A DNA stretch of 64,000 bases, taken from NCBI GenBank assembly GCA_048938105.1, contig JBHLMN010000003.1:256001-320000 (forward strand), written 5' to 3'. Each line of letters opens with the position of its first letter. Within the stretch, counting starts at the first letter, position 1. Position numbers and translations under genes: made by a program. Shown here in pieces: positions 1-64,000 of the stretch. This DNA is from Promethearchaeota archaeon. Lineage in GTDB: Archaea; Asgardarchaeota; Heimdallarchaeia; Hodarchaeales; Hodarchaeaceae. Below the pieces are notes generated by a model. It did not search any database and was not told the DNA's origin. It worked only from the letters and a program-made list of their open reading frames with translations.

Positions 1-1
1 T

Positions 2-904
2 GATAATGACGAATATGGACTGAATGGAACTCTAAGTGTTGAAGGATATGCGGCGTACCTCAAAATGAAAGGTGAAGGATGGGTTCAGCCAGAAGTTATG
101 ACATCTGGCGGTGGATATGCCAACTCTCTCTTTGGAAATGGTTCCGCAGGTATGGTCTTCTGTGGACCCTGGGGTACCAGTATCTTTGAGAACACTGCGA
201 AAGTTGCTGGCGTCAAGCTTAACTTTACTGCTGTTCCCATGCCTGCCTGTTCTGATGGTGTTCGCTCCACTATCACTGGTGGAGGCATCACTTGGGTACC
301 AAAACTATTAGACGCTACAATGAAAGCAGATGCTTTGACCCTTGCAGAATGGTTACTGGACGATGAAAACCAGATGAAGACTGTTGAGAACTGGCTTGGT
401 GAATCCTGGCGGATCCCCGTCAAGAAAAGCTTAACAACTGACCCCTGGTTCAGTGCATTTCCCAACCGATCTAACTTTGTCACTCACATTGAATCACAGG
501 AGTATGCTTATCCTTGGGGTAAACAACATCCCGAATGGATAGCCATCCATGAAAGTGTGTTAATGCCAGGTTACTATGACGCTCTATTGGCAATCAACTA
601 TGATGGTACTTACACTGATCAAAATTACATTGATGCTGCACAGGCTGCCCTTGACGATATGGCTCAAGAAATCGAAGATGATTATCTAAGGGGTTCTGTA
701 ACTATTCCATGGTTCCTTCATGAACCTGGAACTAAAACTGCAACTGCAACAGCAACAGTTCCAACAACGGTTCAAGAAACTGAAATTAAAACCACAGTAT
801 CAGTTGTAACCTCTGTTGTTAGTGCAAATGGCTTCGGTATCATTGCTGCAATAGCTGGTATTGGTTCCATCTTCTTCATTGCAAAAAAGAAACGAAAGAG
901 ATAG
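2..904 (+). CDS. Carbohydrate ABC transporter substrate-binding protein (5' partial), with Thr-rich linker and C-terminal membrane anchor
   Basis: The frame is open from position 2 with no stop before ATG 65, so the gene starts upstream of the window. SBP_bac_1-like segments (F-x-x-G-x-A-G-M-x-x-x-GPW; GG-x-x-W). Ends TKTATATAT...ANGF + hydrophobic helix + KKKRKR. Followed by two permeases and a MalK-type ATPase. Confidence 0.85.
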   Translation, partial: DNDEYGLNGTLSVEGYAAYLKMKGEGWVQPEVMTSGGGYANSLFGNGSAGMVFCGPWGTSIFENTAKVAGVKLNFTAVPMPACSDGVRSTITGGGITWVPKLLDATMKADALTLAEWLLDDENQMKTVENWLGESWRIPVKKSLTTDPWFSAFPNRSNFVTHIESQEYAYPWGKQHPEWIAIHESVLMPGYYDALLAINYDGTYTDQNYIDAAQAALDDMAQEIEDDYLRGSVTIPWFLHEPGTKTATATATVPTTVQETEIKTTVSVVTSVVSANGFGIIAAIAGIGSIFFIAKKKRKR

Positions 905-907
905 GTG

Positions 908-960
908 TTAAACCGTTATACGGTTTAAGATCTCTTCAATTCTCCCTTCCTTTTTTTTAC
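908..960 (+). terminator. Inverted repeat plus pyrimidine/oligo-T tract after the SBP gene (probable terminator or attenuator)
   Basis: TTAAACCGT-TAT-ACGGTTTAA is a perfect 9-bp inverted repeat (908-928), followed by TCTCTTCAATTCTCCCTTCCTTTTTTTT. Confidence 0.55.
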
Positions 961-1065
961 TCTTGTATCGAGCTTTCTTTTATCTCAAAAAGTAGCTTAA
1001 TGATAATAAAATAGAGAATATAACTTATAAAAGTCTTACTTTCAGATTCTTAAAAGGTAATTATC

Positions 1066-3693
1066 ATGGTGTTCTTAAAAGAGTCTCAATCTCGCTATCG
1101 GATAATTACATTAGTAAATGGTCTAGTTCCCCTGGCAATCATTCTTAGCCTCTATTTTTCAGAATCAATGGGGGTCTTTTTTTATGAATTAGCATCATGT
1201 GGGTATTTAATTTGTGGTTGGACTGAATTATTAATTTTATCAACATTTGTATCAGTGGTGCCTGGGGTTTCGACATGGACTCTTTTTTATGGATTAGATT
1301 TTGTAGGAAGTGCGGGGACAGCAATCCTTTTCATAAATGTACTTATATTGGTAGGGGGATTTTTTGCCATACTCGGTTCGTTTATAAGTTCAGAAGAGAA
1401 AAGTAATAAACACCGCTATTATTTGATAATTGCAAGCTTCCTAACGTTTCCATTAGGAATTCTAGCCATTTTCGTTCTTTTGAAATCTAAGCCAGATAAA
1501 GCCGAAAAAAGCCTTCAAGAGAGAATATTAACAGAAATAAAAAAGAATAAGTTACCTTATATGTTGATCATACCATTTATTATTTTCCTGATTTTTACAT
1601 ATCTGATTCCTATTTTTCGAGGATTTTACATAACATTCTTTGGTTACGAAGATCTTTCAAAAGCATTCACTCCTGTTGATTACTCCAAGGATCCTTTACT
1701 ATGGACATTACACGCTATTCTAGGTGGTCTTCAACACCAAAGTCCAGAGTTTATTGGTCTTGATAATTTTTTCGAACTATTTTCACATACAACAAGAGCT
1801 GGTGCTTTTCAAAAGGCATTAAACAACAATGTCTTTTTTGTGATTATGTTTGTTCCAGGAACAGTCATCGTCTCATTATTACTAGCTATTCTTTTAAATA
1901 ATAAGTTCTTAAAAGGAGAAGATAGTTATACAACAATATTTTATATGCCAGTTGTCACATCAATACTCGTTGTTTCAGTAATCTGGCTTAGGGTCGTATT
2001 TGATCCAGATAGCGGGTTATTAATCTTAATTTTCCAAATGATTGCCCCTATAGTAGAATTAGTTTATTTAGTGCTGAATCTCGTAACCTTAGGAATAATT
2101 CCGGCTGTTAAGGTTCCGAGTAGTGTTAATTGGCTCTCTGATAATTTGATGGAAAGTATTGCTCTAATGAGTATTTGGAGACGGGTGGGATTTGACGTAT
2201 TAATCCTTTTAGCAGGTTTGAAATCTATACCAGACTCACTATATGAAGCAGCGGAGATTGATGGGCACGGGGGTTGGAGTAAATTCAAGAATATTACTAT
2301 TCCAATGCTTAAAGGTCCTCTGGGTGTGGTTATCATCCTAGAAATAATTAATGGCTGGCTAGTATTTCAGGAACTTTATGGGCTAAATGTATCTGGTGCT
2401 GATAGAACCTTAGCAATTTACTTAATTTACAATTATGCAGATCCACAAATAATGACTTTTGCTTCTACTGTAGGATATTTTATCTTCGCAGTAAGCGCGT
2501 TCACTAGTTTGGTGCAACGTGTAGAAGCAAGGGGGGTTCTAAAACTTTTTTCTTTAACCTGTCTATTAAGTGTTTTATTTTCAATTCCAGGAATTCGTGA
2601 AAACAGAGACCCAAAGAGTTTAGGGTTTGCTGGGATACTTAGTTGGCTATCATACGATATTCTCTTTTTCATTATTGCTCTTGTTTGCCTTGCTTATTAT
2701 TTAATTGTTTTTGTTATTAAAGAGAGAGAGATAGAATCTGATTTGATAGGATTACGGAATACAGGACTTTTTTCCTTATTTGTCTCAATATTCTTCATTC
2801 TGAACGGATACTCTACATATACGAAATCAGGATTTGGAACAAACCCAATTGGTGCATTTCCCTCATATATTTTTGGGGTTGTATTGATTATCGTTGGATT
2901 ACTTATGTTTTTTGCAGATAAATTTGAATTTATGTTAAAGGGAAAACATGATTTCCAAGCATTAATGGCTTTTGGAGCTTTAAGTATCATGCTAGCTAAT
3001 CTTGGATGGCTTTTTGCTATGCCTTTGGTTGCCCTTTTAAGCAACGAATTGGTATCTATTGTATTATCAGGTTTAGTTATGTTGTTGGATATTTTTGGTT
3101 TCTTCATCTTAGGTATTGGAATAATAAAACATGATCATGAAGATCAATTAGCGTGTAGGATTTCAGGTTTTTGTTTTATAGGGTGGGCAGTATTATCCTT
3201 AATTTGGAGATTCTTTTCTCCAATCCATACATTATTTCCTCAATTTGGAGCATTTGATATCAATCTGACACAGGTGACATATTATTTAGCTCTTTGGCTG
3301 ATTGGTCAAGCGGTTCCCATTGATTTATTGATTATCGAACCCATACCAATATCGATTTCCTATATTTTCATCTTAAATGGAATCATTATGACAATAGGAA
3401 CTTATTTTACAATTAAAATTCTGAATATTAATTCAAAATATATACTTAGCTTTGGAATTAGCAATTTTCTTGGGGTTATGCTGATTGCACTCCCAACAAT
3501 TATAGGAGTAAAGCCAGGTGATCTCACTGACATTTTCTTTTTAACAATGCAATTAGGATTCCTTGTAAAGACGATTTTAGTTCCTATCTTAGGTGTTTTA
3601 ACATTTTGGGATATTTTCAATCATTATAAAATAACCAATGATATAGAATCTCTCGAAAAGAAGAACACTGAACAAAGGAGTGTGATAGTATGA
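1066..3693 (+). CDS. Carbohydrate ABC transporter permease (MalF/UgpA-type core) with large N- and C-terminal multi-TM extensions
   Basis: FIGLDNF motif and EAA loop LYEAAEIDGHGGWSKFKNITIPML. 875 aa versus the usual ~300. Confidence 0.88.
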   Translation: MVFLKESQSRYRIITLVNGLVPLAIILSLYFSESMGVFFYELASCGYLICGWTELLILSTFVSVVPGVSTWTLFYGLDFVGSAGTAILFINVLILVGGFFAILGSFISSEEKSNKHRYYLIIASFLTFPLGILAIFVLLKSKPDKAEKSLQERILTEIKKNKLPYMLIIPFIIFLIFTYLIPIFRGFYITFFGYEDLSKAFTPVDYSKDPLLWTLHAILGGLQHQSPEFIGLDNFFELFSHTTRAGAFQKALNNNVFFVIMFVPGTVIVSLLLAILLNNKFLKGEDSYTTIFYMPVVTSILVVSVIWLRVVFDPDSGLLILIFQMIAPIVELVYLVLNLVTLGIIPAVKVPSSVNWLSDNLMESIALMSIWRRVGFDVLILLAGLKSIPDSLYEAAEIDGHGGWSKFKNITIPMLKGPLGVVIILEIINGWLVFQELYGLNVSGADRTLAIYLIYNYADPQIMTFASTVGYFIFAVSAFTSLVQRVEARGVLKLFSLTCLLSVLFSIPGIRENRDPKSLGFAGILSWLSYDILFFIIALVCLAYYLIVFVIKEREIESDLIGLRNTGLFSLFVSIFFILNGYSTYTKSGFGTNPIGAFPSYIFGVVLIIVGLLMFFADKFEFMLKGKHDFQALMAFGALSIMLANLGWLFAMPLVALLSNELVSIVLSGLVMLLDIFGFFILGIGIIKHDHEDQLACRISGFCFIGWAVLSLIWRFFSPIHTLFPQFGAFDINLTQVTYYLALWLIGQAVPIDLLIIEPIPISISYIFILNGIIMTIGTYFTIKILNINSKYILSFGISNFLGVMLIALPTIIGVKPGDLTDIFFLTMQLGFLVKTILVPILGVLTFWDIFNHYKITNDIESLEKKNTEQRSVIV

Positions 3694-6212
3694 CATATGG
3701 TGAGTCTGAAACTCAAGAAAAAAGAGAGACCGCAGTTAAAATCTATAATTTCCTTCATTTACATCAAAAATCATTTCTCATTGGAGCCTTTCTAGTCGCA
3801 ATAATTCTACCTTTAATAATAGAATCAGTCATTTTTTACATATTAGCAATACCTGATAGCAGTATAAGTACCATTTTAGAAATCTTAGAAAGTAGTGTTA
3901 ATAAATGGGAAGATGCTTTCTTTGTGGTCTCGAATGATGTAAGCTCCAATCAGGATCTTCTTGGTTATTCTTTATCGCTTGTTCAAAATGGTATTGGGAG
4001 GATTTATGATTTCTTGGAGAAAATGATATTTTTCTATCAGCAAATATTTAGTTTTAAATTTACAGTAATTAATAACACGGGGTATATTCTAACTGGGTTA
4101 TTTCTTACAATCCCTGTATTAATGATTTGGATTTGTTTTCAACTATATTGTGCACTCAAAAATCAAACTTCTAATAATAAATCCGTGAAAAGCGTTTTAT
4201 TTTCCTTAATTACACCTAGAAATCTCTTCATAATTATACTATTTTTCCCTTTCCCACGAGATTTTATTTGGATAACAGCAATTTTAACACTTTTAATCCT
4301 TGTTTTTTATTTATTGTCAAAATCATATGAATGGAGACTTTCTGAACCAAGACAAAATTTTTTCTTTGCAATTGCTTGGAAAAAAGCATTAGTAGTTCTC
4401 TTGTTCATTGTTATTCTTCTAATCACTATTAGTGGAATACTTGAGGTCATTCTTATTTGTATTCAATTTACACATAATTTTAATACGCGTCAAGCTTACA
4501 TATCTGAGGAATTATTTGGTACACAAAAAATATTCTCCGAGACAGTATTTTCGAGACTTACAATAACTTCTTTCTTAGGAATTTCTCCAAATACAATTTT
4601 AATATCAATAATCATATGTGCTATCTTATTTACAGCTGTGTGGATCTATATGAATTGGTCCATGCACAAAAAAAGAATTACATCTACCCGAATAGTCATA
4701 CAAAAGATATTCTTGGATCTGTGGAACCCACGAAGTATTTTTGGAATAGTCATCTCTATCGCGATTATCCTACCTATTTTTAATGCAATTTATTTACAGG
4801 GGGCAACTCGAGATATCACGTTTATTCTATTAAATTTCCCCTGGATTATTGGATTGATTTTCTTTGATCCTCTTCAGTTTTTTGGCATTTTGATCAATGC
4901 AACTAAAAGATCTTTTGATATAATAATAACTTCTAGCCGTGAAATAGTAAACGATATAGTTCCTATTAATCCTTCACAGCCAAGTATCTTTGGTAGTATT
5001 CAACCTTCCCTCTTCCTAGCCACAGTGATCTTTCTCATTATTTCAATTATTTTTACTCTCGGATTAATTCTTCTACAAAAACAAAAAGAAGGGGAGACTT
5101 GGAAAACGACTTTATTAAGTCACTATGCTCTTTTAGGATTCTTAATCCCCATCACGATGATTTCTGCACTTGTTCTATTCATCCTTGAACCTACAAACTT
5201 CTATACTATATATGGTAGTCATTATGAAATTGACACTGAATCATGGGGATCTTTTATATCTCTAACAACAATTGCTCTTTTTCTTATTGTTATTGGGTTC
5301 ATTATAGGATGGAGTTATGTCCAAATATTCAGAAAAGGTAGAAGCAGCAGGATTACGCTAAAGGTTATTCTTATCAATACTCTAGCAATTTGTGTTGCAA
5401 TTATTATGATTATTCCATTTGTATGGATGATAAAAAACAGTTTACAGACGAATACACAAAATATTAGGTCTGCAGAAGATCAAGGTTTAATTCCTGATCC
5501 TATGACTATTGCAAATTACGCACAACTTTTTGGCTTAATAGATCCGAGTTATGAAACGTTAGAATACCGAGTAATCACATGGTTATTTAATTCTCTAGTT
5601 ACAGCGGTTACAGTAACTGTTTTTCTAGTTATTTTCTCAGCTATGGCAGGATATTGCTTAGCAAAAAGAGATTTCCTTGGAAGAAAAGCATTATTATCAA
5701 TTACTGTGGGAATAATGTTAGTTCCATCATATGTCCAGGTCATCCCTTTATATTTGGAATTAAATCGATTAGGGTTTGTAGGGTCATTACTTGGGGTTAT
5801 CTTACCTTTCTTGATTCAGCCATTCAGTGTTTTCTTATGTACTGAATTCATGCGTTCAATACCAGATGATTATCTGGATGCAGCTAGAGTCGATGGCTAT
5901 TCTGAATTTCAGATCTTCTGGAAAGTAGTTTTACCACTTTCTATTCCAGTGATTTCTGTTATGACAATCATAAATTTCATAGGAAATTGGAATGCATTTT
6001 TATGGCCCTTATTACTTTTAGATCAAAGTAGGTACGCTCCTAATGTACGAACTCTACCACTTGGAATATATAGGATTAATGCTGAACTCCAAGAACAAAT
6101 TGGAGTCGTATTAGCTCTTGCAACAATAATTGTAATCCCTATCTTCATTATCCTGTTTCTTGCTCAAGATTATATAAAACGAGGGGTTACCGTTGAAGGA
6201 CTGAAAGGATAA
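3690..6212 (+). CDS. Carbohydrate ABC transporter permease (MalG/UgpE-type core) with ~550-aa N-terminal multi-TM extension
   Basis: C-terminal core PFVWMIKNSL...NSL...AGY, EAA loop YLDAARVDGYSEFQIFWKVVLPLS, WNAFLWP, end GVTVEGLKG. ATGA overlap with the upstream permease. Confidence 0.88.
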   Translation: MTYGESETQEKRETAVKIYNFLHLHQKSFLIGAFLVAIILPLIIESVIFYILAIPDSSISTILEILESSVNKWEDAFFVVSNDVSSNQDLLGYSLSLVQNGIGRIYDFLEKMIFFYQQIFSFKFTVINNTGYILTGLFLTIPVLMIWICFQLYCALKNQTSNNKSVKSVLFSLITPRNLFIIILFFPFPRDFIWITAILTLLILVFYLLSKSYEWRLSEPRQNFFFAIAWKKALVVLLFIVILLITISGILEVILICIQFTHNFNTRQAYISEELFGTQKIFSETVFSRLTITSFLGISPNTILISIIICAILFTAVWIYMNWSMHKKRITSTRIVIQKIFLDLWNPRSIFGIVISIAIILPIFNAIYLQGATRDITFILLNFPWIIGLIFFDPLQFFGILINATKRSFDIIITSSREIVNDIVPINPSQPSIFGSIQPSLFLATVIFLIISIIFTLGLILLQKQKEGETWKTTLLSHYALLGFLIPITMISALVLFILEPTNFYTIYGSHYEIDTESWGSFISLTTIALFLIVIGFIIGWSYVQIFRKGRSSRITLKVILINTLAICVAIIMIIPFVWMIKNSLQTNTQNIRSAEDQGLIPDPMTIANYAQLFGLIDPSYETLEYRVITWLFNSLVTAVTVTVFLVIFSAMAGYCLAKRDFLGRKALLSITVGIMLVPSYVQVIPLYLELNRLGFVGSLLGVILPFLIQPFSVFLCTEFMRSIPDDYLDAARVDGYSEFQIFWKVVLPLSIPVISVMTIINFIGNWNAFLWPLLLLDQSRYAPNVRTLPLGIYRINAELQEQIGVVLALATIIVIPIFIILFLAQDYIKRGVTVEGLKG

Positions 6213-6224
6213 ATGTGATTTCTT

Positions 6225-7373
6225 ATGGCACGAGTCATTATGGAAAATGTAGTTAAAAAATTTGGAGAAAATCTAGTTCTCGATAATATCAATATTGACA
6301 TAAAAGATAAGGAATTAGTAGTTTTCGTTGGTCCCTCTGGTTGTGGTAAAACAACGGCGATGAGGTGTGTTGCTGGTCTCGAAGAGGTAACAAGTGGGAC
6401 AGTCATAATTGGCGACAGAGTTGTTAATACTATTCCTCCTAAAGACCGAGATGTTGCAATGGTATTTCAAAACTATGCTTTATATCCTCATATGAATGTT
6501 TTTGATAACATTGCGTTCGGCCTACGAGCTAGAAAAGTACCAGTTGATAAAAATGACCCAAAATCAAAGCGAAGAAAACACTCTGGGAAAGAAATCACTG
6601 AAAAAGTAAAAGAAGCAACAGAAATTCTGCAAATCGAGAATTTACTTAAAAGAAAACCAACAGAGCTTAGTGGAGGACAAATGCAACGAGTTGCTATGGG
6701 GAGAGCAATAGTACGCGAACCACAAGTATTTTTGATGGATGAACCACTAAGTAACTTAGATGCGAAGTTACGCACTCATATGCGTACAGAACTAAAACGT
6801 CTTCAATTAGACCTTGGAGTCACTACAATCTATGTCACACATGACCAAGCAGAGGCTATGACATTAGGAGATCGCATTGCTGTAATGTATGATGGTATAT
6901 TTCAACAAATAGGGACTCCAGAGGAAGTATATGACAACCCAGTTAATAAATTTGTAGCAGGTTTCATTGGATCTCCTCCAATGAATTTTATCCCTGGTAA
7001 ACTTGAATTAGAAGGCTCTCCAGCTTTTATATCAGAAGCATTTAGTATTGGCCTTCCTGAAGTTATAAGAAATAGTGTAAAAAACAAAGCTACATCAACA
7101 GATAATCTAATCTTAGGGGTTCGTCCAGAGGATATTGAAGATAGAGAATTTGCCTTAAAAAAAATTGATGAAGCAATGATTGAAGGAAAGGTTCTAGTTC
7201 GTGAGAATTATGGCTCTGATATCTTTCTCAATCTACAAGCAGGTAATATATTCTTTAATGCAAGAGTAAATACAGGAACCAAAGCTAAGGTTGGTAATAC
7301 TGTTAATCTTGTGTTAAATTTAGACAAAATTCACATATTTGACGGAGAAACAGAAAAAAACCTAACAATATAA
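6225..7373 (+). CDS. Sugar ABC transporter ATP-binding protein (MalK/MsmX/UgpC family)
   Basis: Walker A GPSGCGKT, VFQNYALYPHM, signature LSGGQ, Walker B FLMDEPLSNLD, YVTHDQ, FVAGFIGSP, GVRPED, C-terminal TOBE domain. Confidence 0.95.
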   Translation: MARVIMENVVKKFGENLVLDNINIDIKDKELVVFVGPSGCGKTTAMRCVAGLEEVTSGTVIIGDRVVNTIPPKDRDVAMVFQNYALYPHMNVFDNIAFGLRARKVPVDKNDPKSKRRKHSGKEITEKVKEATEILQIENLLKRKPTELSGGQMQRVAMGRAIVREPQVFLMDEPLSNLDAKLRTHMRTELKRLQLDLGVTTIYVTHDQAEAMTLGDRIAVMYDGIFQQIGTPEEVYDNPVNKFVAGFIGSPPMNFIPGKLELEGSPAFISEAFSIGLPEVIRNSVKNKATSTDNLILGVRPEDIEDREFALKKIDEAMIEGKVLVRENYGSDIFLNLQAGNIFFNARVNTGTKAKVGNTVNLVLNLDKIHIFDGETEKNLTI

Positions 7374-7412
7374 CCTTGAATAATATTATTTCCTTATCAG
7401 GCGTAATATTAT

Positions 7413-8087
7413 ATGAAAGATAGAATTGCCTGGATTCGATTAATCACTTATCTAGGTAATAGTATAATCCTTGTCACAGAAATCTACAGACTTATCCTCA
7501 TATACCTGAGGTTTATAATATCAATTCCATCTCTGTTTTTCATTTTAGAGTTAATAATGCACTGGGCTCTACTAGGAGGATTCCTAAGTATTATCCTTGG
7601 GTTTCATGGCCTAAAGAAAAGTGATCCAGTGATTCTAAACCCAAAAGAATATTCTTTTTCTCTCCTGAATAAAATCATCTACATTGGCTGTTTTATTGTG
7701 ATCATTCTTTTCATTCAGGTCTTACTCCCCCCAAGTAGTATTATTATAGGAGAATTTAAGACATATTTCCAATTACTAGTCAATATTCTTTGGATATGTT
7801 ATTATTTATGTATCTGTCTCTGGATAATATCATTTTGGTCATTTAGTAACAAGAAAGAACCTAAAGAAATCGTTAACAATAGAATACTAGTTTTTCATTT
7901 GTGTTTAGGATCTCTAGTTGTCATATTGTCGATACTTAACTTCTTTTGGATCTTATTTTCTAATAACTCTCTATTTAACAATGATTTAGCTTATATAAGT
8001 TATATTATTGTTTTAGTTTTCTTTTTGGTTTTCCAAATAATCTTTTTTTATCGTGCAACTAAATTTTCTTTTGTTATTCACGGATGA
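7413..8087 (+). CDS. Hypothetical multi-pass membrane protein
   Basis: 224-aa ORF with about six hydrophobic segments, co-oriented after the ABC ATPase. Confidence 0.65.
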   Translation: MKDRIAWIRLITYLGNSIILVTEIYRLILIYLRFIISIPSLFFILELIMHWALLGGFLSIILGFHGLKKSDPVILNPKEYSFSLLNKIIYIGCFIVIILFIQVLLPPSSIIIGEFKTYFQLLVNILWICYYLCICLWIISFWSFSNKKEPKEIVNNRILVFHLCLGSLVVILSILNFFWILFSNNSLFNNDLAYISYIIVLVFFLVFQIIFFYRATKFSFVIHG

Positions 8088-9234
8088 TTTTTTGAAAATA
8101 ATCCAGAAATTTATCAAATTGAACATATCGATCGAATTCTGAAACGATTCTCTGGCGAGTATTATTACATAATCTCTGATAACTCTCTTGATTAGAGCAT
8201 ATCTCCTTAATTACTTCAGTAAGTTGATCCACGTCACCAGGTTCAATTAAATACCCATTCTCTCCATTATAAACAACTTCTGAAATACCTCCTATATTTG
8301 AGGCAATAACAGGTGTTTTCATTGCTAATGATTCAAGAATAACATTTGGTAATCCCTCTTTATACAAACTTGGAAGTATCAAAAGATCACTTCTCTCATA
8401 GATATTTACAACTTCTCTAGTAAAGGGAATAAAGGTGACAAAGTTTTCTAGTTCCATCTCAATGACTTTATTTTTCAAAAGAAGTTCATCGGGACCATCA
8501 CCAACAATTAAAAGGTGGATCTTTGGGAACCCATTATGAATCAAATTCAGTAGTGCTTTCAATAACAATAGATGTCCTTTACGATGCTCTAGATATCCTA
8601 TACTACAAATTATTGGAGTGGAATCTCTTAAAGGATACATCTTCTCAACTACCAATCTTCTTTCGCTATTAGGGGTGAAAGAATCTATATTTATTCCCTG
8701 ATAGATGCAAGAAACCAGCTTTTCAGAAATGCTATACTTCTCTATAAGGTGTCTTCGCGCATATTCTGTAATTGTTACAATGAATGATGGAATAGATCGA
8801 TCTGGAAGATAAAATTCTCTTTTGTATGTTGGTACAATGGTTCCTGTTTTCATAATTAATATTGTTTTCAAATTTGCTTTCTTGATACATTTAGCTGCAA
8901 AAATTGAACAATGGAAGTTGCCTCTTGGTGGATGAACAGTACATATAGCAACATCACAATCTCTTAGCGATTTTATCCAAATATTCATTAATTCACTGCT
9001 CTGTAAATCTGTTTCATGATAGTTATAATTCGATAGAAAAATAGGAAGTCCATTTTTCCTGCATTCGTCATCAAGCCAGCCTTTCCTGGGTGTCAATACA
9101 GTTATATCGATACCTTGATTGAGAAAATAAGTGATAGCTTCTAATACCCAAAGTTGGGTTCCCCCGTGTAATTTAGTGTCCTCGATAAAGCCTATATGCA
9201 AAGTAATCTCCTTCTTGGTGTAAAAAATTTGCAT
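8074..9234 (-). CDS. Glycosyltransferase family 4 (GT-B, retaining)
   Basis: N-terminal GGTQ, IYQGIN, GYLEHRKG, LIVGDG, LPSLYKEGLPNVILES (E-x7-E), ASNIGGISE, NGYLI. Confidence 0.9.
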   Translation of the reverse strand: MQIFYTKKEITLHIGFIEDTKLHGGTQLWVLEAITYFLNQGIDITVLTPRKGWLDDECRKNGLPIFLSNYNYHETDLQSSELMNIWIKSLRDCDVAICTVHPPRGNFHCSIFAAKCIKKANLKTILIMKTGTIVPTYKREFYLPDRSIPSFIVTITEYARRHLIEKYSISEKLVSCIYQGINIDSFTPNSERRLVVEKMYPLRDSTPIICSIGYLEHRKGHLLLLKALLNLIHNGFPKIHLLIVGDGPDELLLKNKVIEMELENFVTFIPFTREVVNIYERSDLLILPSLYKEGLPNVILESLAMKTPVIASNIGGISEVVYNGENGYLIEPGDVDQLTEVIKEICSNQESYQRLCNNTRQRIVSEFDRYVQFDKFLDYFQKIIRE

Positions 9235-9685
9235 CTATAACTTGAAAGAAAACAAGAGTTTAAAGTAATCCTGTAAGGATCTTAATCTTTTAACCTTAAT
9301 TTCTTCTGGTTTGATTTGTGATCATTGATCTAATGATTTTACTACGGTTATGACCCAAATCCCAGTGTAGCACAATTTCAAACTCAGTTTTTGGGACTAA
9401 TACAGGCGTTGGTAATGTTCTAATAATCAAGAGAGATAATGTTTTTGAACCTAGTAAAATCAATTACTTTCTTCTTATAGCTTCATTAAGATCAATACAT
9501 TTCATTAGTTCATAAGCTCATTAAGAAAGTATTTCTCAATTTTACTCCATAATAATTTGAAAAAGTCTTCGACTTCCTTCTTAATAACTTTTTGGCTATT
9601 ATCTCAACTTCAGTAATATTAATTACTATAAAAAGAGATAAATGCACATGTAAAATTGGAAATAATAACATAGAATCGAAATAAA

Positions 9686-11584
9686 GTGTTGAATTTTTTG
9701 TTGTTAATACCAGAAAAATCTAAGAGATATCTTAACAAGAAACTATTGAAACTATATGGTAAAAAAGCAAGAGAAACTTATGATAGTCTTGTAAAAATCT
9801 TAGAAAAATATTCTGAAGAAGATTCGATGATCAAGGGGATAATGAAATCCACAACAGCTAAAATAAAGTTTACTGAAAATGATATTCTGTTAAATATTTA
9901 TGCTAATTCGATCCAAGGTACCCAAGGTTCACCATTTCAAGCACTTTATCGTTTCAGTGAAAAATTTCTAAGTGGTCATATCAATGGAATTCATGTTTTA
10001 CCTTTCTATTGTTGGGACACTGATCACGGCTTTTCTGTTCTTAATTATTATGAAGTTGATTCTAGAAATGGGTACTGGGAAGATTTTACTTCTTTGAGTG
10101 AAATTTTCGAAAAAATCATGGTGGATTGCGTAATTAATCACGGATCTATTGATAATCCCATTATTCAAAAAGCTCTAAGCGGTGATCAAGAATTCACGGA
10201 TTTTGTTATTGTTTTTGATGATCATACTAAACCATCCCAAGAAAATTTACTCAAAATTACACGAGCACGACCCTCACCAGTTTTAACCCGTTATTATCTT
10301 ATGACTGATAGGGATAATAGGACATGGGCAACTTTCAACAAACCCATAAAAAAAGGATCTTTAGTTTTACATTCTGGATGGGTATGGACAACTTTTAGCA
10401 GACCAAATCATCCTGATGGAACAATAGCTACAAGACAGATTGATTTTAATTTTGCGAATCCTAAGGTCTTTTTAGAATTTGTTAAAATAATATTATTTTA
10501 TGTTTCTAAAGGCGCGCGTTGGATTCGACTCGATGCAATTGGTTATCTTTGGAAGAAGATTGGTACCTCATGTCTTCATCTACCAGAAACCCACATGCTT
10601 ATTCAAATTTTTACTGAGATTTTTAAAATTCTTGACCATTTGCAAGTTGTTTTAATAGCTGAGGTAAATGAACCGCAAGAAAAGGCTTTGCAATACCTTG
10701 GTACCGAGGATACTGCAGAAGCAGACATGATATATCTTTTCACACATTATCCACTCGCTATTCATGCAGTTCTCACTGGTTCTGCAGAATATTACATGAA
10801 TTGGATCCCTTCACTTGCTAATGCTAGGGGTCGATTGTTTATCAGTGTTTTAGGGACACATGATGGAATGGGAATGAAACCCATTGGAAAATGGCTCCCT
10901 GAAACCGAGAAGAAGAGATTACAAAGAATATTAGTCGAAAAACACGGCGCACTGCCCAATTATGCTATATTACCTGGGGGTGAGAAAATAATTTATGAAT
11001 TGTGCGCTACACCATGGAATTTCGTTAATGAAATTAATACTGATGATCCATTATCTATCCAGATCGATAGATATTTAGCTGTTTTTGCCCTAGGATTATC
11101 TCTTAAAGGGGTTCCCTCAATCTACATTAACGGTTTATTAGGAATCCAAAATTATGAAGGGAAACTAGATGAAAATCGCACAATCAACAGGGAAATATTT
11201 GATGAAAATGAATTGAATGAAAGATTAAGTGATAGAAATTCTCGGATGTATCAAATCTTCTCAAGAATAATAAATTTAATAAAAATACGAGGAGATGAAC
11301 AAGCATTTGACCCTAAAGGGGAGACGCGTGTTTTTCCTTTAAATAAAGCTGTTGTTTCTGTTCTTTTATCGTCTTTTAGTGGAGATGAGAAAATATTCAT
11401 ATTGATTAATGTTTCAGGAGAAGCTCAACCAGTTTCTATTAACATAGATAGACTAGAGATTAAACCTGCCACTGCAATCAAAGATATCATCACAAAACTT
11501 AGTTATGAAATCAATCAGCAAACAAGAAGCTTAGAAATAAACATGAAACCCTATCAAATCTGTTGGTTAAAGATTAATCAATAA
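9686..11584 (+). CDS. GH13_18 sugar phosphorylase, most like glucosylglycerate phosphorylase
   Basis: GIHVLPFY, DHGFSV, WTTFS...QIDFNF, nucleophile RLDAIGY, acid/base AEVN, THDG, loop YELC, ENRTINR. Confidence 0.8.
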   Translation: MLNFLLLIPEKSKRYLNKKLLKLYGKKARETYDSLVKILEKYSEEDSMIKGIMKSTTAKIKFTENDILLNIYANSIQGTQGSPFQALYRFSEKFLSGHINGIHVLPFYCWDTDHGFSVLNYYEVDSRNGYWEDFTSLSEIFEKIMVDCVINHGSIDNPIIQKALSGDQEFTDFVIVFDDHTKPSQENLLKITRARPSPVLTRYYLMTDRDNRTWATFNKPIKKGSLVLHSGWVWTTFSRPNHPDGTIATRQIDFNFANPKVFLEFVKIILFYVSKGARWIRLDAIGYLWKKIGTSCLHLPETHMLIQIFTEIFKILDHLQVVLIAEVNEPQEKALQYLGTEDTAEADMIYLFTHYPLAIHAVLTGSAEYYMNWIPSLANARGRLFISVLGTHDGMGMKPIGKWLPETEKKRLQRILVEKHGALPNYAILPGGEKIIYELCATPWNFVNEINTDDPLSIQIDRYLAVFALGLSLKGVPSIYINGLLGIQNYEGKLDENRTINREIFDENELNERLSDRNSRMYQIFSRIINLIKIRGDEQAFDPKGETRVFPLNKAVVSVLLSSFSGDEKIFILINVSGEAQPVSINIDRLEIKPATAIKDIITKLSYEINQQTRSLEINMKPYQICWLKINQ

Positions 11585-11652
11585 CCAAAATAAAAGTATA
11601 AAATCAATACATCACTCTAACCAAACGAAATCGATATGGGAGACAAAGATAA

Positions 11653-12855
11653 TTGAATAAACCAGTCATTGTAGTTCCTAGTTATTGGAGGAAGGGACCA
11701 TTTCAGGAGAAAGATTGCATTTATGATCATCCCACAGACCTCTCAAATCCAGAAGACACAATTTCTGAAACATTAAAGTCATTTGTGAGTATAAAGGGAG
11801 ATTTTGATGTATTAGTGATTGGAGCCCCAACACGCTCAAGTATTGGAAAAGAAATGGATAAAGCAGTCTTGGAACTCATAGAAAATCTCAAATTACCATA
11901 TAAAGTCTATTATTATGGTTTTGAAGAGTATATTACGCTAAAAGAGTATTTAACCTCACAATACTCTTCAAATATATTAAATCTTTTTTCAAATAGAGGT
12001 TATGGCAATATACGCAATCAATGTATTCTGATTCCTCATTTATTACAATATGATGTTGCAATTCTGATAGATGATGATGAAATTATTACTGATCAAAACT
12101 TTATTAACAAAGCAACTGAATTTATAGGTAAAAAATTTAACGATACTACTTTAGGGTTAATCCTAGGATTCTATAAAAATAAAGATAGTTCAATCTTTCT
12201 AGATGAAACAAAAGTTCCTTGGTGGGAGTTAGTTTGGAATAAAACAGAAATGATGAATAGATCTTTACAGATAATCGAATCGTCGAACTCTAATCGTCTA
12301 GTAGACACTCCGTTTGCACTAGGAGGAAATATGGTAATTCATAAAGATTGCTGGAGTAAAGTCCCTTTTGATCCTTTAATTTCACGTGGGGAGGATATGG
12401 ATTATCTTAGGAATGTAAAGTTGTTGGGATTTGATGCAAAATTAGATAAGAGTCTTTTTATAATTCACAAACCTCCAAAGACTCAAACTTCCTACCTAGA
12501 TAAACTCAAACAAGATATCTTTAGATTTCTTTATGCAAGTGCTAAGCTTGAAGGTTTTGGGATAAACCCCGAAGATTATGATCCTTATCCAGGATTTTTC
12601 TTAAAACAAACAGAAGGAAAAGCTCTATTGACCGAACTACTCCATCACATCTTTCATAATTACGAGAAAATAATAACTGCAAGAAACACAGAAGAATTCT
12701 TTAGCAAAATACAAGAAATGCAATCAATCTTCGACGATGCATCTAAATTTGCAAAGAAAAACTCTAATTTCTACAACAATTTCCAAAAAAAATGGGAGGA
12801 ATTCATGAATAACCTTCAATCAGACTTACATATTGAAATAGTGAAAACTATTTAG
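11653..12855 (+). CDS. GT-A fold glycosyltransferase (GT2-like)
   Basis: N-terminal VVPSYW, GYGNIRN, DxD-type IDDDE, GGNM, RGEDMDY, H-x-PP. Confidence 0.7.
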   Translation: MNKPVIVVPSYWRKGPFQEKDCIYDHPTDLSNPEDTISETLKSFVSIKGDFDVLVIGAPTRSSIGKEMDKAVLELIENLKLPYKVYYYGFEEYITLKEYLTSQYSSNILNLFSNRGYGNIRNQCILIPHLLQYDVAILIDDDEIITDQNFINKATEFIGKKFNDTTLGLILGFYKNKDSSIFLDETKVPWWELVWNKTEMMNRSLQIIESSNSNRLVDTPFALGGNMVIHKDCWSKVPFDPLISRGEDMDYLRNVKLLGFDAKLDKSLFIIHKPPKTQTSYLDKLKQDIFRFLYASAKLEGFGINPEDYDPYPGFFLKQTEGKALLTELLHHIFHNYEKIITARNTEEFFSKIQEMQSIFDDASKFAKKNSNFYNNFQKKWEEFMNNLQSDLHIEIVKTI

Positions 12856-12906
12856 TATTGTGGAGATTATTCGAATCCTAGTCCCTTTCCTTGAGATTAA
12901 CTTATA

Positions 12907-13206
12907 TTATGAAGGATGAAGATCAGTTTCAGTAAGAAATGAAATATCAATCAATGCTTTAAACAGGCCAACAAATAATCCAAAGAATGTGCATATCAAC
13001 ACGGAATATCTGATCGTTGTCTCATTAACTATCATCTCTGGTGGAAAAAGGAACCCCAACGGAATGAGAATGATACTCAAAATAAAGAGTATAATGATAC
13101 ATACAAGATCAAATCCAAGTACGCATCCACCGACTAGTAAGGTTTTCCTAAAGGCTATTTTCCAAGTAACATCCAACTTCTCAATCTTTTTTTGAATTGA
13201 AGACAT
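12907..13206 (-). CDS. Small hypothetical membrane protein
   Basis: 99 aa with two to three hydrophobic helices, ATG start. Confidence 0.6.
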   Translation of the reverse strand: MSSIQKKIEKLDVTWKIAFRKTLLVGGCVLGFDLVCIIILFILSIILIPLGFLFPPEMIVNETTIRYSVLICTFFGLFVGLFKALIDISFLTETDLHPS

Positions 13207-13388
13207 TTTCGTTCCCCTAAGGAATTTAACACTAAATGTTATAAAGATGTGGCTTGATTAGAAAGAATTCAAAAAGAAATTGACTATGAAAACAATAAAG
13301 CTATTTTAATATACTTTACTAGAGCTTATTCATATAGAAAATAAAACTTCAGACAATCAATCAATTGAAAAATCCTTTCAAATAGAAA

Positions 13389-13538
13389 GTGAGAGTATTA
13401 TTGTTGAATGAAGTAGTAAATGAGGATAAAACTTCAAACGACGAAGAGAAAGCACAACGACCTTCTTGTAAATACTGTGGTAATGAGATACCTTATATCT
13501 CTAAATATTGCCCAATATGTGGGGAACAACTTTTCTAA
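13389..13538 (+). CDS. Zinc-ribbon microprotein (missed by the ORF track)
   Basis: In-frame GTG 13389, or TTG 13401/13404, to TAA 13536-13538. Encodes ...PSCKYCGNEIPYISKYCPICGEQLF (CxxC-x10-CPxCG). Confidence 0.7.
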   Translation: MRVLLLNEVVNEDKTSNDEEKAQRPSCKYCGNEIPYISKYCPICGEQLF

Positions 13539-13604
13539 CAACATATCTTTCTGTGATCTATAAAGGATTTAAACTGAAAAAAACTTTGCTTCCATTGATT
13601 TATC

Positions 13605-14390
13605 TTGGGTAAACATTATTGGCATATTTTTTTTGACTTACATGGAGTATTAGCTGACGTTAATGCCGTAAACAAGAATTACCAAAATTATTTGATAAAA
13701 ATTCTGACCCCAACAGGGATATCCCTAAATGAAGTTAAAGAGATTCATGAAAAAGGTTTTAAAAAGTGGATTACAGACATAACACATCTCTTTAATGAGT
13801 TTGAGGAGTGGGAAAACGATGAAACCAGTTTAGAAGCCTTCATGAGAAATTATAAACTAATAGACTGGAAATGGGAAGAATTTATTCTCGATTTTGTACC
13901 ATTGAAACATAAGAAATCCATTAGACCACTTTTAAACACATCACTAGTCGAATATGAAGCCCTTGTGAATGGCCCTTATCCTATTCTCTATCCCGAAGTA
14001 AATCCTTTACTAAAAGAATTAAAAAAGATAAAAGATCTATTTCTGCATATTGCCTCCTCTGCTTCTTCAGAGCACGTTAAAGGTGCTGTTGATCTTCATA
14101 ATTTGAGAAATTTCTTTATAAATTTAATTGGTTATGATACTGTCAGAGCCCCGAAAAAAGCAAGTTCAGGAATATACTTCAAAAGCATGCTTGAAATCAC
14201 AGATGCAAATCCTAGTAGATCCATCTTTGTAGGTGACTCCAAGGAGGAAGCAAATCTTGCTAGTAAATTCGGAATGGAGTATATAATGGTATGGAGAGAC
14301 TTTCACTCTGAAGAATCAAGGAATATGGGTTTTCGGATAATTGATAACTTAACAGCTTTACTCCCTATCATCAAGGAGTTAATAGTTTGA
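13605..14390 (+). CDS. HAD-superfamily hydrolase
   Basis: Motif I FFDLHGVL (DxH variant), LYPEV, motif II IASS, motif III K, motif IV FVGDS. Confidence 0.8.
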   Translation: MGKHYWHIFFDLHGVLADVNAVNKNYQNYLIKILTPTGISLNEVKEIHEKGFKKWITDITHLFNEFEEWENDETSLEAFMRNYKLIDWKWEEFILDFVPLKHKKSIRPLLNTSLVEYEALVNGPYPILYPEVNPLLKELKKIKDLFLHIASSASSEHVKGAVDLHNLRNFFINLIGYDTVRAPKKASSGIYFKSMLEITDANPSRSIFVGDSKEEANLASKFGMEYIMVWRDFHSEESRNMGFRIIDNLTALLPIIKELIV

Positions 14391-14410
14391 AGAAAAAAAA
14401 TTTCCTTTTC

Positions 14411-15727
14411 TTAGAAGTTTAAGAATATACTCCAGACTGCATCGACTGCCATGTGGACTAAAGCAGCAGGCACAATTTTCTGGGTTTTCCAATACGTCCA
14501 GCCGTATGCAAACCCAGCGAAGCTAGCAAAGAAAATATATCTAATATCTTCGAAATGAGCCCAACCAAAGAGAATGGAGCTTAAGACCAAGGCTGTTATT
14601 ATAGGATCTTTAGTTTTAGAGACAAGTAAAAAGCCAAAAATTCCGAGAATTATAGCAATCATAAAATAGAGTGCTTCTAAGGGAACATTTTGCACGAGAG
14701 GCCATACTTGCCCTTCCGCATCTCCCAGAGGCTCAGCTAAGGAGCCAATAATTTCTTTGAGAGGGGAAAATAGAGGAATCCAGCTCAAAGCATCTATTAT
14801 ATCATCAATCCAAGGTGTGATGATAATTAAACCAATTAAACCCAAGATTCCCCCATATAACCAGCTATTAGCCACATTACCATTTTCAAGCTTCTCTGCA
14901 ATAAGGTTGAAGATGAACCCCCGAAAAAACATTTCTTCTATTAGCGCTGTACCAAGGAATATTAGAATAAATGTTAAGATAATATCAACTAAAGAAACAG
15001 GTAATTCTGCTGTAAGATTCATTACTTTTTCTAAGATTATGTCAGGAGGAGCTAAGAAATAGCTAATTATCCCTAAAGGAAGTATTATGAGAACAAGTAT
15101 TCCATTAGCTTTACCAGCAATAAGAAGATCCTCTTTTGATAATGAAAAAGTCAAACCCATATCATGAAAACGGACAAATATTAAAGCATAAATGAATGCA
15201 AACAATGCTAAGAGAGTATCAAAGGGAATATCCCCCAATTCTACTTTTCCTAGGAGATCATCGACCAGTCCAAATTCGATTGGAAGCCAGACCCACAATC
15301 CAGCAAGTACATCAATATAAGAGAGTCCATCTCTAGTTTGATTAGAAAAAGAGAGGTATAATAATGTGGGGGTAAGAATGAAAAAAAAACCTGAAATAAC
15401 TTGAACTAAACTCGTTAAAAAATCTGGGGATGTAGGAACAATAAATCGATAAATAGCAAAAATGATAAATACGGAAAAAGGTGGGATAAGTCTACGTTCT
15501 GTTGTTGAAAAAAGTAATCTTCCAAACTCAACAATTTTAGGTGTGAAAATATATAAGAAGAATCCTCCTAGTAAGAGTAAGAAAAGCGATCCAAATAGAA
15601 ACTGTTCACCTGGAAGATTCAATTCCTGAACGAAAAACATTGAAAAAAGTAGAAATAGAAAACATGTTCCTATGATAAAATCAGACGTTTTAATTATTTC
15701 TTTCCAGTTCTCTGAAAAATGACTCAC
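14411..15727 (-). CDS. CPBP (CAAX/Abi, Rce1-like) intramembrane glutamic endopeptidase
   Basis: EEMFFRG (EE-x3-R), FGWAH, GFAYGWTY, HMAVD, many TM helices. Confidence 0.88.
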   Translation of the reverse strand: MSHFSENWKEIIKTSDFIIGTCFLFLLFSMFFVQELNLPGEQFLFGSLFLLLLGGFFLYIFTPKIVEFGRLLFSTTERRLIPPFSVFIIFAIYRFIVPTSPDFLTSLVQVISGFFFILTPTLLYLSFSNQTRDGLSYIDVLAGLWVWLPIEFGLVDDLLGKVELGDIPFDTLLALFAFIYALIFVRFHDMGLTFSLSKEDLLIAGKANGILVLIILPLGIISYFLAPPDIILEKVMNLTAELPVSLVDIILTFILIFLGTALIEEMFFRGFIFNLIAEKLENGNVANSWLYGGILGLIGLIIITPWIDDIIDALSWIPLFSPLKEIIGSLAEPLGDAEGQVWPLVQNVPLEALYFMIAIILGIFGFLLVSKTKDPIITALVLSSILFGWAHFEDIRYIFFASFAGFAYGWTYWKTQKIVPAALVHMAVDAVWSIFLNF

Positions 15728-16047
15728 GGTTTAATCGCCTAAATACTTGTGGAAAATATTCTATAATATTATGTTTTATCTTATAATTTCTCATATGATC
15801 CTCAAGTTTATAATAAAAAAATTAAGGATAAGTGCCTGAAAATAACTTAACAGATGAAACCCATAATTTACAAAGACTTTCTTCATAGATTAGAGTTATC
15901 CTAAGTCTATTCAAGAAAGCTTGAAAACCATTTTTCCATGATTCTATAAAACATTCCTTAAAAAAGAGGCTACTCTTATTATAATCACAACCTAAAATCT
16001 TATTTTTTCTAAATATCACAATAAAAAGGTTTAATAGGAGATTAAAT

Positions 16048-19000
16048 ATGAAAATAAAAAGAATTCAGCTTTTAGCTGTTAGTGTGGCGCTTGTTACAAT
16101 GATACTGATGAATCAATCAAGTATTACAAATGCAACATGGCAAGCGCCAAAAAAAGTAGCTGAAGATACCTTAGTTGGCTCCAATGATTTTTTTAGTGAA
16201 GGACTTGAACTAGTTGCAGCAGAAGGCAGCGCACTGATTGCTCAATATTACCAATGGGATGGCCAAAAAACTTTTCCCTTGAACCCTTCAGACCCAGAGT
16301 ATAACAACCTTGATGTCCTTTATATAATTAGTTCAAACCAAGAGAACTGGAGAGATTATTGGCCACGATCCATCTGGGAATTCCGAGACGGCGCAACGGT
16401 CGTCTTTCAGTTCTCTCAAGGGCTTACAGATTCTCTTACTGATGCTGAAGAGATTATTACGGAGCTGGAATCATGGATGGGAACTACACTTGATATCCTG
16501 TACGGAGCAGAAGCAGCTGGTAGTACAACCCTCTTCTATTGGGGATATATGTCAGCCCAAAACCACTCAGATTTTATCATTGACAAATTTTATGATGTTT
16601 TAAGTACAGGCGGATATACTAATTTCATTACAAACGATGTCTTGGCTAGTGCGCCAGTTTCAGTGGTAGGCACTGGTTTAGCTAGATCTCCAACACATCC
16701 AGATTCTGATCCATTTGCACCGCTTGGGGTTGCAGCTTTTATACTTGAAGATGGAATCTCAATTAATGGTGATGATGTCCATAATATGTCAATTTCGTCT
16801 GCATTCGATTTTTCAGGACCTATTCGGCCTAACCCAGATAGCCTATACAGTAAAATTGAATTCAAATTACCATATGTTGCAAATGTATATGATTCCTATC
16901 CTGCAACTGACAATTTATATCCAGAGCTTACACAGAAATTCGAATGGACCTTAAAAGCAGGTAACTGGATTGATGTTAAACATGATGATATCTATGTTAC
17001 TTATGACATGGCTGTTGAGGAATTAGAGACTTTTCCACAAATTACTGCAGAATTAGATGTCAATGCAACTGATTTACTCTCACCTACAGATCCAATTATG
17101 AACTATACAATTGAAATGACCAATACTGGAGATGAAAAAGCATATAATGTAGAATTTGCATGGGATTTGGGGGAAAAACCTGAACCACATTATATCAATG
17201 TCTTTGATTCTGAAAATTTTTATTTTGATCCTACAGTTAAGAGATTCTATAATCATAGTAGTGGTCTATTAGTGGAGGATTTTGCTCTTTCCCTATATCA
17301 TCATAATGCAACGTTGGAGTTCAATATAAGTCAAGAAATTACTGGTTGGTTTATGCATAAGGAAAATGATTCAGTAGTACAGGTAATTACTGGTTGGAAT
17401 GAGACAACAGGAATCCATAACATTGATTTAAGGGCTGTTTATGATGTTGTATACACGAACAAATCCTTCATGAATTTTAAACACTCACCTAATCTTATGA
17501 ATACAACCCTTGAAAATGGTAATTTCGCCTTATACGGTTCGATTGATGAACTTGATATTGGTTCTTCCACAAATTTCTGGTGGGCTATTGATGATCTTCC
17601 CGCAGAGGATGACACTTACCTTATACTAGCGCAAGAACTCACAAATCAAGATTGGAGAAACAATGGTGAGACTACATTCTATATGCAGAATATAACTCAC
17701 TATGATAATACTGGGAACTTTTTACAAGAAAAAACTGGAAAATATATCACAAACATTAAAGACTGGATAATTTGGGAAATGGTTGAAAATCAATCACTAG
17801 ATCTACGTTTTCCTTCACTTAATCCAGAATTTACCCCTGGAGTAATGTTTCGATTTGAAGATAGTACATCACGTGAATTTTTTGGTTGGTCAAACGGATT
17901 AATTGTCCAGTTATACGATGATGAAGCTCTTTTGAAGACTGTGATTTCATTAAATTCTACTATTTTTGAAATCGATGAGACTGCTGAAATTAATGTGACT
18001 ATTGAAAATATTGGCAAAGCTACTGCATCTAATGTTCAGGTACAAGGTTTCCACGCTCAGCTTGGTCCTGATTGGAAATTAAGACAAATAGAGGAATTTT
18101 CTGGAGAAGAAACAGTTGGGACAGGAACTATCGCTCCTGGTCAAATGGTAACACACACCTTCACCAGAAATGTATCCACTTTCCTTGGGATCCATCCAGT
18201 AGGGGTTGTAGTTGATTATACTACAGAGGAAAGCGAAGGATATGATGGAGCTTTCAATGCGACTGATATTCAAAATATCGGTTCAAATTTAATAGTAGCA
18301 ATAGTACTACCAAAACCTGATAAAGCTGGTCAAGATGAACCAAGTTACCCTACACCAATTGTCAATGTATCGGTTTCATGGACAGATGAAAATGGTGGTG
18401 ACATAGAAAACGGGGATCTCATTGAAATTAGAACGGAAGTCAAAAACCTTGGTGACGAAGCTACTACAATCAAACTGTTCTCGTATTTTCCCACGAGAAT
18501 GGCTAGCATAGATGTATATGCACAGTATTACGATGGCAAGAATTTCAAGGTTACTGATATTTCAGGCAATATTTTAACTGGTTATGACGAAGGATTCGCT
18601 ATGGATCACCCCGATTGGCCAATTACCGTAGCTGCAGTTGCAGGATTACATCTAGCACCCAGTGCATCAATCATCTTTTATTACAAACTCACTGTAACTG
18701 ATGCAAAGTCTTTAATTGTACCACCTGTTGCTGTAGAATACGATAGTCGATATCCTATGGCAGGAACTTCAGGTATAGAAGGTTCTAGTGAAGAAGGTGA
18801 AGAAACAAGTCCTATAGCTGTTGAGATACCTATCTCTACAAAAATCCATTCAGAATTCTCAAACATTAAAATGAGCATTCAAGCGGAAGATTCCAGTGGT
18901 TCCAGTTGGACTTCTTACAGCAGCTCATCTCTTCTTTCAGCTTACGCAGCTGTCACACCTCCTGAAGAATCTAGTGAACCAACTAGCACTTCAGGTCCTC

Positions 19001-19140
19001 CAACCTCGTCAACTAGTGGCGTGGATGGCTTTACAACCCTGACAAGCTTCATAAATGAGAATATGAGGCTCATGATTGTTGTATTAGCCATTCCTATCGT
19101 AGTGTTGACCGTTCGGGAACTCAAACGAAGCAGAAAATAG
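16048..19140 (+). CDS. Large secreted, C-terminally anchored surface (glyco)protein with CARDB/Ig-like repeats
   Basis: N-terminal signal peptide. Three I/V-x-N-x-G-x-x-x-A repeats (MTNTGDEKA, IENIGKATA, VKNLGDEA). Many N-x-S/T sequons. Ser/Thr/Pro linker, TM helix and basic tail. Confidence 0.75.
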   Translation: MKIKRIQLLAVSVALVTMILMNQSSITNATWQAPKKVAEDTLVGSNDFFSEGLELVAAEGSALIAQYYQWDGQKTFPLNPSDPEYNNLDVLYIISSNQENWRDYWPRSIWEFRDGATVVFQFSQGLTDSLTDAEEIITELESWMGTTLDILYGAEAAGSTTLFYWGYMSAQNHSDFIIDKFYDVLSTGGYTNFITNDVLASAPVSVVGTGLARSPTHPDSDPFAPLGVAAFILEDGISINGDDVHNMSISSAFDFSGPIRPNPDSLYSKIEFKLPYVANVYDSYPATDNLYPELTQKFEWTLKAGNWIDVKHDDIYVTYDMAVEELETFPQITAELDVNATDLLSPTDPIMNYTIEMTNTGDEKAYNVEFAWDLGEKPEPHYINVFDSENFYFDPTVKRFYNHSSGLLVEDFALSLYHHNATLEFNISQEITGWFMHKENDSVVQVITGWNETTGIHNIDLRAVYDVVYTNKSFMNFKHSPNLMNTTLENGNFALYGSIDELDIGSSTNFWWAIDDLPAEDDTYLILAQELTNQDWRNNGETTFYMQNITHYDNTGNFLQEKTGKYITNIKDWIIWEMVENQSLDLRFPSLNPEFTPGVMFRFEDSTSREFFGWSNGLIVQLYDDEALLKTVISLNSTIFEIDETAEINVTIENIGKATASNVQVQGFHAQLGPDWKLRQIEEFSGEETVGTGTIAPGQMVTHTFTRNVSTFLGIHPVGVVVDYTTEESEGYDGAFNATDIQNIGSNLIVAIVLPKPDKAGQDEPSYPTPIVNVSVSWTDENGGDIENGDLIEIRTEVKNLGDEATTIKLFSYFPTRMASIDVYAQYYDGKNFKVTDISGNILTGYDEGFAMDHPDWPITVAAVAGLHLAPSASIIFYYKLTVTDAKSLIVPPVAVEYDSRYPMAGTSGIEGSSEEGEETSPIAVEIPISTKIHSEFSNIKMSIQAEDSSGSSWTSYSSSSLLSAYAAVTPPEESSEPTSTSGPPTSSTSGVDGFTTLTSFINENMRLMIVVLAIPIVVLTVRELKRSRK

Positions 19141-19155
19141 ATTACTTCAATATAG

Positions 19156-19186
19156 TTTTCCCACCCAACCCTCTTTCTTTTTTTCC
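19156..19186 (+). terminator. Pyrimidine/oligo-T terminator after the surface protein gene
   Basis: TTTTCCCACCCAACCCTCTTTCTTTTTTTCC begins about 15 nt after the stop. Confidence 0.5.
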
Positions 19187-19249
19187 ATTAATAACTGTTA
19201 TTTATCCTTAAAAATTAGAATTATTTTTTAAAGGATTAACTTTTATTAT

Positions 19250-20155
19250 TTGATTACCATGTCTAAACAACCTGATGAGAATCTCACAGACATATTTAAA
19301 GCTCTTTCTCATCCTTTGCGACAGGACATAATTTCTATTCTTGCAGAACGACAACAAATGGAAGGCATAGGATTTACCGCCCTTCAGAACGAGTTAAACC
19401 AAGATCAATCTCGCTCAAAACCTGTTCAAGTCGGAACTATATATCACCATATTGGTTTACTTGGTGATCTAGTCAATCAAAGTGAAGAATCTAAATCTTG
19501 GATACTTTCTGAAAGGGGGTGGTTCGCCTTCAATCTTTTAAAATCGAGTCAAGACCGAAATCAGTTCCTTACTCGAGGAGATCTCAAACGAGCTTCCCCT
19601 TTTTCGATTGTTTGGCAGATTTTTGCCCCTCCTAGACTTTTTTTCTTTGCAAAAAAATCGATCGCCCTATTCTTTGGCTGGCAGATACTCTTCTTTTTAC
19701 TCTTCGCATTCATTACTGCTCAAGCTGATCTAGTTCTAATTTTTGTGTTTTATTCCACTTCGAATACTCAAAAGGATGTTTTGTTAAGCTTAAGTAGTAT
19801 TATGTTATCTTGGTCTATTTTCACCTTATTAGTGTTAGTACTATCTAAACAACTCTTACGTAAAAAACGCTTAACTCTAGAAGACATTGTAACAATTGCT
19901 ATCTTTCTAGGCATATCTTTACTTCCATTAGGATTACTTCCTCTTCTCGTGATAGTTAATGTTATTAATTTAACTCAATCTTTCATCCCACTAGCTCTAG
20001 CGATATTACTTCAATTTTGGGTGATTTTCCTAGCCGCTCGTGCAATATCAGTACAATTTTTTGTAAGGATGGAACGAGCAGGAATTATCAGTCTGATTTC
20101 GATTTATATTATGGTTTTATTAGGAGTGCTTCTCTCCCCGATCTTAGGATTCTAA
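19250..20155 (+). CDS. ArsR-like winged-helix domain fused to a ~5-TM membrane domain
   Basis: IFKALSHPLRQDIISIL...GTIYHHIGLLGDLV...LSERG, followed by hydrophobic helices. ATG 19259 is an alternative start. Confidence 0.75.
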   Translation: MITMSKQPDENLTDIFKALSHPLRQDIISILAERQQMEGIGFTALQNELNQDQSRSKPVQVGTIYHHIGLLGDLVNQSEESKSWILSERGWFAFNLLKSSQDRNQFLTRGDLKRASPFSIVWQIFAPPRLFFFAKKSIALFFGWQILFFLLFAFITAQADLVLIFVFYSTSNTQKDVLLSLSSIMLSWSIFTLLVLVLSKQLLRKKRLTLEDIVTIAIFLGISLLPLGLLPLLVIVNVINLTQSFIPLALAILLQFWVIFLAARAISVQFFVRMERAGIISLISIYIMVLLGVLLSPILGF

Positions 20156-20914
20156 ACTCTCTGGAAAATTAGCTATCTCAATTCTAGGTAACGTTATCTC
20201 AAATCGGGTACCCTGGGTATAATCATCCACTACTCGATTGGTAACGGTGATCTCCCCTTCAAACTTCTCCAATATTGTTTTAACAATATAAAGACCTAAT
20301 CCTGATCCTTTTTTGCTTGAACGTGCTCGAAAAAACCTTTGGAATAATTTCTCTTTAAGAGAATCAGGAATACCTTCTCCATGATCAATAACCTCAACTT
20401 TCCATTTTCTCGCTCCCTGAACTTCATCAATGAGAATTTCAATTCGTTTCACAGGATTAGGATCTGCAAATACTGCATTCTGGAGAAGATTGAGTAAACA
20501 ATTATCAAGAATAGTTGTTCCTTGTACAAAACTTGGTTTCTTCGCGAAAGAAGTCTTTATTTCAATTTGTTCTTCAGGAAACATTGAGGTCAACGCGGTG
20601 ATAGATCGTTGAACAACACCAACTAAGTCAATAGGTGTGTAATCCCCATCCTGTAAATTTTTGATTTGAGAAAGCAATTTAACTTGATCAATCACCATTT
20701 GAGCACGCAGAAGGCTTTGTAACGCAGTTTGAAGAAAGAATTGGGAATCCTCATCGTTCTTATCTATAACTGACTTCAATTCCTCTAAACAACTATAAGT
20801 TATCATTGTCTGACTTGAGACATCATGAATCAAAAGATCAAGGGAGAACTCGAGATCTTTACGCGCCTCCTCAAGCTGTTGAATTACTTCTTGTGTATGT
20901 TGTTTCTCAACCAT
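20144..20914 (-). CDS. Histidine kinase (HisKA + HATPase_c) without a sensor domain
   Basis: H-box LIHDV, N-box NLLQNA, G1 DHGEGI, F-box LFQRFFR, G2 GSGLGL, GTRFEITLP. Confidence 0.88.
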   Translation of the reverse strand: MVEKQHTQEVIQQLEEARKDLEFSLDLLIHDVSSQTMITYSCLEELKSVIDKNDEDSQFFLQTALQSLLRAQMVIDQVKLLSQIKNLQDGDYTPIDLVGVVQRSITALTSMFPEEQIEIKTSFAKKPSFVQGTTILDNCLLNLLQNAVFADPNPVKRIEILIDEVQGARKWKVEVIDHGEGIPDSLKEKLFQRFFRARSSKKGSGLGLYIVKTILEKFEGEITVTNRVVDDYTQGTRFEITLPRIEIANFPESLES

Positions 20915-21079
20915 ATGAATATCACGGCTGAAAGAGTTTTAAAATACCTTGAATAAATCAACTAATTATTAACGATCATTTAGGAGTATCCTTAGGAACC
21001 AGCTGATATTCAACGGAAAATATATGTCTGCTTCTTGAGGAAAACTGTAATTTAACTGAAATAAACACAAAGATCTAGG

Positions 21080-21985
21080 TTATATTTTGGTTTTGCTACG
21101 ATGAATCAAAGAGACAGCTATTTTATTCCCTTGTATTTCATCTTTAACCAATCCTTCAAGCAGAGGGAGAATACCATCCCCAGTGGAAGTGTTTGTTTCA
21201 TAGATTATTTTACTGGAAATACGAAACTTTCGAGCGAGGTATTTTCTTATGTTTGATATCCTGCTAATATCACGCATATTTGCAGCAACTACAAAAGGAC
21301 GATCCCAGAAGTTACGTATCTCTTGTAATAGCCCCTCGCTTTTTCTTATCCGTTCTGAATCGGAGCTATCGACAAAAAAGATGTAACCGTCAGATTCACT
21401 ACTGAATCTCCACCATTGGGAGTGAAAAGCATAACCAAGATCAATTAATTGTATTTGAGGTAAATCATTTGTTGGATTGATTCTAATAATATCTAAAATC
21501 TGCGTTGGGTTGTAAGTTTTGAATCCAGCAAGTGGAAGATCTTCCTTAAAGTAATTAAGAAAAGTACTTTTACCTGAACGACTTAATCCTAGAAGGGCGA
21601 TTTTTAGTTCTGCATTCGAATCGTCTACCGTTTTTACAATTGAATTGCATAAATCTTGAAAATGTTTTGTTGAAACGATGTCTTTTAGAGTTGGAATATT
21701 CTCATATAGATAATTCTCTAAAAGGTTTAGAAATCGTATCAGTTTTTGATAAGACGTATCGATTGTGGCAATTGAAACCAACATTAAATCATTCGTTGTT
21801 TCACGAAAAACTATTAAGTTGCCATTAACGACTAACCCTTGAATCCATCCTTGTAGTGCTTCTTCTCGTGCTAGTCTTCCAAGAAGTGGAACTAATTTAT
21901 TAAATCGTTGATCATTAGAAATAGGGAGGGTCGAATTTAACTCTATATTATTTTTGTCAAAGACTTTGACCGAAAGGAGAGTCAT
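21080..21985 (-). CDS. Longin-like domain fused to an Arf/Rab-like small GTPase
   Basis: KIALLGLSRSGKST (G1), YNPT (G2), IDLG (G3 variant), FVDSS, ANMRD (G4 variant). The N-terminal ~125 aa has a beta-beta-alpha-beta-beta-beta-alpha-alpha pattern. Confidence 0.75.
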   Translation of the reverse strand: MTLLSVKVFDKNNIELNSTLPISNDQRFNKLVPLLGRLAREEALQGWIQGLVVNGNLIVFRETTNDLMLVSIATIDTSYQKLIRFLNLLENYLYENIPTLKDIVSTKHFQDLCNSIVKTVDDSNAELKIALLGLSRSGKSTFLNYFKEDLPLAGFKTYNPTQILDIIRINPTNDLPQIQLIDLGYAFHSQWWRFSSESDGYIFFVDSSDSERIRKSEGLLQEIRNFWDRPFVVAANMRDISRISNIRKYLARKFRISSKIIYETNTSTGDGILPLLEGLVKDEIQGNKIAVSLIHRSKTKI

Positions 21986-22283
21986 TTAGAGGACCCCGAT
22001 TAAAGGCATAGAATTGTAGATTCTTGGAAAGAGTATCTTTTTTCAAAAATAATAAAGTTATATTTCTTAAAAAAGTCACCTGAACATTTTCTCCGGATTT
22101 TAATAATCATCTTCAATTTTTTGGAACTGAAGTATGAAAGGAGTAATAATTGTGAAAACATCCAATCCCTAATTGTACATAGAAGTGACCCGACAAAAAT
22201 AATGAAAAGATAAAAGATGAGAGGAGGAATTTAATTCGTTGTAATAAAGGAATAAAAAGAGGAGAGAGGAAAATTAAGATGTA

Positions 22284-23570
22284 TTAAATCATTTTTACCA
22301 TTGTATTAATTGTTCTACTACCTATGAGTAATTGTACGTTTCGTGTTCCACCCACAACTTCTGCAATCTCTGAAACACCTTGAATTAAAGGCATCTTAGT
22401 TTGATCTGTAACACCTGTGCCACCCATTGCGTGCATACACTCATATGTTAGTTCATGGACAAGATGCGCTGCCTGTTCTTTCACTTGTGAGGCCATTGCA
22501 ACAAAAGGATTCATAAATGGACTAATACCCTCGAGCTCATCTCTTTTAGCGTCATAAGCTTCTGCTAATTTCAACAAAGCCATTGTTATCGACATTAAGC
22601 GAGAATGATATTTTGCTATAACGCTCATCCCAACTGCTTGGTGAAGTAGAATCTTAGTAGTTCCAGGTGGAGTTCCAAATTGTCTTCTCACAGTTGAGTA
22701 AAGCGAAGCTAATGCAAAAGCTCCCCACATTTGGCCTACATTGGTTGCAGCGATACCAATTCTTTCAGGAACTAATCCTTCAAATAGAATATGATATCCT
22801 TCACCAGGACCCCCAGTCATATAATCTTCGGGAATAAAAGAATCCTCGAAAATTGTCTTCCCAATATGAACCTTGCTTACTGAAGGAATCCCTAACCTTT
22901 CTGCTTTAAATCCTCTATCCCATTCTTTATGAGAAATGCCCTGGACCATTGTACCACGTGGATCCTCCTCATTTAACACAGCATAAACAGCAACCATATC
23001 AGCTTTCGGTGAATTTGTCGTATAACACTTGATTCCATCAATAGTATATCCACCATCAACCTTTTCTGCTTTCACAGTCATATTGACGGCATCAGATCCT
23101 CGATTTGGTTCTGTAATTCCAATACATCCTATCTTAGTACCATCAAATAAACCCTGAAGGTCTTTCAAGAGATTCTCTCGATCATTATGATGGTGAGCAA
23201 TAGGATTAATACAAAGACTAGAGGCGCCCAATGCCATGTTAAATTGAGGATTAAAGATATCCATTGTCCAACAGCGGAGAAGTTCAGCTTTCAGACCAAT
23301 TTCCAGGTCGTTTCGGTGTGGATATTCGTTACTGCGATTAATTAACGCATGTTTGCCTGCCCATGGGAACCAATCATAATAATCAGCGTTATTATGTCCA
23401 TAGATCCCCCCAATTTTCTCTTCCTGCTCTAGACAAAGCTGCTGAATCTCTTCAATGTAATTTTTATCTTTATCATTAAGCAACATCATCATGTTGTTAT
23501 TAAACACACCATACTGGTTTTTTAAACTCATCATATCTAGTATTTCGTCTTCGAGTAACTGGATTTTCAT
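22284..23570 (-). CDS. Acyl-CoA dehydrogenase family protein
   Basis: GCIGITEPNRGSD, IDGIKCYTTN, ERIGIAA, RRQFG, HAMGGTG, EVVGGTRNVQ. Confidence 0.92.
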   Translation of the reverse strand: MKIQLLEDEILDMMSLKNQYGVFNNNMMMLLNDKDKNYIEEIQQLCLEQEEKIGGIYGHNNADYYDWFPWAGKHALINRSNEYPHRNDLEIGLKAELLRCWTMDIFNPQFNMALGASSLCINPIAHHHNDRENLLKDLQGLFDGTKIGCIGITEPNRGSDAVNMTVKAEKVDGGYTIDGIKCYTTNSPKADMVAVYAVLNEEDPRGTMVQGISHKEWDRGFKAERLGIPSVSKVHIGKTIFEDSFIPEDYMTGGPGEGYHILFEGLVPERIGIAATNVGQMWGAFALASLYSTVRRQFGTPPGTTKILLHQAVGMSVIAKYHSRLMSITMALLKLAEAYDAKRDELEGISPFMNPFVAMASQVKEQAAHLVHELTYECMHAMGGTGVTDQTKMPLIQGVSEIAEVVGGTRNVQLLIGSRTINTMVKMI

Positions 23571-23786
23571 AGTTCTTTCCCTACTTACTGGTTATTTTCA
23601 ATTTGAATGGTCAAGTTCCCTCAAAGCGTATTTTGCTTTAAAAAGCCTAAGTCTGATTTTTTAAGTACAACTACAATTAAAGCTAAGTACTTGATGATAA
23701 TGGTGTCAGAATAACAAATTTTAGATAATTCAACAAAATGATCTCTTAATAGAATCTATTGGTATAAATATTATAGAAAAAGGAGT

Positions 23787-25577
23787 ATGTCATCATTGAC
23801 AAGTAAATGGGATCTTTCTTTTTTGTACAAAGGATTTAACGATCCAAAGATTGATGAAGACTTGAATCAGGCAAAAAAAATCGCTGATGATTTGAGAAAA
23901 TATCGTGGGAAAATAAAAACAGGTGAAATCTTTCCAAAAGAGTTGTTCGAATTATTCCAACAAGAGGAGAAAGCTGAAACACTAGTTTCAAAAGCAGGAG
24001 GATATGGAGCTCTACTTTTTTATCAGGAAACGACGAATGAAGATCATAAGGCTCTTTATGCTAAGATGCAACAACAAGCTGTAGAGATTGAGAAAAAATT
24101 GTTGTGGATAACATTAGAATTAAATGAACTGGATGAGAACCAAATCCAAAAATTTCTACAAGATCCACTATTAACCAATTATCACCATTATATCATAGTT
24201 AAGCGATTAAACAAACCTTATGTACTATCAGAACCAGTGGAACAGGTTCTGCTGCAGAAATCATTGGTTGGACGGGATGCTTGGTTTAAATTCTTCCAAG
24301 AATATACTGCAGCGTTTGAATTCGAACTAGAGATCGAAGGAGAAGTGAGAAAATTATCCCCAGGAGAAATCTATCCATTGATTCGAGACCCAAACCCCGA
24401 AACGCGAGTGCAGGTGTTTAAAACGTATTATCGAAAATACGCGGAGGAGTCAATCGCTATCAGCCATTGCTTTAATAATATTTGGAAAAATCACGGCCAA
24501 AATGTAGAATTAAGGAAATACCCTTCAACAATGACTCCTGCGCATATTAGGAACCAGACTGACGAGAAAATCGTCCAAACAATGATGGATATCATTAAAA
24601 AGAATTACTCTTTGGTCCAAGAATATTATAAAAGCAAAGCGAGATTAATGGGGCAAGGTGATAAAATCAAAGGCTCAGATCTCTATGCTCCTCTTGGTAA
24701 AGCAATAAAATACACCTGGGAGGAAGCTAAACAAATGGTACTGAATGCTTACAGTGAATTTGATCCTGAGATTGGTGAAATGGCGAAAGGGTTTTTTGAT
24801 CGTAATTTAATTGACTCGGAAGTGAGGAAGGCGAAAAGGTTTGGTGCCTTTTGTATGGGTATTGCGCCTGGAATAGATCCTGTCATTCACATGTCGTTTG
24901 ATGGCACACCTGAAGGGGTTGGAACCTTAGCTCATGAGATGGGCCATGGTCTTCACGATATGTTTAGTGGACGGAAACAAACTCTTTTGAATTATAATCC
25001 ACCCCTTGTTGCTGCAGAAACAGCATCAGTTTTTGGGGAGCAGATTCTTATTGATAAAATGTTAAAGACAATGACTGATGAGGAAGCAAAGTTAAAAATC
25101 CTTTCCAGTCAGTTAGAAGATGCTATCGTGACTATTCCCCGTCAAACCATGTATGTTTTGTGGGAGAAAGAATGTCATGAAAAGGGAGCAAAAGAGAATT
25201 TATCTCCTAAACAGATGTCCGATATCTGGGATAAATATGTTAAAGATACTTATGGTGATGCAGTAGATTTTCTTCCCGAACAGAGCTGGAATTGGGCAAC
25301 TATTCCACATTTTTTAGATCCTCGGGTCTTTTACTGTTACGCATATTCCTTTGGTATGCTTTTTGTATTGGGCCTCTACCAAAAATACCTGGAAGAAGGA
25401 GAATCATTTATCCCGAAATATAAGCAAATTCTTGAAGTTGGTGGATCGCAATTTCCGGTTGATTTAGCTGCGTCAGTAGGATTAGACATTACCCAACCAG
25501 AGTTTTGGCAGGCAGGATTCGATTATCTTCAGACACTCTTAGAAGAATTTCAAATGATAGTTGAAACCCGAACTTAA
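23787..25577 (+). CDS. pepF: Oligoendopeptidase F (peptidase M3B)
   Basis: WDLS, KRFGAFC, TLAHEMGHGLH (HExxH), AETASVFGE, IPHF...FYCYAYSFG. Confidence 0.92.
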   Translation: MSSLTSKWDLSFLYKGFNDPKIDEDLNQAKKIADDLRKYRGKIKTGEIFPKELFELFQQEEKAETLVSKAGGYGALLFYQETTNEDHKALYAKMQQQAVEIEKKLLWITLELNELDENQIQKFLQDPLLTNYHHYIIVKRLNKPYVLSEPVEQVLLQKSLVGRDAWFKFFQEYTAAFEFELEIEGEVRKLSPGEIYPLIRDPNPETRVQVFKTYYRKYAEESIAISHCFNNIWKNHGQNVELRKYPSTMTPAHIRNQTDEKIVQTMMDIIKKNYSLVQEYYKSKARLMGQGDKIKGSDLYAPLGKAIKYTWEEAKQMVLNAYSEFDPEIGEMAKGFFDRNLIDSEVRKAKRFGAFCMGIAPGIDPVIHMSFDGTPEGVGTLAHEMGHGLHDMFSGRKQTLLNYNPPLVAAETASVFGEQILIDKMLKTMTDEEAKLKILSSQLEDAIVTIPRQTMYVLWEKECHEKGAKENLSPKQMSDIWDKYVKDTYGDAVDFLPEQSWNWATIPHFLDPRVFYCYAYSFGMLFVLGLYQKYLEEGESFIPKYKQILEVGGSQFPVDLAASVGLDITQPEFWQAGFDYLQTLLEEFQMIVETRT

Positions 25578-25657
25578 TCTATAAGAAGTCCATAATCCTT
25601 TATGGATACATTTTTGAGATTCTTGATCCTAATAGTTTCGGAGGATTTTATAATTTC

Positions 25658-28600
25658 ATGAAATCTCAAGGAAACACTGATTTTGATATGAAATTATCTG
25701 GCCATGTACCGCTCTTATGGAAAAGAAAGGTCAGAAATCTTATCAAAAAAGACCCTCAACGAGCGTTAGTCGGTTTCTTTGAGAATTTCAAACAGGGAAA
25801 TGACATTAAGAAGATGTCTTATGGCCTTGAGCAATTACTCCCACAAAGCCTTCAATTAATACTCTCTTCTTTTGAAAAGTTAGATCAAGAGGAAACATAT
25901 GCTTTCTTCGAATTAATCTCAACTCCTGAATTTTTACAACATCTTTCTTCTTTAAATCAAGATGAACAAGTATTAATCTTAAATCAAATCTATACAAACT
26001 GGAATTCTGATTTAAACCAAGAACCAATCCGCTTGATTCTGAATCAACTCGATCCAAGCAATATAGAACTCCTTTATACTAAAATAAGCAATGAAAGTAC
26101 TAAACTTAGTTGTTCACCCTCTATTGAAATTATCCAACTATGGGGAATTGATGTTTATCCAAATGTTTTACAGCTTTATTTAAAAACCCCAATTAATGAT
26201 GTCGGGTCATTATTCAAAAAACTCTCTCCTAAACACCGAGTTCAAGTCTTTAATACCATTAGTAATCTATCACAAGTTCAATTCAAAAACCTATTACAAA
26301 TAACATCTCCAACAGAAGAAGAGATCAACTTTCTTTTTGCATTACATTCTTCCTTGACTCAAAAATCGAAGGATTTATTTTTAAGTTGGCTTGTTAAGCA
26401 GCCTCCTTCTCAAGATCTCATTCTTTGCGCTTATCAAAAGCAAAAGACAGAGGAGAATCTCTCATTTGTTGTGAATTACTTCATAAATTGTACTAAAAAG
26501 AAAATCTATCCTATACCTGATATTATTATCTCAACATTGAACTTTAGGGAATTTGCAATCGCACACGAAATCCTAAAGAGAATGGATGAAAGTAAGGATC
26601 AAGAACCCATTGAAATTCTGATTTTATGCTTAAAAAAACTCCAAGATCGAGTAGCACAGTATTTGGATTTCTTTAATTCCGAATTCCAAACTTATGAATC
26701 AAGTAAAACTAAATTGTTGTTACTATTTTATCTTGAAAGTGATTATAAATCTCATCACCGATTATTACTGCCCTTTCTCAAGGTAGCAACGGCAAAAAAA
26801 TGGAAAATGATGATAAACACAATAATAGATACAAAAATTCTAGCTTCTTCAAATCGAATTTCTGATATCTTTGATAGTTCTAGCGTAAGAATTAAGCAAA
26901 AAATTGGAACTTACATTATAGAACAATCTTGGATTCCCCAATTGACATTTCTTTTTCAAGACTTTGAAATATTTCGGTCTGCCTTAATTTATTCCAGAGA
27001 ATTGTCTATAACCACACAAGTTCTCTTAGAACCTTTTCTACAACATCATATGTCAGAGAACTTTGAAACTATTGTTCGATTAGGAAAGAAAATTACCTTC
27101 CCTCAGTTAGCCTTCGCATCAAAGATGGATCCTTCCCGCTTGAAGTCGTTTTTAACTAGCATTGGATCAAACAAGGAACTAATACATTTTTGGGAAGAAT
27201 TATTTCTATTGTGTTCAAAAGATGCTCTCCAGGTTGTATTGGAAGATTTCCTACTGAAAACAAAGAAAACAAAAGATTATTTGATTCCTCTTCTGAAAAA
27301 ACTTATAGATTTAGAACTCCAGCAGTTCTGGATTTATTTTAATAAAATTGCATCTCAAGATATTTTGCGACTTGAACCAGTTTTGATACATGCATTTGAT
27401 CTTAGTATTCCAATAATTGGTGATGTCTTATCTCATTTGCCAGATAAACATTTGACTTTCATTATTGAGCATATCCTCCCTCAATTTACCTCCTCAGGAT
27501 CGAAAATATTATACTCTCTTTTAACATTACACACAGAGATTCAATATGAAGTGATTCAAAGAGCTATTTTAGAAACAATCAAGTTTAATCCTGAAGAGAT
27601 GTTAATTATTGTTTTAATTCGTTGTTCAAACTTGATCAATAACATTGAATTCAGTGATTTTGCATCTAACTTATACAATAATATTTTCTCCTTGTATTCA
27701 TTAGCTTCTCTCAAGGTTGTTGATAGCTATAAATTAACTAATCTGATATCTTCAACAAAAATATTTTTATCATCATTACCTGCCAAAGAAGTTGAAAATG
27801 TTCTTTTAACGGTGTTAAATATTCTTGAATCTAATATTTTAAATCCCATAATTGTTGACTATCTTGTTCAACAGTCAAGAAAAAGAAAAGGAGACTCTTC
27901 TCTGTTTTATCAGCTATTCTCGAATTATGAAAAAGAAACCTACTCAATTGAAGGAGAAAATGTTCTAAGAGGTTTTATTCAAAACATAGTCGGAAAATCT
28001 TCTGATTATGACATATTCATTTTTTCAACCTTTAACCAAAAACCTCGTTGTCAATCACTTTTGCTTCCAATCTTCTTTGCACACACATCACAACACGTTA
28101 TTGAAAGAATTCTTCTCGATCCAACCGTCAAATCACTTGAAAAAAACACACTCAAAGCAATAACCAAACATTTCGAGGCTCATCCTCCTGAAAAGCCTGA
28201 AGAATACTTTTTTACTCTGTATAGAAAGGTTCGCGGTGAAGAAGAAGTTCAACGATCAGTTTTACCACTTTTGGGGGAATATTGTTCGTGGCAAAATCTA
28301 TCATTACTCATGGAACTCCCAGAGAAGGATAAGTACCAAAAAGAGTATCAAAAAGCCCTAGTTAAATTCGCCTCAAGATTTGATATTCAATCACCAAAAG
28401 CTCTACATCAAATCTGGGTATCGGGTTTGAAAGATGTATATACTCGTCTGAAAGAACCTGAAACCCTGTTACAAAGCCAGTGTCCACAATGTGGAAATCC
28501 AATTCTGGAGAAACAAAAGAATTGTGGATTTTGTAGTCAGCGACTTACTTGTATCATATGCCGAAAATCAGTTGTTCAACTGCAAATTGAAGAGGAGGTT

Positions 28601-28747
28601 GTTCAATGCCCTCAATGTTCAAGTTTCTTCCATCGACAGCACTTACTTGAAAGTGTCAAAATAAAAAGCAATTGTCCTGTGTGTAATGTGTCACTAAGAG
28701 AAACAGAAGTAGATTCTCTACCTGTATTCACTTTTTTCTTTCGATAA
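25658..28747 (+). CDS. Large alpha-helical (solenoid-like) protein with C-terminal zinc ribbon and RING-like finger
   Basis: About 930 aa of Leu/Ile/Phe-rich amphipathic helices, then CPQC-x10-CGFC and CIIC...CPQC...HRQH...CPVC. Confidence 0.75.
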   Translation: MKSQGNTDFDMKLSGHVPLLWKRKVRNLIKKDPQRALVGFFENFKQGNDIKKMSYGLEQLLPQSLQLILSSFEKLDQEETYAFFELISTPEFLQHLSSLNQDEQVLILNQIYTNWNSDLNQEPIRLILNQLDPSNIELLYTKISNESTKLSCSPSIEIIQLWGIDVYPNVLQLYLKTPINDVGSLFKKLSPKHRVQVFNTISNLSQVQFKNLLQITSPTEEEINFLFALHSSLTQKSKDLFLSWLVKQPPSQDLILCAYQKQKTEENLSFVVNYFINCTKKKIYPIPDIIISTLNFREFAIAHEILKRMDESKDQEPIEILILCLKKLQDRVAQYLDFFNSEFQTYESSKTKLLLLFYLESDYKSHHRLLLPFLKVATAKKWKMMINTIIDTKILASSNRISDIFDSSSVRIKQKIGTYIIEQSWIPQLTFLFQDFEIFRSALIYSRELSITTQVLLEPFLQHHMSENFETIVRLGKKITFPQLAFASKMDPSRLKSFLTSIGSNKELIHFWEELFLLCSKDALQVVLEDFLLKTKKTKDYLIPLLKKLIDLELQQFWIYFNKIASQDILRLEPVLIHAFDLSIPIIGDVLSHLPDKHLTFIIEHILPQFTSSGSKILYSLLTLHTEIQYEVIQRAILETIKFNPEEMLIIVLIRCSNLINNIEFSDFASNLYNNIFSLYSLASLKVVDSYKLTNLISSTKIFLSSLPAKEVENVLLTVLNILESNILNPIIVDYLVQQSRKRKGDSSLFYQLFSNYEKETYSIEGENVLRGFIQNIVGKSSDYDIFIFSTFNQKPRCQSLLLPIFFAHTSQHVIERILLDPTVKSLEKNTLKAITKHFEAHPPEKPEEYFFTLYRKVRGEEEVQRSVLPLLGEYCSWQNLSLLMELPEKDKYQKEYQKALVKFASRFDIQSPKALHQIWVSGLKDVYTRLKEPETLLQSQCPQCGNPILEKQKNCGFCSQRLTCIICRKSVVQLQIEEEVVQCPQCSSFFHRQHLLESVKIKSNCPVCNVSLRETEVDSLPVFTFFFR

Positions 28748-28777
28748 CTAAAAAAATAGCCAAGGGAAGACCAACTA

Positions 28778-29239
28778 ATGACCAAGCCGAAAGAGAAGAA
28801 AAAAAAATCTAAGAAAAAGGATTCTAAAAAGCTAATTGTAACTAAAAATGAATTCTTAAGATTACGGCCCGTTGTCAGCCCGTTTGTGCAGCAAAAGAGA
28901 AAAACAGACGAAGATCTGCTGTTAAAAATCGATTTACGTGAATTGAAAAAGAGAAGCCTCCTCAAAAGAATAGCTCCAACTCCTGATAGTAAAAAAATTC
29001 TTCTCGACAAATTAGGAAAAGATGTCTTTCTTTTATGTGATGGAAAGCACAAAGTCAAAGATATTATTAAAGAATTTCAGGCTAAATACCGCTTAACTCA
29101 GACGGAAACTGAAATTGCAGTCCAGAAGTATTTAATGAGTTTGACAGAACGTCATCTTATTGGATTTATGATACCTGAAGAAATTGTGAAGAATAAACAA
29201 TTATCTGGAGAGGCAATTGAAAAAGTTGTCATTGAATGA
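28778..29239 (+). CDS. PqqD-family / RiPP-recognition-element (RRE) domain protein
   Basis: ILLDKLGKDVFLLCDGKHKVKDIIKEF...YLMSLTERHLI matches the PqqD pattern LD-x-x-G-x-x-(V/I)W-x-x-CDG-x-x-TV-x-x-I. Confidence 0.78.
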   Translation: MTKPKEKKKKSKKKDSKKLIVTKNEFLRLRPVVSPFVQQKRKTDEDLLLKIDLRELKKRSLLKRIAPTPDSKKILLDKLGKDVFLLCDGKHKVKDIIKEFQAKYRLTQTETEIAVQKYLMSLTERHLIGFMIPEEIVKNKQLSGEAIEKVVIE

Positions 29240-29339
29240 ATCCAGATTTATCTTGAGAGACTGGTTTTGGATCATCTTTTATATAAAGGACAATAAATTT
29301 CCATTTTATTCCTCTTTAAATTAATAAGAAATAAATGAT

Positions 29340-32300
29340 GTGCAAATGATTCTGATTTCAAATCAATTTCGAAGAGTTCTTCTTTTTTGTCTATTAATCC
29401 TAACTATAACAATTATAGTAGACATTAAACTCATTAAAAGTCCTCCAGCTAATGATATCAAGAGGTTGACTAATAATTCTCCTTTGTTATCGTCTATTAA
29501 GGAACCAATATCAAATTCACGAGAACTTATAGACTTTAATTATTTTGGTGACCAAATTACTGCTAGATACTTCAACAATATTAAAAATCATATAGGCAAT
29601 TTTTCTGGTTTCGGAAGTCGTGTTACGGGTTATACGGGATATGAACAAGCAACTAATTATATCCAAAATTTCTTCATAAAACAAAATTTAACACAGGTAC
29701 AAACCCTTTCGTATCCTCTCCTAATTCCGTATGATCGTGAGACAAGAATTACTCTTAAGGGGGAAAATTTTACAGCTCATGCTTTTATACCTAATTCTGC
29801 TCATGCTTGCAAAATTCCCTCTAATGGTTTATCTGGTACTTTAATTTATGGTGGCTTGGGAGAATACGCAGATTTAGATGGCAAAAAGATTGAAGATTCA
29901 ATTGTAGTTCTTGAATTCAATACTTGGAGCAATTGGATCAATGTGGCAAGTCTTGGAGCTCAAGCTGTCATTTTCTTACCACCAAAAGAACCTGATCGCT
30001 TTGAAGCTGCAGAGAAATCCATCGATATCCCCCTTTTCTTCCCCCGAATTTATATTAATAACACAATCTCTGCTGAAACCATAAGAAAGCTAAGTAATGA
30101 TAGGAATCATACTATCACACTTTTTTCAGACGTAAAATGGGTGTACAGTGAAGCAAAAAATATCATGGGAATTTTACCTGGATTGGATGATGAAATCATA
30201 ATTATATCTGCACATTATGATTCTTTTTCTGTAGTTCCTGCTATTGCTCCTGGTGCAGATGAAGCTTGTGGTATTGCGACTTTACTTGAACTTGTTCGCG
30301 TCATGAGAGATGAAAATATCACCCCCCAAAAAACAATAATGTTTTTAGCCCTCTCTGGTCATAATCAGGCTGCAGCAGGAGCAAGGGAATTTGTCTATCA
30401 AAATTATGAAATTTTAAATGCCAAAAAAGGGATTAAACTTTTTCTATCCCTTGATCTTTCAGCATCAAATAATAAAATCGCAATTAATCCCTATGGGTCC
30501 CTTTATAAGTATAATCTTAGATTTACCTCTGGAAACAACCTTTACACGAGGTTAAGAAATATTGCTGAAGATTTTCTGAGTGAATATGCCTCAAATATTC
30601 GTAAGGCTACTGGTTATTTGTTTAATGTTGAATCATATGTTAATTTGCAATATTTTGATGATATCGTGTCAATGAGCCCCATTGGGGATCATGAACCATT
30701 TATTGCCTCGAATGTATTAGGATTATCGCTTTCTACTATAGAATCTGATCGTTTAGTTATTAACACCCCATTAGACCTGGTTAATTATCTTCAACTTGAT
30801 ATGCTTAAATCGCAAGTTGTATACTCAATTTGTGCTATAGTACAGTTAGTCAGTTCTGAGAAAAATCTCGGAGATTATCTTGATTTAGCTCATAGAGAAT
30901 TCTCGTTGAAATCCTCGACATTTGTTGGATTTGGTAATATTGAAGGTTATTGTAAAGAATATAATGAGACAACAGGACGGTTAACTAACGTAGCTAATAC
31001 TGTAATTCGGGTAACCTCACGTGACCCAACTACAGGTATCCAAGGAATATGTTCTTATTATACCAAAGCTGATAAAAATGGATATTATCAAGTAAGAGGA
31101 GTCTCTTCTTCACGCCCTGATAATCCTCTTGAATTCTCTGTAGAAGCTTACATTTTTGATTTTGAAGGGAAATTGATAGGAGCGAATAATTTAGGCTCAT
31201 ATGGCCAAGCTTTTAAAAGAACGAAGCAATTAATCAGTAAAGAAACAACAATTAATCCAATGATATTTAATTGTGGCACAATTAGTATTTTTGGAGTATC
31301 ACATCCTTATTTTCAATATTCTTCGGCAGAGTTTCTCAATTACAAAGTTCTACATCCTGAAACCCAGATACAGCATTTTTCACATGGTTATTTAAGTACA
31401 AAATCCGCTAGTCTCGTATTTGTCTCTCCAAATACACCAGCAATATTAATTGGAGAATTTCCAGACGGAGTACAAGGAGTTTATGCAACAAATTCTAGTA
31501 CAGATATATTACAGGGATGGGGATTTCAGGTTCAAGAAGGTGAATTCAAAAATCTAGGTTTTTCAGCATTCATTACTTCTGAAGATATTCTATCCTTAAC
31601 ACAAGCATACATTGACCTTTATAAATCCTATAGTATTTATAATGATCAAGTTGAAAGAACCTTCCAGAGAACATTAACACTTATTGAGTCTGCAATTCAT
31701 CTAAAACAAGAGTTTGGATATTCAAAAGCTATTGAAACAATAATTGAGGCTCGAACCTGTTCATATAGTGCCCTTAATCAAGCTAAAAACGAAATTATGG
31801 GAGCAATGTCAGCAGCGCTTCTTTTTGCCTTTTTATTCATTCCGTTTTCGTTTATATTGTCTCAGCTTCTTTTTAATTTTAATTCATGGGTTAAGCAGGT
31901 TCTTATAACATGTTCGATCTATTCCCTAACGTTTAGCATTTTCTACTTAATTCATCCAGGGTTTCAGATCGCTCCTCATCTTATTATTACCCTTATAGGC
32001 ATTATTAATGTTGTCTCTGTTCTCATTGTAGTTTATTTTTTCTCTCATGGAAGCCTTGATTTCCTTAGAAGACAGCGTACAAGAATGTTAGGTCCCCATT
32101 TTATGGACACAAGTTATACGTCAGCAATTTCTATTGCTTTTAAAACTGGGATCTCTAGAATGAAGAAACATAAATATCAAACAACTATCACTCTTTTAAG
32201 TATTTGTCTGTTAACTTTTGCATTAACTCTATTAACGTCTGCAAGTGCTCTTTTTAAGAATAATATTCTTGTTTTAGGATTACCTATTTTTATAGCAATA

Positions 32301-33098
32301 CTACTAATGATAAATACCTCAGTTACTGTTGTATACTCATCAAAGAGAGAGATTTCTATATTCACATCATTAGGGGTTACCCCAACCCATATTATATCCC
32401 TATTCTTAGTAGAATTTCTTGTATCTGCCATTATAGGATCTGTAATTGGTTATTTGGGAGGAGTAACTTTCATTAGAATAGTTTCAACAATTGGGCTTAT
32501 TCCAAAAACGTTACCCATCAATTATTCCTCTGGGGCTGTTGTTACTACTTTAGCTTTTAGCATGGTTGGAATGTTCTTGAGTATAATCTATCCACTAAAA
32601 ATATCTAGTCGAATGTCTGTACCCTCTCTTAAAAGAACCTGGGTATTGACTACAGTACCAGTAGAAGATGGAACAAAATGGAATATACCGTTACCAGTTG
32701 TTACGGCTAGTGAACAAGAAGCTGAAGGAATTATCGTATTTCTAATGGAATTTTTCGTAATATTCAAATCCGAGAGTGTGGGAGGCCCATTTTTTGTGAA
32801 TAATATTGATATAAAAAACTTCAAAGGAAAGGCAAAGCTTATAACTGCTACTGTTACTCTAGCGCCATTTGATATGGGAATAAAGCAAACTATGAAATTT
32901 TTCACCTTTTTTGATAGAAAACAAGATCATTGGACGTTTGAGATTGAATTAGTCCGCTTGGAGGGCGTATTAATAGCATGGGAAGCCTCAGTCAAACGAT
33001 TTATAGGCAATATTAGAAAGCAGTTACTTATTTGGAAAAGTCTCTCTGAAGAAGAGAAAGTAGTAAAGATTGAACGATTTCAACAAGAATTCTCATAA
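29340..33098 (+). CDS. PA + M28-peptidase-like ectodomain fused to an FtsX/MacB-type permease (paralog A)
   Basis: N-terminal TM/signal, GSRVTGY, PA domain (GTLIYGGLG...IVVLEFN), SAHYDS, GADEACG, GDHEPF. FtsX motif KREISIFTSLG...FLVEF. Soluble C-terminal domain. Confidence 0.8.
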   Translation: MQMILISNQFRRVLLFCLLILTITIIVDIKLIKSPPANDIKRLTNNSPLLSSIKEPISNSRELIDFNYFGDQITARYFNNIKNHIGNFSGFGSRVTGYTGYEQATNYIQNFFIKQNLTQVQTLSYPLLIPYDRETRITLKGENFTAHAFIPNSAHACKIPSNGLSGTLIYGGLGEYADLDGKKIEDSIVVLEFNTWSNWINVASLGAQAVIFLPPKEPDRFEAAEKSIDIPLFFPRIYINNTISAETIRKLSNDRNHTITLFSDVKWVYSEAKNIMGILPGLDDEIIIISAHYDSFSVVPAIAPGADEACGIATLLELVRVMRDENITPQKTIMFLALSGHNQAAAGAREFVYQNYEILNAKKGIKLFLSLDLSASNNKIAINPYGSLYKYNLRFTSGNNLYTRLRNIAEDFLSEYASNIRKATGYLFNVESYVNLQYFDDIVSMSPIGDHEPFIASNVLGLSLSTIESDRLVINTPLDLVNYLQLDMLKSQVVYSICAIVQLVSSEKNLGDYLDLAHREFSLKSSTFVGFGNIEGYCKEYNETTGRLTNVANTVIRVTSRDPTTGIQGICSYYTKADKNGYYQVRGVSSSRPDNPLEFSVEAYIFDFEGKLIGANNLGSYGQAFKRTKQLISKETTINPMIFNCGTISIFGVSHPYFQYSSAEFLNYKVLHPETQIQHFSHGYLSTKSASLVFVSPNTPAILIGEFPDGVQGVYATNSSTDILQGWGFQVQEGEFKNLGFSAFITSEDILSLTQAYIDLYKSYSIYNDQVERTFQRTLTLIESAIHLKQEFGYSKAIETIIEARTCSYSALNQAKNEIMGAMSAALLFAFLFIPFSFILSQLLFNFNSWVKQVLITCSIYSLTFSIFYLIHPGFQIAPHLIITLIGIINVVSVLIVVYFFSHGSLDFLRRQRTRMLGPHFMDTSYTSAISIAFKTGISRMKKHKYQTTITLLSICLLTFALTLLTSASALFKNNILVLGLPIFIAILLMINTSVTVVYSSKREISIFTSLGVTPTHIISLFLVEFLVSAIIGSVIGYLGGVTFIRIVSTIGLIPKTLPINYSSGAVVTTLAFSMVGMFLSIIYPLKISSRMSVPSLKRTWVLTTVPVEDGTKWNIPLPVVTASEQEAEGIIVFLMEFFVIFKSESVGGPFFVNNIDIKNFKGKAKLITATVTLAPFDMGIKQTMKFFTFFDRKQDHWTFEIELVRLEGVLIAWEASVKRFIGNIRKQLLIWKSLSEEEKVVKIERFQQEFS

Positions 33099-33144
33099 AT
33101 ATTTCATTAAATCCTTTGAATAATGAGTTAAAAATTAAAAGCAT

Positions 33145-34506
33145 GTGATTTATTTGGCTAACGAACCGAAGATTGTTGTAATTGGAGCAGGAAGTACAAA
33201 TTTTTGTTTTGTAACGTTAAAAGACATAGTAGAAGAGGAAAAACTTCAAAATGCAACGCTCTGTATGGTTGATACTAATGAGCGTAACTTAAATCTGGTT
33301 TCATCTTTGGCTAAGGTGCTAAAAACCCGCTATCAATCTAAAATAGAATTGATCGCTGATATGAATCGAGAAAAGGTATTAGAGGACGCTGATTTTGTGA
33401 TATTGTCCATTGGGGTTGATCGTGAGCAAACGTGGGAAACTGATTTCGAGATAGCAAAAAAATTTGATATTTGGCATTACGCAGAAAATGGCGGCCCAGG
33501 AGCTTTTGGTCATACAGCTAGAAACCTCGCTGTTGTTATGCCAATACTGTATGACATTCATGATTTGGCATCAAACACATGGCTAATAAATTTCACAAAT
33601 CCATTATCCAAAATTCACTACGCAGCAAAAGACTATGCAAAAGTGAATTGTGTAAGCTTTTGCCATCAGTACTGGTATGGCTTTTACATCTTGGGACACA
33701 TACTTACTGATGATTTAGGAATTTGTAAGGATGCAAATTTATCATATCTTGACTATCGAAACAAAGCTTTGAAGGAATATAACGTCTTAGCAGCAGGGTT
33801 GAATCACTTTACTTGGATGTTAGAGGTACGAAGAAAGTCAAATGGTGAAGATCTCTATCCATTAATCCGACAAAAAATAGACAAATTACCACCCACTTAT
33901 GAAGCTTTGACAAGGCATATTTTTAAAATATTTAAACTTCTCCCTGTTCCAGGTGAGACCCATCTTTCTGAATATCTTCCATATACTGCCCAAAAAGAAA
34001 ACTGGGAGAAATATAATCTTTATCCCTTCAATTTTGATGAAAATAGGCAAAATAAAGTCAAAAATTGGCAACTAATAAAAGAAATAATTGAGGGGAAACT
34101 CCAAGTTGAGATATTAAAGCCAGATCAGGCTGAAAGAATTGCAAATTTAATTACAGAAATATATACAGATGCTTCTGCCTTTGAACCTGCATTGAATATT
34201 GAAAATAATGGAGCAATAGCAAATCTACCGACGGATGCGGTAGTTGAAGTTCCATGTTTAGTGAATAAAAAGGGAGGCTTAGGTATCTGTGTCGGTAAAC
34301 TACCAGAAGCAATCGCAACTTTATGCAACAATGAAATTTCGATTGCAAAATTAATTACTAAAGCATCAGTTGAAGGAGATAAAGAAGCTGGGATTCAAGC
34401 ATTCGCATTAGATCCAATGATAAACGATCTTGATTTAGCAGAAAAGTTATTTCATGAATATTTAGAGACATTTAAGGATGTTCTCCCCCAATTTACCGAT
34501 TTGTGA
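33145..34506 (+). CDS. GH4 NAD+-dependent glycosidase (alpha-galactosidase/MelA-like)
   Basis: KIVVIGAGS, ENGGPG, NFTNP, FCH, GLNHFTW, N-x-x-N-x-GAI-x-NLP-x-x-AVVEVP, ALDP. Confidence 0.9.
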   Translation: MIYLANEPKIVVIGAGSTNFCFVTLKDIVEEEKLQNATLCMVDTNERNLNLVSSLAKVLKTRYQSKIELIADMNREKVLEDADFVILSIGVDREQTWETDFEIAKKFDIWHYAENGGPGAFGHTARNLAVVMPILYDIHDLASNTWLINFTNPLSKIHYAAKDYAKVNCVSFCHQYWYGFYILGHILTDDLGICKDANLSYLDYRNKALKEYNVLAAGLNHFTWMLEVRRKSNGEDLYPLIRQKIDKLPPTYEALTRHIFKIFKLLPVPGETHLSEYLPYTAQKENWEKYNLYPFNFDENRQNKVKNWQLIKEIIEGKLQVEILKPDQAERIANLITEIYTDASAFEPALNIENNGAIANLPTDAVVEVPCLVNKKGGLGICVGKLPEAIATLCNNEISIAKLITKASVEGDKEAGIQAFALDPMINDLDLAEKLFHEYLETFKDVLPQFTDL

Positions 34507-34529
34507 GTTATTACATTATTATTCAAATT

Positions 34530-35465
34530 TCATAAAGGTTCTCTCGAATCAGTTAAACATAAATTGACCAATTCATCTATTTTAGCAGTACCAACACACA
34601 TGACTTTATCAGCACCACCCCAGTATAATTTCAGAGTACCATCATCTTCAGGAACAGCCCCACAGGTAAAAACCACGTTATGTACATACCCAGTCACTTC
34701 CCAAGGATCTTCAGGCTGTAGAATCCATTGATCACCTACACCCAAAACTATAGCAGGATCATCCAACTTATGTAGAGCGACTCCTAAACGATAAACGGAT
34801 CCATCCATAGTAGGGAAAACTCCATGATAGATACTCAACCATCCTTCTTCTGTGCGGATTGGAGGAGCACCAGGACCGATTTTCATTTCATCCCAATGAT
34901 ACATAACTGGTTTCATTACAATACGGGAATCCCCCCAATACTTCAAATCAGAAGAGAAACTTATCCAAATCGACCAGGGACTAATATCTGAATGAGGTCT
35001 ATCTAATTTTACATATCTTCCATTGATCTTTTCAGGGAATAAAACAGTGTTCCGATAATCTGCTTGAGTAATAAAAGCGATCCTTTTTACTGACTCAAAA
35101 TCCTGAGTTTTTGCTAGCCCTATACGAACGCCATGTCTTGAATAAGCACTGTAAGTAATGTAATGAGTATCTTCTATGAAAGTGATGCGAGGATCTTCAA
35201 CTCCAAATTCCTCATATTCTTTGAAAATCCCGTTGTCAGCAGGGATCATAAAAGGTTCTTCTCTAGACGTAAAATTAAATCCATCTTGGCTCTCAGCAAT
35301 ACCAATGATGGACCTCCCATTTTTACGATGCGAGCGGAATAACATTATATATCTAGAATCATGTTTTACGACACCTGCATTATGCACTGTCTCAACAGCA
35401 TAGGGAATATCATTTACTGTTAATATTGGATTCTTTTCATAACGCTTTACAAAATCTCGTTTCAT
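34530..35465 (-). CDS. GH130 beta-mannoside phosphorylase (GH130_2-like)
   Basis: NPIL, HNAGV, GVEDPRIT, YRNTVLFPEKING, KIGPGAPP, YHGV, NVVFTCG, YWGGAD. Confidence 0.9.
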   Translation of the reverse strand: MKRDFVKRYEKNPILTVNDIPYAVETVHNAGVVKHDSRYIMLFRSHRKNGRSIIGIAESQDGFNFTSREEPFMIPADNGIFKEYEEFGVEDPRITFIEDTHYITYSAYSRHGVRIGLAKTQDFESVKRIAFITQADYRNTVLFPEKINGRYVKLDRPHSDISPWSIWISFSSDLKYWGDSRIVMKPVMYHWDEMKIGPGAPPIRTEEGWLSIYHGVFPTMDGSVYRLGVALHKLDDPAIVLGVGDQWILQPEDPWEVTGYVHNVVFTCGAVPEDDGTLKLYWGGADKVMCVGTAKIDELVNLCLTDSREPL

Positions 35466-35563
35466 ATTGCAATCCCTTCAAAGCTTTAATTTGAGAAATC
35501 AATCCTTCATTCAAACTGAGAGTTAGATTAACAGAGAAAATGTATACATAACATTTAAATTTC

Positions 35564-36496
35564 TTAATTCGATCTAATTGTAAGTTTAACCATCTTTTCT
35601 ATCTTACTGCGTGTTTTTGTTGAAGGCTTATCTTTCATATAGAAAATTAAGCAATAAATATCATTCTTCTCTTGATTAGACCATAAATAAGTATCGAAAT
35701 ATTTCTTGCCAATTAGAGCTTTTTTCTTGGATCTTTGAATACTTCGCCAAACTACTATCTTTTTCTTGTAATAAAGTCTTTTGAATTCTACGGGAAGATA
35801 TCGCGATGGTATTCCTGGAAGATTTTCCTTATAGTACTCCCTGAACCATTTAGGCATCTCATCTGGATTGAAGATTTTTTGATCAGCTAATCCAATACGG
35901 TAAGCAAAGAGATCTAGTGTTTCATCTCTAAGATGGAGAAAAGTCAGTCCAATCAAGAACTCTCTTTTGATTAAGTTGCTATTTAGAAATGGAGTGTGGA
36001 TTTGGAGGTTTGGAGCTGACCAGATCGAGAATATACTCTCTGGATGGCAATTGATGTTTGCCATTATCTCCCTAATTCGAGGCTTTTCTTCCGATTTTTT
36101 TGATGTGAGAAACTGAGAAGTACAAATTATTAATCGTTCTGTTTTATTACAGATCCAAACCATTAAATAGCCTTGAACTTTTTCCTTTTCTAATTCCCAG
36201 TATATATATTTTGCATTATGTCCATTTATTTTCTGTGATCCTTCAGTTTTTCTTTTGATTTTTCTATATGACTTTTTTAACGATTTAAAATAATCCTCAA
36301 TAACTGTACTAATTTTGGGAGCTTTCTTGTCAAGCTTAGCCCAACTTAACTCCATTTTTTTTTCTTTAGAATCTCGAAAACCAAAATAACCAGTTTTTTC
36401 TTGAGACTTTTTCCTGTCTTTTTTTTCAAAAAACATAAACCAATTATTTGGAACTTTAACCAGAATATGCTGCCAACCAAGCGTCTGATATTTCAT
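35564..36496 (-). CDS. Basic soluble hypothetical protein (possible PsbP/Mog1/DcrB-like fold)
   Basis: 310-aa ORF. LGWQ-x4-VPNNW start, two similarly patterned halves, INGHNA segment. Confidence 0.7.
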   Translation of the reverse strand: MKYQTLGWQHILVKVPNNWFMFFEKKDRKKSQEKTGYFGFRDSKEKKMELSWAKLDKKAPKISTVIEDYFKSLKKSYRKIKRKTEGSQKINGHNAKYIYWELEKEKVQGYLMVWICNKTERLIICTSQFLTSKKSEEKPRIREIMANINCHPESIFSIWSAPNLQIHTPFLNSNLIKREFLIGLTFLHLRDETLDLFAYRIGLADQKIFNPDEMPKWFREYYKENLPGIPSRYLPVEFKRLYYKKKIVVWRSIQRSKKKALIGKKYFDTYLWSNQEKNDIYCLIFYMKDKPSTKTRSKIEKMVKLTIRSN

Positions 36497-36566
36497 CTTA
36501 ATTCCATCAAGAAAACTAAAATCATTTAAAATTCTTTTCGTTAAACCGTAGTGAGGTATTCAAGAT

Positions 36567-37625
36567 TTGTATATGAAAGTAGCTCGGTTTGAAAGTCCTT
36601 TCAACATTAAAATAAGACAATGCAAAACTCCAACGATAGGAGATAATGATCTACTAATTAATGTAGCTTATTGTGGAATTTGTGGAACAGACATTCACAT
36701 TTATGAAGGTCAACTACCTTTTGTCACGTTCCCAATTGTTCCCGGACACGAATTTTCGGGAACAATAAAAGCTATGGGAGCCAAAGTATCTAATTTTGCG
36801 ATAGGAGAGAAAGTAACAGTCAATCCAAACCTCTCATGCAAAGATCATGGTTATAGTTTCGATGAGTATTGTTATTATTGCAAGAAAAATCGTCCTCATT
36901 TCTGTATTAATTGGGAGGCTATTGGAGTGACAAGGAACGGTGGTTTTTCGGAATTCGTTGTTTGTCCTAGCACTTCTGCATATAAAGTACCCCATAATGT
37001 ATCTCTATCAGAAGCAGCTTTTGTGGAACCAATAGCTTGTTGTTTACATGGTCTTCAAAAAGTAAATATAAATTCTGAAAACACAGTGTTGGTTATCGGG
37101 GCGGGACCAATTGGGTTATTGATGGTGTCCCTAATTAAATCATTATATTGCGCAAAAATCATCGTAAGTGAACCTAATCATTCTCGTAGACGTCTGGCAA
37201 CCCAACTTGGTGCAGATATTACGGTTGATCCAACAGATGAAGTCTTAGAAGATGTAGTAAAAAGAGAAACAGAGAATTTTGGGGTCGATGTGTCGATAGA
37301 GGCAGTTGGATTGACAAAAACCTCACTTGAAGCAATAAAATGTTTAAACAAATGTGGAAAAGCTTTATTATTCGGTGTTTCAAAACATGGAGACACAATT
37401 AAGTTAAATCTCTTTGAATTGTACAGTAAAGAGCTATCGTTATATGGTAGTTTTACCAATCCATATGAAAACGACAAGGCTCTTAAAATTCTAGAGAATA
37501 AGGCAATTCCAGTTTCAACATTAATTTCACACACGCTTCCAATTGATAAGTTGGAAGAAGGACTAAATTTAATAAAAAACAAAACACTAGACGCGAAAAA
37601 GATACTTATACGGATTAAAGAATAA
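36567..37625 (+). CDS. Zn-dependent (MDR) sugar/polyol dehydrogenase
   Basis: CGICGTD, PGHEFSG, structural Zn Cys cluster, GAGPIG. ATG 36573 after GAGGT is the likely start. Confidence 0.9.
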   Translation: MYMKVARFESPFNIKIRQCKTPTIGDNDLLINVAYCGICGTDIHIYEGQLPFVTFPIVPGHEFSGTIKAMGAKVSNFAIGEKVTVNPNLSCKDHGYSFDEYCYYCKKNRPHFCINWEAIGVTRNGGFSEFVVCPSTSAYKVPHNVSLSEAAFVEPIACCLHGLQKVNINSENTVLVIGAGPIGLLMVSLIKSLYCAKIIVSEPNHSRRRLATQLGADITVDPTDEVLEDVVKRETENFGVDVSIEAVGLTKTSLEAIKCLNKCGKALLFGVSKHGDTIKLNLFELYSKELSLYGSFTNPYENDKALKILENKAIPVSTLISHTLPIDKLEEGLNLIKNKTLDAKKILIRIKE

Positions 37626-37706
37626 GTTAAAAACAAAATTCCAAAATTAGATTATCTCAAAAATATAAAGGATTTATAATTTAAAACAACAGAAAAGGTG
37701 TAAACT

Positions 37707-38069
37707 CTGACAGATCAGGTAATCCAATGTCCCTGTGGGCAATTTATAGAAGATTATAGTCAATATCAATTACTTTATCTTAAGAAGGAGATGGAAGAGA
37801 TTGATATTCTCTGCCCAAACGATTTTTGTTATCTTAGAGAACTCGGATTCTTAAAATTTTCAATTGATAATTCGGGACACATAAAATTAAATATAGGCCG
37901 ATTTTACGCACCATATGTAACTTGGAATGCCACACGGATGTCAGAAGAGACGATAGTCAAAACATTAAAACAACATCTTATTGAGATCACTGAGAAACAT
38001 GTTTCTTGGGAAAAAGTGAAAGAAGACTTTCTAAAGAAAAAGACTAAACAAACTTCAAAGGAGGCTTGA
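37707..38069 (+). CDS. Small 4-Cys (CPC...CPNDFC) putative Zn-binding protein, probable CTG start
   Basis: The reading frame extends 28 codons upstream of ATG 37791 (LTDQVIQCPCGQ...) to stop TAA 37701-37703. CTG 37707 lies 6 nt after AAGGTG. Confidence 0.7.
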   Translation: MTDQVIQCPCGQFIEDYSQYQLLYLKKEMEEIDILCPNDFCYLRELGFLKFSIDNSGHIKLNIGRFYAPYVTWNATRMSEETIVKTLKQHLIEITEKHVSWEKVKEDFLKKKTKQTSKEA

Positions 38070-38674
38070 AATTGAGTCTAGATCTGCCTGAACCCGAATT
38101 TCCATTCTTGGATGTTTTGTATCTATCGTTTTCTAATATCCGGCGAAGATTTTTCCGTTCTATTATCACTGCTTTAGGAGTAATTCTAGGAATTGCGTTT
38201 ATGGCAGCTCTTCTTACTAACTCTCTTACATTAGGGTTAATGGAAGAAGAATCTGAAGTAGAAGCCTACCAATACTGGTTAGTCGGAATATCATTAGTAG
38301 TTTGTTTTGGTGGTATAACTAATAGCATGTTGATGGCAGTTAATGAGAGAGTTAAAGAAATAGGCGTATATAAATGTATTGGAGGGTTGGATACTCATAT
38401 AATACGATTATTCATTGTAGAAGCTCTTCTTCTGGGCATTCTAGGAGGATCTATAGGAGGCATTGTGGGTATAAGCATAGGAATAGCTATAAACCTTAAT
38501 CGTTTTACTTGGGATCAAATATCCTCTGTTCTATTGCTAAACAGTTTTTCACTTGTTCTTTTGTTTGTTTTTTGTTTAGGAATCTCAATGGTTTTAACAG
38601 CACTAGCAACATACCTTCCAGCTCGAAGAGCAGCGAATTTATCCCCAGCAGAAGCCTTAAGATATGAAAATTGA
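38066..38674 (+). CDS. Small FtsX-like ABC permease (4 TM, no ectodomain)
   Basis: RSIITALGVILGIA, NSMLMAVNERVKEIGVYKCIG, FIVEALLLG, YLPARRAANLSPAEALRYE. Confidence 0.9.
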   Translation: MKLSLDLPEPEFPFLDVLYLSFSNIRRRFFRSIITALGVILGIAFMAALLTNSLTLGLMEEESEVEAYQYWLVGISLVVCFGGITNSMLMAVNERVKEIGVYKCIGGLDTHIIRLFIVEALLLGILGGSIGGIVGISIGIAINLNRFTWDQISSVLLLNSFSLVLLFVFCLGISMVLTALATYLPARRAANLSPAEALRYEN

Positions 38675-38677
38675 ACT

Positions 38678-39412
38678 GTGTTGGTATTTATGAGTCTTGA
38701 AGAATATGTCGTTGAAATCACTGATGTATTTAAGGAGTATTCATTGGGGAAGGTTGTAATTCCAGCTCTTCAAGGAATTTCCTTCAAAATAAAACGAGAG
38801 GAATATGTTTCTATAATGGGACCCTCAGGGAGTGGAAAAAGTACACTTTTTAATGTGATCGGAGGGTTAGACATAGTTACAAGTGGAGAAATATTTATTG
38901 ACCAAGTAGACATAGCAGAGCTAGATGCTTATGAATTAGCTTGGCTTCGTAATCGTAAAATTGGATATATCTTTCAAACTTTTAACTTACTGTTAGCATT
39001 CACCGCTCAAGAAAATGTTGAGACTCCTATGGTATTTGCGGGAGTACCAAGAGAAGAAAGAAGAAAAAGGTCAAGAGAGATTTTGAGACTAGTGGGTCTA
39101 GAGCATAGAGCAAAAAACAAACCAGGTCAACTTTCAGGTGGACAACAACAAAGAGTAGCAATAGCACGAGCACTAGCAAACAATCCGGCAATTGTTCTTG
39201 CAGATGAACCGACTGGAAACTTGGATTTAGCAACCGGTTTAGAAATCATTGGATTACTAAAGAAACTAAATGTAGAAGAAGGAACAACAATCGTTACCGC
39301 AACACATGATTTGAAAATGATTAATATTAGTGATAGAATCATATGGATCCGTGATGGGAAAGTGGATAGGATTGAAGATCGTGCGGATGTCCATATTAGC
39401 TTAAAATCATGA
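38678..39412 (+). CDS. ABC ATP-binding protein, LolD/MacB-type
   Basis: [48 protein letters not shown]. Confidence 0.93.
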   Translation: MLVFMSLEEYVVEITDVFKEYSLGKVVIPALQGISFKIKREEYVSIMGPSGSGKSTLFNVIGGLDIVTSGEIFIDQVDIAELDAYELAWLRNRKIGYIFQTFNLLLAFTAQENVETPMVFAGVPREERRKRSREILRLVGLEHRAKNKPGQLSGGQQQRVAIARALANNPAIVLADEPTGNLDLATGLEIIGLLKKLNVEEGTTIVTATHDLKMINISDRIIWIRDGKVDRIEDRADVHISLKS

Positions 39413-39413
39413 A

Positions 39414-40160
39414 GTGGTGATACAGATGGCAGAGGAAATTACTATAAGATTGGAGGATGTCTGGAAGACATACATCATAGGAACTGAGGAAGTCAATGCG
39501 TTACAGGGTGTTTCATTAGATATTCCCCAAGGTGAATTTCACGTAATTATGGGGCCTTCTGGATCAGGGAAAACTACGTTTCTAAACATGGTTGGAGCGT
39601 TAGATGTTCCCTCAAAAGGAGAAGTTTATTTTGAGAATGTTCCACTTTCGAGTTTAAATAAAAAACAATTAGCATCATTACGATCGTATAAAATTGGTTT
39701 TATTTTCCAAACTTTTAATCTTGTACCAGTCATAACTGCTCTTGAAAATGTTCAACTACCATTAATATTTCAGAAATATCCGAGAGAGGAAAGAAGAAAA
39801 AGAGCAGAAGAAATACTCAAACGAGTCGGCTTGGGTGATCGAATGCAACATACACCAGATGAACTTTCTGGTGGACAACAACAACGTGTGGCAATAGCAC
39901 GAGCTTTAGCGGGAGAGCCAAGCCTTATCCTCGCTGATGAACCTACAGGTAATTTGGACCTATCGACTGGTTTTCACATTGTAGAATTGTTGAGAGAATT
40001 AAGTCAAGAAACTGGTATCACTGTAATTAATAGTACACACGACTTAAAGCTTATCGATATCGCTGATAGAATTTCTTGGTTAAGAGATGGGGAAATTACT
40101 CGAACTCAAAAACGATTAGATGTCTTTATCACTGAAGACGATGTACATATACCCCAATAA
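39414..40160 (+). CDS. ABC ATP-binding protein, LolD/MacB-type (second copy)
   Basis: [47 protein letters not shown]. Confidence 0.93.
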
Positions 40161-40269
40161 TTACAAAGATAAGAAATTTATGTATTAATGATCTGAAAAA
40201 CAGAAAAATTAAAAAAACTAGATTATTAAGAAAGAGTTAATCGCTGCTGATACTAGTGAGGTTAAAAAA

Positions 40270-40449
40270 ATGGAAATAACAGATATTCTAGCTGCTATTT
40301 TTGTTGTTCTTGCATTAGTTATAGCAATATTCAGTACTAACATACGAAACGCGCTTAATAATGATTTACTTCTATTCATCATCGAAGCGGGCCTATTAAT
40401 AGGAGTCATTGCGCTTGCTGTTATTGGTCAGACAATTTCAAGAAGCTAG
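40270..40449 (+). CDS. 59-aa two-TM membrane microprotein (missed by the ORF track)
   Basis: GTGAGGT SD, ATG 40270, MEITDILAAIFVVLALVIAIFSTNIRNALNNDLLLFIIEAGLLIGVIALAVIGQTISRS, TAG 40447-40449. Confidence 0.7.
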   Translation: MEITDILAAIFVVLALVIAIFSTNIRNALNNDLLLFIIEAGLLIGVIALAVIGQTISRS

Positions 40450-40456
40450 ATGAAGA

Positions 40457-42853
40457 TTATTCAATCTTAATTACTCTTAATTCTCCACTCTTTAACTTAA
40501 TTTTCACCTCTTTGTACTTCAGGCTTTTAACGTTTATAATGGTTAAAATTTTGTTATTTTCAAAAGAAATTATTTTCATTTCTTTTTTACTGCTTTGAAT
40601 CCTTTGAAATGAAATGTTGCAGGTCACATCTTCTTTTAAAGGATTAAAAACGATGAAATTTTGTTCATCTGGAGGAAAATTCTCCATTTCATCGAAATCG
40701 AACACATCAAGGTTCAAGACCATAATTTCTTTGTTATCACATTTAGCTAATGCCTCAAAGATCAGATACAAGAAAATCACTTCCCCAGCTCCGTATATTT
40801 CTCTTCCCAAAACTCCTGAACATTTTCCTTTTGGAAAAATTTCTTGTGACCTTGAAAAGTGAGGAGGTGTTTCCAACATTTCTAGATCTTCAAATGGAAT
40901 ATACGGACAAGTAGTCGCTCTTCGGGGAGGATAGATGAATTCTGTAGGTAAAACGTCTGAAAAATAATAAAAACTATTGATTCTTATTAAGTTGAAGAAT
41001 TTAAACAACCCCCTGGGTATGAGGTTATTATTACCTGTGTTAATCGCTATTTTCAGAAATGAAAGCCAAGGATAGATCGACTCAAGGTTTTCCTTCATTG
41101 CTGGGTAACGAATACCAACACAGGCCATTATTAAACCTAAAATGCTACGTTTCCCCTTCCAATCAAACGAATTATCTTCATACCAATAAAACATTCGTAG
41201 TTCGTCAAGAATTAGGCATTTAGAAAAGTCTAAATACTTCTTGTTATTGGTTATTCGATACAATTCAGCAAAACCAGCCACCCCATAAGCGAGTTCCAAG
41301 GGCTCCCAGAATAATTCATCTGGGGAAAAACACATGAGTTTATTTGCTACTTTTTTTGCTTCTTGAAGATATTGTTTATCGTTAAAGAAAGAAAACGCCT
41401 CAATCAATATATAGAGATATATCCCTAGGCAAGCATAATTCTTTGCAATCATCTTCCAAGAAATGTCCTTTTCCCCAAGCTTTTTAATTAATAGTTGCTT
41501 CCTCCTCGGATTAGTAGTTAGCACTTTTCCCAAGGGATTGAGTGTATAGGGATCATAGAATGCTGTAATCTCGTAATTATGGTTTTTAACAAATAATTTT
41601 GTAAGATTAACCATTTCTTTAAACACTAGAAGAAATGTGGGACATTTTTCAATCATCGGTAATAAGCGAATTAGCCATCCAAATCGTAAAATAGGTTCAA
41701 ATAGGTACCAGGAGTCCCCAATTGTTAATTCCGCTGGTTTAATGATTTTAAAATCACCAGATTCATCAATTTCGATGTTATTATATAGAATGTTTAATTT
41801 TGGATCAATAAAATTACTTAGAGATTTACATGTCCGTTTTACATGTTCTTCTTGATTTTCATCCTTATGTAATTGCAAATATAGAATCCAAGGAGGTAGA
41901 ATATCAAGTAGAGTCATCGTCTCAAAAAAGTGTTTCTTAGCATGAATCTCCCTACGTTTCAATTCAGCTCTATCCATTACATAAGCATGATATTTTGGCG
42001 ATCTAGGGCCAACCCAACAATAATTCTCCTTCATGAGATCATCTATGCATCTTGAACTGAATTCAGTCCACGTAAGATCGTTTCTAGGATATGGTACACT
42101 CCCAGGGATGAGTCTCATGCATTTAGTAACTAAGGACTCAACTGCTTCCCATTTACTGGGCTTTTTCTGTCTATAACGGAGAGAAAGATAGGAATCAAAA
42201 ACCATTCTAAAATTTTTGGGGATTTGGATAGCAGATTCAAGAGGAATTCTATGAAGAAGCCCAAATGAACCATTTCTTTGGAAACCACACTCATAAATCG
42301 AAAATCTTTCTATATTTTCTGGTGACATCCATTCCATTTGAGAAAAATCAACAAAGAAAAAGGTTTCAACTCCTGATTGAGGATTCCAAATATATGCAGC
42401 AGGCATATCATTCGATTTCCATTCATTAGTAGGAGGAGTATGCCGTGTGGGTTGGTTGATAGATATTATTTCTTTAGAATCCGTAATTTTGGGAATTAAT
42501 GACAATTGGATCTCTGGCCCTCGTTTGATGAATGTTGTATCTTTTTTGGCTATTAAGGTTGTGTGAAAGTGGAACCATGGATAGAGAGCTTCATTTGCAG
42601 ATATGTTGGTAGAAATAGAAAAGCTTTCTGAGAGAGATTTGGAAACCTTAATCTTTGATGAAGATAATTTAATTAATTCAGAAGCATGGAGATCTGTCTG
42701 GTTTTCTAAAGTTAAAAGGGGAATTTCAAGACTTTTTATCCATTTTTTATCTTTCTTAATTGATAATGAAATAATATATGAGTTTTCCACCTTTTTTAAT
42801 GATACTTTTTGATCTCGAACTATCAAATCATATTCGTTGGGTATGTTCATCAT
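40457..42853 (-). CDS. Cytoplasmic uncharacterised protein, putative beta-sandwich + (alpha/alpha)-barrel carbohydrate-active enzyme; paralog of 60123-61994
   Basis: No signal peptide. Shares DSWY, PA-x-KEN, YIP-x-ED and G-x-EIYGAGE with 60123-61994. Six-hairpin-like EAF-x5-KQYLQEA and ELY-x-IT-x3-KYL repeats. Confidence 0.6.
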   Translation of the reverse strand: MMNIPNEYDLIVRDQKVSLKKVENSYIISLSIKKDKKWIKSLEIPLLTLENQTDLHASELIKLSSSKIKVSKSLSESFSISTNISANEALYPWFHFHTTLIAKKDTTFIKRGPEIQLSLIPKITDSKEIISINQPTRHTPPTNEWKSNDMPAAYIWNPQSGVETFFFVDFSQMEWMSPENIERFSIYECGFQRNGSFGLLHRIPLESAIQIPKNFRMVFDSYLSLRYRQKKPSKWEAVESLVTKCMRLIPGSVPYPRNDLTWTEFSSRCIDDLMKENYCWVGPRSPKYHAYVMDRAELKRREIHAKKHFFETMTLLDILPPWILYLQLHKDENQEEHVKRTCKSLSNFIDPKLNILYNNIEIDESGDFKIIKPAELTIGDSWYLFEPILRFGWLIRLLPMIEKCPTFLLVFKEMVNLTKLFVKNHNYEITAFYDPYTLNPLGKVLTTNPRRKQLLIKKLGEKDISWKMIAKNYACLGIYLYILIEAFSFFNDKQYLQEAKKVANKLMCFSPDELFWEPLELAYGVAGFAELYRITNNKKYLDFSKCLILDELRMFYWYEDNSFDWKGKRSILGLIMACVGIRYPAMKENLESIYPWLSFLKIAINTGNNNLIPRGLFKFFNLIRINSFYYFSDVLPTEFIYPPRRATTCPYIPFEDLEMLETPPHFSRSQEIFPKGKCSGVLGREIYGAGEVIFLYLIFEALAKCDNKEIMVLNLDVFDFDEMENFPPDEQNFIVFNPLKEDVTCNISFQRIQSSKKEMKIISFENNKILTIINVKSLKYKEVKIKLKSGELRVIKIE

Positions 42854-43096
42854 AGATCGCCATTAAGCACAATTTAAATCGAAATTCACTGGTTCGTACA
42901 AAAAATTCTTAAAACGGAAATTGTATCGAGATTCCCGAAGTTAGAACAATTTTTTATGACTTGAGCAATTCATTTTCCACGATTATTGAAGTTATTGTAA
43001 TATTAAGTTGAGTCTTCCTGCAAAAAATTTAATAAAACAAACTTTTGAAAAGCACTAACTACTTTTTCTTATACATTAAAAAGTATTATTTGGCTT

Positions 43097-45280
43097 GTGA
43101 TTCGAATGTGTCCAGAAACTGAAGAAAATGAGGAGTTAGACAAGGTACGTTCAGGACTCACGGTTAGATCATTGATAATTAGCTTGAGTATTTTACTTCT
43201 TTGGGGTTTAATGAGTATATTCAGTGCAAATTTTGGTGAAGCACCTGATATTTTTATTGAAGAAATGTCAATCTTATTTCCATTCTTTCTATTAATTTTT
43301 GGACTTCAAGCTCTTGAAAGGATTCGAATCAGAGGATTAAAACTTACTCGACAAGAATTGACTTTTATCTGGGCTATGCTGGTTGTTGGTATCCCTATTA
43401 CTGCGGGTGGATTTCTTGCAGGTAGGTTGTTATTGAATGCAATGTATCCTTTAAGAGGTGAACCCCCACCTCCCACTGATTGGGCTCCTCCTTTTTGGGG
43501 ACCAACTTCATCGACTGAATATTATAGATCGTTTGAAGGGGGAGGATTCCCTGATTACAGTCAATGGTTAATTCCATTACTTTTCTGGGGAATTACTAGT
43601 ATCGCTTGGGCATTTATGTGTCTTTTCTTAATTCAAATTTTTAGAAAACCTTGGGTAGACGTTGAGAGACTTGCATTTCCACTAGCTCAACCAGTTCTGG
43701 AACTATTGGAAGCACCACTAGCTCAACCTGATGAGAAAAGAAAACGTTATGTTTTTCTTGCAATAGGCGCCTTGATTGCAATATTTTGGTCTTCTCTTGA
43801 GTTTCTACGAGTTGTTTACCCAGACTGGGGTGATATTTTCAAAGATGTAGATATATTCGGGATAGTACCAGGCAAAGCATGGAATATAAAGATTGATTTT
43901 GGCGAGGTGTTTGGGTTAAGCGCCTTTTTACCCAATGCATATCTTTTAGCTCGACCTGAGCCAGCGATGGTCGCAGCTTTTCTCCTAGTCTCATTAAATG
44001 TTTTACTTTCTGCATTGGTCTTTTATCTATTATTTTGGGTTTTAATCCCAGTTTTTGAGACTGAAATTGGTTTGATTGCACCTCCAACAGGAGCAGTTGC
44101 ATCTATCCCAGATATTGACCTAGGATTTGCACGAGTCGGGGGAATATCTCTTTTTACATTTGGAGAATTTGGGATGCTTTTTGGAGTGGCTATTTGGGCA
44201 ATTATTTTACAAAGAAGGTATCTATGGCGATCAATTAAAGCAATCTGGGATCCAAGTATAATTGATGAAAGTGGAGAGCCAATACCTTATAGAACTGCTT
44301 GGATTGGTATGATAGTGTGTGCTATAATTTTCTTGGGGAGTTTATTAATAAGTGGTGCACACATAATAGGAGGAATTTATGCAGTAATCTTTCTAATGAT
44401 AGGTTACATAGCAGGCGCTAGACTTAGAGCAGAAACAGCAGGTATGGGCATTGGACACCCTGGATATTTACATCTCCACGCGCAGCATACAATTAGAGTA
44501 ATTATAGGAGTAGATGACGAGGGAAAGCCACTGGACCCGAAAGGATTTTATATTACGGCAATGTGGGTTCAATTCTTCCAAAGAGATTCAGCACCAGCAT
44601 CACCAGCAGTATCCTCATTAGAATCATACAATATTGCTAGAGTAACCAAAACTCGTGCACGAGACATATTTATTAGCCATTCTATTGGTATAATCTCAAT
44701 AATTTTGTTATGTTTAATAGTGTGGCCAATCTTTACTTATTATTATGGGCTTGAAAATGAGTGGTCAGCAGAAGATGTTGCTGGAGCCTACTTTCATTAC
44801 ACTGACCAAGCATATGCCCTAGCTCGGGGTAGTTTTTGGGATCACCAAAGTTATGACATTAATATATGGGGACAAGCAATAATGGGAATGGTTTTTGCTA
44901 TTGGATTGAATATACTTCGATTATCAAGGCCATGGCTGCCTCTAAATCCTGTAGCTGCACCTATACTTTTAAGTCTTAGAGGTGGATATTGGTGGTTTCC
45001 GATATTAATTGCCTATCTTATTAAATATACAACAGTAAGAATCGGTGGAACTAAAGCTTACACTTCATATCTCTTACCTGCGGCTGTAGGGTACCTAATT
45101 GGTACAGCTGGTATATGGGGATATACTCTAGTGGCAATAATGATTCCTGCACTCTTTCCAGGACTGTTATTTGATCCGCTAATTGAATTTATTTACTATT
45201 ATGGCATTATTTTATTAGTTTGGTTCATATCAATAGTCGCAATTATTCTTTTCATAATTCGGGGTATAATCAGAAGATGA
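43097..45280 (+). CDS. Polytopic membrane protein, OPT-superfamily-like (recalled as DUF6785/DUF6784-type)
   Basis: About 15 or more TMs. GLTVRSLII, LTRQEL, RKPWVDVERLAFPLAQ, RLRAETAG, WLPLNP, RIGG. Confidence 0.7.
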   Translation: MIRMCPETEENEELDKVRSGLTVRSLIISLSILLLWGLMSIFSANFGEAPDIFIEEMSILFPFFLLIFGLQALERIRIRGLKLTRQELTFIWAMLVVGIPITAGGFLAGRLLLNAMYPLRGEPPPPTDWAPPFWGPTSSTEYYRSFEGGGFPDYSQWLIPLLFWGITSIAWAFMCLFLIQIFRKPWVDVERLAFPLAQPVLELLEAPLAQPDEKRKRYVFLAIGALIAIFWSSLEFLRVVYPDWGDIFKDVDIFGIVPGKAWNIKIDFGEVFGLSAFLPNAYLLARPEPAMVAAFLLVSLNVLLSALVFYLLFWVLIPVFETEIGLIAPPTGAVASIPDIDLGFARVGGISLFTFGEFGMLFGVAIWAIILQRRYLWRSIKAIWDPSIIDESGEPIPYRTAWIGMIVCAIIFLGSLLISGAHIIGGIYAVIFLMIGYIAGARLRAETAGMGIGHPGYLHLHAQHTIRVIIGVDDEGKPLDPKGFYITAMWVQFFQRDSAPASPAVSSLESYNIARVTKTRARDIFISHSIGIISIILLCLIVWPIFTYYYGLENEWSAEDVAGAYFHYTDQAYALARGSFWDHQSYDINIWGQAIMGMVFAIGLNILRLSRPWLPLNPVAAPILLSLRGGYWWFPILIAYLIKYTTVRIGGTKAYTSYLLPAAVGYLIGTAGIWGYTLVAIMIPALFPGLLFDPLIEFIYYYGIILLVWFISIVAIILFIIRGIIRR

Positions 45281-45298
45281 ATCATAAGGTGTACAGCA

Positions 45299-48200
45299 AT
45301 GAGACAAATTAAGATACTCATCTTTTTTTTTTTCCTTCATTCTAATCTCTACTACTTTATTTACACTGTATAATACTGGAATCACACACCGAATCGACTC
45401 TGAAAATCAAATAGCTAAGCTCACAAGTGTTTCACCATCAAATAGCAACATATTAACAAGTATCAATGATTTTCCAGGATTCAAGCAATTAAGTGAGCAA
45501 ATTAATGAAACATACTTTGATAATATTCTGAGTCATATCCATAATTTTTCTAGTTTTGGGAGCCGTGTTACAGGGTATTCTGGGTATAAGCAATCTATTA
45601 ACTATATTCAGAATTTCTTTATTAGTCAAGGTTTGGTAAACGTATCTACCATTCCATACTCCCTATTAGTTCCGTTAGATCTTGGTACAAAGATAGAAAT
45701 CAATGGACAAAATTATACAGCACATAGTTTCACACCAAATTCTGTTCACGCATGTAAAATTCCCTCTACTGGATTATCTGGGAGCTTAATCTATGGAGGA
45801 TTAGGTTCCTATTCGGAAATGGATCGTAAAATAATAGATGGCTCAATTGTTGTGCTTGAATTTAACTCTCAAGATAATTGGATAAAAGCAGCCAGTTTAG
45901 GAGCAAAAGGAGTCATTTTCTTACCACCAAATAACACTGATCGATTTGAAGCTGAAGTTAAATCCATCGATATTCCCCTCAATTTTCCCCGTATTTATAT
46001 TAATGATACTACGACAGCAAAGATCATCAAACAGATAAGTAAGCAAACAAACCAAATGGCCACCATATATTCCAACATAGAGTGGACTTTAGTTTATGCA
46101 GAGAATGTAATGGGGTTATTACCTGGTTTGGATGATGATATCATAATTATTTCTGCTCATTTTGATTCATCTTCTGTAGTTCCAGCTGTTGCCCCTGGGG
46201 CTGACGAAGCTTGTGGTATTGCTACATTGTTTGAACTTATTCGTATTATGAAAGACAATAACATTGTTCCGCAAAAAACAATCATGTTTTTGGCACTTTC
46301 TGGTCATAATCAAGCAGCAGCAGGAGCAAGGGAATTTGTCTATCAGAATTATAAATTATTGAATGTTGATTCTGGAATTAAACTCTTCATTTCTCTAGAT
46401 CTCTCTGTTACAAATAATAAAATTGGAATAAATCCATATGGTTATTTATACCAGTTTAAATTGCAATATACTACTGTAAATCGGTTGATTGAACGTATTC
46501 AAGATGTAGGTGAGGGCTTTCTACAGAGTTATTCAACAACTATTCAAGAGGAAACAGGATTTTCTTTTGAAGTGAAATCTTACTGCAACAGACAAGAGTT
46601 TAAAGATATCGCTCCAATAACTTTTCTAGGTGATCAAGAGCCATTTGTTGCTTCGAATGTGATAGGACTCTCTCTGTTTACTACGGAATCACATCGATTA
46701 CGATTCAATACTCCCATTGATTTCCCTAAATATACACAATCAGAAAAAGAACATCTAAAATCCCAGGTTATCTACTCTATATGCGCATTATCTAAGTTAG
46801 TTATTGAAGAGGCCCTTGGTGAGAAGCTTGATCTTCAAAATAAAGATTTTTCGTTAAGACATGGCAGTCATGTTGGTTTTGGAATCATTGAAGGTCATTG
46901 TAAAGAATATAATGAAACCATAGCATGGCTTACGAATGTTCCTAATGCACTTATTCGTGTGAGATCGCGTAACCTCAGGGATGATACCTATGGGGAATAT
47001 TCATACATTACGAAAGCTGATGACGAAGGATTTTATCAGGTCAGAGGGGTCTCTTCATCTCAACCTGATTATCCACTACAATTTGTTGTGGAAGCTTTTG
47101 TATTTGATTCTAAAGGCCAATTAATCAAATCAATTAATCTTGGCCCACGAGGGCAGTACTTTAGAAGTGCAAATCGACTCACTAGTCGAACAATAACGAT
47201 CAACCCCACTGTCTTTGATTGCGGTACAGTCACATTTTTTGAAGTTCTTCACCCTTATACCCAAGTGGCTTCAGCTGAATTATTGAACTACCAGATTATA
47301 GATCCAGATACTCGAACCCCTTTCTTTTCATACGGTTATACAGGTTTGAGATCAGTTAGTTTAGTATTTCTCGCACCTAATACCTCATCTGTTATGGTAG
47401 GCCGATTTCCTGATGGTGTCATCGGGATTTATGCAACAAATTCTAGTGTAGACACATTACGAGGAAATGGATACAAAGTCAAAGGAGGCGAAACCAAAAA
47501 TCTTGGAATATCAGCTTATACTACTGCTCGAGATTTCCAATCTATGACAAAAACCTACATAGACTTGTATACATCATATAATATATACGATGCTTTAGCT
47601 GATGATGCTTATTCAAGAGCAAATAGCCTCATAAAAACAGCAAATGACTTGAAAAACAATTTAAAATATTCAGAGTCAATCGTTTTAATCAAAGAAGTAC
47701 AAACATGGTCATATGATGCATTTAAGCAAGCTAGAAAAGTTATTGAAGATGGGACTTCTACTACAATATTTTTTGCTATTCTACTTATCCCATTTGCCTT
47801 TGCTTTATCCTCCTTACTTTTTAATTTTGAAAGTGGTATTAAACGTATTTCGGCTGCTAGTATTATATATGGAATAACCTTTGGTTTTTTCTACCTAATA
47901 CATCCTGGGATGCATCTTTCAAAGAATATAGCAATTATAATTCTAGGAGTGATTGCTTTAATTTTCGTTTTTCCTGCATTGTACATGATATATCAAGAAG
48001 GATATGACTTTTTAAAGAGTCTACGCATTAAATTAGTAGGAGCTCATTTTGTTGACACTTCTCGGACATCCACTATCCTTATTGCTATGAGTACAGGTAT
48101 TTCAAGGATGAAGAAACGAAAAGGAAGAACAATTATTGCTCTTTCAGGTATAGTCCTCATAACCTTCTCATTAACTCTCTTTACATCTGCAAGCACTCAA

Positions 48201-49766
48201 GTAGGCGTCTATTCCAGTGGAATAAACAGAGAAACTCCTTATAATGGAGTTTATTTTAGAACGAAAGATTGGAATTCCCCGCTTTCAAATCAATTACTTG
48301 AAACTCTCGAAGTTCAAAATGGTAATATTTCCATGATTTCTTCGCGATGGTGGCTCTATCCTACTTCAGATGAACCAAATGGATACGTTAATATCGCATC
48401 TACAAAGAGTGACCTTAATTGGCAAGGATCAGCTATATTAGGATTAACCCCTGAAGAACCCAATTTTCAACCCATCATACCAATACTTTCAGCTGGAAGA
48501 TGGTTTAATAATTCAAACAATATGGAATGCATTCTCTTTGACTCCATAAGTGATAAATTGGATGTCTCCATTAATGACACAGTAAGTTGGACTGGGATTG
48601 AGTTCAAGGTTATAGGTATAATTGATGCCAATGAATTTGATAAGCTCAAAGATTTTGATGACGAGGAAATAACACCAAAAAACAATCTTGTACCTTCTCC
48701 TAGTGCTCACTTACGAGCAGATGAAACCTTCATTCTTCCAGCGCAAACTGCTAAGTCATTTGGTGCAGCACTGTATTCAATTTCCATTTTAATAGATCAT
48801 TCAGCAGCTTTAGAACTCGCAGACACGACTTCTACTACTTATGGCCGGTTTCTGGAGATTAGAGTAGGTTACGAAAATGAAGTATCTTTACATAGAAGAA
48901 TAACTCAAAGCCTCGGTCAAGGATTTGTTGAATTAGGAATTCCTTTGGGTATCGCAGTCCTCCTCATGATAAATACTTCAATAAGTACTGTCTATGAATC
49001 AAGGAAAGAAATAAATACGTTTACTTCATTAGGTTTAGCTCCATTCCACATCGCTGGTCTTTTCCTAGCAGAATTTTTAGTCTACGCAATAATTGGTTCT
49101 GTAATCGGATATTTAGGTGGTATTACTTCTGCTGTTGTACTTTCAGCTTTAGGAATATTTCCTGAATCATTAGCAATTAATTACTCCTCTGGATCCGTAG
49201 TAAATGCATTAAGTTTTGGAATTATTGGTATTCTTCTTAGTACGGTATATCCTCTTAGAATTTCTGCGAAAATGTCAGTTCCTTCTGTAAGGAGAGCATG
49301 GGAGCTTACAACATCTCCTGAGGAGAGCGGAGAGAACTGGAATATTCCTCTCCCATTTGTTGCAAGCACAGAACAGGAATCTGAAGGTATCCTTGAGTTT
49401 TTAAGGGAATTCTTTGAAATTTATGAATCTGAAAGCGTTGGCGGGACTTTCTTTGCTCAAAATATCACTTTAAAAGAAACAAACGTTGAAAGAAAAGAAA
49501 AACACCTATCAGCAGTGGTAACCCTTGCTCCATTTGACATGGGATTAAAACAGACTTTTGACTTATTTACGTATCTTGATGAGATCAAATATAGATGGGT
49601 CTTCGAGATTAATCTTAAACGTTTAGAGGGAATATTATCAGCTTGGGAAACATCAGTCAGACGCTTTATCGATAGTATTCGAAAGCAACTACTTATTTGG
49701 AGAAATCTTTCCAAAGATGAGAAGGCATTAAAGGCTGAACAATATAGATCAAAATCAGTAAAATAA
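45299..49766 (+). CDS. PA + M28-peptidase-like/FtsX permease fusion (paralog B); reading frame broken by one extra T in a T11 tract
   Basis: AAGGTG SD and ATG 45299. With T10 in place of T11 (45323-45333) it reads MRQIKILIFFFSFILISTTLFTLY...FGSRVTGY and joins the 45633-49766 ORF (1488 aa), colinear with paralog A. Confidence 0.78.
45323..45333 (+). repeat. T11 homopolymer in the signal-peptide coding region
   Basis: ATC-TTTTTTTTTTT-CCTTC is the site of the apparent frameshift. Confidence 0.85.
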
Positions 49767-49782
49767 TAGTGAGGAAATAGGC

Positions 49783-51696
49783 ATGGTAGGTGACAATGAT
49801 AGCCCTAATAGCAATTCTGAGGAGATTATATCAACAGAAGAATATAGCTCTGGATTAACATGGCGAGTTGGCCTCGCAATCGTTTATTCAGCTATAATAA
49901 TTCAACCAGCTGCAATATATTTGTACTTCATTACCACAAATTGGTGGTACATTGGAGCGATAAGTACTACAACTATTGTTCTTTTTGCTGTACTTGCTAA
50001 ATACTCTGATAATCCCCTGTCAAAGCAAGAAGTCTTTATCATGATCAATGTTACAACAACGGCTGCGGGTATGGAGGCAATTGTCGCGTTAGTCTATAAT
50101 TATTATCTAAAGCATCATCCTATCACTCAGTCAACAATAATAAACGGTTCAAGATTAACCGATTTAATTCCTGATTGGTTTGCACCAGATTTTTTTGGTC
50201 CAATTCAAACGTTATTTGTCCCTGTATTCATCCTCCCTCTTGCTTTAATAATACTAAGTGCATTTTTAGCCAAAGCTACAGACATTTCACTAGGTATAAT
50301 ATTCAATTATCTCTATACTAAAGTCGAAGTTTTGCCATTTCCAACTGCAGAAGTAGAAGCAGAGAGAGCAAAGAGCCTCACATGGGAAGATAAGAGAAAA
50401 TTACAGGTTTTCTCAATAAGCGCTTTTATCGCAAGTATAATTGGATTTATTCTATACTTTTTTCCACTAGTTTTTGGATTTACGATTATTCCAATTCCTT
50501 GGTTTGACTTTAACCAAGCAATTGAAGGAATTCTACCAGGTGGATCCTTTGGAATTGCAGTAGATCTTATCTACTTTGGATTCGGTTTTATATTGCCTAT
50601 GCATATCGTGATTAGTATTTTAATAGGTTCCATCTTTATTAGTCTAATTGGAAATCCATTACTAGTAGCTACGGGCAATTTTCCACGATGGGAAAAAGGT
50701 TTATCTCTTATTGACACCTTTAATTATTCTCAACTTGATTTTTGGCTTCCATGGGGTATTTCTTTCTTAATTTGTGCCTCATTAATCCCAGTCTTGCGTA
50801 ATCCAAGAATATTTGTTAGAACGTTAAAAGATCTAAGAAAATTGAGCCAGGGAAAAGGAGAAGAGATTGAGGAAGGGTCTCCTCGGTTGAGTATTTTACT
50901 TAGTTTCTTCCTTCTCGGTACAATTGGTTCTGTCGTAATTGCAGTTTTACTCGTTCCTGATCTTTCTTTACAATTCATAATTATTTTACTTATTCTGACT
51001 GTTGGATGGAGTTTTTTTGGTTCCCTAGCAATGGCTTATGCACTTGGAATAACTGCAAATCTCCCGAATATACTCTACATTAAAGAATCAGCGTTTGTTT
51101 TTGCTAATGCTCCAGTAGGTGGAGCCATTTGGTTTGTCCCCTCATTAGTTATATCACAAGGAGGAGCTAGTTGGGTTGCAACATTTAAAACCTCTGATTT
51201 AACGTTTACAAAACGGGGAAGCTTAATTAAGGCACACATTGGAGCCTCACTTGTAGCTTGGTTTGTAGGCATATTTTGGGTTTCTGCTCTTTTATCAGTC
51301 GCTCAAGTACCCTCTGTCATCTTTCCTGTCCCATTTTGGCCTTTAGATGTAGGAAGAACAATTGCTTTCGTTTCAAATCCCTCAGTAGTTCTCAATCCTG
51401 TTGTTTTAGGTGTTGTCTTTATTATAACCCTAATCCTTTATCTAATTGAATGGTTTACACCTATACCTATATCCGTCATATCTATAGCAGTAGGTACAAC
51501 CAATCTGTATGCAATTCCGTATGCATTTACAACTTTCTTAGGAGCCTTAGTTGCAAGATTACTGAAAAACAGAATGGAATATTGGGAAACCGATCGTGCA
51601 ATAATAGTGGCTGGTTTTGGAACTGGACTAGGGATTGTTATCTCATTAGCCACATTCATATCATTAATTATGAATACTATCGCCTTACCCTATTAA
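49783..51696 (+). CDS. OPT/YSL-superfamily-like oligopeptide transporter
   Basis: About 15 or more TMs. GLTWRVGLA, LSKQE, VEVLPFPTAEV (OPT-like LxFP), GFILP, AGFGTG. GAGG SD. Confidence 0.72.
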   Translation: MVGDNDSPNSNSEEIISTEEYSSGLTWRVGLAIVYSAIIIQPAAIYLYFITTNWWYIGAISTTTIVLFAVLAKYSDNPLSKQEVFIMINVTTTAAGMEAIVALVYNYYLKHHPITQSTIINGSRLTDLIPDWFAPDFFGPIQTLFVPVFILPLALIILSAFLAKATDISLGIIFNYLYTKVEVLPFPTAEVEAERAKSLTWEDKRKLQVFSISAFIASIIGFILYFFPLVFGFTIIPIPWFDFNQAIEGILPGGSFGIAVDLIYFGFGFILPMHIVISILIGSIFISLIGNPLLVATGNFPRWEKGLSLIDTFNYSQLDFWLPWGISFLICASLIPVLRNPRIFVRTLKDLRKLSQGKGEEIEEGSPRLSILLSFFLLGTIGSVVIAVLLVPDLSLQFIIILLILTVGWSFFGSLAMAYALGITANLPNILYIKESAFVFANAPVGGAIWFVPSLVISQGGASWVATFKTSDLTFTKRGSLIKAHIGASLVAWFVGIFWVSALLSVAQVPSVIFPVPFWPLDVGRTIAFVSNPSVVLNPVVLGVVFIITLILYLIEWFTPIPISVISIAVGTTNLYAIPYAFTTFLGALVARLLKNRMEYWETDRAIIVAGFGTGLGIVISLATFISLIMNTIALPY

Positions 51697-51706
51697 AAAA
51701 AAATAA

Positions 51707-52387
51707 TTACAGCCTTCTTTTCTGTATGTCGGTATTTCTATGTATATGCAGGGAAATAGTTTCTAAACCTTCAATAATTGTATCCAAAACTTTATAGTAC
51801 TTACCTTTAGAGGTAATAGCTCCAAGATACTTCTCTAAATTAATATTCCATATTAGTTCAGTAGGATGATGAAATACTTTATAAAATTCCGAAGTATACT
51901 CTTTCAAGTCTCTTGTAACAATTGGCTGTGAGAATAATGTTATTAATAAACTATCAGGAATAATAGTTGAGAATAATTTCTGAAGGACACTATCCTGATT
52001 AAGAATCTCAGCCAATGCATTGTCTATAATTAAGTCTGGGATTTCAGCCTTTAAATGTTTTAAAAGGGGATTTGAAATAAAATGGAATTTTTTCCTAATG
52101 AAACCAATACGAGAAATTTGACATTCATGACCTTTTAATTTCTGGAATAGGGGAATATCTTTATCCGAAAAGTTAATTTGATCTAATATGGTGATAGCTA
52201 CGATAAATTGCCATGATCTATCAGCAGAGACCCACAATTGTTTAGGTTTAATTAGTAAATAATTGAAATGATATTCCTCTTTAGGAATTAATAAACTGCC
52301 GCCTACATCTGAAAGCTCCCATTCTCCGTACTTCTTTAAATATTTTGCAAACGGGGGAAGTAGCATATCAGTGTAAGATTTTACCAT
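51707..52387 (-). CDS. Hypothetical soluble protein
   Basis: 226-aa ATG ORF convergent with the OPT-like gene; no motif recognised. Confidence 0.6.
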   Translation of the reverse strand: MVKSYTDMLLPPFAKYLKKYGEWELSDVGGSLLIPKEEYHFNYLLIKPKQLWVSADRSWQFIVAITILDQINFSDKDIPLFQKLKGHECQISRIGFIRKKFHFISNPLLKHLKAEIPDLIIDNALAEILNQDSVLQKLFSTIIPDSLLITLFSQPIVTRDLKEYTSEFYKVFHHPTELIWNINLEKYLGAITSKGKYYKVLDTIIEGLETISLHIHRNTDIQKRRL

Positions 52388-52691
52388 CTTTGTTCATTTT
52401 TATTAATATTTTAGTTTTAGTTATTATTACATTTGGACTGTATTTTATAAGATTTAGTAAATTTCTGTAGTTGTTTCACTGATGTTTCACTTTATGTTAT
52501 TTTTAGAGCGTTAGACTTCTTTTATCAGGAGAATATGATGTATCCAAAAAATTCTTCATTTAGATCTAAAAATACAATTCATTCTGCATTTTCTATTGAT
52601 TTGATAAGTAAGATTCCTTTTTTAAGGTGCGAGAAATTTTAAATCAATGTACTTATAACAATTAAATCAAAGTTTAAAGGGTCGTTATCAA

Positions 52692-54938
52692 ATGAAAAAA
52701 AGAGTATTTTTGTTAATAGTTGTATTCCTATTTCTAAGTGTTCAAATTATAACTTCTAGTAAAGCACCACAGATAAATACATATCAAGATATACTAAAAT
52801 CACAAAGTACAGAAACTAATGCAGTAGAAATAATGGTAATGGTTAACTTGACGTGTATTGCACCTAGTGGTCATGATCTGCCAGGAAACACCCCTATAGT
52901 TGTTAATCTATCTACTATTGCAAAAGTAATTCCTGAAACAGTTGATGCTTTCGGAATGAAAACAACTGATAAGGCTGATGATATAAAATGGGATTCAGCT
53001 TATGTTACTTATAATAACGACCTGATACCAGCTCAAGTTGATGATATAGATATCTATAAAGGCTACTCCGATGGAGATGAGTTGGTTTTCGAACTACCAG
53101 AAGATATTGCACTCACTAACGAAAATAATATTACTTTTTCAATATTTTTTGGCACAAAAGGATTAGATCTACCACCTCCCTATTTTCCTGAGACTTGTGA
53201 TGTCTATATTTACCCAAAAATAGATGAAATTAACGAAAGATACCCTGATATGTTAGGTCCCAAAGATGGTGCCTATTATATGGAAAATGGAATCATTCAA
53301 GCATGCGCATTAGTGGAGGCTGCTTGGAGTAGTGGTGGATTATACGAATTATCAGTTCTAGATGACCAAGGTGAATCCCAATGGGATGCAATAAAACAAA
53401 GATATAAAGTATCATTTGATATGTGGAAATGGTCACGTTTCGCATTAATTGAGCAATTTATTTCAAAAAATCAATTTGCCACAACTTTTCCCTTTAAATT
53501 AGAACATTTTATCTCTGGACCCGTTCGTGCACAATTCCAAATGCAGTCTAAATCTGATTACGGGAAAAGTGGCACTCCATGGGGTAATATTCCAAACGTA
53601 TATGGTCTTGTAACGTATGACCTTTATGCGAACCAACCTTATCTTGATTATACACTTGAAATCGTCGGACCTGATGCAAACAAGCATCCCTCACTAGTTA
53701 TTCAGTATCAAAATCGTGAGTGGGGTGGAAAACCAGGAAGCCCATATAAATCCATTTACGTACCAGGCCAAGGCTGGCTGGAGCGTAATCCAAATGACAT
53801 ACTAACTCATAAAGTTTTAGAAGCAGGTTTCAATCAATCATGGTATCTTGAAGGATTATATGGAAACCAGAAAATACTTCCCTCATCATTTGCTGGGCCT
53901 GATGATGACCAACTTGGATATGGATTTATCTTTGATGATACAGGTTTTGCCAATATCACCTGGGATGCGGGTTCAGAAGCTGTTCTTAGCTGGTATGACG
54001 CCTGTGAATTCCCCTTTCGTACGCGATACTGTCCTTATGATGTTAGCATCTTAGCGGGACAAGATAGAATAAGCTATGTGAAAGATCAATATCAAGCATG
54101 GCTGCGACCTGATCCTGAATTTTCACTTACTGCTTCTCTTGTTACCCCAGCTGAGATCCCCTTTGATTATATTTTCATTACAAAACCTGATATTATATTT
54201 GATAATGTCACAGATCTTCTACAAATAGTAAATATTAGTGCTTATTCAACGGTACTAACAGATTTTCTCACTGGGACTACCCCAGACGTTAGTGCGACCT
54301 ACAAGGTGTTGACAGAAAGAAAACAGATAGAAACAGGTATAAGTGGGAGTTTAACTTGGAAAGATAGCAGTGAAACATGGGAAGCTTTAGATGTAGATGT
54401 GAGCTCGATCAATTTAAATGAATCACATGTTGTTGTTGCTTATTTTACGGTCAATGACATTTCCGGTCGAAGTGCTATTTCGGAACACTTCATTGAGGGC
54501 ATACTGCCGGATCTCACAGGACCAATCATCTCTGATGTAACTAGAAGCCCAGCTGATGTTGTACGATTTACTGATTCTGTGAATGTTACTGCTTCTGTGG
54601 AGGATGAGGAAGGAGAGGTAACTTTAGTTTACCTTTTTTATTCAAACGGAAGTACGTGGTATAATCTTACAATGAATCAAAGTTTTGGGTTCTATAGAGG
54701 CACGATTCCACCTCAGAAATCTGCCACAACGGTTAAATTCAAAATAGGGGCATATGATGATGCCCCTCTCGCAAATTATAATGAATCCGAAATATTCGAG
54801 TATTTTGTTTCAATAGAATATATACAAGGACAAGGATTACTCCCACTTATAGGAATTTCTGGAATAATAGTTGTAGCAATCGTCATTGCGTTAAAAAGTG
54901 GAGCCTTACATCGAGAGAAGTATGACCAAGTTGAATGA
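52692..54938 (+). CDS. Secreted, C-terminally anchored protein with DUF4861-like/supersandwich region and C-terminal Ig-like domain
   Basis: Signal peptide, PAQVDD...DELVF, SGPVRA, aromatic-rich core, DLTGPII...Y-x-NG-x-x-W...IPPQ Ig-like module, TM helix. Confidence 0.65.
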   Translation: MKKRVFLLIVVFLFLSVQIITSSKAPQINTYQDILKSQSTETNAVEIMVMVNLTCIAPSGHDLPGNTPIVVNLSTIAKVIPETVDAFGMKTTDKADDIKWDSAYVTYNNDLIPAQVDDIDIYKGYSDGDELVFELPEDIALTNENNITFSIFFGTKGLDLPPPYFPETCDVYIYPKIDEINERYPDMLGPKDGAYYMENGIIQACALVEAAWSSGGLYELSVLDDQGESQWDAIKQRYKVSFDMWKWSRFALIEQFISKNQFATTFPFKLEHFISGPVRAQFQMQSKSDYGKSGTPWGNIPNVYGLVTYDLYANQPYLDYTLEIVGPDANKHPSLVIQYQNREWGGKPGSPYKSIYVPGQGWLERNPNDILTHKVLEAGFNQSWYLEGLYGNQKILPSSFAGPDDDQLGYGFIFDDTGFANITWDAGSEAVLSWYDACEFPFRTRYCPYDVSILAGQDRISYVKDQYQAWLRPDPEFSLTASLVTPAEIPFDYIFITKPDIIFDNVTDLLQIVNISAYSTVLTDFLTGTTPDVSATYKVLTERKQIETGISGSLTWKDSSETWEALDVDVSSINLNESHVVVAYFTVNDISGRSAISEHFIEGILPDLTGPIISDVTRSPADVVRFTDSVNVTASVEDEEGEVTLVYLFYSNGSTWYNLTMNQSFGFYRGTIPPQKSATTVKFKIGAYDDAPLANYNESEIFEYFVSIEYIQGQGLLPLIGISGIIVVAIVIALKSGALHREKYDQVE

Positions 54939-55225
54939 AATTTCATCTTAAATTATTCCATTTTATCCTATTAATCATATAAGTGAAGTAAGAATAGAGT
55001 ACTCCATTCATCACCGGTTTTTTCGAATAATAGAAGAATTATTTCAGTTTTCATGATAAACACTTTTTCATATCACCCCATGTTTGGATCGAAGTACGTT
55101 ATCTTTAAAAGGACAATTTCTGACTTCGAATAAAATGTTAGAAAAATACTTCTGAAGTATATATTCTGACCCAGAAAGAGAAAACGCTAAAATATAGCTC
55201 TATATATATATATTGAGGTATCAAT

Positions 55226-56791
55226 ATGATAAAGAAAAGAACATTGTTTTTGACTCTAAGTTTGTTTGTTCTATTATTCCTAATGAATTCGATGACATCA
55301 CTTAAAGCGACACCTCCACAATTACGAATATCTGCAGCCACAAAAGTAGCAACGATTACTGTAACTGGTGGATCTGGAGGTCTAGTGGCAAAGACCCCAA
55401 TTATTATTGATGAATCAGAGTTTGATGCCTATTCAATAGCTCTAGCAACAGCTATTGTTAAAGATGGAACTACAGAGTTGAAGACTCAATATGATTCAGA
55501 ACTCGGAGAACTCGTATTTCAAATACCAAGTGCAATTGCAGCAGATGGAACCAAGACATTTGATTTATATGGAGAAGCAACAGGTACAACTAATGGTCAA
55601 ACAACGACAATTAAAGCAGCTGAAGGGAATTATAGTGAAACATATAGTGATTGGTTACCATCCTCACTCACAGACAATGGATGGATGATTAACGCCACTC
55701 ATATGTCCCCAAACGTTGTTAATGTTGGTAATGTTGTCTGGGTAGAAACAGATTGGGTAATTTTATGCTTCCAACTACAAGCACAATGGAGACAGGGTTC
55801 TCTTAAACATATATACCTAAAAGATGAAGGCTGGGATCTCCAAATGGCTAAATTCAATGCCTCTCAACATTGGCAATTTACTTGGAGTGGTTGGCCCAGT
55901 GACCATAATTATGGCTGGGAAAAAGAGTACGATAACGGATATGGTCTGGATGATGCCACAATTGTTAAAGCTGGACCAGTACGAGCTGTAGTACAAACAG
56001 TCAGCTCAACTGGATGGCGTAGTCCTTGGGGCGCCCCCTACTACAATCTTAATCAAAGCTTAACATGGTGTATCTATAACGACTTCACTGGTTGGTCTCA
56101 GCACTTTGAGTTGACAAGCGACAATACTACTCTTCTAAATCAGGCGTTTACAAACTTCACAAAGATCAATTATGGAGAACCAATGCAATGGCAACATAAA
56201 CTACGCGATCAGGGTTTCCAGGGTGGTGGTTATAACTTATCCGCAGGATGGCCCCACAACTTCACCAATATTTATACTCCTGGACAACCCATTGGCTATA
56301 GAGGAGCTGGTATGACGCTCTCTAGCTTAAATGTCTCCTTATTAACCGAACCTTACCTGGGCATGTACAATTCGTCTGGATATGGATATATGTACCACTG
56401 GGGAACTCCTGTCGAAAATGTTACACAAATAAACTGGTCTGGTGAAGAAGTCGCCATTCATAGCTCACTCAATGCTTTCCCCGAAGAAGGACTTATGCGC
56501 TATTGTGCGCCTTTCAGTAATTATGCAGGAAACATCACGGAACACATAGATGCAGAAAATGATCGCTGGACAGCAACCTATACGATATCAACTGCTGCTC
56601 ATGTCCCTGAAACTACTCCTACTGCAACTAAAACCGCAACTAAAACCGCAACTGCAACTAAAACCGCAACTAAGACAAAAACCAAAACTAAAACCACAAC
56701 CACAACTGGCGGTGCGCCTGGATTTGGCCTCCTCACCTCAATCATAGTTGTTGCTGCTGCAGCAGCAATAGTCCATCGAAGAAGGAAATAA
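55226..56791 (+). CDS. Secreted PGF-CTERM-type surface protein, distant paralog of 52692-54938
   Basis: Signal peptide, TPII, TQYD...ELVF, AGPVRA, Trp-rich core, Thr/Ala/Lys linker, APGF + TM + HRRRK. Confidence 0.72.
   Translation: MIKKRTLFLTLSLFVLLFLMNSMTSLKATPPQLRISAATKVATITVTGGSGGLVAKTPIIIDESEFDAYSIALATAIVKDGTTELKTQYDSELGELVFQIPSAIAADGTKTFDLYGEATGTTNGQTTTIKAAEGNYSETYSDWLPSSLTDNGWMINATHMSPNVVNVGNVVWVETDWVILCFQLQAQWRQGSLKHIYLKDEGWDLQMAKFNASQHWQFTWSGWPSDHNYGWEKEYDNGYGLDDATIVKAGPVRAVVQTVSSTGWRSPWGAPYYNLNQSLTWCIYNDFTGWSQHFELTSDNTTLLNQAFTNFTKINYGEPMQWQHKLRDQGFQGGGYNLSAGWPHNFTNIYTPGQPIGYRGAGMTLSSLNVSLLTEPYLGMYNSSGYGYMYHWGTPVENVTQINWSGEEVAIHSSLNAFPEEGLMRYCAPFSNYAGNITEHIDAENDRWTATYTISTAAHVPETTPTATKTATKTATATKTATKTKTKTKTTTTTGGAPGFGLLTSIIVVAAAAAIVHRRRK
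56621..56707 (+). repeat. Imperfect coding tandem repeat (GCAACTAAAACC units) encoding a TATK/TK linker
   Basis: ACTGCAACTAAAACCGCAACTAA occurs at 56621 and 56651 and continues as degenerate ACnAAA units. Confidence 0.85.
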
Positions 56792-56795
56792 TAAA

Positions 56796-56825
56796 ACCCT
56801 TCCATTTTTTTCCCCTTTTTTTTTC
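56796..56825 (+). terminator. Oligo-T terminator
   Basis: ACCCTTCCATTTTTTTCCCCTTTTTTTTTC directly after the tandem TAA TAA. Confidence 0.6.
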
Positions 56826-56906
56826 TAACAAGATTTGAAGAAACTATTTAGATTGAAAATAGGTCTTTAATCCATACAAGATAAATGATATGATAACTGA
56901 TGATAA

Positions 56907-58877
56907 CTACAATAGCTTCAACATTTCTTTACGTGAATATATAATTAGACTAAAAAAAACTAGAATCAGGAAAATACTAGGAAACGAGCTAGTTTTTGTT
57001 TGTATTGTGGTTTTGGTTATTGAACTTTGTTTCGTTTCAGTAAGAGTCGTTGATGTATCAGTTGTTGAAGACGAGGTATTGGTTGTTGTAGAAGCTGCTG
57101 AAGACGTTGTTAATGAACTAGTTTCTATTATTATTGGTTTATAATCGACCGTTACATTATTAATGAGTGTTCTAGTTCCATTGTAGCTCAATATACCGTC
57201 AGTAGGGGCTACAACCACCACGGCGGCTGAATCTGCAGGAAGGTGAAAAGAAGCCAGATTTGAGACGTTTGTTACTAAGAAACTCTCGGTAACTGTATCA
57301 TATAGATTCATCGCTTCTGAGCCAACGTTGATTTCTACCGTTTTATAAACATCATAAGGATTGTAGTAAAGATATGTAGGATAAGCCTCATTATGGTAAT
57401 AATCAGTTACTAGACAATCTAATTGTAAGATTTTCTCATCATTTGTAGGAGTAATAATTCCACCGAAAATACCCACATGAGAACTTCCATAAAGACCTAG
57501 ATTCGTTGGGCCCCACCCAAGCCTGATAGCATCACCTGTAGCGAAGGGGCTTTTATCATCCCATGTTCTACGGAGCCCCTCATAAGCAATACAATAATTC
57601 GTATCATACGCTTCTATCCAGTCCTCACAGTCTTGGTGATCCGCATCTAGACCATTTCCATAAAATAATCTAGCAGCATTTGCAGCATTTAACACATATT
57701 TTCCTATAGCTCGTGCATAACGATCATCATATCTTACTACAGGTACCAAAGCACCTACATTTTCGAAGGTTCCCATTGCAAAAGCATATCCGTAATTGTC
57801 TGTTATACTACCGTGCAAACCATGAACATCGTAACCACCCCAATTCTGAGCAATAACACCCCAACCAGGTCTACTATCAGCAGGTCCAAAGCACCAATTG
57901 ATGATCTTACTAATATCGTAAGCTCTCCCAAGTTCTGCATTCATTCGTGCTATGATATGGGCGCCGTATGGAAGTAGAATCTCATAGAGGGGATTAAAAG
58001 AAATTCCATCTAAGAAATGGACACACCACTCGGCAGCAACTAAATATTTAGGATCTCCATACTTCAAATAGGCAATATATTCTAACCAAGCAATAGCTGC
58101 TGCTGCATCAGGTTCTCTATGTTCTCCATTGTATACAGGTTCCATTGTATCGAAGTCAAAAGCAGTGTACCGGAAATTAGGAACTTTCCAAGGATCAACA
58201 CTACCACCCATGCCAACACATGCATCATACCATCTATCGGCAACTGTGCGAACTTCGTTATGAAAATCGCCTGTTTCTGGATAGAAGTATGCTAATTGAT
58301 AGAATAACAAATTAGGGAAGAGTTCATACCAAAAGGTTTTACCTGCCCAATCATATCTTCTATTTAAATAGATATATTGTTCAGTATCGAGATTGTACCA
58401 GTTCTCACACATTTCAACCCAATTATACCCACTTTGGTTACTCTTGTCAATTCCAACGAGGGTAGCGCTCAGTACCGCAGCCATACAGTTAATTGCCTCG
58501 TCAGCCATTGATCTACCAACGTGAGAAGGCATACTGAATGTATCACGATCAAAGTTTGTGTGACTAGTATCCCAGCTGATTAGTGGTAGATATTCACCTG
58601 TTTTACTGAAGTTGAAGACAAGTGCGTCATAATCTCGAGCTACTTGATTCCAGTCTCTCATGTGAAACGGTTCGGGGAGATTTGGCATCAAGTTAACCCT
58701 TTTAATTTGACCTGGTATCGTTAATGCACCAGAAATTTTATTGTTAGTAATTAATACTGACGGAATTATGATTCCTGAACCTAGAATAATCAATAAAACT
58801 AATAATATCGATGTAACACCCACCACTTTACTATATGTTCTGTTCTGTCTTTTAAATACTCGCATTATCATCCACAT
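56907..58877 (-). CDS. Secreted, membrane-anchored uncharacterised protein, putative (alpha/alpha)-barrel glycoside hydrolase
   Basis: N-terminal TM/signal (likely start ATG 58865). MPNLPEPF-x-MRDW, EAIN, FWYEL, EPDAAA, NPLYE, YAFAMGTF, YEG, LYGSSHVG. Ser/Thr linker, SSF + TM. Confidence 0.6.
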   Translation of the reverse strand: MWMIMRVFKRQNRTYSKVVGVTSILLVLLIILGSGIIIPSVLITNNKISGALTIPGQIKRVNLMPNLPEPFHMRDWNQVARDYDALVFNFSKTGEYLPLISWDTSHTNFDRDTFSMPSHVGRSMADEAINCMAAVLSATLVGIDKSNQSGYNWVEMCENWYNLDTEQYIYLNRRYDWAGKTFWYELFPNLLFYQLAYFYPETGDFHNEVRTVADRWYDACVGMGGSVDPWKVPNFRYTAFDFDTMEPVYNGEHREPDAAAAIAWLEYIAYLKYGDPKYLVAAEWCVHFLDGISFNPLYEILLPYGAHIIARMNAELGRAYDISKIINWCFGPADSRPGWGVIAQNWGGYDVHGLHGSITDNYGYAFAMGTFENVGALVPVVRYDDRYARAIGKYVLNAANAARLFYGNGLDADHQDCEDWIEAYDTNYCIAYEGLRRTWDDKSPFATGDAIRLGWGPTNLGLYGSSHVGIFGGIITPTNDEKILQLDCLVTDYYHNEAYPTYLYYNPYDVYKTVEINVGSEAMNLYDTVTESFLVTNVSNLASFHLPADSAAVVVVAPTDGILSYNGTRTLINNVTVDYKPIIIETSSLTTSSAASTTTNTSSSTTDTSTTLTETKQSSITKTTIQTKTSSFPSIFLILVFFSLIIYSRKEMLKLL

Positions 58878-59085
58878 CTTTTAACGAAATCCAAATATTA
58901 TTGTACTTTCTTTTTCTTTCAAGGACATCTTTCTGTTCAAGTTGGTCAAGAGCTTTAAAAAAATAGAGATTAGCTAGTTGAGATTTTTTTTTTAACTCGA
59001 ACAACGATAAGGACTTATTTTCCTTAACAAGAATTTCATGTATAATTCTTTGATTTCTTTGTTGAAACTCTTCAAAAACGGACAT
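58852..59085 (-). CDS. Small winged-helix protein
   Basis: LSLFELKKKSQL...KALDQLEQKDVLERKRKYNNIWISL (HTH + wing pattern). GAGGAG SD upstream. Confidence 0.6.
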   Translation of the reverse strand: MSVFEEFQQRNQRIIHEILVKENKSLSLFELKKKSQLANLYFFKALDQLEQKDVLERKRKYNNIWISLKDVDDNASI

Positions 59086-59125
59086 AGTGCTCCTCTTAAA
59101 ACAACTATCATTTTAGGTTGTTATT

Positions 59126-60031
59126 TTATAAAGAATTAAGGAGTTTTACTTTGTCTATAGTAGCAACACCAATGCATTTGTCAGCAGCACCATAATACAC
59201 AAAATACTGCTTATTTTTTTCAACAACACCACAAGTAAAAGTGACGTTTGGAACATCGCCTACTCTTTCGTATTCTTCTTCTGGAGTAAGGATTGGATCA
59301 TCAAGGATACCAACAATTTTGCTTGGATTTTCTAGATCTAATATCATCACACCAAGGTTGTAATGAAGATCTTTGTCTACTCCATGATAAAACTCTACCC
59401 ATCCCTGATCTGTCTTTATAGGCGGTGCACCAGCTCCCACTTTGAAGTCTTGCCACGTATTGTCTATTGGACTGAATAACTTTTCATGGTCAGTCCACTT
59501 TTTCATATCTTCTGAATAAGCGATCCACATATGCGGTTCAGGAGCTCTGTGGATCAGAACATATCTATTGTTGATTTTTTCTGGAAATAGAACCCCATCT
59601 TTATCACGATATTCATTAATAATTGTTCCATGCCGTATAAAAGTCTTAAAATCAGAGGTGGACGCAATGCCTATATGAAAATCCACGTCTCCTTTAGGGA
59701 CAGGAGTTCTGACCGCTGTATAAGCAATATAGTATTTTCCTTCCAGAAAGGTGATTCGAGGATCTTCCACTCCATATCTTTCAAAATCTTCTTCAGGTAT
59801 CATTACTGGTTCATCGTAAGTTTCAAAGTTGAAGCCATCCTTACTTCGTGCTAAACCCAGAGTAGAAATATATGTGTCATAGTCTCCAATCGCACGATAT
59901 AGTAAGAGTATCTCATCTCCAAAGGTTGTTGCAGCACAATTGAATACTCCTCCTTTCTCCCAATTATGATTCGGATTAGGTTTGATAATAGGATTTTTCT
60001 CAAAACGTTTTAACTGAATCATGAAAAACAC
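59126..60031 (-). CDS. GH130 beta-mannoside phosphorylase (second copy)
   Basis: NPII, VFNCAA, LYRA, GVEDPRIT, DKDGVLFPEKIN, IHR, KVGAGAPP, YHGV, GDVPNVTFTCG, YYGAAD. Confidence 0.9.
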   Translation of the reverse strand: MFFMIQLKRFEKNPIIKPNPNHNWEKGGVFNCAATTFGDEILLLYRAIGDYDTYISTLGLARSKDGFNFETYDEPVMIPEEDFERYGVEDPRITFLEGKYYIAYTAVRTPVPKGDVDFHIGIASTSDFKTFIRHGTIINEYRDKDGVLFPEKINNRYVLIHRAPEPHMWIAYSEDMKKWTDHEKLFSPIDNTWQDFKVGAGAPPIKTDQGWVEFYHGVDKDLHYNLGVMILDLENPSKIVGILDDPILTPEEEYERVGDVPNVTFTCGVVEKNKQYFVYYGAADKCIGVATIDKVKLLNSL

Positions 60032-60122
60032 TTCTTTTAGTGAAAAATGGATCTATTTTCTTCTTTGCTTATTGAGTTCTTATATTTTTAGTGGAATATA
60101 ATTATTATAATATTCCAGATTT

Positions 60123-61994
60123 TTATTTCCTTTTAGAAGTAATTGCATACACTATAACTAGTGCTAATACGAGCGTTGAAATCCCGATGTAACCCAAAAT
60201 TAACATATTTTCTTCAAAAAAGCTAAGATCGGTGCTTTCCGATGTAGCAATTTCGATTGTTGGTAATGTCCAAGTAGCAGGGATATCAACTAAAGATAAA
60301 TACGCTGATCCTTGTGCAGGTAAGTCTATACTAAAAGTTTCTTCAGGATTATACCTACCAATTAGAGTTCCATTTGAATACAGATCAAATTGTTCTGGAA
60401 GATGTTTTAAGGCGAAAGACAAGGATCTTTGTTCATTATATGGATTAAAAATTATAAAAACCCGCTCCTCGGGAGGAGGAGGGTAATTTTGATCAAAAAT
60501 GTTTAAATTGATTATCAAGGAATTAGCATCTTCTGCTTCTGCTAGGGCTTCAAACATTAAATAATTCCAAAGCGTCTCACCTGCTCCATAGATTTCCTTA
60601 CCATTATAACCTGCTTTCATTGGATCAGGGTCGTACGATCCTCTGGAAGCGTGATAATCTATATCTTCATATGGGATATATTGGAGAGTTACGGGTCCAT
60701 AATCACGTTCGTAGGCATCAGGGATATTTGGACTGAAGAAATAAAAATTCTTTATTCGATTAAGATTAAGAATTTTAAGTGGCTCTATAACCTTAAACTT
60801 GGGTTTAAAATAAAGGTTCCTTAGGAAATCCATCCAGAACATAATTGCTTCAATATTTTCTTTATATGCTGGAGCATTAATCCCTCCTTTACCTATTTCT
60901 TTTGGATTGGCATATGGTGAGTGCATTCCATCTCGCCAATCTTCTGGTAACCATAAACTGGGTTCAGGATTAAATCCAAATTGCCAATTGATAGTTCCGT
61001 TATTGTAGTAAAGGACTTGTTCTTCAGCATAAAACAGATCTATAGCAAGTTGAGGATAATCGATAGCTGGAGTAATTTCATCATAATATTGAGTCATTCT
61101 AGCTGCAGCTGCTACACCAGCAGCGACTTCTTGCGGTTCATACATTACATTATATGGAGGTTCAACTGCCCTCATTGCAATTAATGCCTTTTGAGCTTCT
61201 GAAAGATATGTCTTATTTCCTGTTAATTCAAAAGCATCTATTAAGCTATATGCCATTAATCCAGCTGTACAATAATTAATATTGAGATTTGTTGTTGTTT
61301 GTTCTTTTGTTTCAACATCTACAAATTGGGGAAAAAGATAATCGAAATTATCCGCCATTTCAAGAGCGCTTGAGAGGGAACCAAAATATGGCTCGTTAAG
61401 TTCTGTAGCATTACTGATAAGATATAAGTGACCCCATTTTAATACTGAATTCTCCATGAAATACCAAGAGTCGTGTTTTGTCTCATGTGGCCGATTGGTT
61501 GATTGTTTATAGGTTTCTGAATAATATTTTGGCAGATCAGTAATAAATTCGTCAAGTTCTGTCTGTCTAGTTGTGTTTGGATGCAATTGCAGGTATCTAT
61601 AAAGAGGCCAAATGACATCCATTGTCGACATTAACTCCACGGTCTCTCGTGTCCAATCTTCTCCCCCCCAACCGTCTGCTCCTTTCACATAAGGTCTAAA
61701 GCCTTTTATGCCTGTTGATGGCTCATAAAACCAACTTTGATCGAATGTTAAGAGATCTTTAACACATTTTTCCGCATAATCGGTCCAATTTGTCGCATCA
61801 ATGGGAAAGTTAGCATAAGTAGGTAAAGCTGCAATTGCAGCGGTACTCGTATCGATCATATCGTCCCAGTACAAATCCCCCTCTAAGCTTCTAGGCACCT
61901 GTTTCTGCTTAGTAATAGTAAGTGAATTTGGGAAAGAAAAGATGACTAATGATATTAATAACACTGTTATATTGTTATACCTTCGTTTTTGCAT
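60123..61994 (-). CDS. Secreted, C-terminally anchored paralog of 40457-42853 (putative (alpha/alpha)-barrel carbohydrate-active enzyme)
   Basis: Signal peptide. HDSWY, YEPQE, PAYKEN, YIPYED, GKEIYGAGE, DAFELTGNKTYL. TM + KRK. Confidence 0.62.
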   Translation of the reverse strand: MQKRRYNNITVLLISLVIFSFPNSLTITKQKQVPRSLEGDLYWDDMIDTSTAAIAALPTYANFPIDATNWTDYAEKCVKDLLTFDQSWFYEPSTGIKGFRPYVKGADGWGGEDWTRETVELMSTMDVIWPLYRYLQLHPNTTRQTELDEFITDLPKYYSETYKQSTNRPHETKHDSWYFMENSVLKWGHLYLISNATELNEPYFGSLSSALEMADNFDYLFPQFVDVETKEQTTTNLNINYCTAGLMAYSLIDAFELTGNKTYLSEAQKALIAMRAVEPPYNVMYEPQEVAAGVAAAARMTQYYDEITPAIDYPQLAIDLFYAEEQVLYYNNGTINWQFGFNPEPSLWLPEDWRDGMHSPYANPKEIGKGGINAPAYKENIEAIMFWMDFLRNLYFKPKFKVIEPLKILNLNRIKNFYFFSPNIPDAYERDYGPVTLQYIPYEDIDYHASRGSYDPDPMKAGYNGKEIYGAGETLWNYLMFEALAEAEDANSLIINLNIFDQNYPPPPEERVFIIFNPYNEQRSLSFALKHLPEQFDLYSNGTLIGRYNPEETFSIDLPAQGSAYLSLVDIPATWTLPTIEIATSESTDLSFFEENMLILGYIGISTLVLALVIVYAITSKRK

Positions 61995-62098
61995 TTATAA
62001 TGAATCTCCAAGCCAAAATCTAAATTAGAAAGAACTGATCTGACATTATCAATCTTCCTTTGAGATAATTAACAATAAAAAGAATTGTATTTGTTTTT

Positions 62099-63991
62099 TC
62101 ATTCTATTCTCTGTAAAAGTTTTTTCAATCTATCAATCGAATCTGATAATCCTCCTGACCGATTTCTACTTAGCCATATCTTTTTATGCTGCATGATTAA
62201 TTGATGTAACTTCTTATGTAGTTTATTTCTCTTCTCTTCAGGTATTTTTCTCAAAGGTTCTTTAATTCCGATTTCTAATCGGGCAATACCAAGGTCGCAA
62301 GAGAATTTTAAGATGTCCGCAGCCCATTGAAATTCTTGTTTTACTAATTCTGCATCCTCTCTTTCCATATTAACGAAATCTAATGACTTAATTGTCTTAT
62401 CAATAAATATGTGTGCTTTCTGTAGTTCCTCAATACTTATATTTTCGAGAACCAACTCAGAAAATTCATTATTAGAAAAAATGAGAATTAAAAATAGGGA
62501 AGAATTATTAGGAGGATTGAATCCAATTTTCGTATATGCACTTCCTAAATCACATGCGATTTTTCCAATAATCCCTTCTTTGTCCTGAAATACATGTATG
62601 TTAAGTAATTCAGGAATAATCACCTTTTCTTTTAGTATTTCAGCGCTTTTCACGTTCCATGCGATTCCTGCACCAATTAAAAAACCCAAATAACAGAAAG
62701 GTAATGGTTGGAGATGTCCATGATCACCCCAATCAGTGATAAGGTAACCCATTGCATTATTCTTCAATCCGTTGATCCCAGCATTACTTAAATTAGCTAA
62801 TGCATTGTCAAATCGGCCAGTAATGCTATTCCAACTACTAGTTCCAGGACAAACATAATAAGATAATCCAAGATTATTCATTACTTGTGTTTGCATGTTA
62901 AAAGGATGATCTGCTTTGTAACCCCATATTAAAGGTATTACATCTTTAGGTAAATATTGAATTAGCTCAGGATGTTCGAAGATAATATCAGCCCAAAATT
63001 GCATTTTTTTCCCTTGTTTCTTTACTAAATCATAAATTTTCAAAAGAAACTCTAGATATACAACGCCTTTTCCTTTTTCTTTGCAAATTTCTGCAGAGCG
63101 ACATTCTCCTAGATCAAAAGTCTCATCAAGACCCACATTAAAGTAATCACTTGTAAAGTGGGGTAAAAGTTGATTATAAAGATCGTGAAGAAAATCGATT
63201 ACTTGTGGATCAATAGGATTCAAGGAAAAAGGTTCCTTTTTGGGACTGAAGGGATGTTCAACACCTTCAGGACATTCTGCAAGATCACGGTAGGGATCAT
63301 GGATCAACCACCGATGAAGATGACCAAAACTATTCTGGTTAGGAATTAATTCGATATAATGTTCTCTACAAAACTCATCCAAGATTAAAATTTCCTCACC
63401 AGTAAAAGGGCTAGCATCTTTCCAAACGATTTCATGACCAGAATATGCAAAGGTGTGCTCCATATAAAGCTGTAATTGATTCATCTTGAATTTTGCTAAC
63501 ATGTCAATTAGACCAAATAGGGTTTCCATTGTTGGAACTTTATCCCTACTTACATCCAACATTACTCCTCGAGACGGAAAATCAGGCCAATCTCCAATTT
63601 CTAAGCAAGGTATTTCTTTGTGATTTGAGAGTTCTAGAATTTGTAAAAAAGTAAGAATCCCGTAAAAAAGGCCTTGTTTATCATATCCAGTCAAATTAAT
63701 TGATTTTTCATTTATTATTAATTCATAGCTTTCAGGGTGCTTGAGTACTGATTTATTAACGATGAGACTAATAAAAATCGTGTTTGTTTTGGGTAAATTT
63801 GTCTTTGATGCAGTAATCGTTGAGTTTATACCTTTTTTATCTAATTCTTTTTGTAAATTTTGAGCGTGAGAAAAGATTATTTTTGATTGATTATTTATTA
63901 CTATCCAAATATCTTTAGGTAGAGCTAGATATTCCTTTTTTATTGTTAATTGCTTTGGTGATGGAAAAAGGTATTCTAATTTATTCATCAT
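62099..63991 (-). CDS. GH20 beta-N-acetylhexosaminidase (cytoplasmic)
   Basis: GH20b N-domain (ESYEL...GLFYG), RGVMLDVSRDK, QLYMEHTF, NSFGH, catalytic pair VGLDET, WAD, WGY, TDWGD. Confidence 0.9.
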   Translation of the reverse strand: MMNKLEYLFPSPKQLTIKKEYLALPKDIWIVINNQSKIIFSHAQNLQKELDKKGINSTITASKTNLPKTNTIFISLIVNKSVLKHPESYELIINEKSINLTGYDKQGLFYGILTFLQILELSNHKEIPCLEIGDWPDFPSRGVMLDVSRDKVPTMETLFGLIDMLAKFKMNQLQLYMEHTFAYSGHEIVWKDASPFTGEEILILDEFCREHYIELIPNQNSFGHLHRWLIHDPYRDLAECPEGVEHPFSPKKEPFSLNPIDPQVIDFLHDLYNQLLPHFTSDYFNVGLDETFDLGECRSAEICKEKGKGVVYLEFLLKIYDLVKKQGKKMQFWADIIFEHPELIQYLPKDVIPLIWGYKADHPFNMQTQVMNNLGLSYYVCPGTSSWNSITGRFDNALANLSNAGINGLKNNAMGYLITDWGDHGHLQPLPFCYLGFLIGAGIAWNVKSAEILKEKVIIPELLNIHVFQDKEGIIGKIACDLGSAYTKIGFNPPNNSSLFLILIFSNNEFSELVLENISIEELQKAHIFIDKTIKSLDFVNMEREDAELVKQEFQWAADILKFSCDLGIARLEIGIKEPLRKIPEEKRNKLHKKLHQLIMQHKKIWLSRNRSGGLSDSIDRLKKLLQRIE

Positions 63992-64000
63992 GGTATTTAT

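Follow-up and report, generated by a model that had tools for sequence, protein, structure and literature searches.

Type VII ABC motors work by mechanotransmission and have no transmembrane pore, and to our knowledge none that has been characterised takes up solutes. The substrates of OPT/YSL proteins are peptides and metal chelates, and we know of none of these proteins that needs ATP. One ECF module serves many S components, and dead M28 domains bind ligands in nicastrin and the transferrin receptor. The locus described here lies in a window of 64,000 nt from a Ca. Hodarchaeales archaeon, and no description of the system was found in the literature searched. A sequence-only reading of the window had taken 23 kb of it for one fixed machine with two fusion proteins. 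All the genes that it named are real, and Pfam matches and sequence motifs place the core ones where it had put them, but the evidence points instead to a fixed motor set together with exchangeable triads. Two conserved members, the 310-aa and 226-aa proteins, had been overlooked. The features are the following.

28778-29239, plus strand: PqqD/RRE-like cytoplasmic protein of the single-copy adaptor set (PF05402, 29.3 bits, above cut-off)
29340-33098, plus strand: fusion A, a PA/M28 pseudo-peptidase joined to an 8-TM FtsX without the MacB extracellular domain; accessory, orphan subfamily
33145-34506, plus strand: GH4 glycosidase (alpha-galactosidase-like; profile match), accessory
34530-35465, minus strand: GH130 mannoside phosphorylase family (profile match), accessory
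35564-36496, minus strand: 310-aa cytoplasmic protein, core member (PsbP/DcrB-like fold as a lead)
36567-37625, plus strand: Zn-dependent dehydrogenase of sugar/polyol type, accessory, present in 4 of 7 relatives
37707-38069, plus strand: 4-Cys protein (CxC...Cx4C), archaeal motor-set member
38066-38674, plus strand: small 4-TM FtsX without extracellular domain
38678-39412, plus strand: ATPase 1, LolD/MacB type, 85-89% identical in relatives
39414-40160, plus strand: ATPase 2, LolD/MacB type, 82-89% identical in relatives
40270-40449, plus strand: 59-aa two-TM peptide, conserved only in this genus's cluster
40457-42853, minus strand: 798-aa cytoplasmic protein, possible (alpha/alpha)6-barrel glycosidase (lead only)
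43097-45280, plus strand: OPT1 (DUF6785 + DUF6784; Pfam), OPT-fold permease, triad member
45299-49766, plus strand: fusion B, triad member, frameshifted near its start (Pfam PF02687, PF12704)
45323-45333, plus strand: T11 tract in the signal-anchor codons of fusion B, candidate phase-variation/slippage site
49783-51696, plus strand: OPT2, YS1/OPT-fold permease, triad member (structure model, pLDDT 91.3)
51707-52387, minus strand: 226-aa cytoplasmic protein without a recognised family, kept next to the triad in both copies of the gene set
52692-56791, plus strand: two exported, C-terminally anchored proteins of 748 aa and 521 aa, the latter with a Thr-rich linker and a PGF-type tail

The arrangement was as first described for the PqqD/RRE protein directly before fusion A, the small FtsX with its two tandem ATPases, the two-TM peptide, and the two OPT-like proteins tightly flanking fusion B with gaps of 18 and 16 bp. 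The description of these genes as interleaved with glycosidases was overstated, since inside the span only the GH4 and GH130 genes are recognisable as such; two further GH130 genes lie downstream on the contig. Fusion A, GH4 and GH130 were rejected as core members because seven relatives lack them at this position.

Motor, receptor fusions and permease pair

Both ATPases retain intact Walker A, signature, Walker B and H-loop motifs as read from the sequence; their best NCBIfam matches are LolD and MacB, below the equivalog cut-offs of these families, and they score higher against LolD than against EcfA. The small FtsX is the probable second membrane subunit of the motor. The 4-Cys gene that overlaps it is real, but its start must lie upstream of ATG 37791, as the protein read from that codon loses two of the four cysteines, and it probably begins at CTG 37707 behind AGGTG. 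All four cysteines are retained in 29 of 29 homologues and make up a probable metal site. With the type VII ABC systems LolCDE, MacB, HrtBA, FtsEX, YbbAP and BceAB the locus shares LolD/MacB-type ATPases, the coupling helix, a 4-TM FtsX fold with an extracellular domain between TM1 and TM2, and a presumed heterodimeric membrane part comparable to that of LolCDE. In contrast to those systems, it has two different ATPases, a partner without an extracellular domain (the small FtsX; fusion A lacks it too), an ectodomain of ~800 aa that is a pseudo-peptidase, four extra TM helices, a cytoplasmic C-terminal domain, fixedly linked OPT-fold permeases and many fusions per motor, and it has no MacA, TolC or LolA partner.

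Of the two PA+M28-like/FtsX fusions first reported, fusion A reads as described, whereas the frame of fusion B is not open from ATG 45299. Fusion B consists of a signal anchor, the PA/M28 pseudo-peptidase ectodomain, three TM helices, a MacB-type unit (TM1, extracellular domain, TM2-4) and a conserved cytoplasmic C-terminal domain, and its top structural matches are MacB, LolCDE and HrtB. It has a single coupling helix; this helix, between TM2 and TM3, is conserved in the aligned fusions and in the small FtsX. The Glu-Glu motif of M28 is replaced in 37 of 37 aligned fusions (mostly by His with Asn, His, Phe, Trp or Tyr), the last zinc His is lost in the same 37 and the first His is often Tyr, and the canonical catalytic motif occurs in 0 of 121 fusions. 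We therefore rejected the possibility that the fusions are active M28 peptidases. These losses make the receptor role that had been suggested for the ectodomain plausible, while the identity of its cargo stays putative. The domain, which gave a weak Nicastrin match, resembles nicastrin and the transferrin receptor in having a PA + M28 fold without catalytic residues but, unlike them, is joined to an ABC permease; nothing found here supports it as an ancestor of the eukaryotic proteins. Fusion A belongs to a ~1250-aa subfamily that 8 other genus genomes also carry, in most cases as a solitary gene at an unrelated locus with no OPT genes.

OPT1 and OPT2 are true paralogues (homologous over 522 columns, hhalign probability 97.7) and have the YS core + scaffold fold, OPT2 by its model and OPT1 by homology to OPT2. 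Barley YS1 is a dimeric elevator importer that is proton-coupled on its own (PMC9691689). The OPT2 model matched YS1 (7wst) over the whole chain in Foldseek (E 1.5e-10, TM 0.69), and a dimeric elevator architecture would be expected. The pair differs from OPT/YSL proteins in its 15% identity, in a PF03169 score of 12.3 bits that falls below the cut-off of 25.8, in having two divergent paralogues per locus where the known proteins are homodimers, and in being always tied to an FtsX fusion. The earlier proposal that the pair is a conduit thus gains an elevator-transporter fold, and its import role stays predicted.

Distribution of triads and motor set

A second full copy of the gene set is present on contig C49 of the same genome, and the association of its genes is therefore far beyond chance. 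A check of co-occurrence was run, and the parts strongly co-occur in the C49 copy, in relatives, in distant archaea and in bacteria. The cluster is syntenic in seven relatives, and among 21 genus genomes 13 have both the 4-Cys and the OPT2 gene and the other 8 have neither. Across 18 Bathyarchaeia/Thermoprotei-type MAGs the variable triad of OPT1, M28/FtsX fusion and OPT2 occurs 2-19 times per genome (102 OPT2 matches), while the 4-Cys gene (14 MAGs), the small FtsX gene (13), the 310-aa gene (15) and the matching PqqD type (14) are present in one copy, once in two, and in other archaea the triads are almost always encoded apart from the motor genes. The fusion gene adjoins OPT2 in 26 of 26 archaeal loci. 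In bacteria 65 of 80 loci yielded it, and 8 bacterial loci also contain at least two adaptor/motor genes. Three MAGs with 5, 6 and 11 OPT2 copies yielded no motor/adaptor genes and no ATPase orthologues, although all three marker genes were found in them. The OPT2 family comprises 930 clusters at 50% identity. The gene content suggests two modules, exchangeable triads and an almost always single-copy motor/adaptor set, and the predicted system is widespread across archaea and bacteria. By copy numbers only, it is comparable to group II ECF transporters and the shared sugar ATPases MsmK/MsmX, where one energising module with two different ATPases serves many scattered substrate modules; it differs from them in having no S-component or EcfT fold, LolD-type ATPases and substrate modules of ~2,800 residues.

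Among the other members, the PqqD-like gene is also found in the C49 copy, in relatives and in bacterial operons, and frequently adjoins the 310-aa gene, which likewise occurs in the C49 copy and in bacterial operons and has Atlas clusters in Thermoproteota, Bathyarchaeia, Poribacteria and Armatimonadota. The 798-aa gene is syntenic in seven relatives and lies beside two distant triads, and clusters that carry GH127 (in 30-34% of members) are among its Atlas neighbours. The 226-aa gene adjoins one Bathyarchaeia triad. The 748-aa and 521-aa proteins, outside the span first described, are syntenic in 6 of 7 relatives and are possible surface binding partners; a member of the 748-aa family also lies next to a Bathyarchaeia triad. 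The 59-aa peptide is not in the C49 copy.

Proposed mechanism and alternatives

The reading that we favour, to which we give roughly an even chance, is that capture-and-import triads, most of them for glycans, draw their energy from one type VII ABC motor that they share. On the cell exterior, the catalytically dead M28 ectodomain of a fusion would bind a large solute. Because a fusion contributes a single ATPase-coupling helix, it would pair with the small FtsX, and the two, with both ATPases, would form a motor of LolCDE-like heterodimeric anatomy. ATP-driven movement would pass the solute to the adjacent OPT1/OPT2 heterodimer, because type VII motors have no pore, and this pair would carry it inward by a YS1-type elevator motion. 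The copy numbers suggest that one motor/adaptor set serves many substrate-specific triads with differing cargo, and fusion A may be an extra receptor that borrows motor and permeases. It is a bolder and distinctly tentative proposal that this represents a primary importer of a new class, with one type VII motor mechanically driving many exchangeable OPT-fold elevator heterodimers via pseudo-peptidase receptors, that Bathyarchaeia, some Thermoprotei, Hodarchaeales and several uncultured bacterial phyla take up polymers mainly by this route, and that the Hodarchaeales receptor is under poly-T phase variation.

It is unlikely, though the best of the alternatives, that the OPT pair imports by an ion gradient, with the fusion as a tethered, TRAP-like binding protein and the ATP motor serving to release or reset the receptor or to monitor flux in the manner of BceAB. 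YS1 alone is a proton-coupled importer (PMC9691689), the triads are nearly always encoded apart from the motor genes in other archaea, and the three MAGs above have triads without a motor set; yet the coupling helix is kept in every fusion, even in one from a MAG without the motor set, the 21 genus genomes show an exact match between motor and triad presence, and no sensor kinase is linked to the cluster.

Triad neighbours include GH4 (beside three distant triads), GH42, GH2, GH10, GH130, NamZ, sulfatases, xylose-isomerase-like and Gfo/Idh/MocA enzymes and TrmB, and three GH130, one GH4 and one GH20 gene lie nearby on this contig. The association with carbohydrate genes that had been noted here thus recurs in archaea and bacteria, but it is not universal, many neighbours being corrinoid methyltransferase parts or housekeeping genes. 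The most likely cargo at this locus would be mannose- or galactose-containing oligosaccharides or glycoconjugates. It is rather improbable that the same architecture serves mainly peptides, glycopeptides or metal/corrinoid chelates. In its favour, besides the known OPT/YSL cargoes, are peptide binding by M28 and RRE folds, the frequent occurrence of URO-D-type, B12-binding and MttB methyltransferases beside triads, an oligopeptidase F gene 3 kb upstream of this locus, and a divergent variant that in five genus genomes is surrounded by four TldD/PmbA genes, CbiX and two soluble M28 peptidases. That variant, however, has no M28-FtsX fusion and one OPT only, and glycosidases and sugar-acid enzymes flank many triads in both domains. 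The likeness to SusCD/PUL systems that had been drawn holds only as an analogy of gene sets, with many paralogous sets of predicted receptor and transporter, often beside glycosidases, and an energy module encoded elsewhere; unlike them, this is a cytoplasmic-membrane system, and no TonB-dependent barrel or SusD Pfam match was found among the proteins scanned.

We also consider it quite improbable that the system serves export or surface assembly, in which the PqqD-like and 310-aa proteins would recognise a cytoplasmic peptide or protein, the OPT pair would export it and the type VII motor would release or place it. Type VII systems export or extract, the best structural matches are MacB, LolCDE and HrtBA, RREs bind precursor peptides, and anchored surface proteins flank the cluster. 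Against this, characterised OPT-fold proteins import, and as many as 19 divergent triads in one genome, located next to catabolic enzymes, better fit uptake. Near the PqqD-like gene, neither the window nor the relatives nor 14 distant loci show a conserved precursor peptide or modifying enzyme, and an RRE-dependent RiPP cluster was rejected on the same ground.

The poly-T tract of fusion B

The frame that opens at ATG 45299 ends at stop 45373, and the long fusion B frame lies one base off, at T11, so that the main allele of fusion B is out of frame in this population. An independent Logan contig, from a second assembler, is identical over 11,146 bp including T11. A tract of T8-T13 is present in 18 of 18 fusion-B orthologues read and is clearly out of frame in 7 of 17, in both directions, the lengths being read from assembled contigs and representing the main allele only. 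T/A runs of at least 11 number ten in the genome, one of them inside an intact ORF, and T10 or longer occurs in none of 575 intact signal-anchor ORFs. It is very improbable that a sequencing error or neutral decay explains the frameshift and that the genes of this cluster stand together partly by chance: homopolymers are error-prone, Phe runs in AT-rich genomes yield T runs and the genes for fusion A, GH4 and GH130 were inserted locally, but the same T11 came from two assemblers, neighbouring genes are intact in the same genomes, and the core genes co-occur across two domains.

As in phase-variable genes, the tract is a conserved long 5' coding repeat, in frame and out of frame among relatives. 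It is a candidate phase-variation switch, and changes of its length would probably toggle fusion B expression. A comparable case is that of the phase-variable Neisseria nutrient receptors HmbR and HpuA, surface proteins whose genes carry a long single-nucleotide run at their 5' ends, one that keeps the reading frame in some relatives and breaks it in others; here, in contrast, the run is poly-T, the host is a free-living archaeon and the switch is a candidate only.

Conserved core of the cluster and accessory genes

The window carries a real, conserved and undescribed multi-gene membrane system, composed of a triad in which two OPT-like genes (OPT1 and OPT2) enclose a fusion of M28 and FtsX domains (fusion B), and of a motor/adaptor set comprising a small FtsX, two LolD/MacB-type ATPases, a 4-Cys protein, a PqqD-like protein and a 310-aa protein. 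All the genes that the sequence-only reading had named as parts of one 23-kb membrane machine were present, and their labels were backed by Pfam. The start it had assigned to fusion B had to be abandoned, as the frame is broken at a T11 run 25 bases past the ATG; the 4-Cys gene exists, but must start 5' of the first ATG, probably with the CTG at 37707. Likewise, of the glycosidases with which the genes were said to be interleaved, the recognisable ones within the span number only two. The host MAG, of which the window is C14:256001-320000, is 5.85-Mb in size and 99% complete, and close homologues are labelled Ca. Hodarchaeales/Heimdallarchaeota. An Rfam scan of the window gave zero matches, promoter and terminator scans gave signal no better than chance, and the 4-Cys and 310-aa proteins and a conserved 226-aa protein beside the triad showed no detectable relation to one another or to the fusion C-terminal domain.

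A second full copy was located in the same genome on contig C49 (C49:152275-170199, L002), and contains the PqqD-like gene, a 991-aa FtsX without M28 domain, both ATPases, the small FtsX, the 4-Cys, 310-aa and 226-aa genes, one fusion and both OPT-like genes. Its OPT2 is about 30% identical to that of the window, its OPT1 has about 200 additional membrane residues at the N-terminus, and its flanks hold large anchored surface proteins, not recognisable glycosidases. In seven genus relatives the gene order is kept as PqqD-like, 310-aa, (dehydrogenase), 4-Cys, small FtsX, two ATPases, (TM peptide), 798-aa, OPT1, fusion B, OPT2 and 226-aa, and in six of the seven two anchored surface proteins end this order. 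Fusion A, GH4 and the GH130 inside the span are absent from the cluster position in all seven. Fusion A corresponds to fusion B less about 240 residues, i.e., the MacB extracellular domain; we rejected its being a recent broken duplicate of B, since it belongs to a conserved subfamily of ~1250 aa with members in eight further genomes of the genus, mostly solitary and without OPT genes. The 4-Cys and OPT2 families are both present in the same 13 of 21 genus genomes and both missing from the same eight, which is a pattern rather than a statistic because these genomes are kin. As the sequence-only reading had supposed, the parts recur together, in the C49 copy, the seven relatives, 13/21 genus genomes, distant archaea and bacteria.

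Five genus genomes (L041, L042, L089, L090 and L091 in G002, G008, G006, G017 and G001, respectively) hold a divergent variant that combines 4-Cys, the small FtsX and the two ATPases with a single OPT-like gene and an FtsX of 579 aa. Its neighbours are four TldD/PmbA genes, CbiX and a pair of soluble M28 peptidases, a setting that suggests a peptide-handling version. Around the window cluster, 55226-58877 encodes two exported proteins (521 aa on the plus strand, 656 aa on the minus strand), each with a Thr/Ser-rich linker and a C-terminal anchor; neither had a Pfam or PDB match, and the Thr-rich coding stretch of the 521-aa protein contains short direct repeats. A 1029-aa helical-repeat protein with a C-terminal zinc ribbon and RING-like domain (25658-28747; weak zf-RING_2 match) is a eukaryote-like feature with no relation to the cluster, and 21080-21985 encodes a protein with an Arf-family small GTPase domain.

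Two modules in other archaea and bacteria

In Bathyarchaeia, Thermoprotei and related archaea the fusion gene adjoins OPT2 in 26/26 loci, mostly with OPT1 present too, and no motor genes were found within 10 kb of these OPT2 loci. Copy numbers of the two modules differ: 18 archaeal MAGs hold 102 OPT2 matches (2-19 per MAG), and the small FtsX, the 310-aa protein and the matching PqqD type are single-copy in 13, 15 and 14 of them, respectively, while 4-Cys occurs in 14/18, once in each except one MAG with two. The motor/adaptor genes of distant archaeal MAGs are dispersed among housekeeping genes, with the PqqD-like and 310-aa genes neighbours or close by in six cases. This pattern of one motor and many triads is directly testable. 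Three MAGs (G027, G035 and G030) have 11, 6 and 5 OPT2 copies, respectively, yet lack motor/adaptor genes; ATPase orthologues are also missing from them, whereas SecY, PheS and RpoB were detected, and the missing set reflects either real loss or assembly gaps. In two Thermoprotei loci (L108:9467-9841 of G026, and L109) 4-Cys heads the ribosomal protein L24-S4e-L5-S8-SecY operon, a position that suggests constitutive expression.

Bacterial OPT2 relatives were found in at least 590 GTDB stretches from Latescibacterota, Planctomycetota, Armatimonadota, Abditibacteriota, Gemmatimonadota and Ratteibacteria, and the family comprises 930 clusters at 50% identity. The fusion was detected adjoining OPT2 in 65 of 80 bacterial loci, and eight loci additionally hold at least two of three motor/adaptor genes (310-aa, PqqD-like and small FtsX). 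Inserts of 200-400 residues occur in some bacterial OPT2 proteins, and planctomycete fusions (L171, L173, L174) reach 2,800-3,000 aa. In a sample of 120 Asgard genomes, true OPT2 and 4-Cys were essentially confined to this genus, so that an Asgard-wide feature was rejected and the system has no direct bearing on eukaryote origins. A quick, unrooted OPT2 tree placed the host's two copies in separate groups among Bathyarchaeia/Thermoprotei paralogues, from which we claim no donor.

The individual parts can all be assigned, or at least likened, to known families. Their combination was not found described in the literature searched, in which DUF6785 appears in no paper (0), and a brief earlier mention is possible; the Thermofilum pendens genome paper (Anderson 2008) reportedly may mention similar gene sets. 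The portions consulted of PMC4158269, PMC6965361, PMC12542729 and PMC2678158 contained no mention of the system.

Folds of the components and candidate cargo

The OPT2 model is of high confidence and in a fold search matches barley YS1 along its full length, unlike a PDB sequence search with the OPT2 profile, which gave no match. OPT1 is a distant paralogue of OPT2, and since YS1 works as a homodimer that imports by a proton-coupled elevator mechanism (PMC9691689), an OPT1/OPT2 heterodimer would be the simplest guess. In its C-terminal half fusion B resembles MacB, LolC/E and HrtB, and this half has a single coupling helix, conserved throughout; the other three-helix bundle of the fusion has just a short loop at that place. 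As a type VII motor requires two coupling helices, the small FtsX is likely the second motor subunit. The fusion C-terminal domain gave only middling matches to KA1, Bet v1/START and Aha1 (Z about 8). When OPT2 was modelled as a complex with both membrane bundles of fusion B, the score was 0.02, which speaks neither for nor against an interaction. With these results DUF6785 and DUF6784 gain a fold and a context. The parts may form one physical, ATP-dependent machine working in the direction of uptake; if they cooperate, it would unite a poreless ATP motor with an ion-driven elevator permease, principles considered separate, and would be a candidate route of polymer-fragment uptake for archaea and bacteria that are abundant in sediments and lack SusCD. 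An active peptidase was rejected, as the catalytic Glu pair and the last zinc His of the M28 domain are lost in 37/37 aligned fusions; the canonical M28 motif is found in 0/121 fusions. The reading as a RiPP cluster was also rejected.

Carbohydrate enzymes near the window cluster include GH4, three GH130, one GH20 and the 798-aa protein, a possible (alpha/alpha)6 glycosidase, and glycan cargo is our best guess, from gene context, for this locus. The carbohydrate locus extends downstream (59126-63991 and C14:322839-323732) with a further GH130, the GH20, the third GH130 and a paralogue (623 aa) of the 798-aa protein. For distant archaeal triads, Pfam scanning of 151 neighbours identified GH4, GH42, GH2, GH10, GH130, NamZ, sulfatases, xylose-isomerase-like and Gfo/Idh/MocA enzymes, together with URO-D-type, B12-binding and MttB methyltransferase proteins and many housekeeping genes; at one locus in bacteria, genes for GH95, a deacetylase and a lyase-like protein occur. 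The guess of glycan cargo does not extend to the family as a whole.

A homopolymer tract in fusion B

In all 18 fusion-B orthologues whose DNA was read, the signal-anchor Phe codons contain a run of T8-T13. Seven of 17 judgeable orthologues (window, L033, L050, L271, L323, L324 and L326) have no in-frame start ahead of the anchor, with both frame offsets represented; eight are in frame and two ambiguous. The T runs of fusion A, the C49 fusion and other archaeal fusions do not exceed 9 T and are mostly of 7 or fewer. A T10 within the first 150 bases occurs in 0/575 signal-anchor ORFs of the host genome, a count that takes in intact ORFs only, and its large contigs hold 10 runs of at least 11 T/A in total. 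The Logan assembly of SRR30758825 equals the window across 11,146 bp, T11 included, possibly from the same reads. Coding runs of at least 9 are avoided in many prokaryotes because of slippage in replication or transcription (PMC1088944). Either replicative phase variation or a fixed transcriptional slip is possible for fusion B; the former fits the sequences better, since in-frame and both out-of-frame states coexist among orthologues. Surface nutrient receptors typically have switchable expression, and by this analogy the putative switching would indirectly support a receptor role. Should the tract act as a conserved on/off switch, this surface receptor gene of a free-living Asgard archaeon would count among the rare contingency loci of archaea. 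L271 and L326 have a further slippery run, A9-A11, ahead of the T tract, so that two such runs fall within 40 bases; P0201, a related protein, stays in frame across the region.
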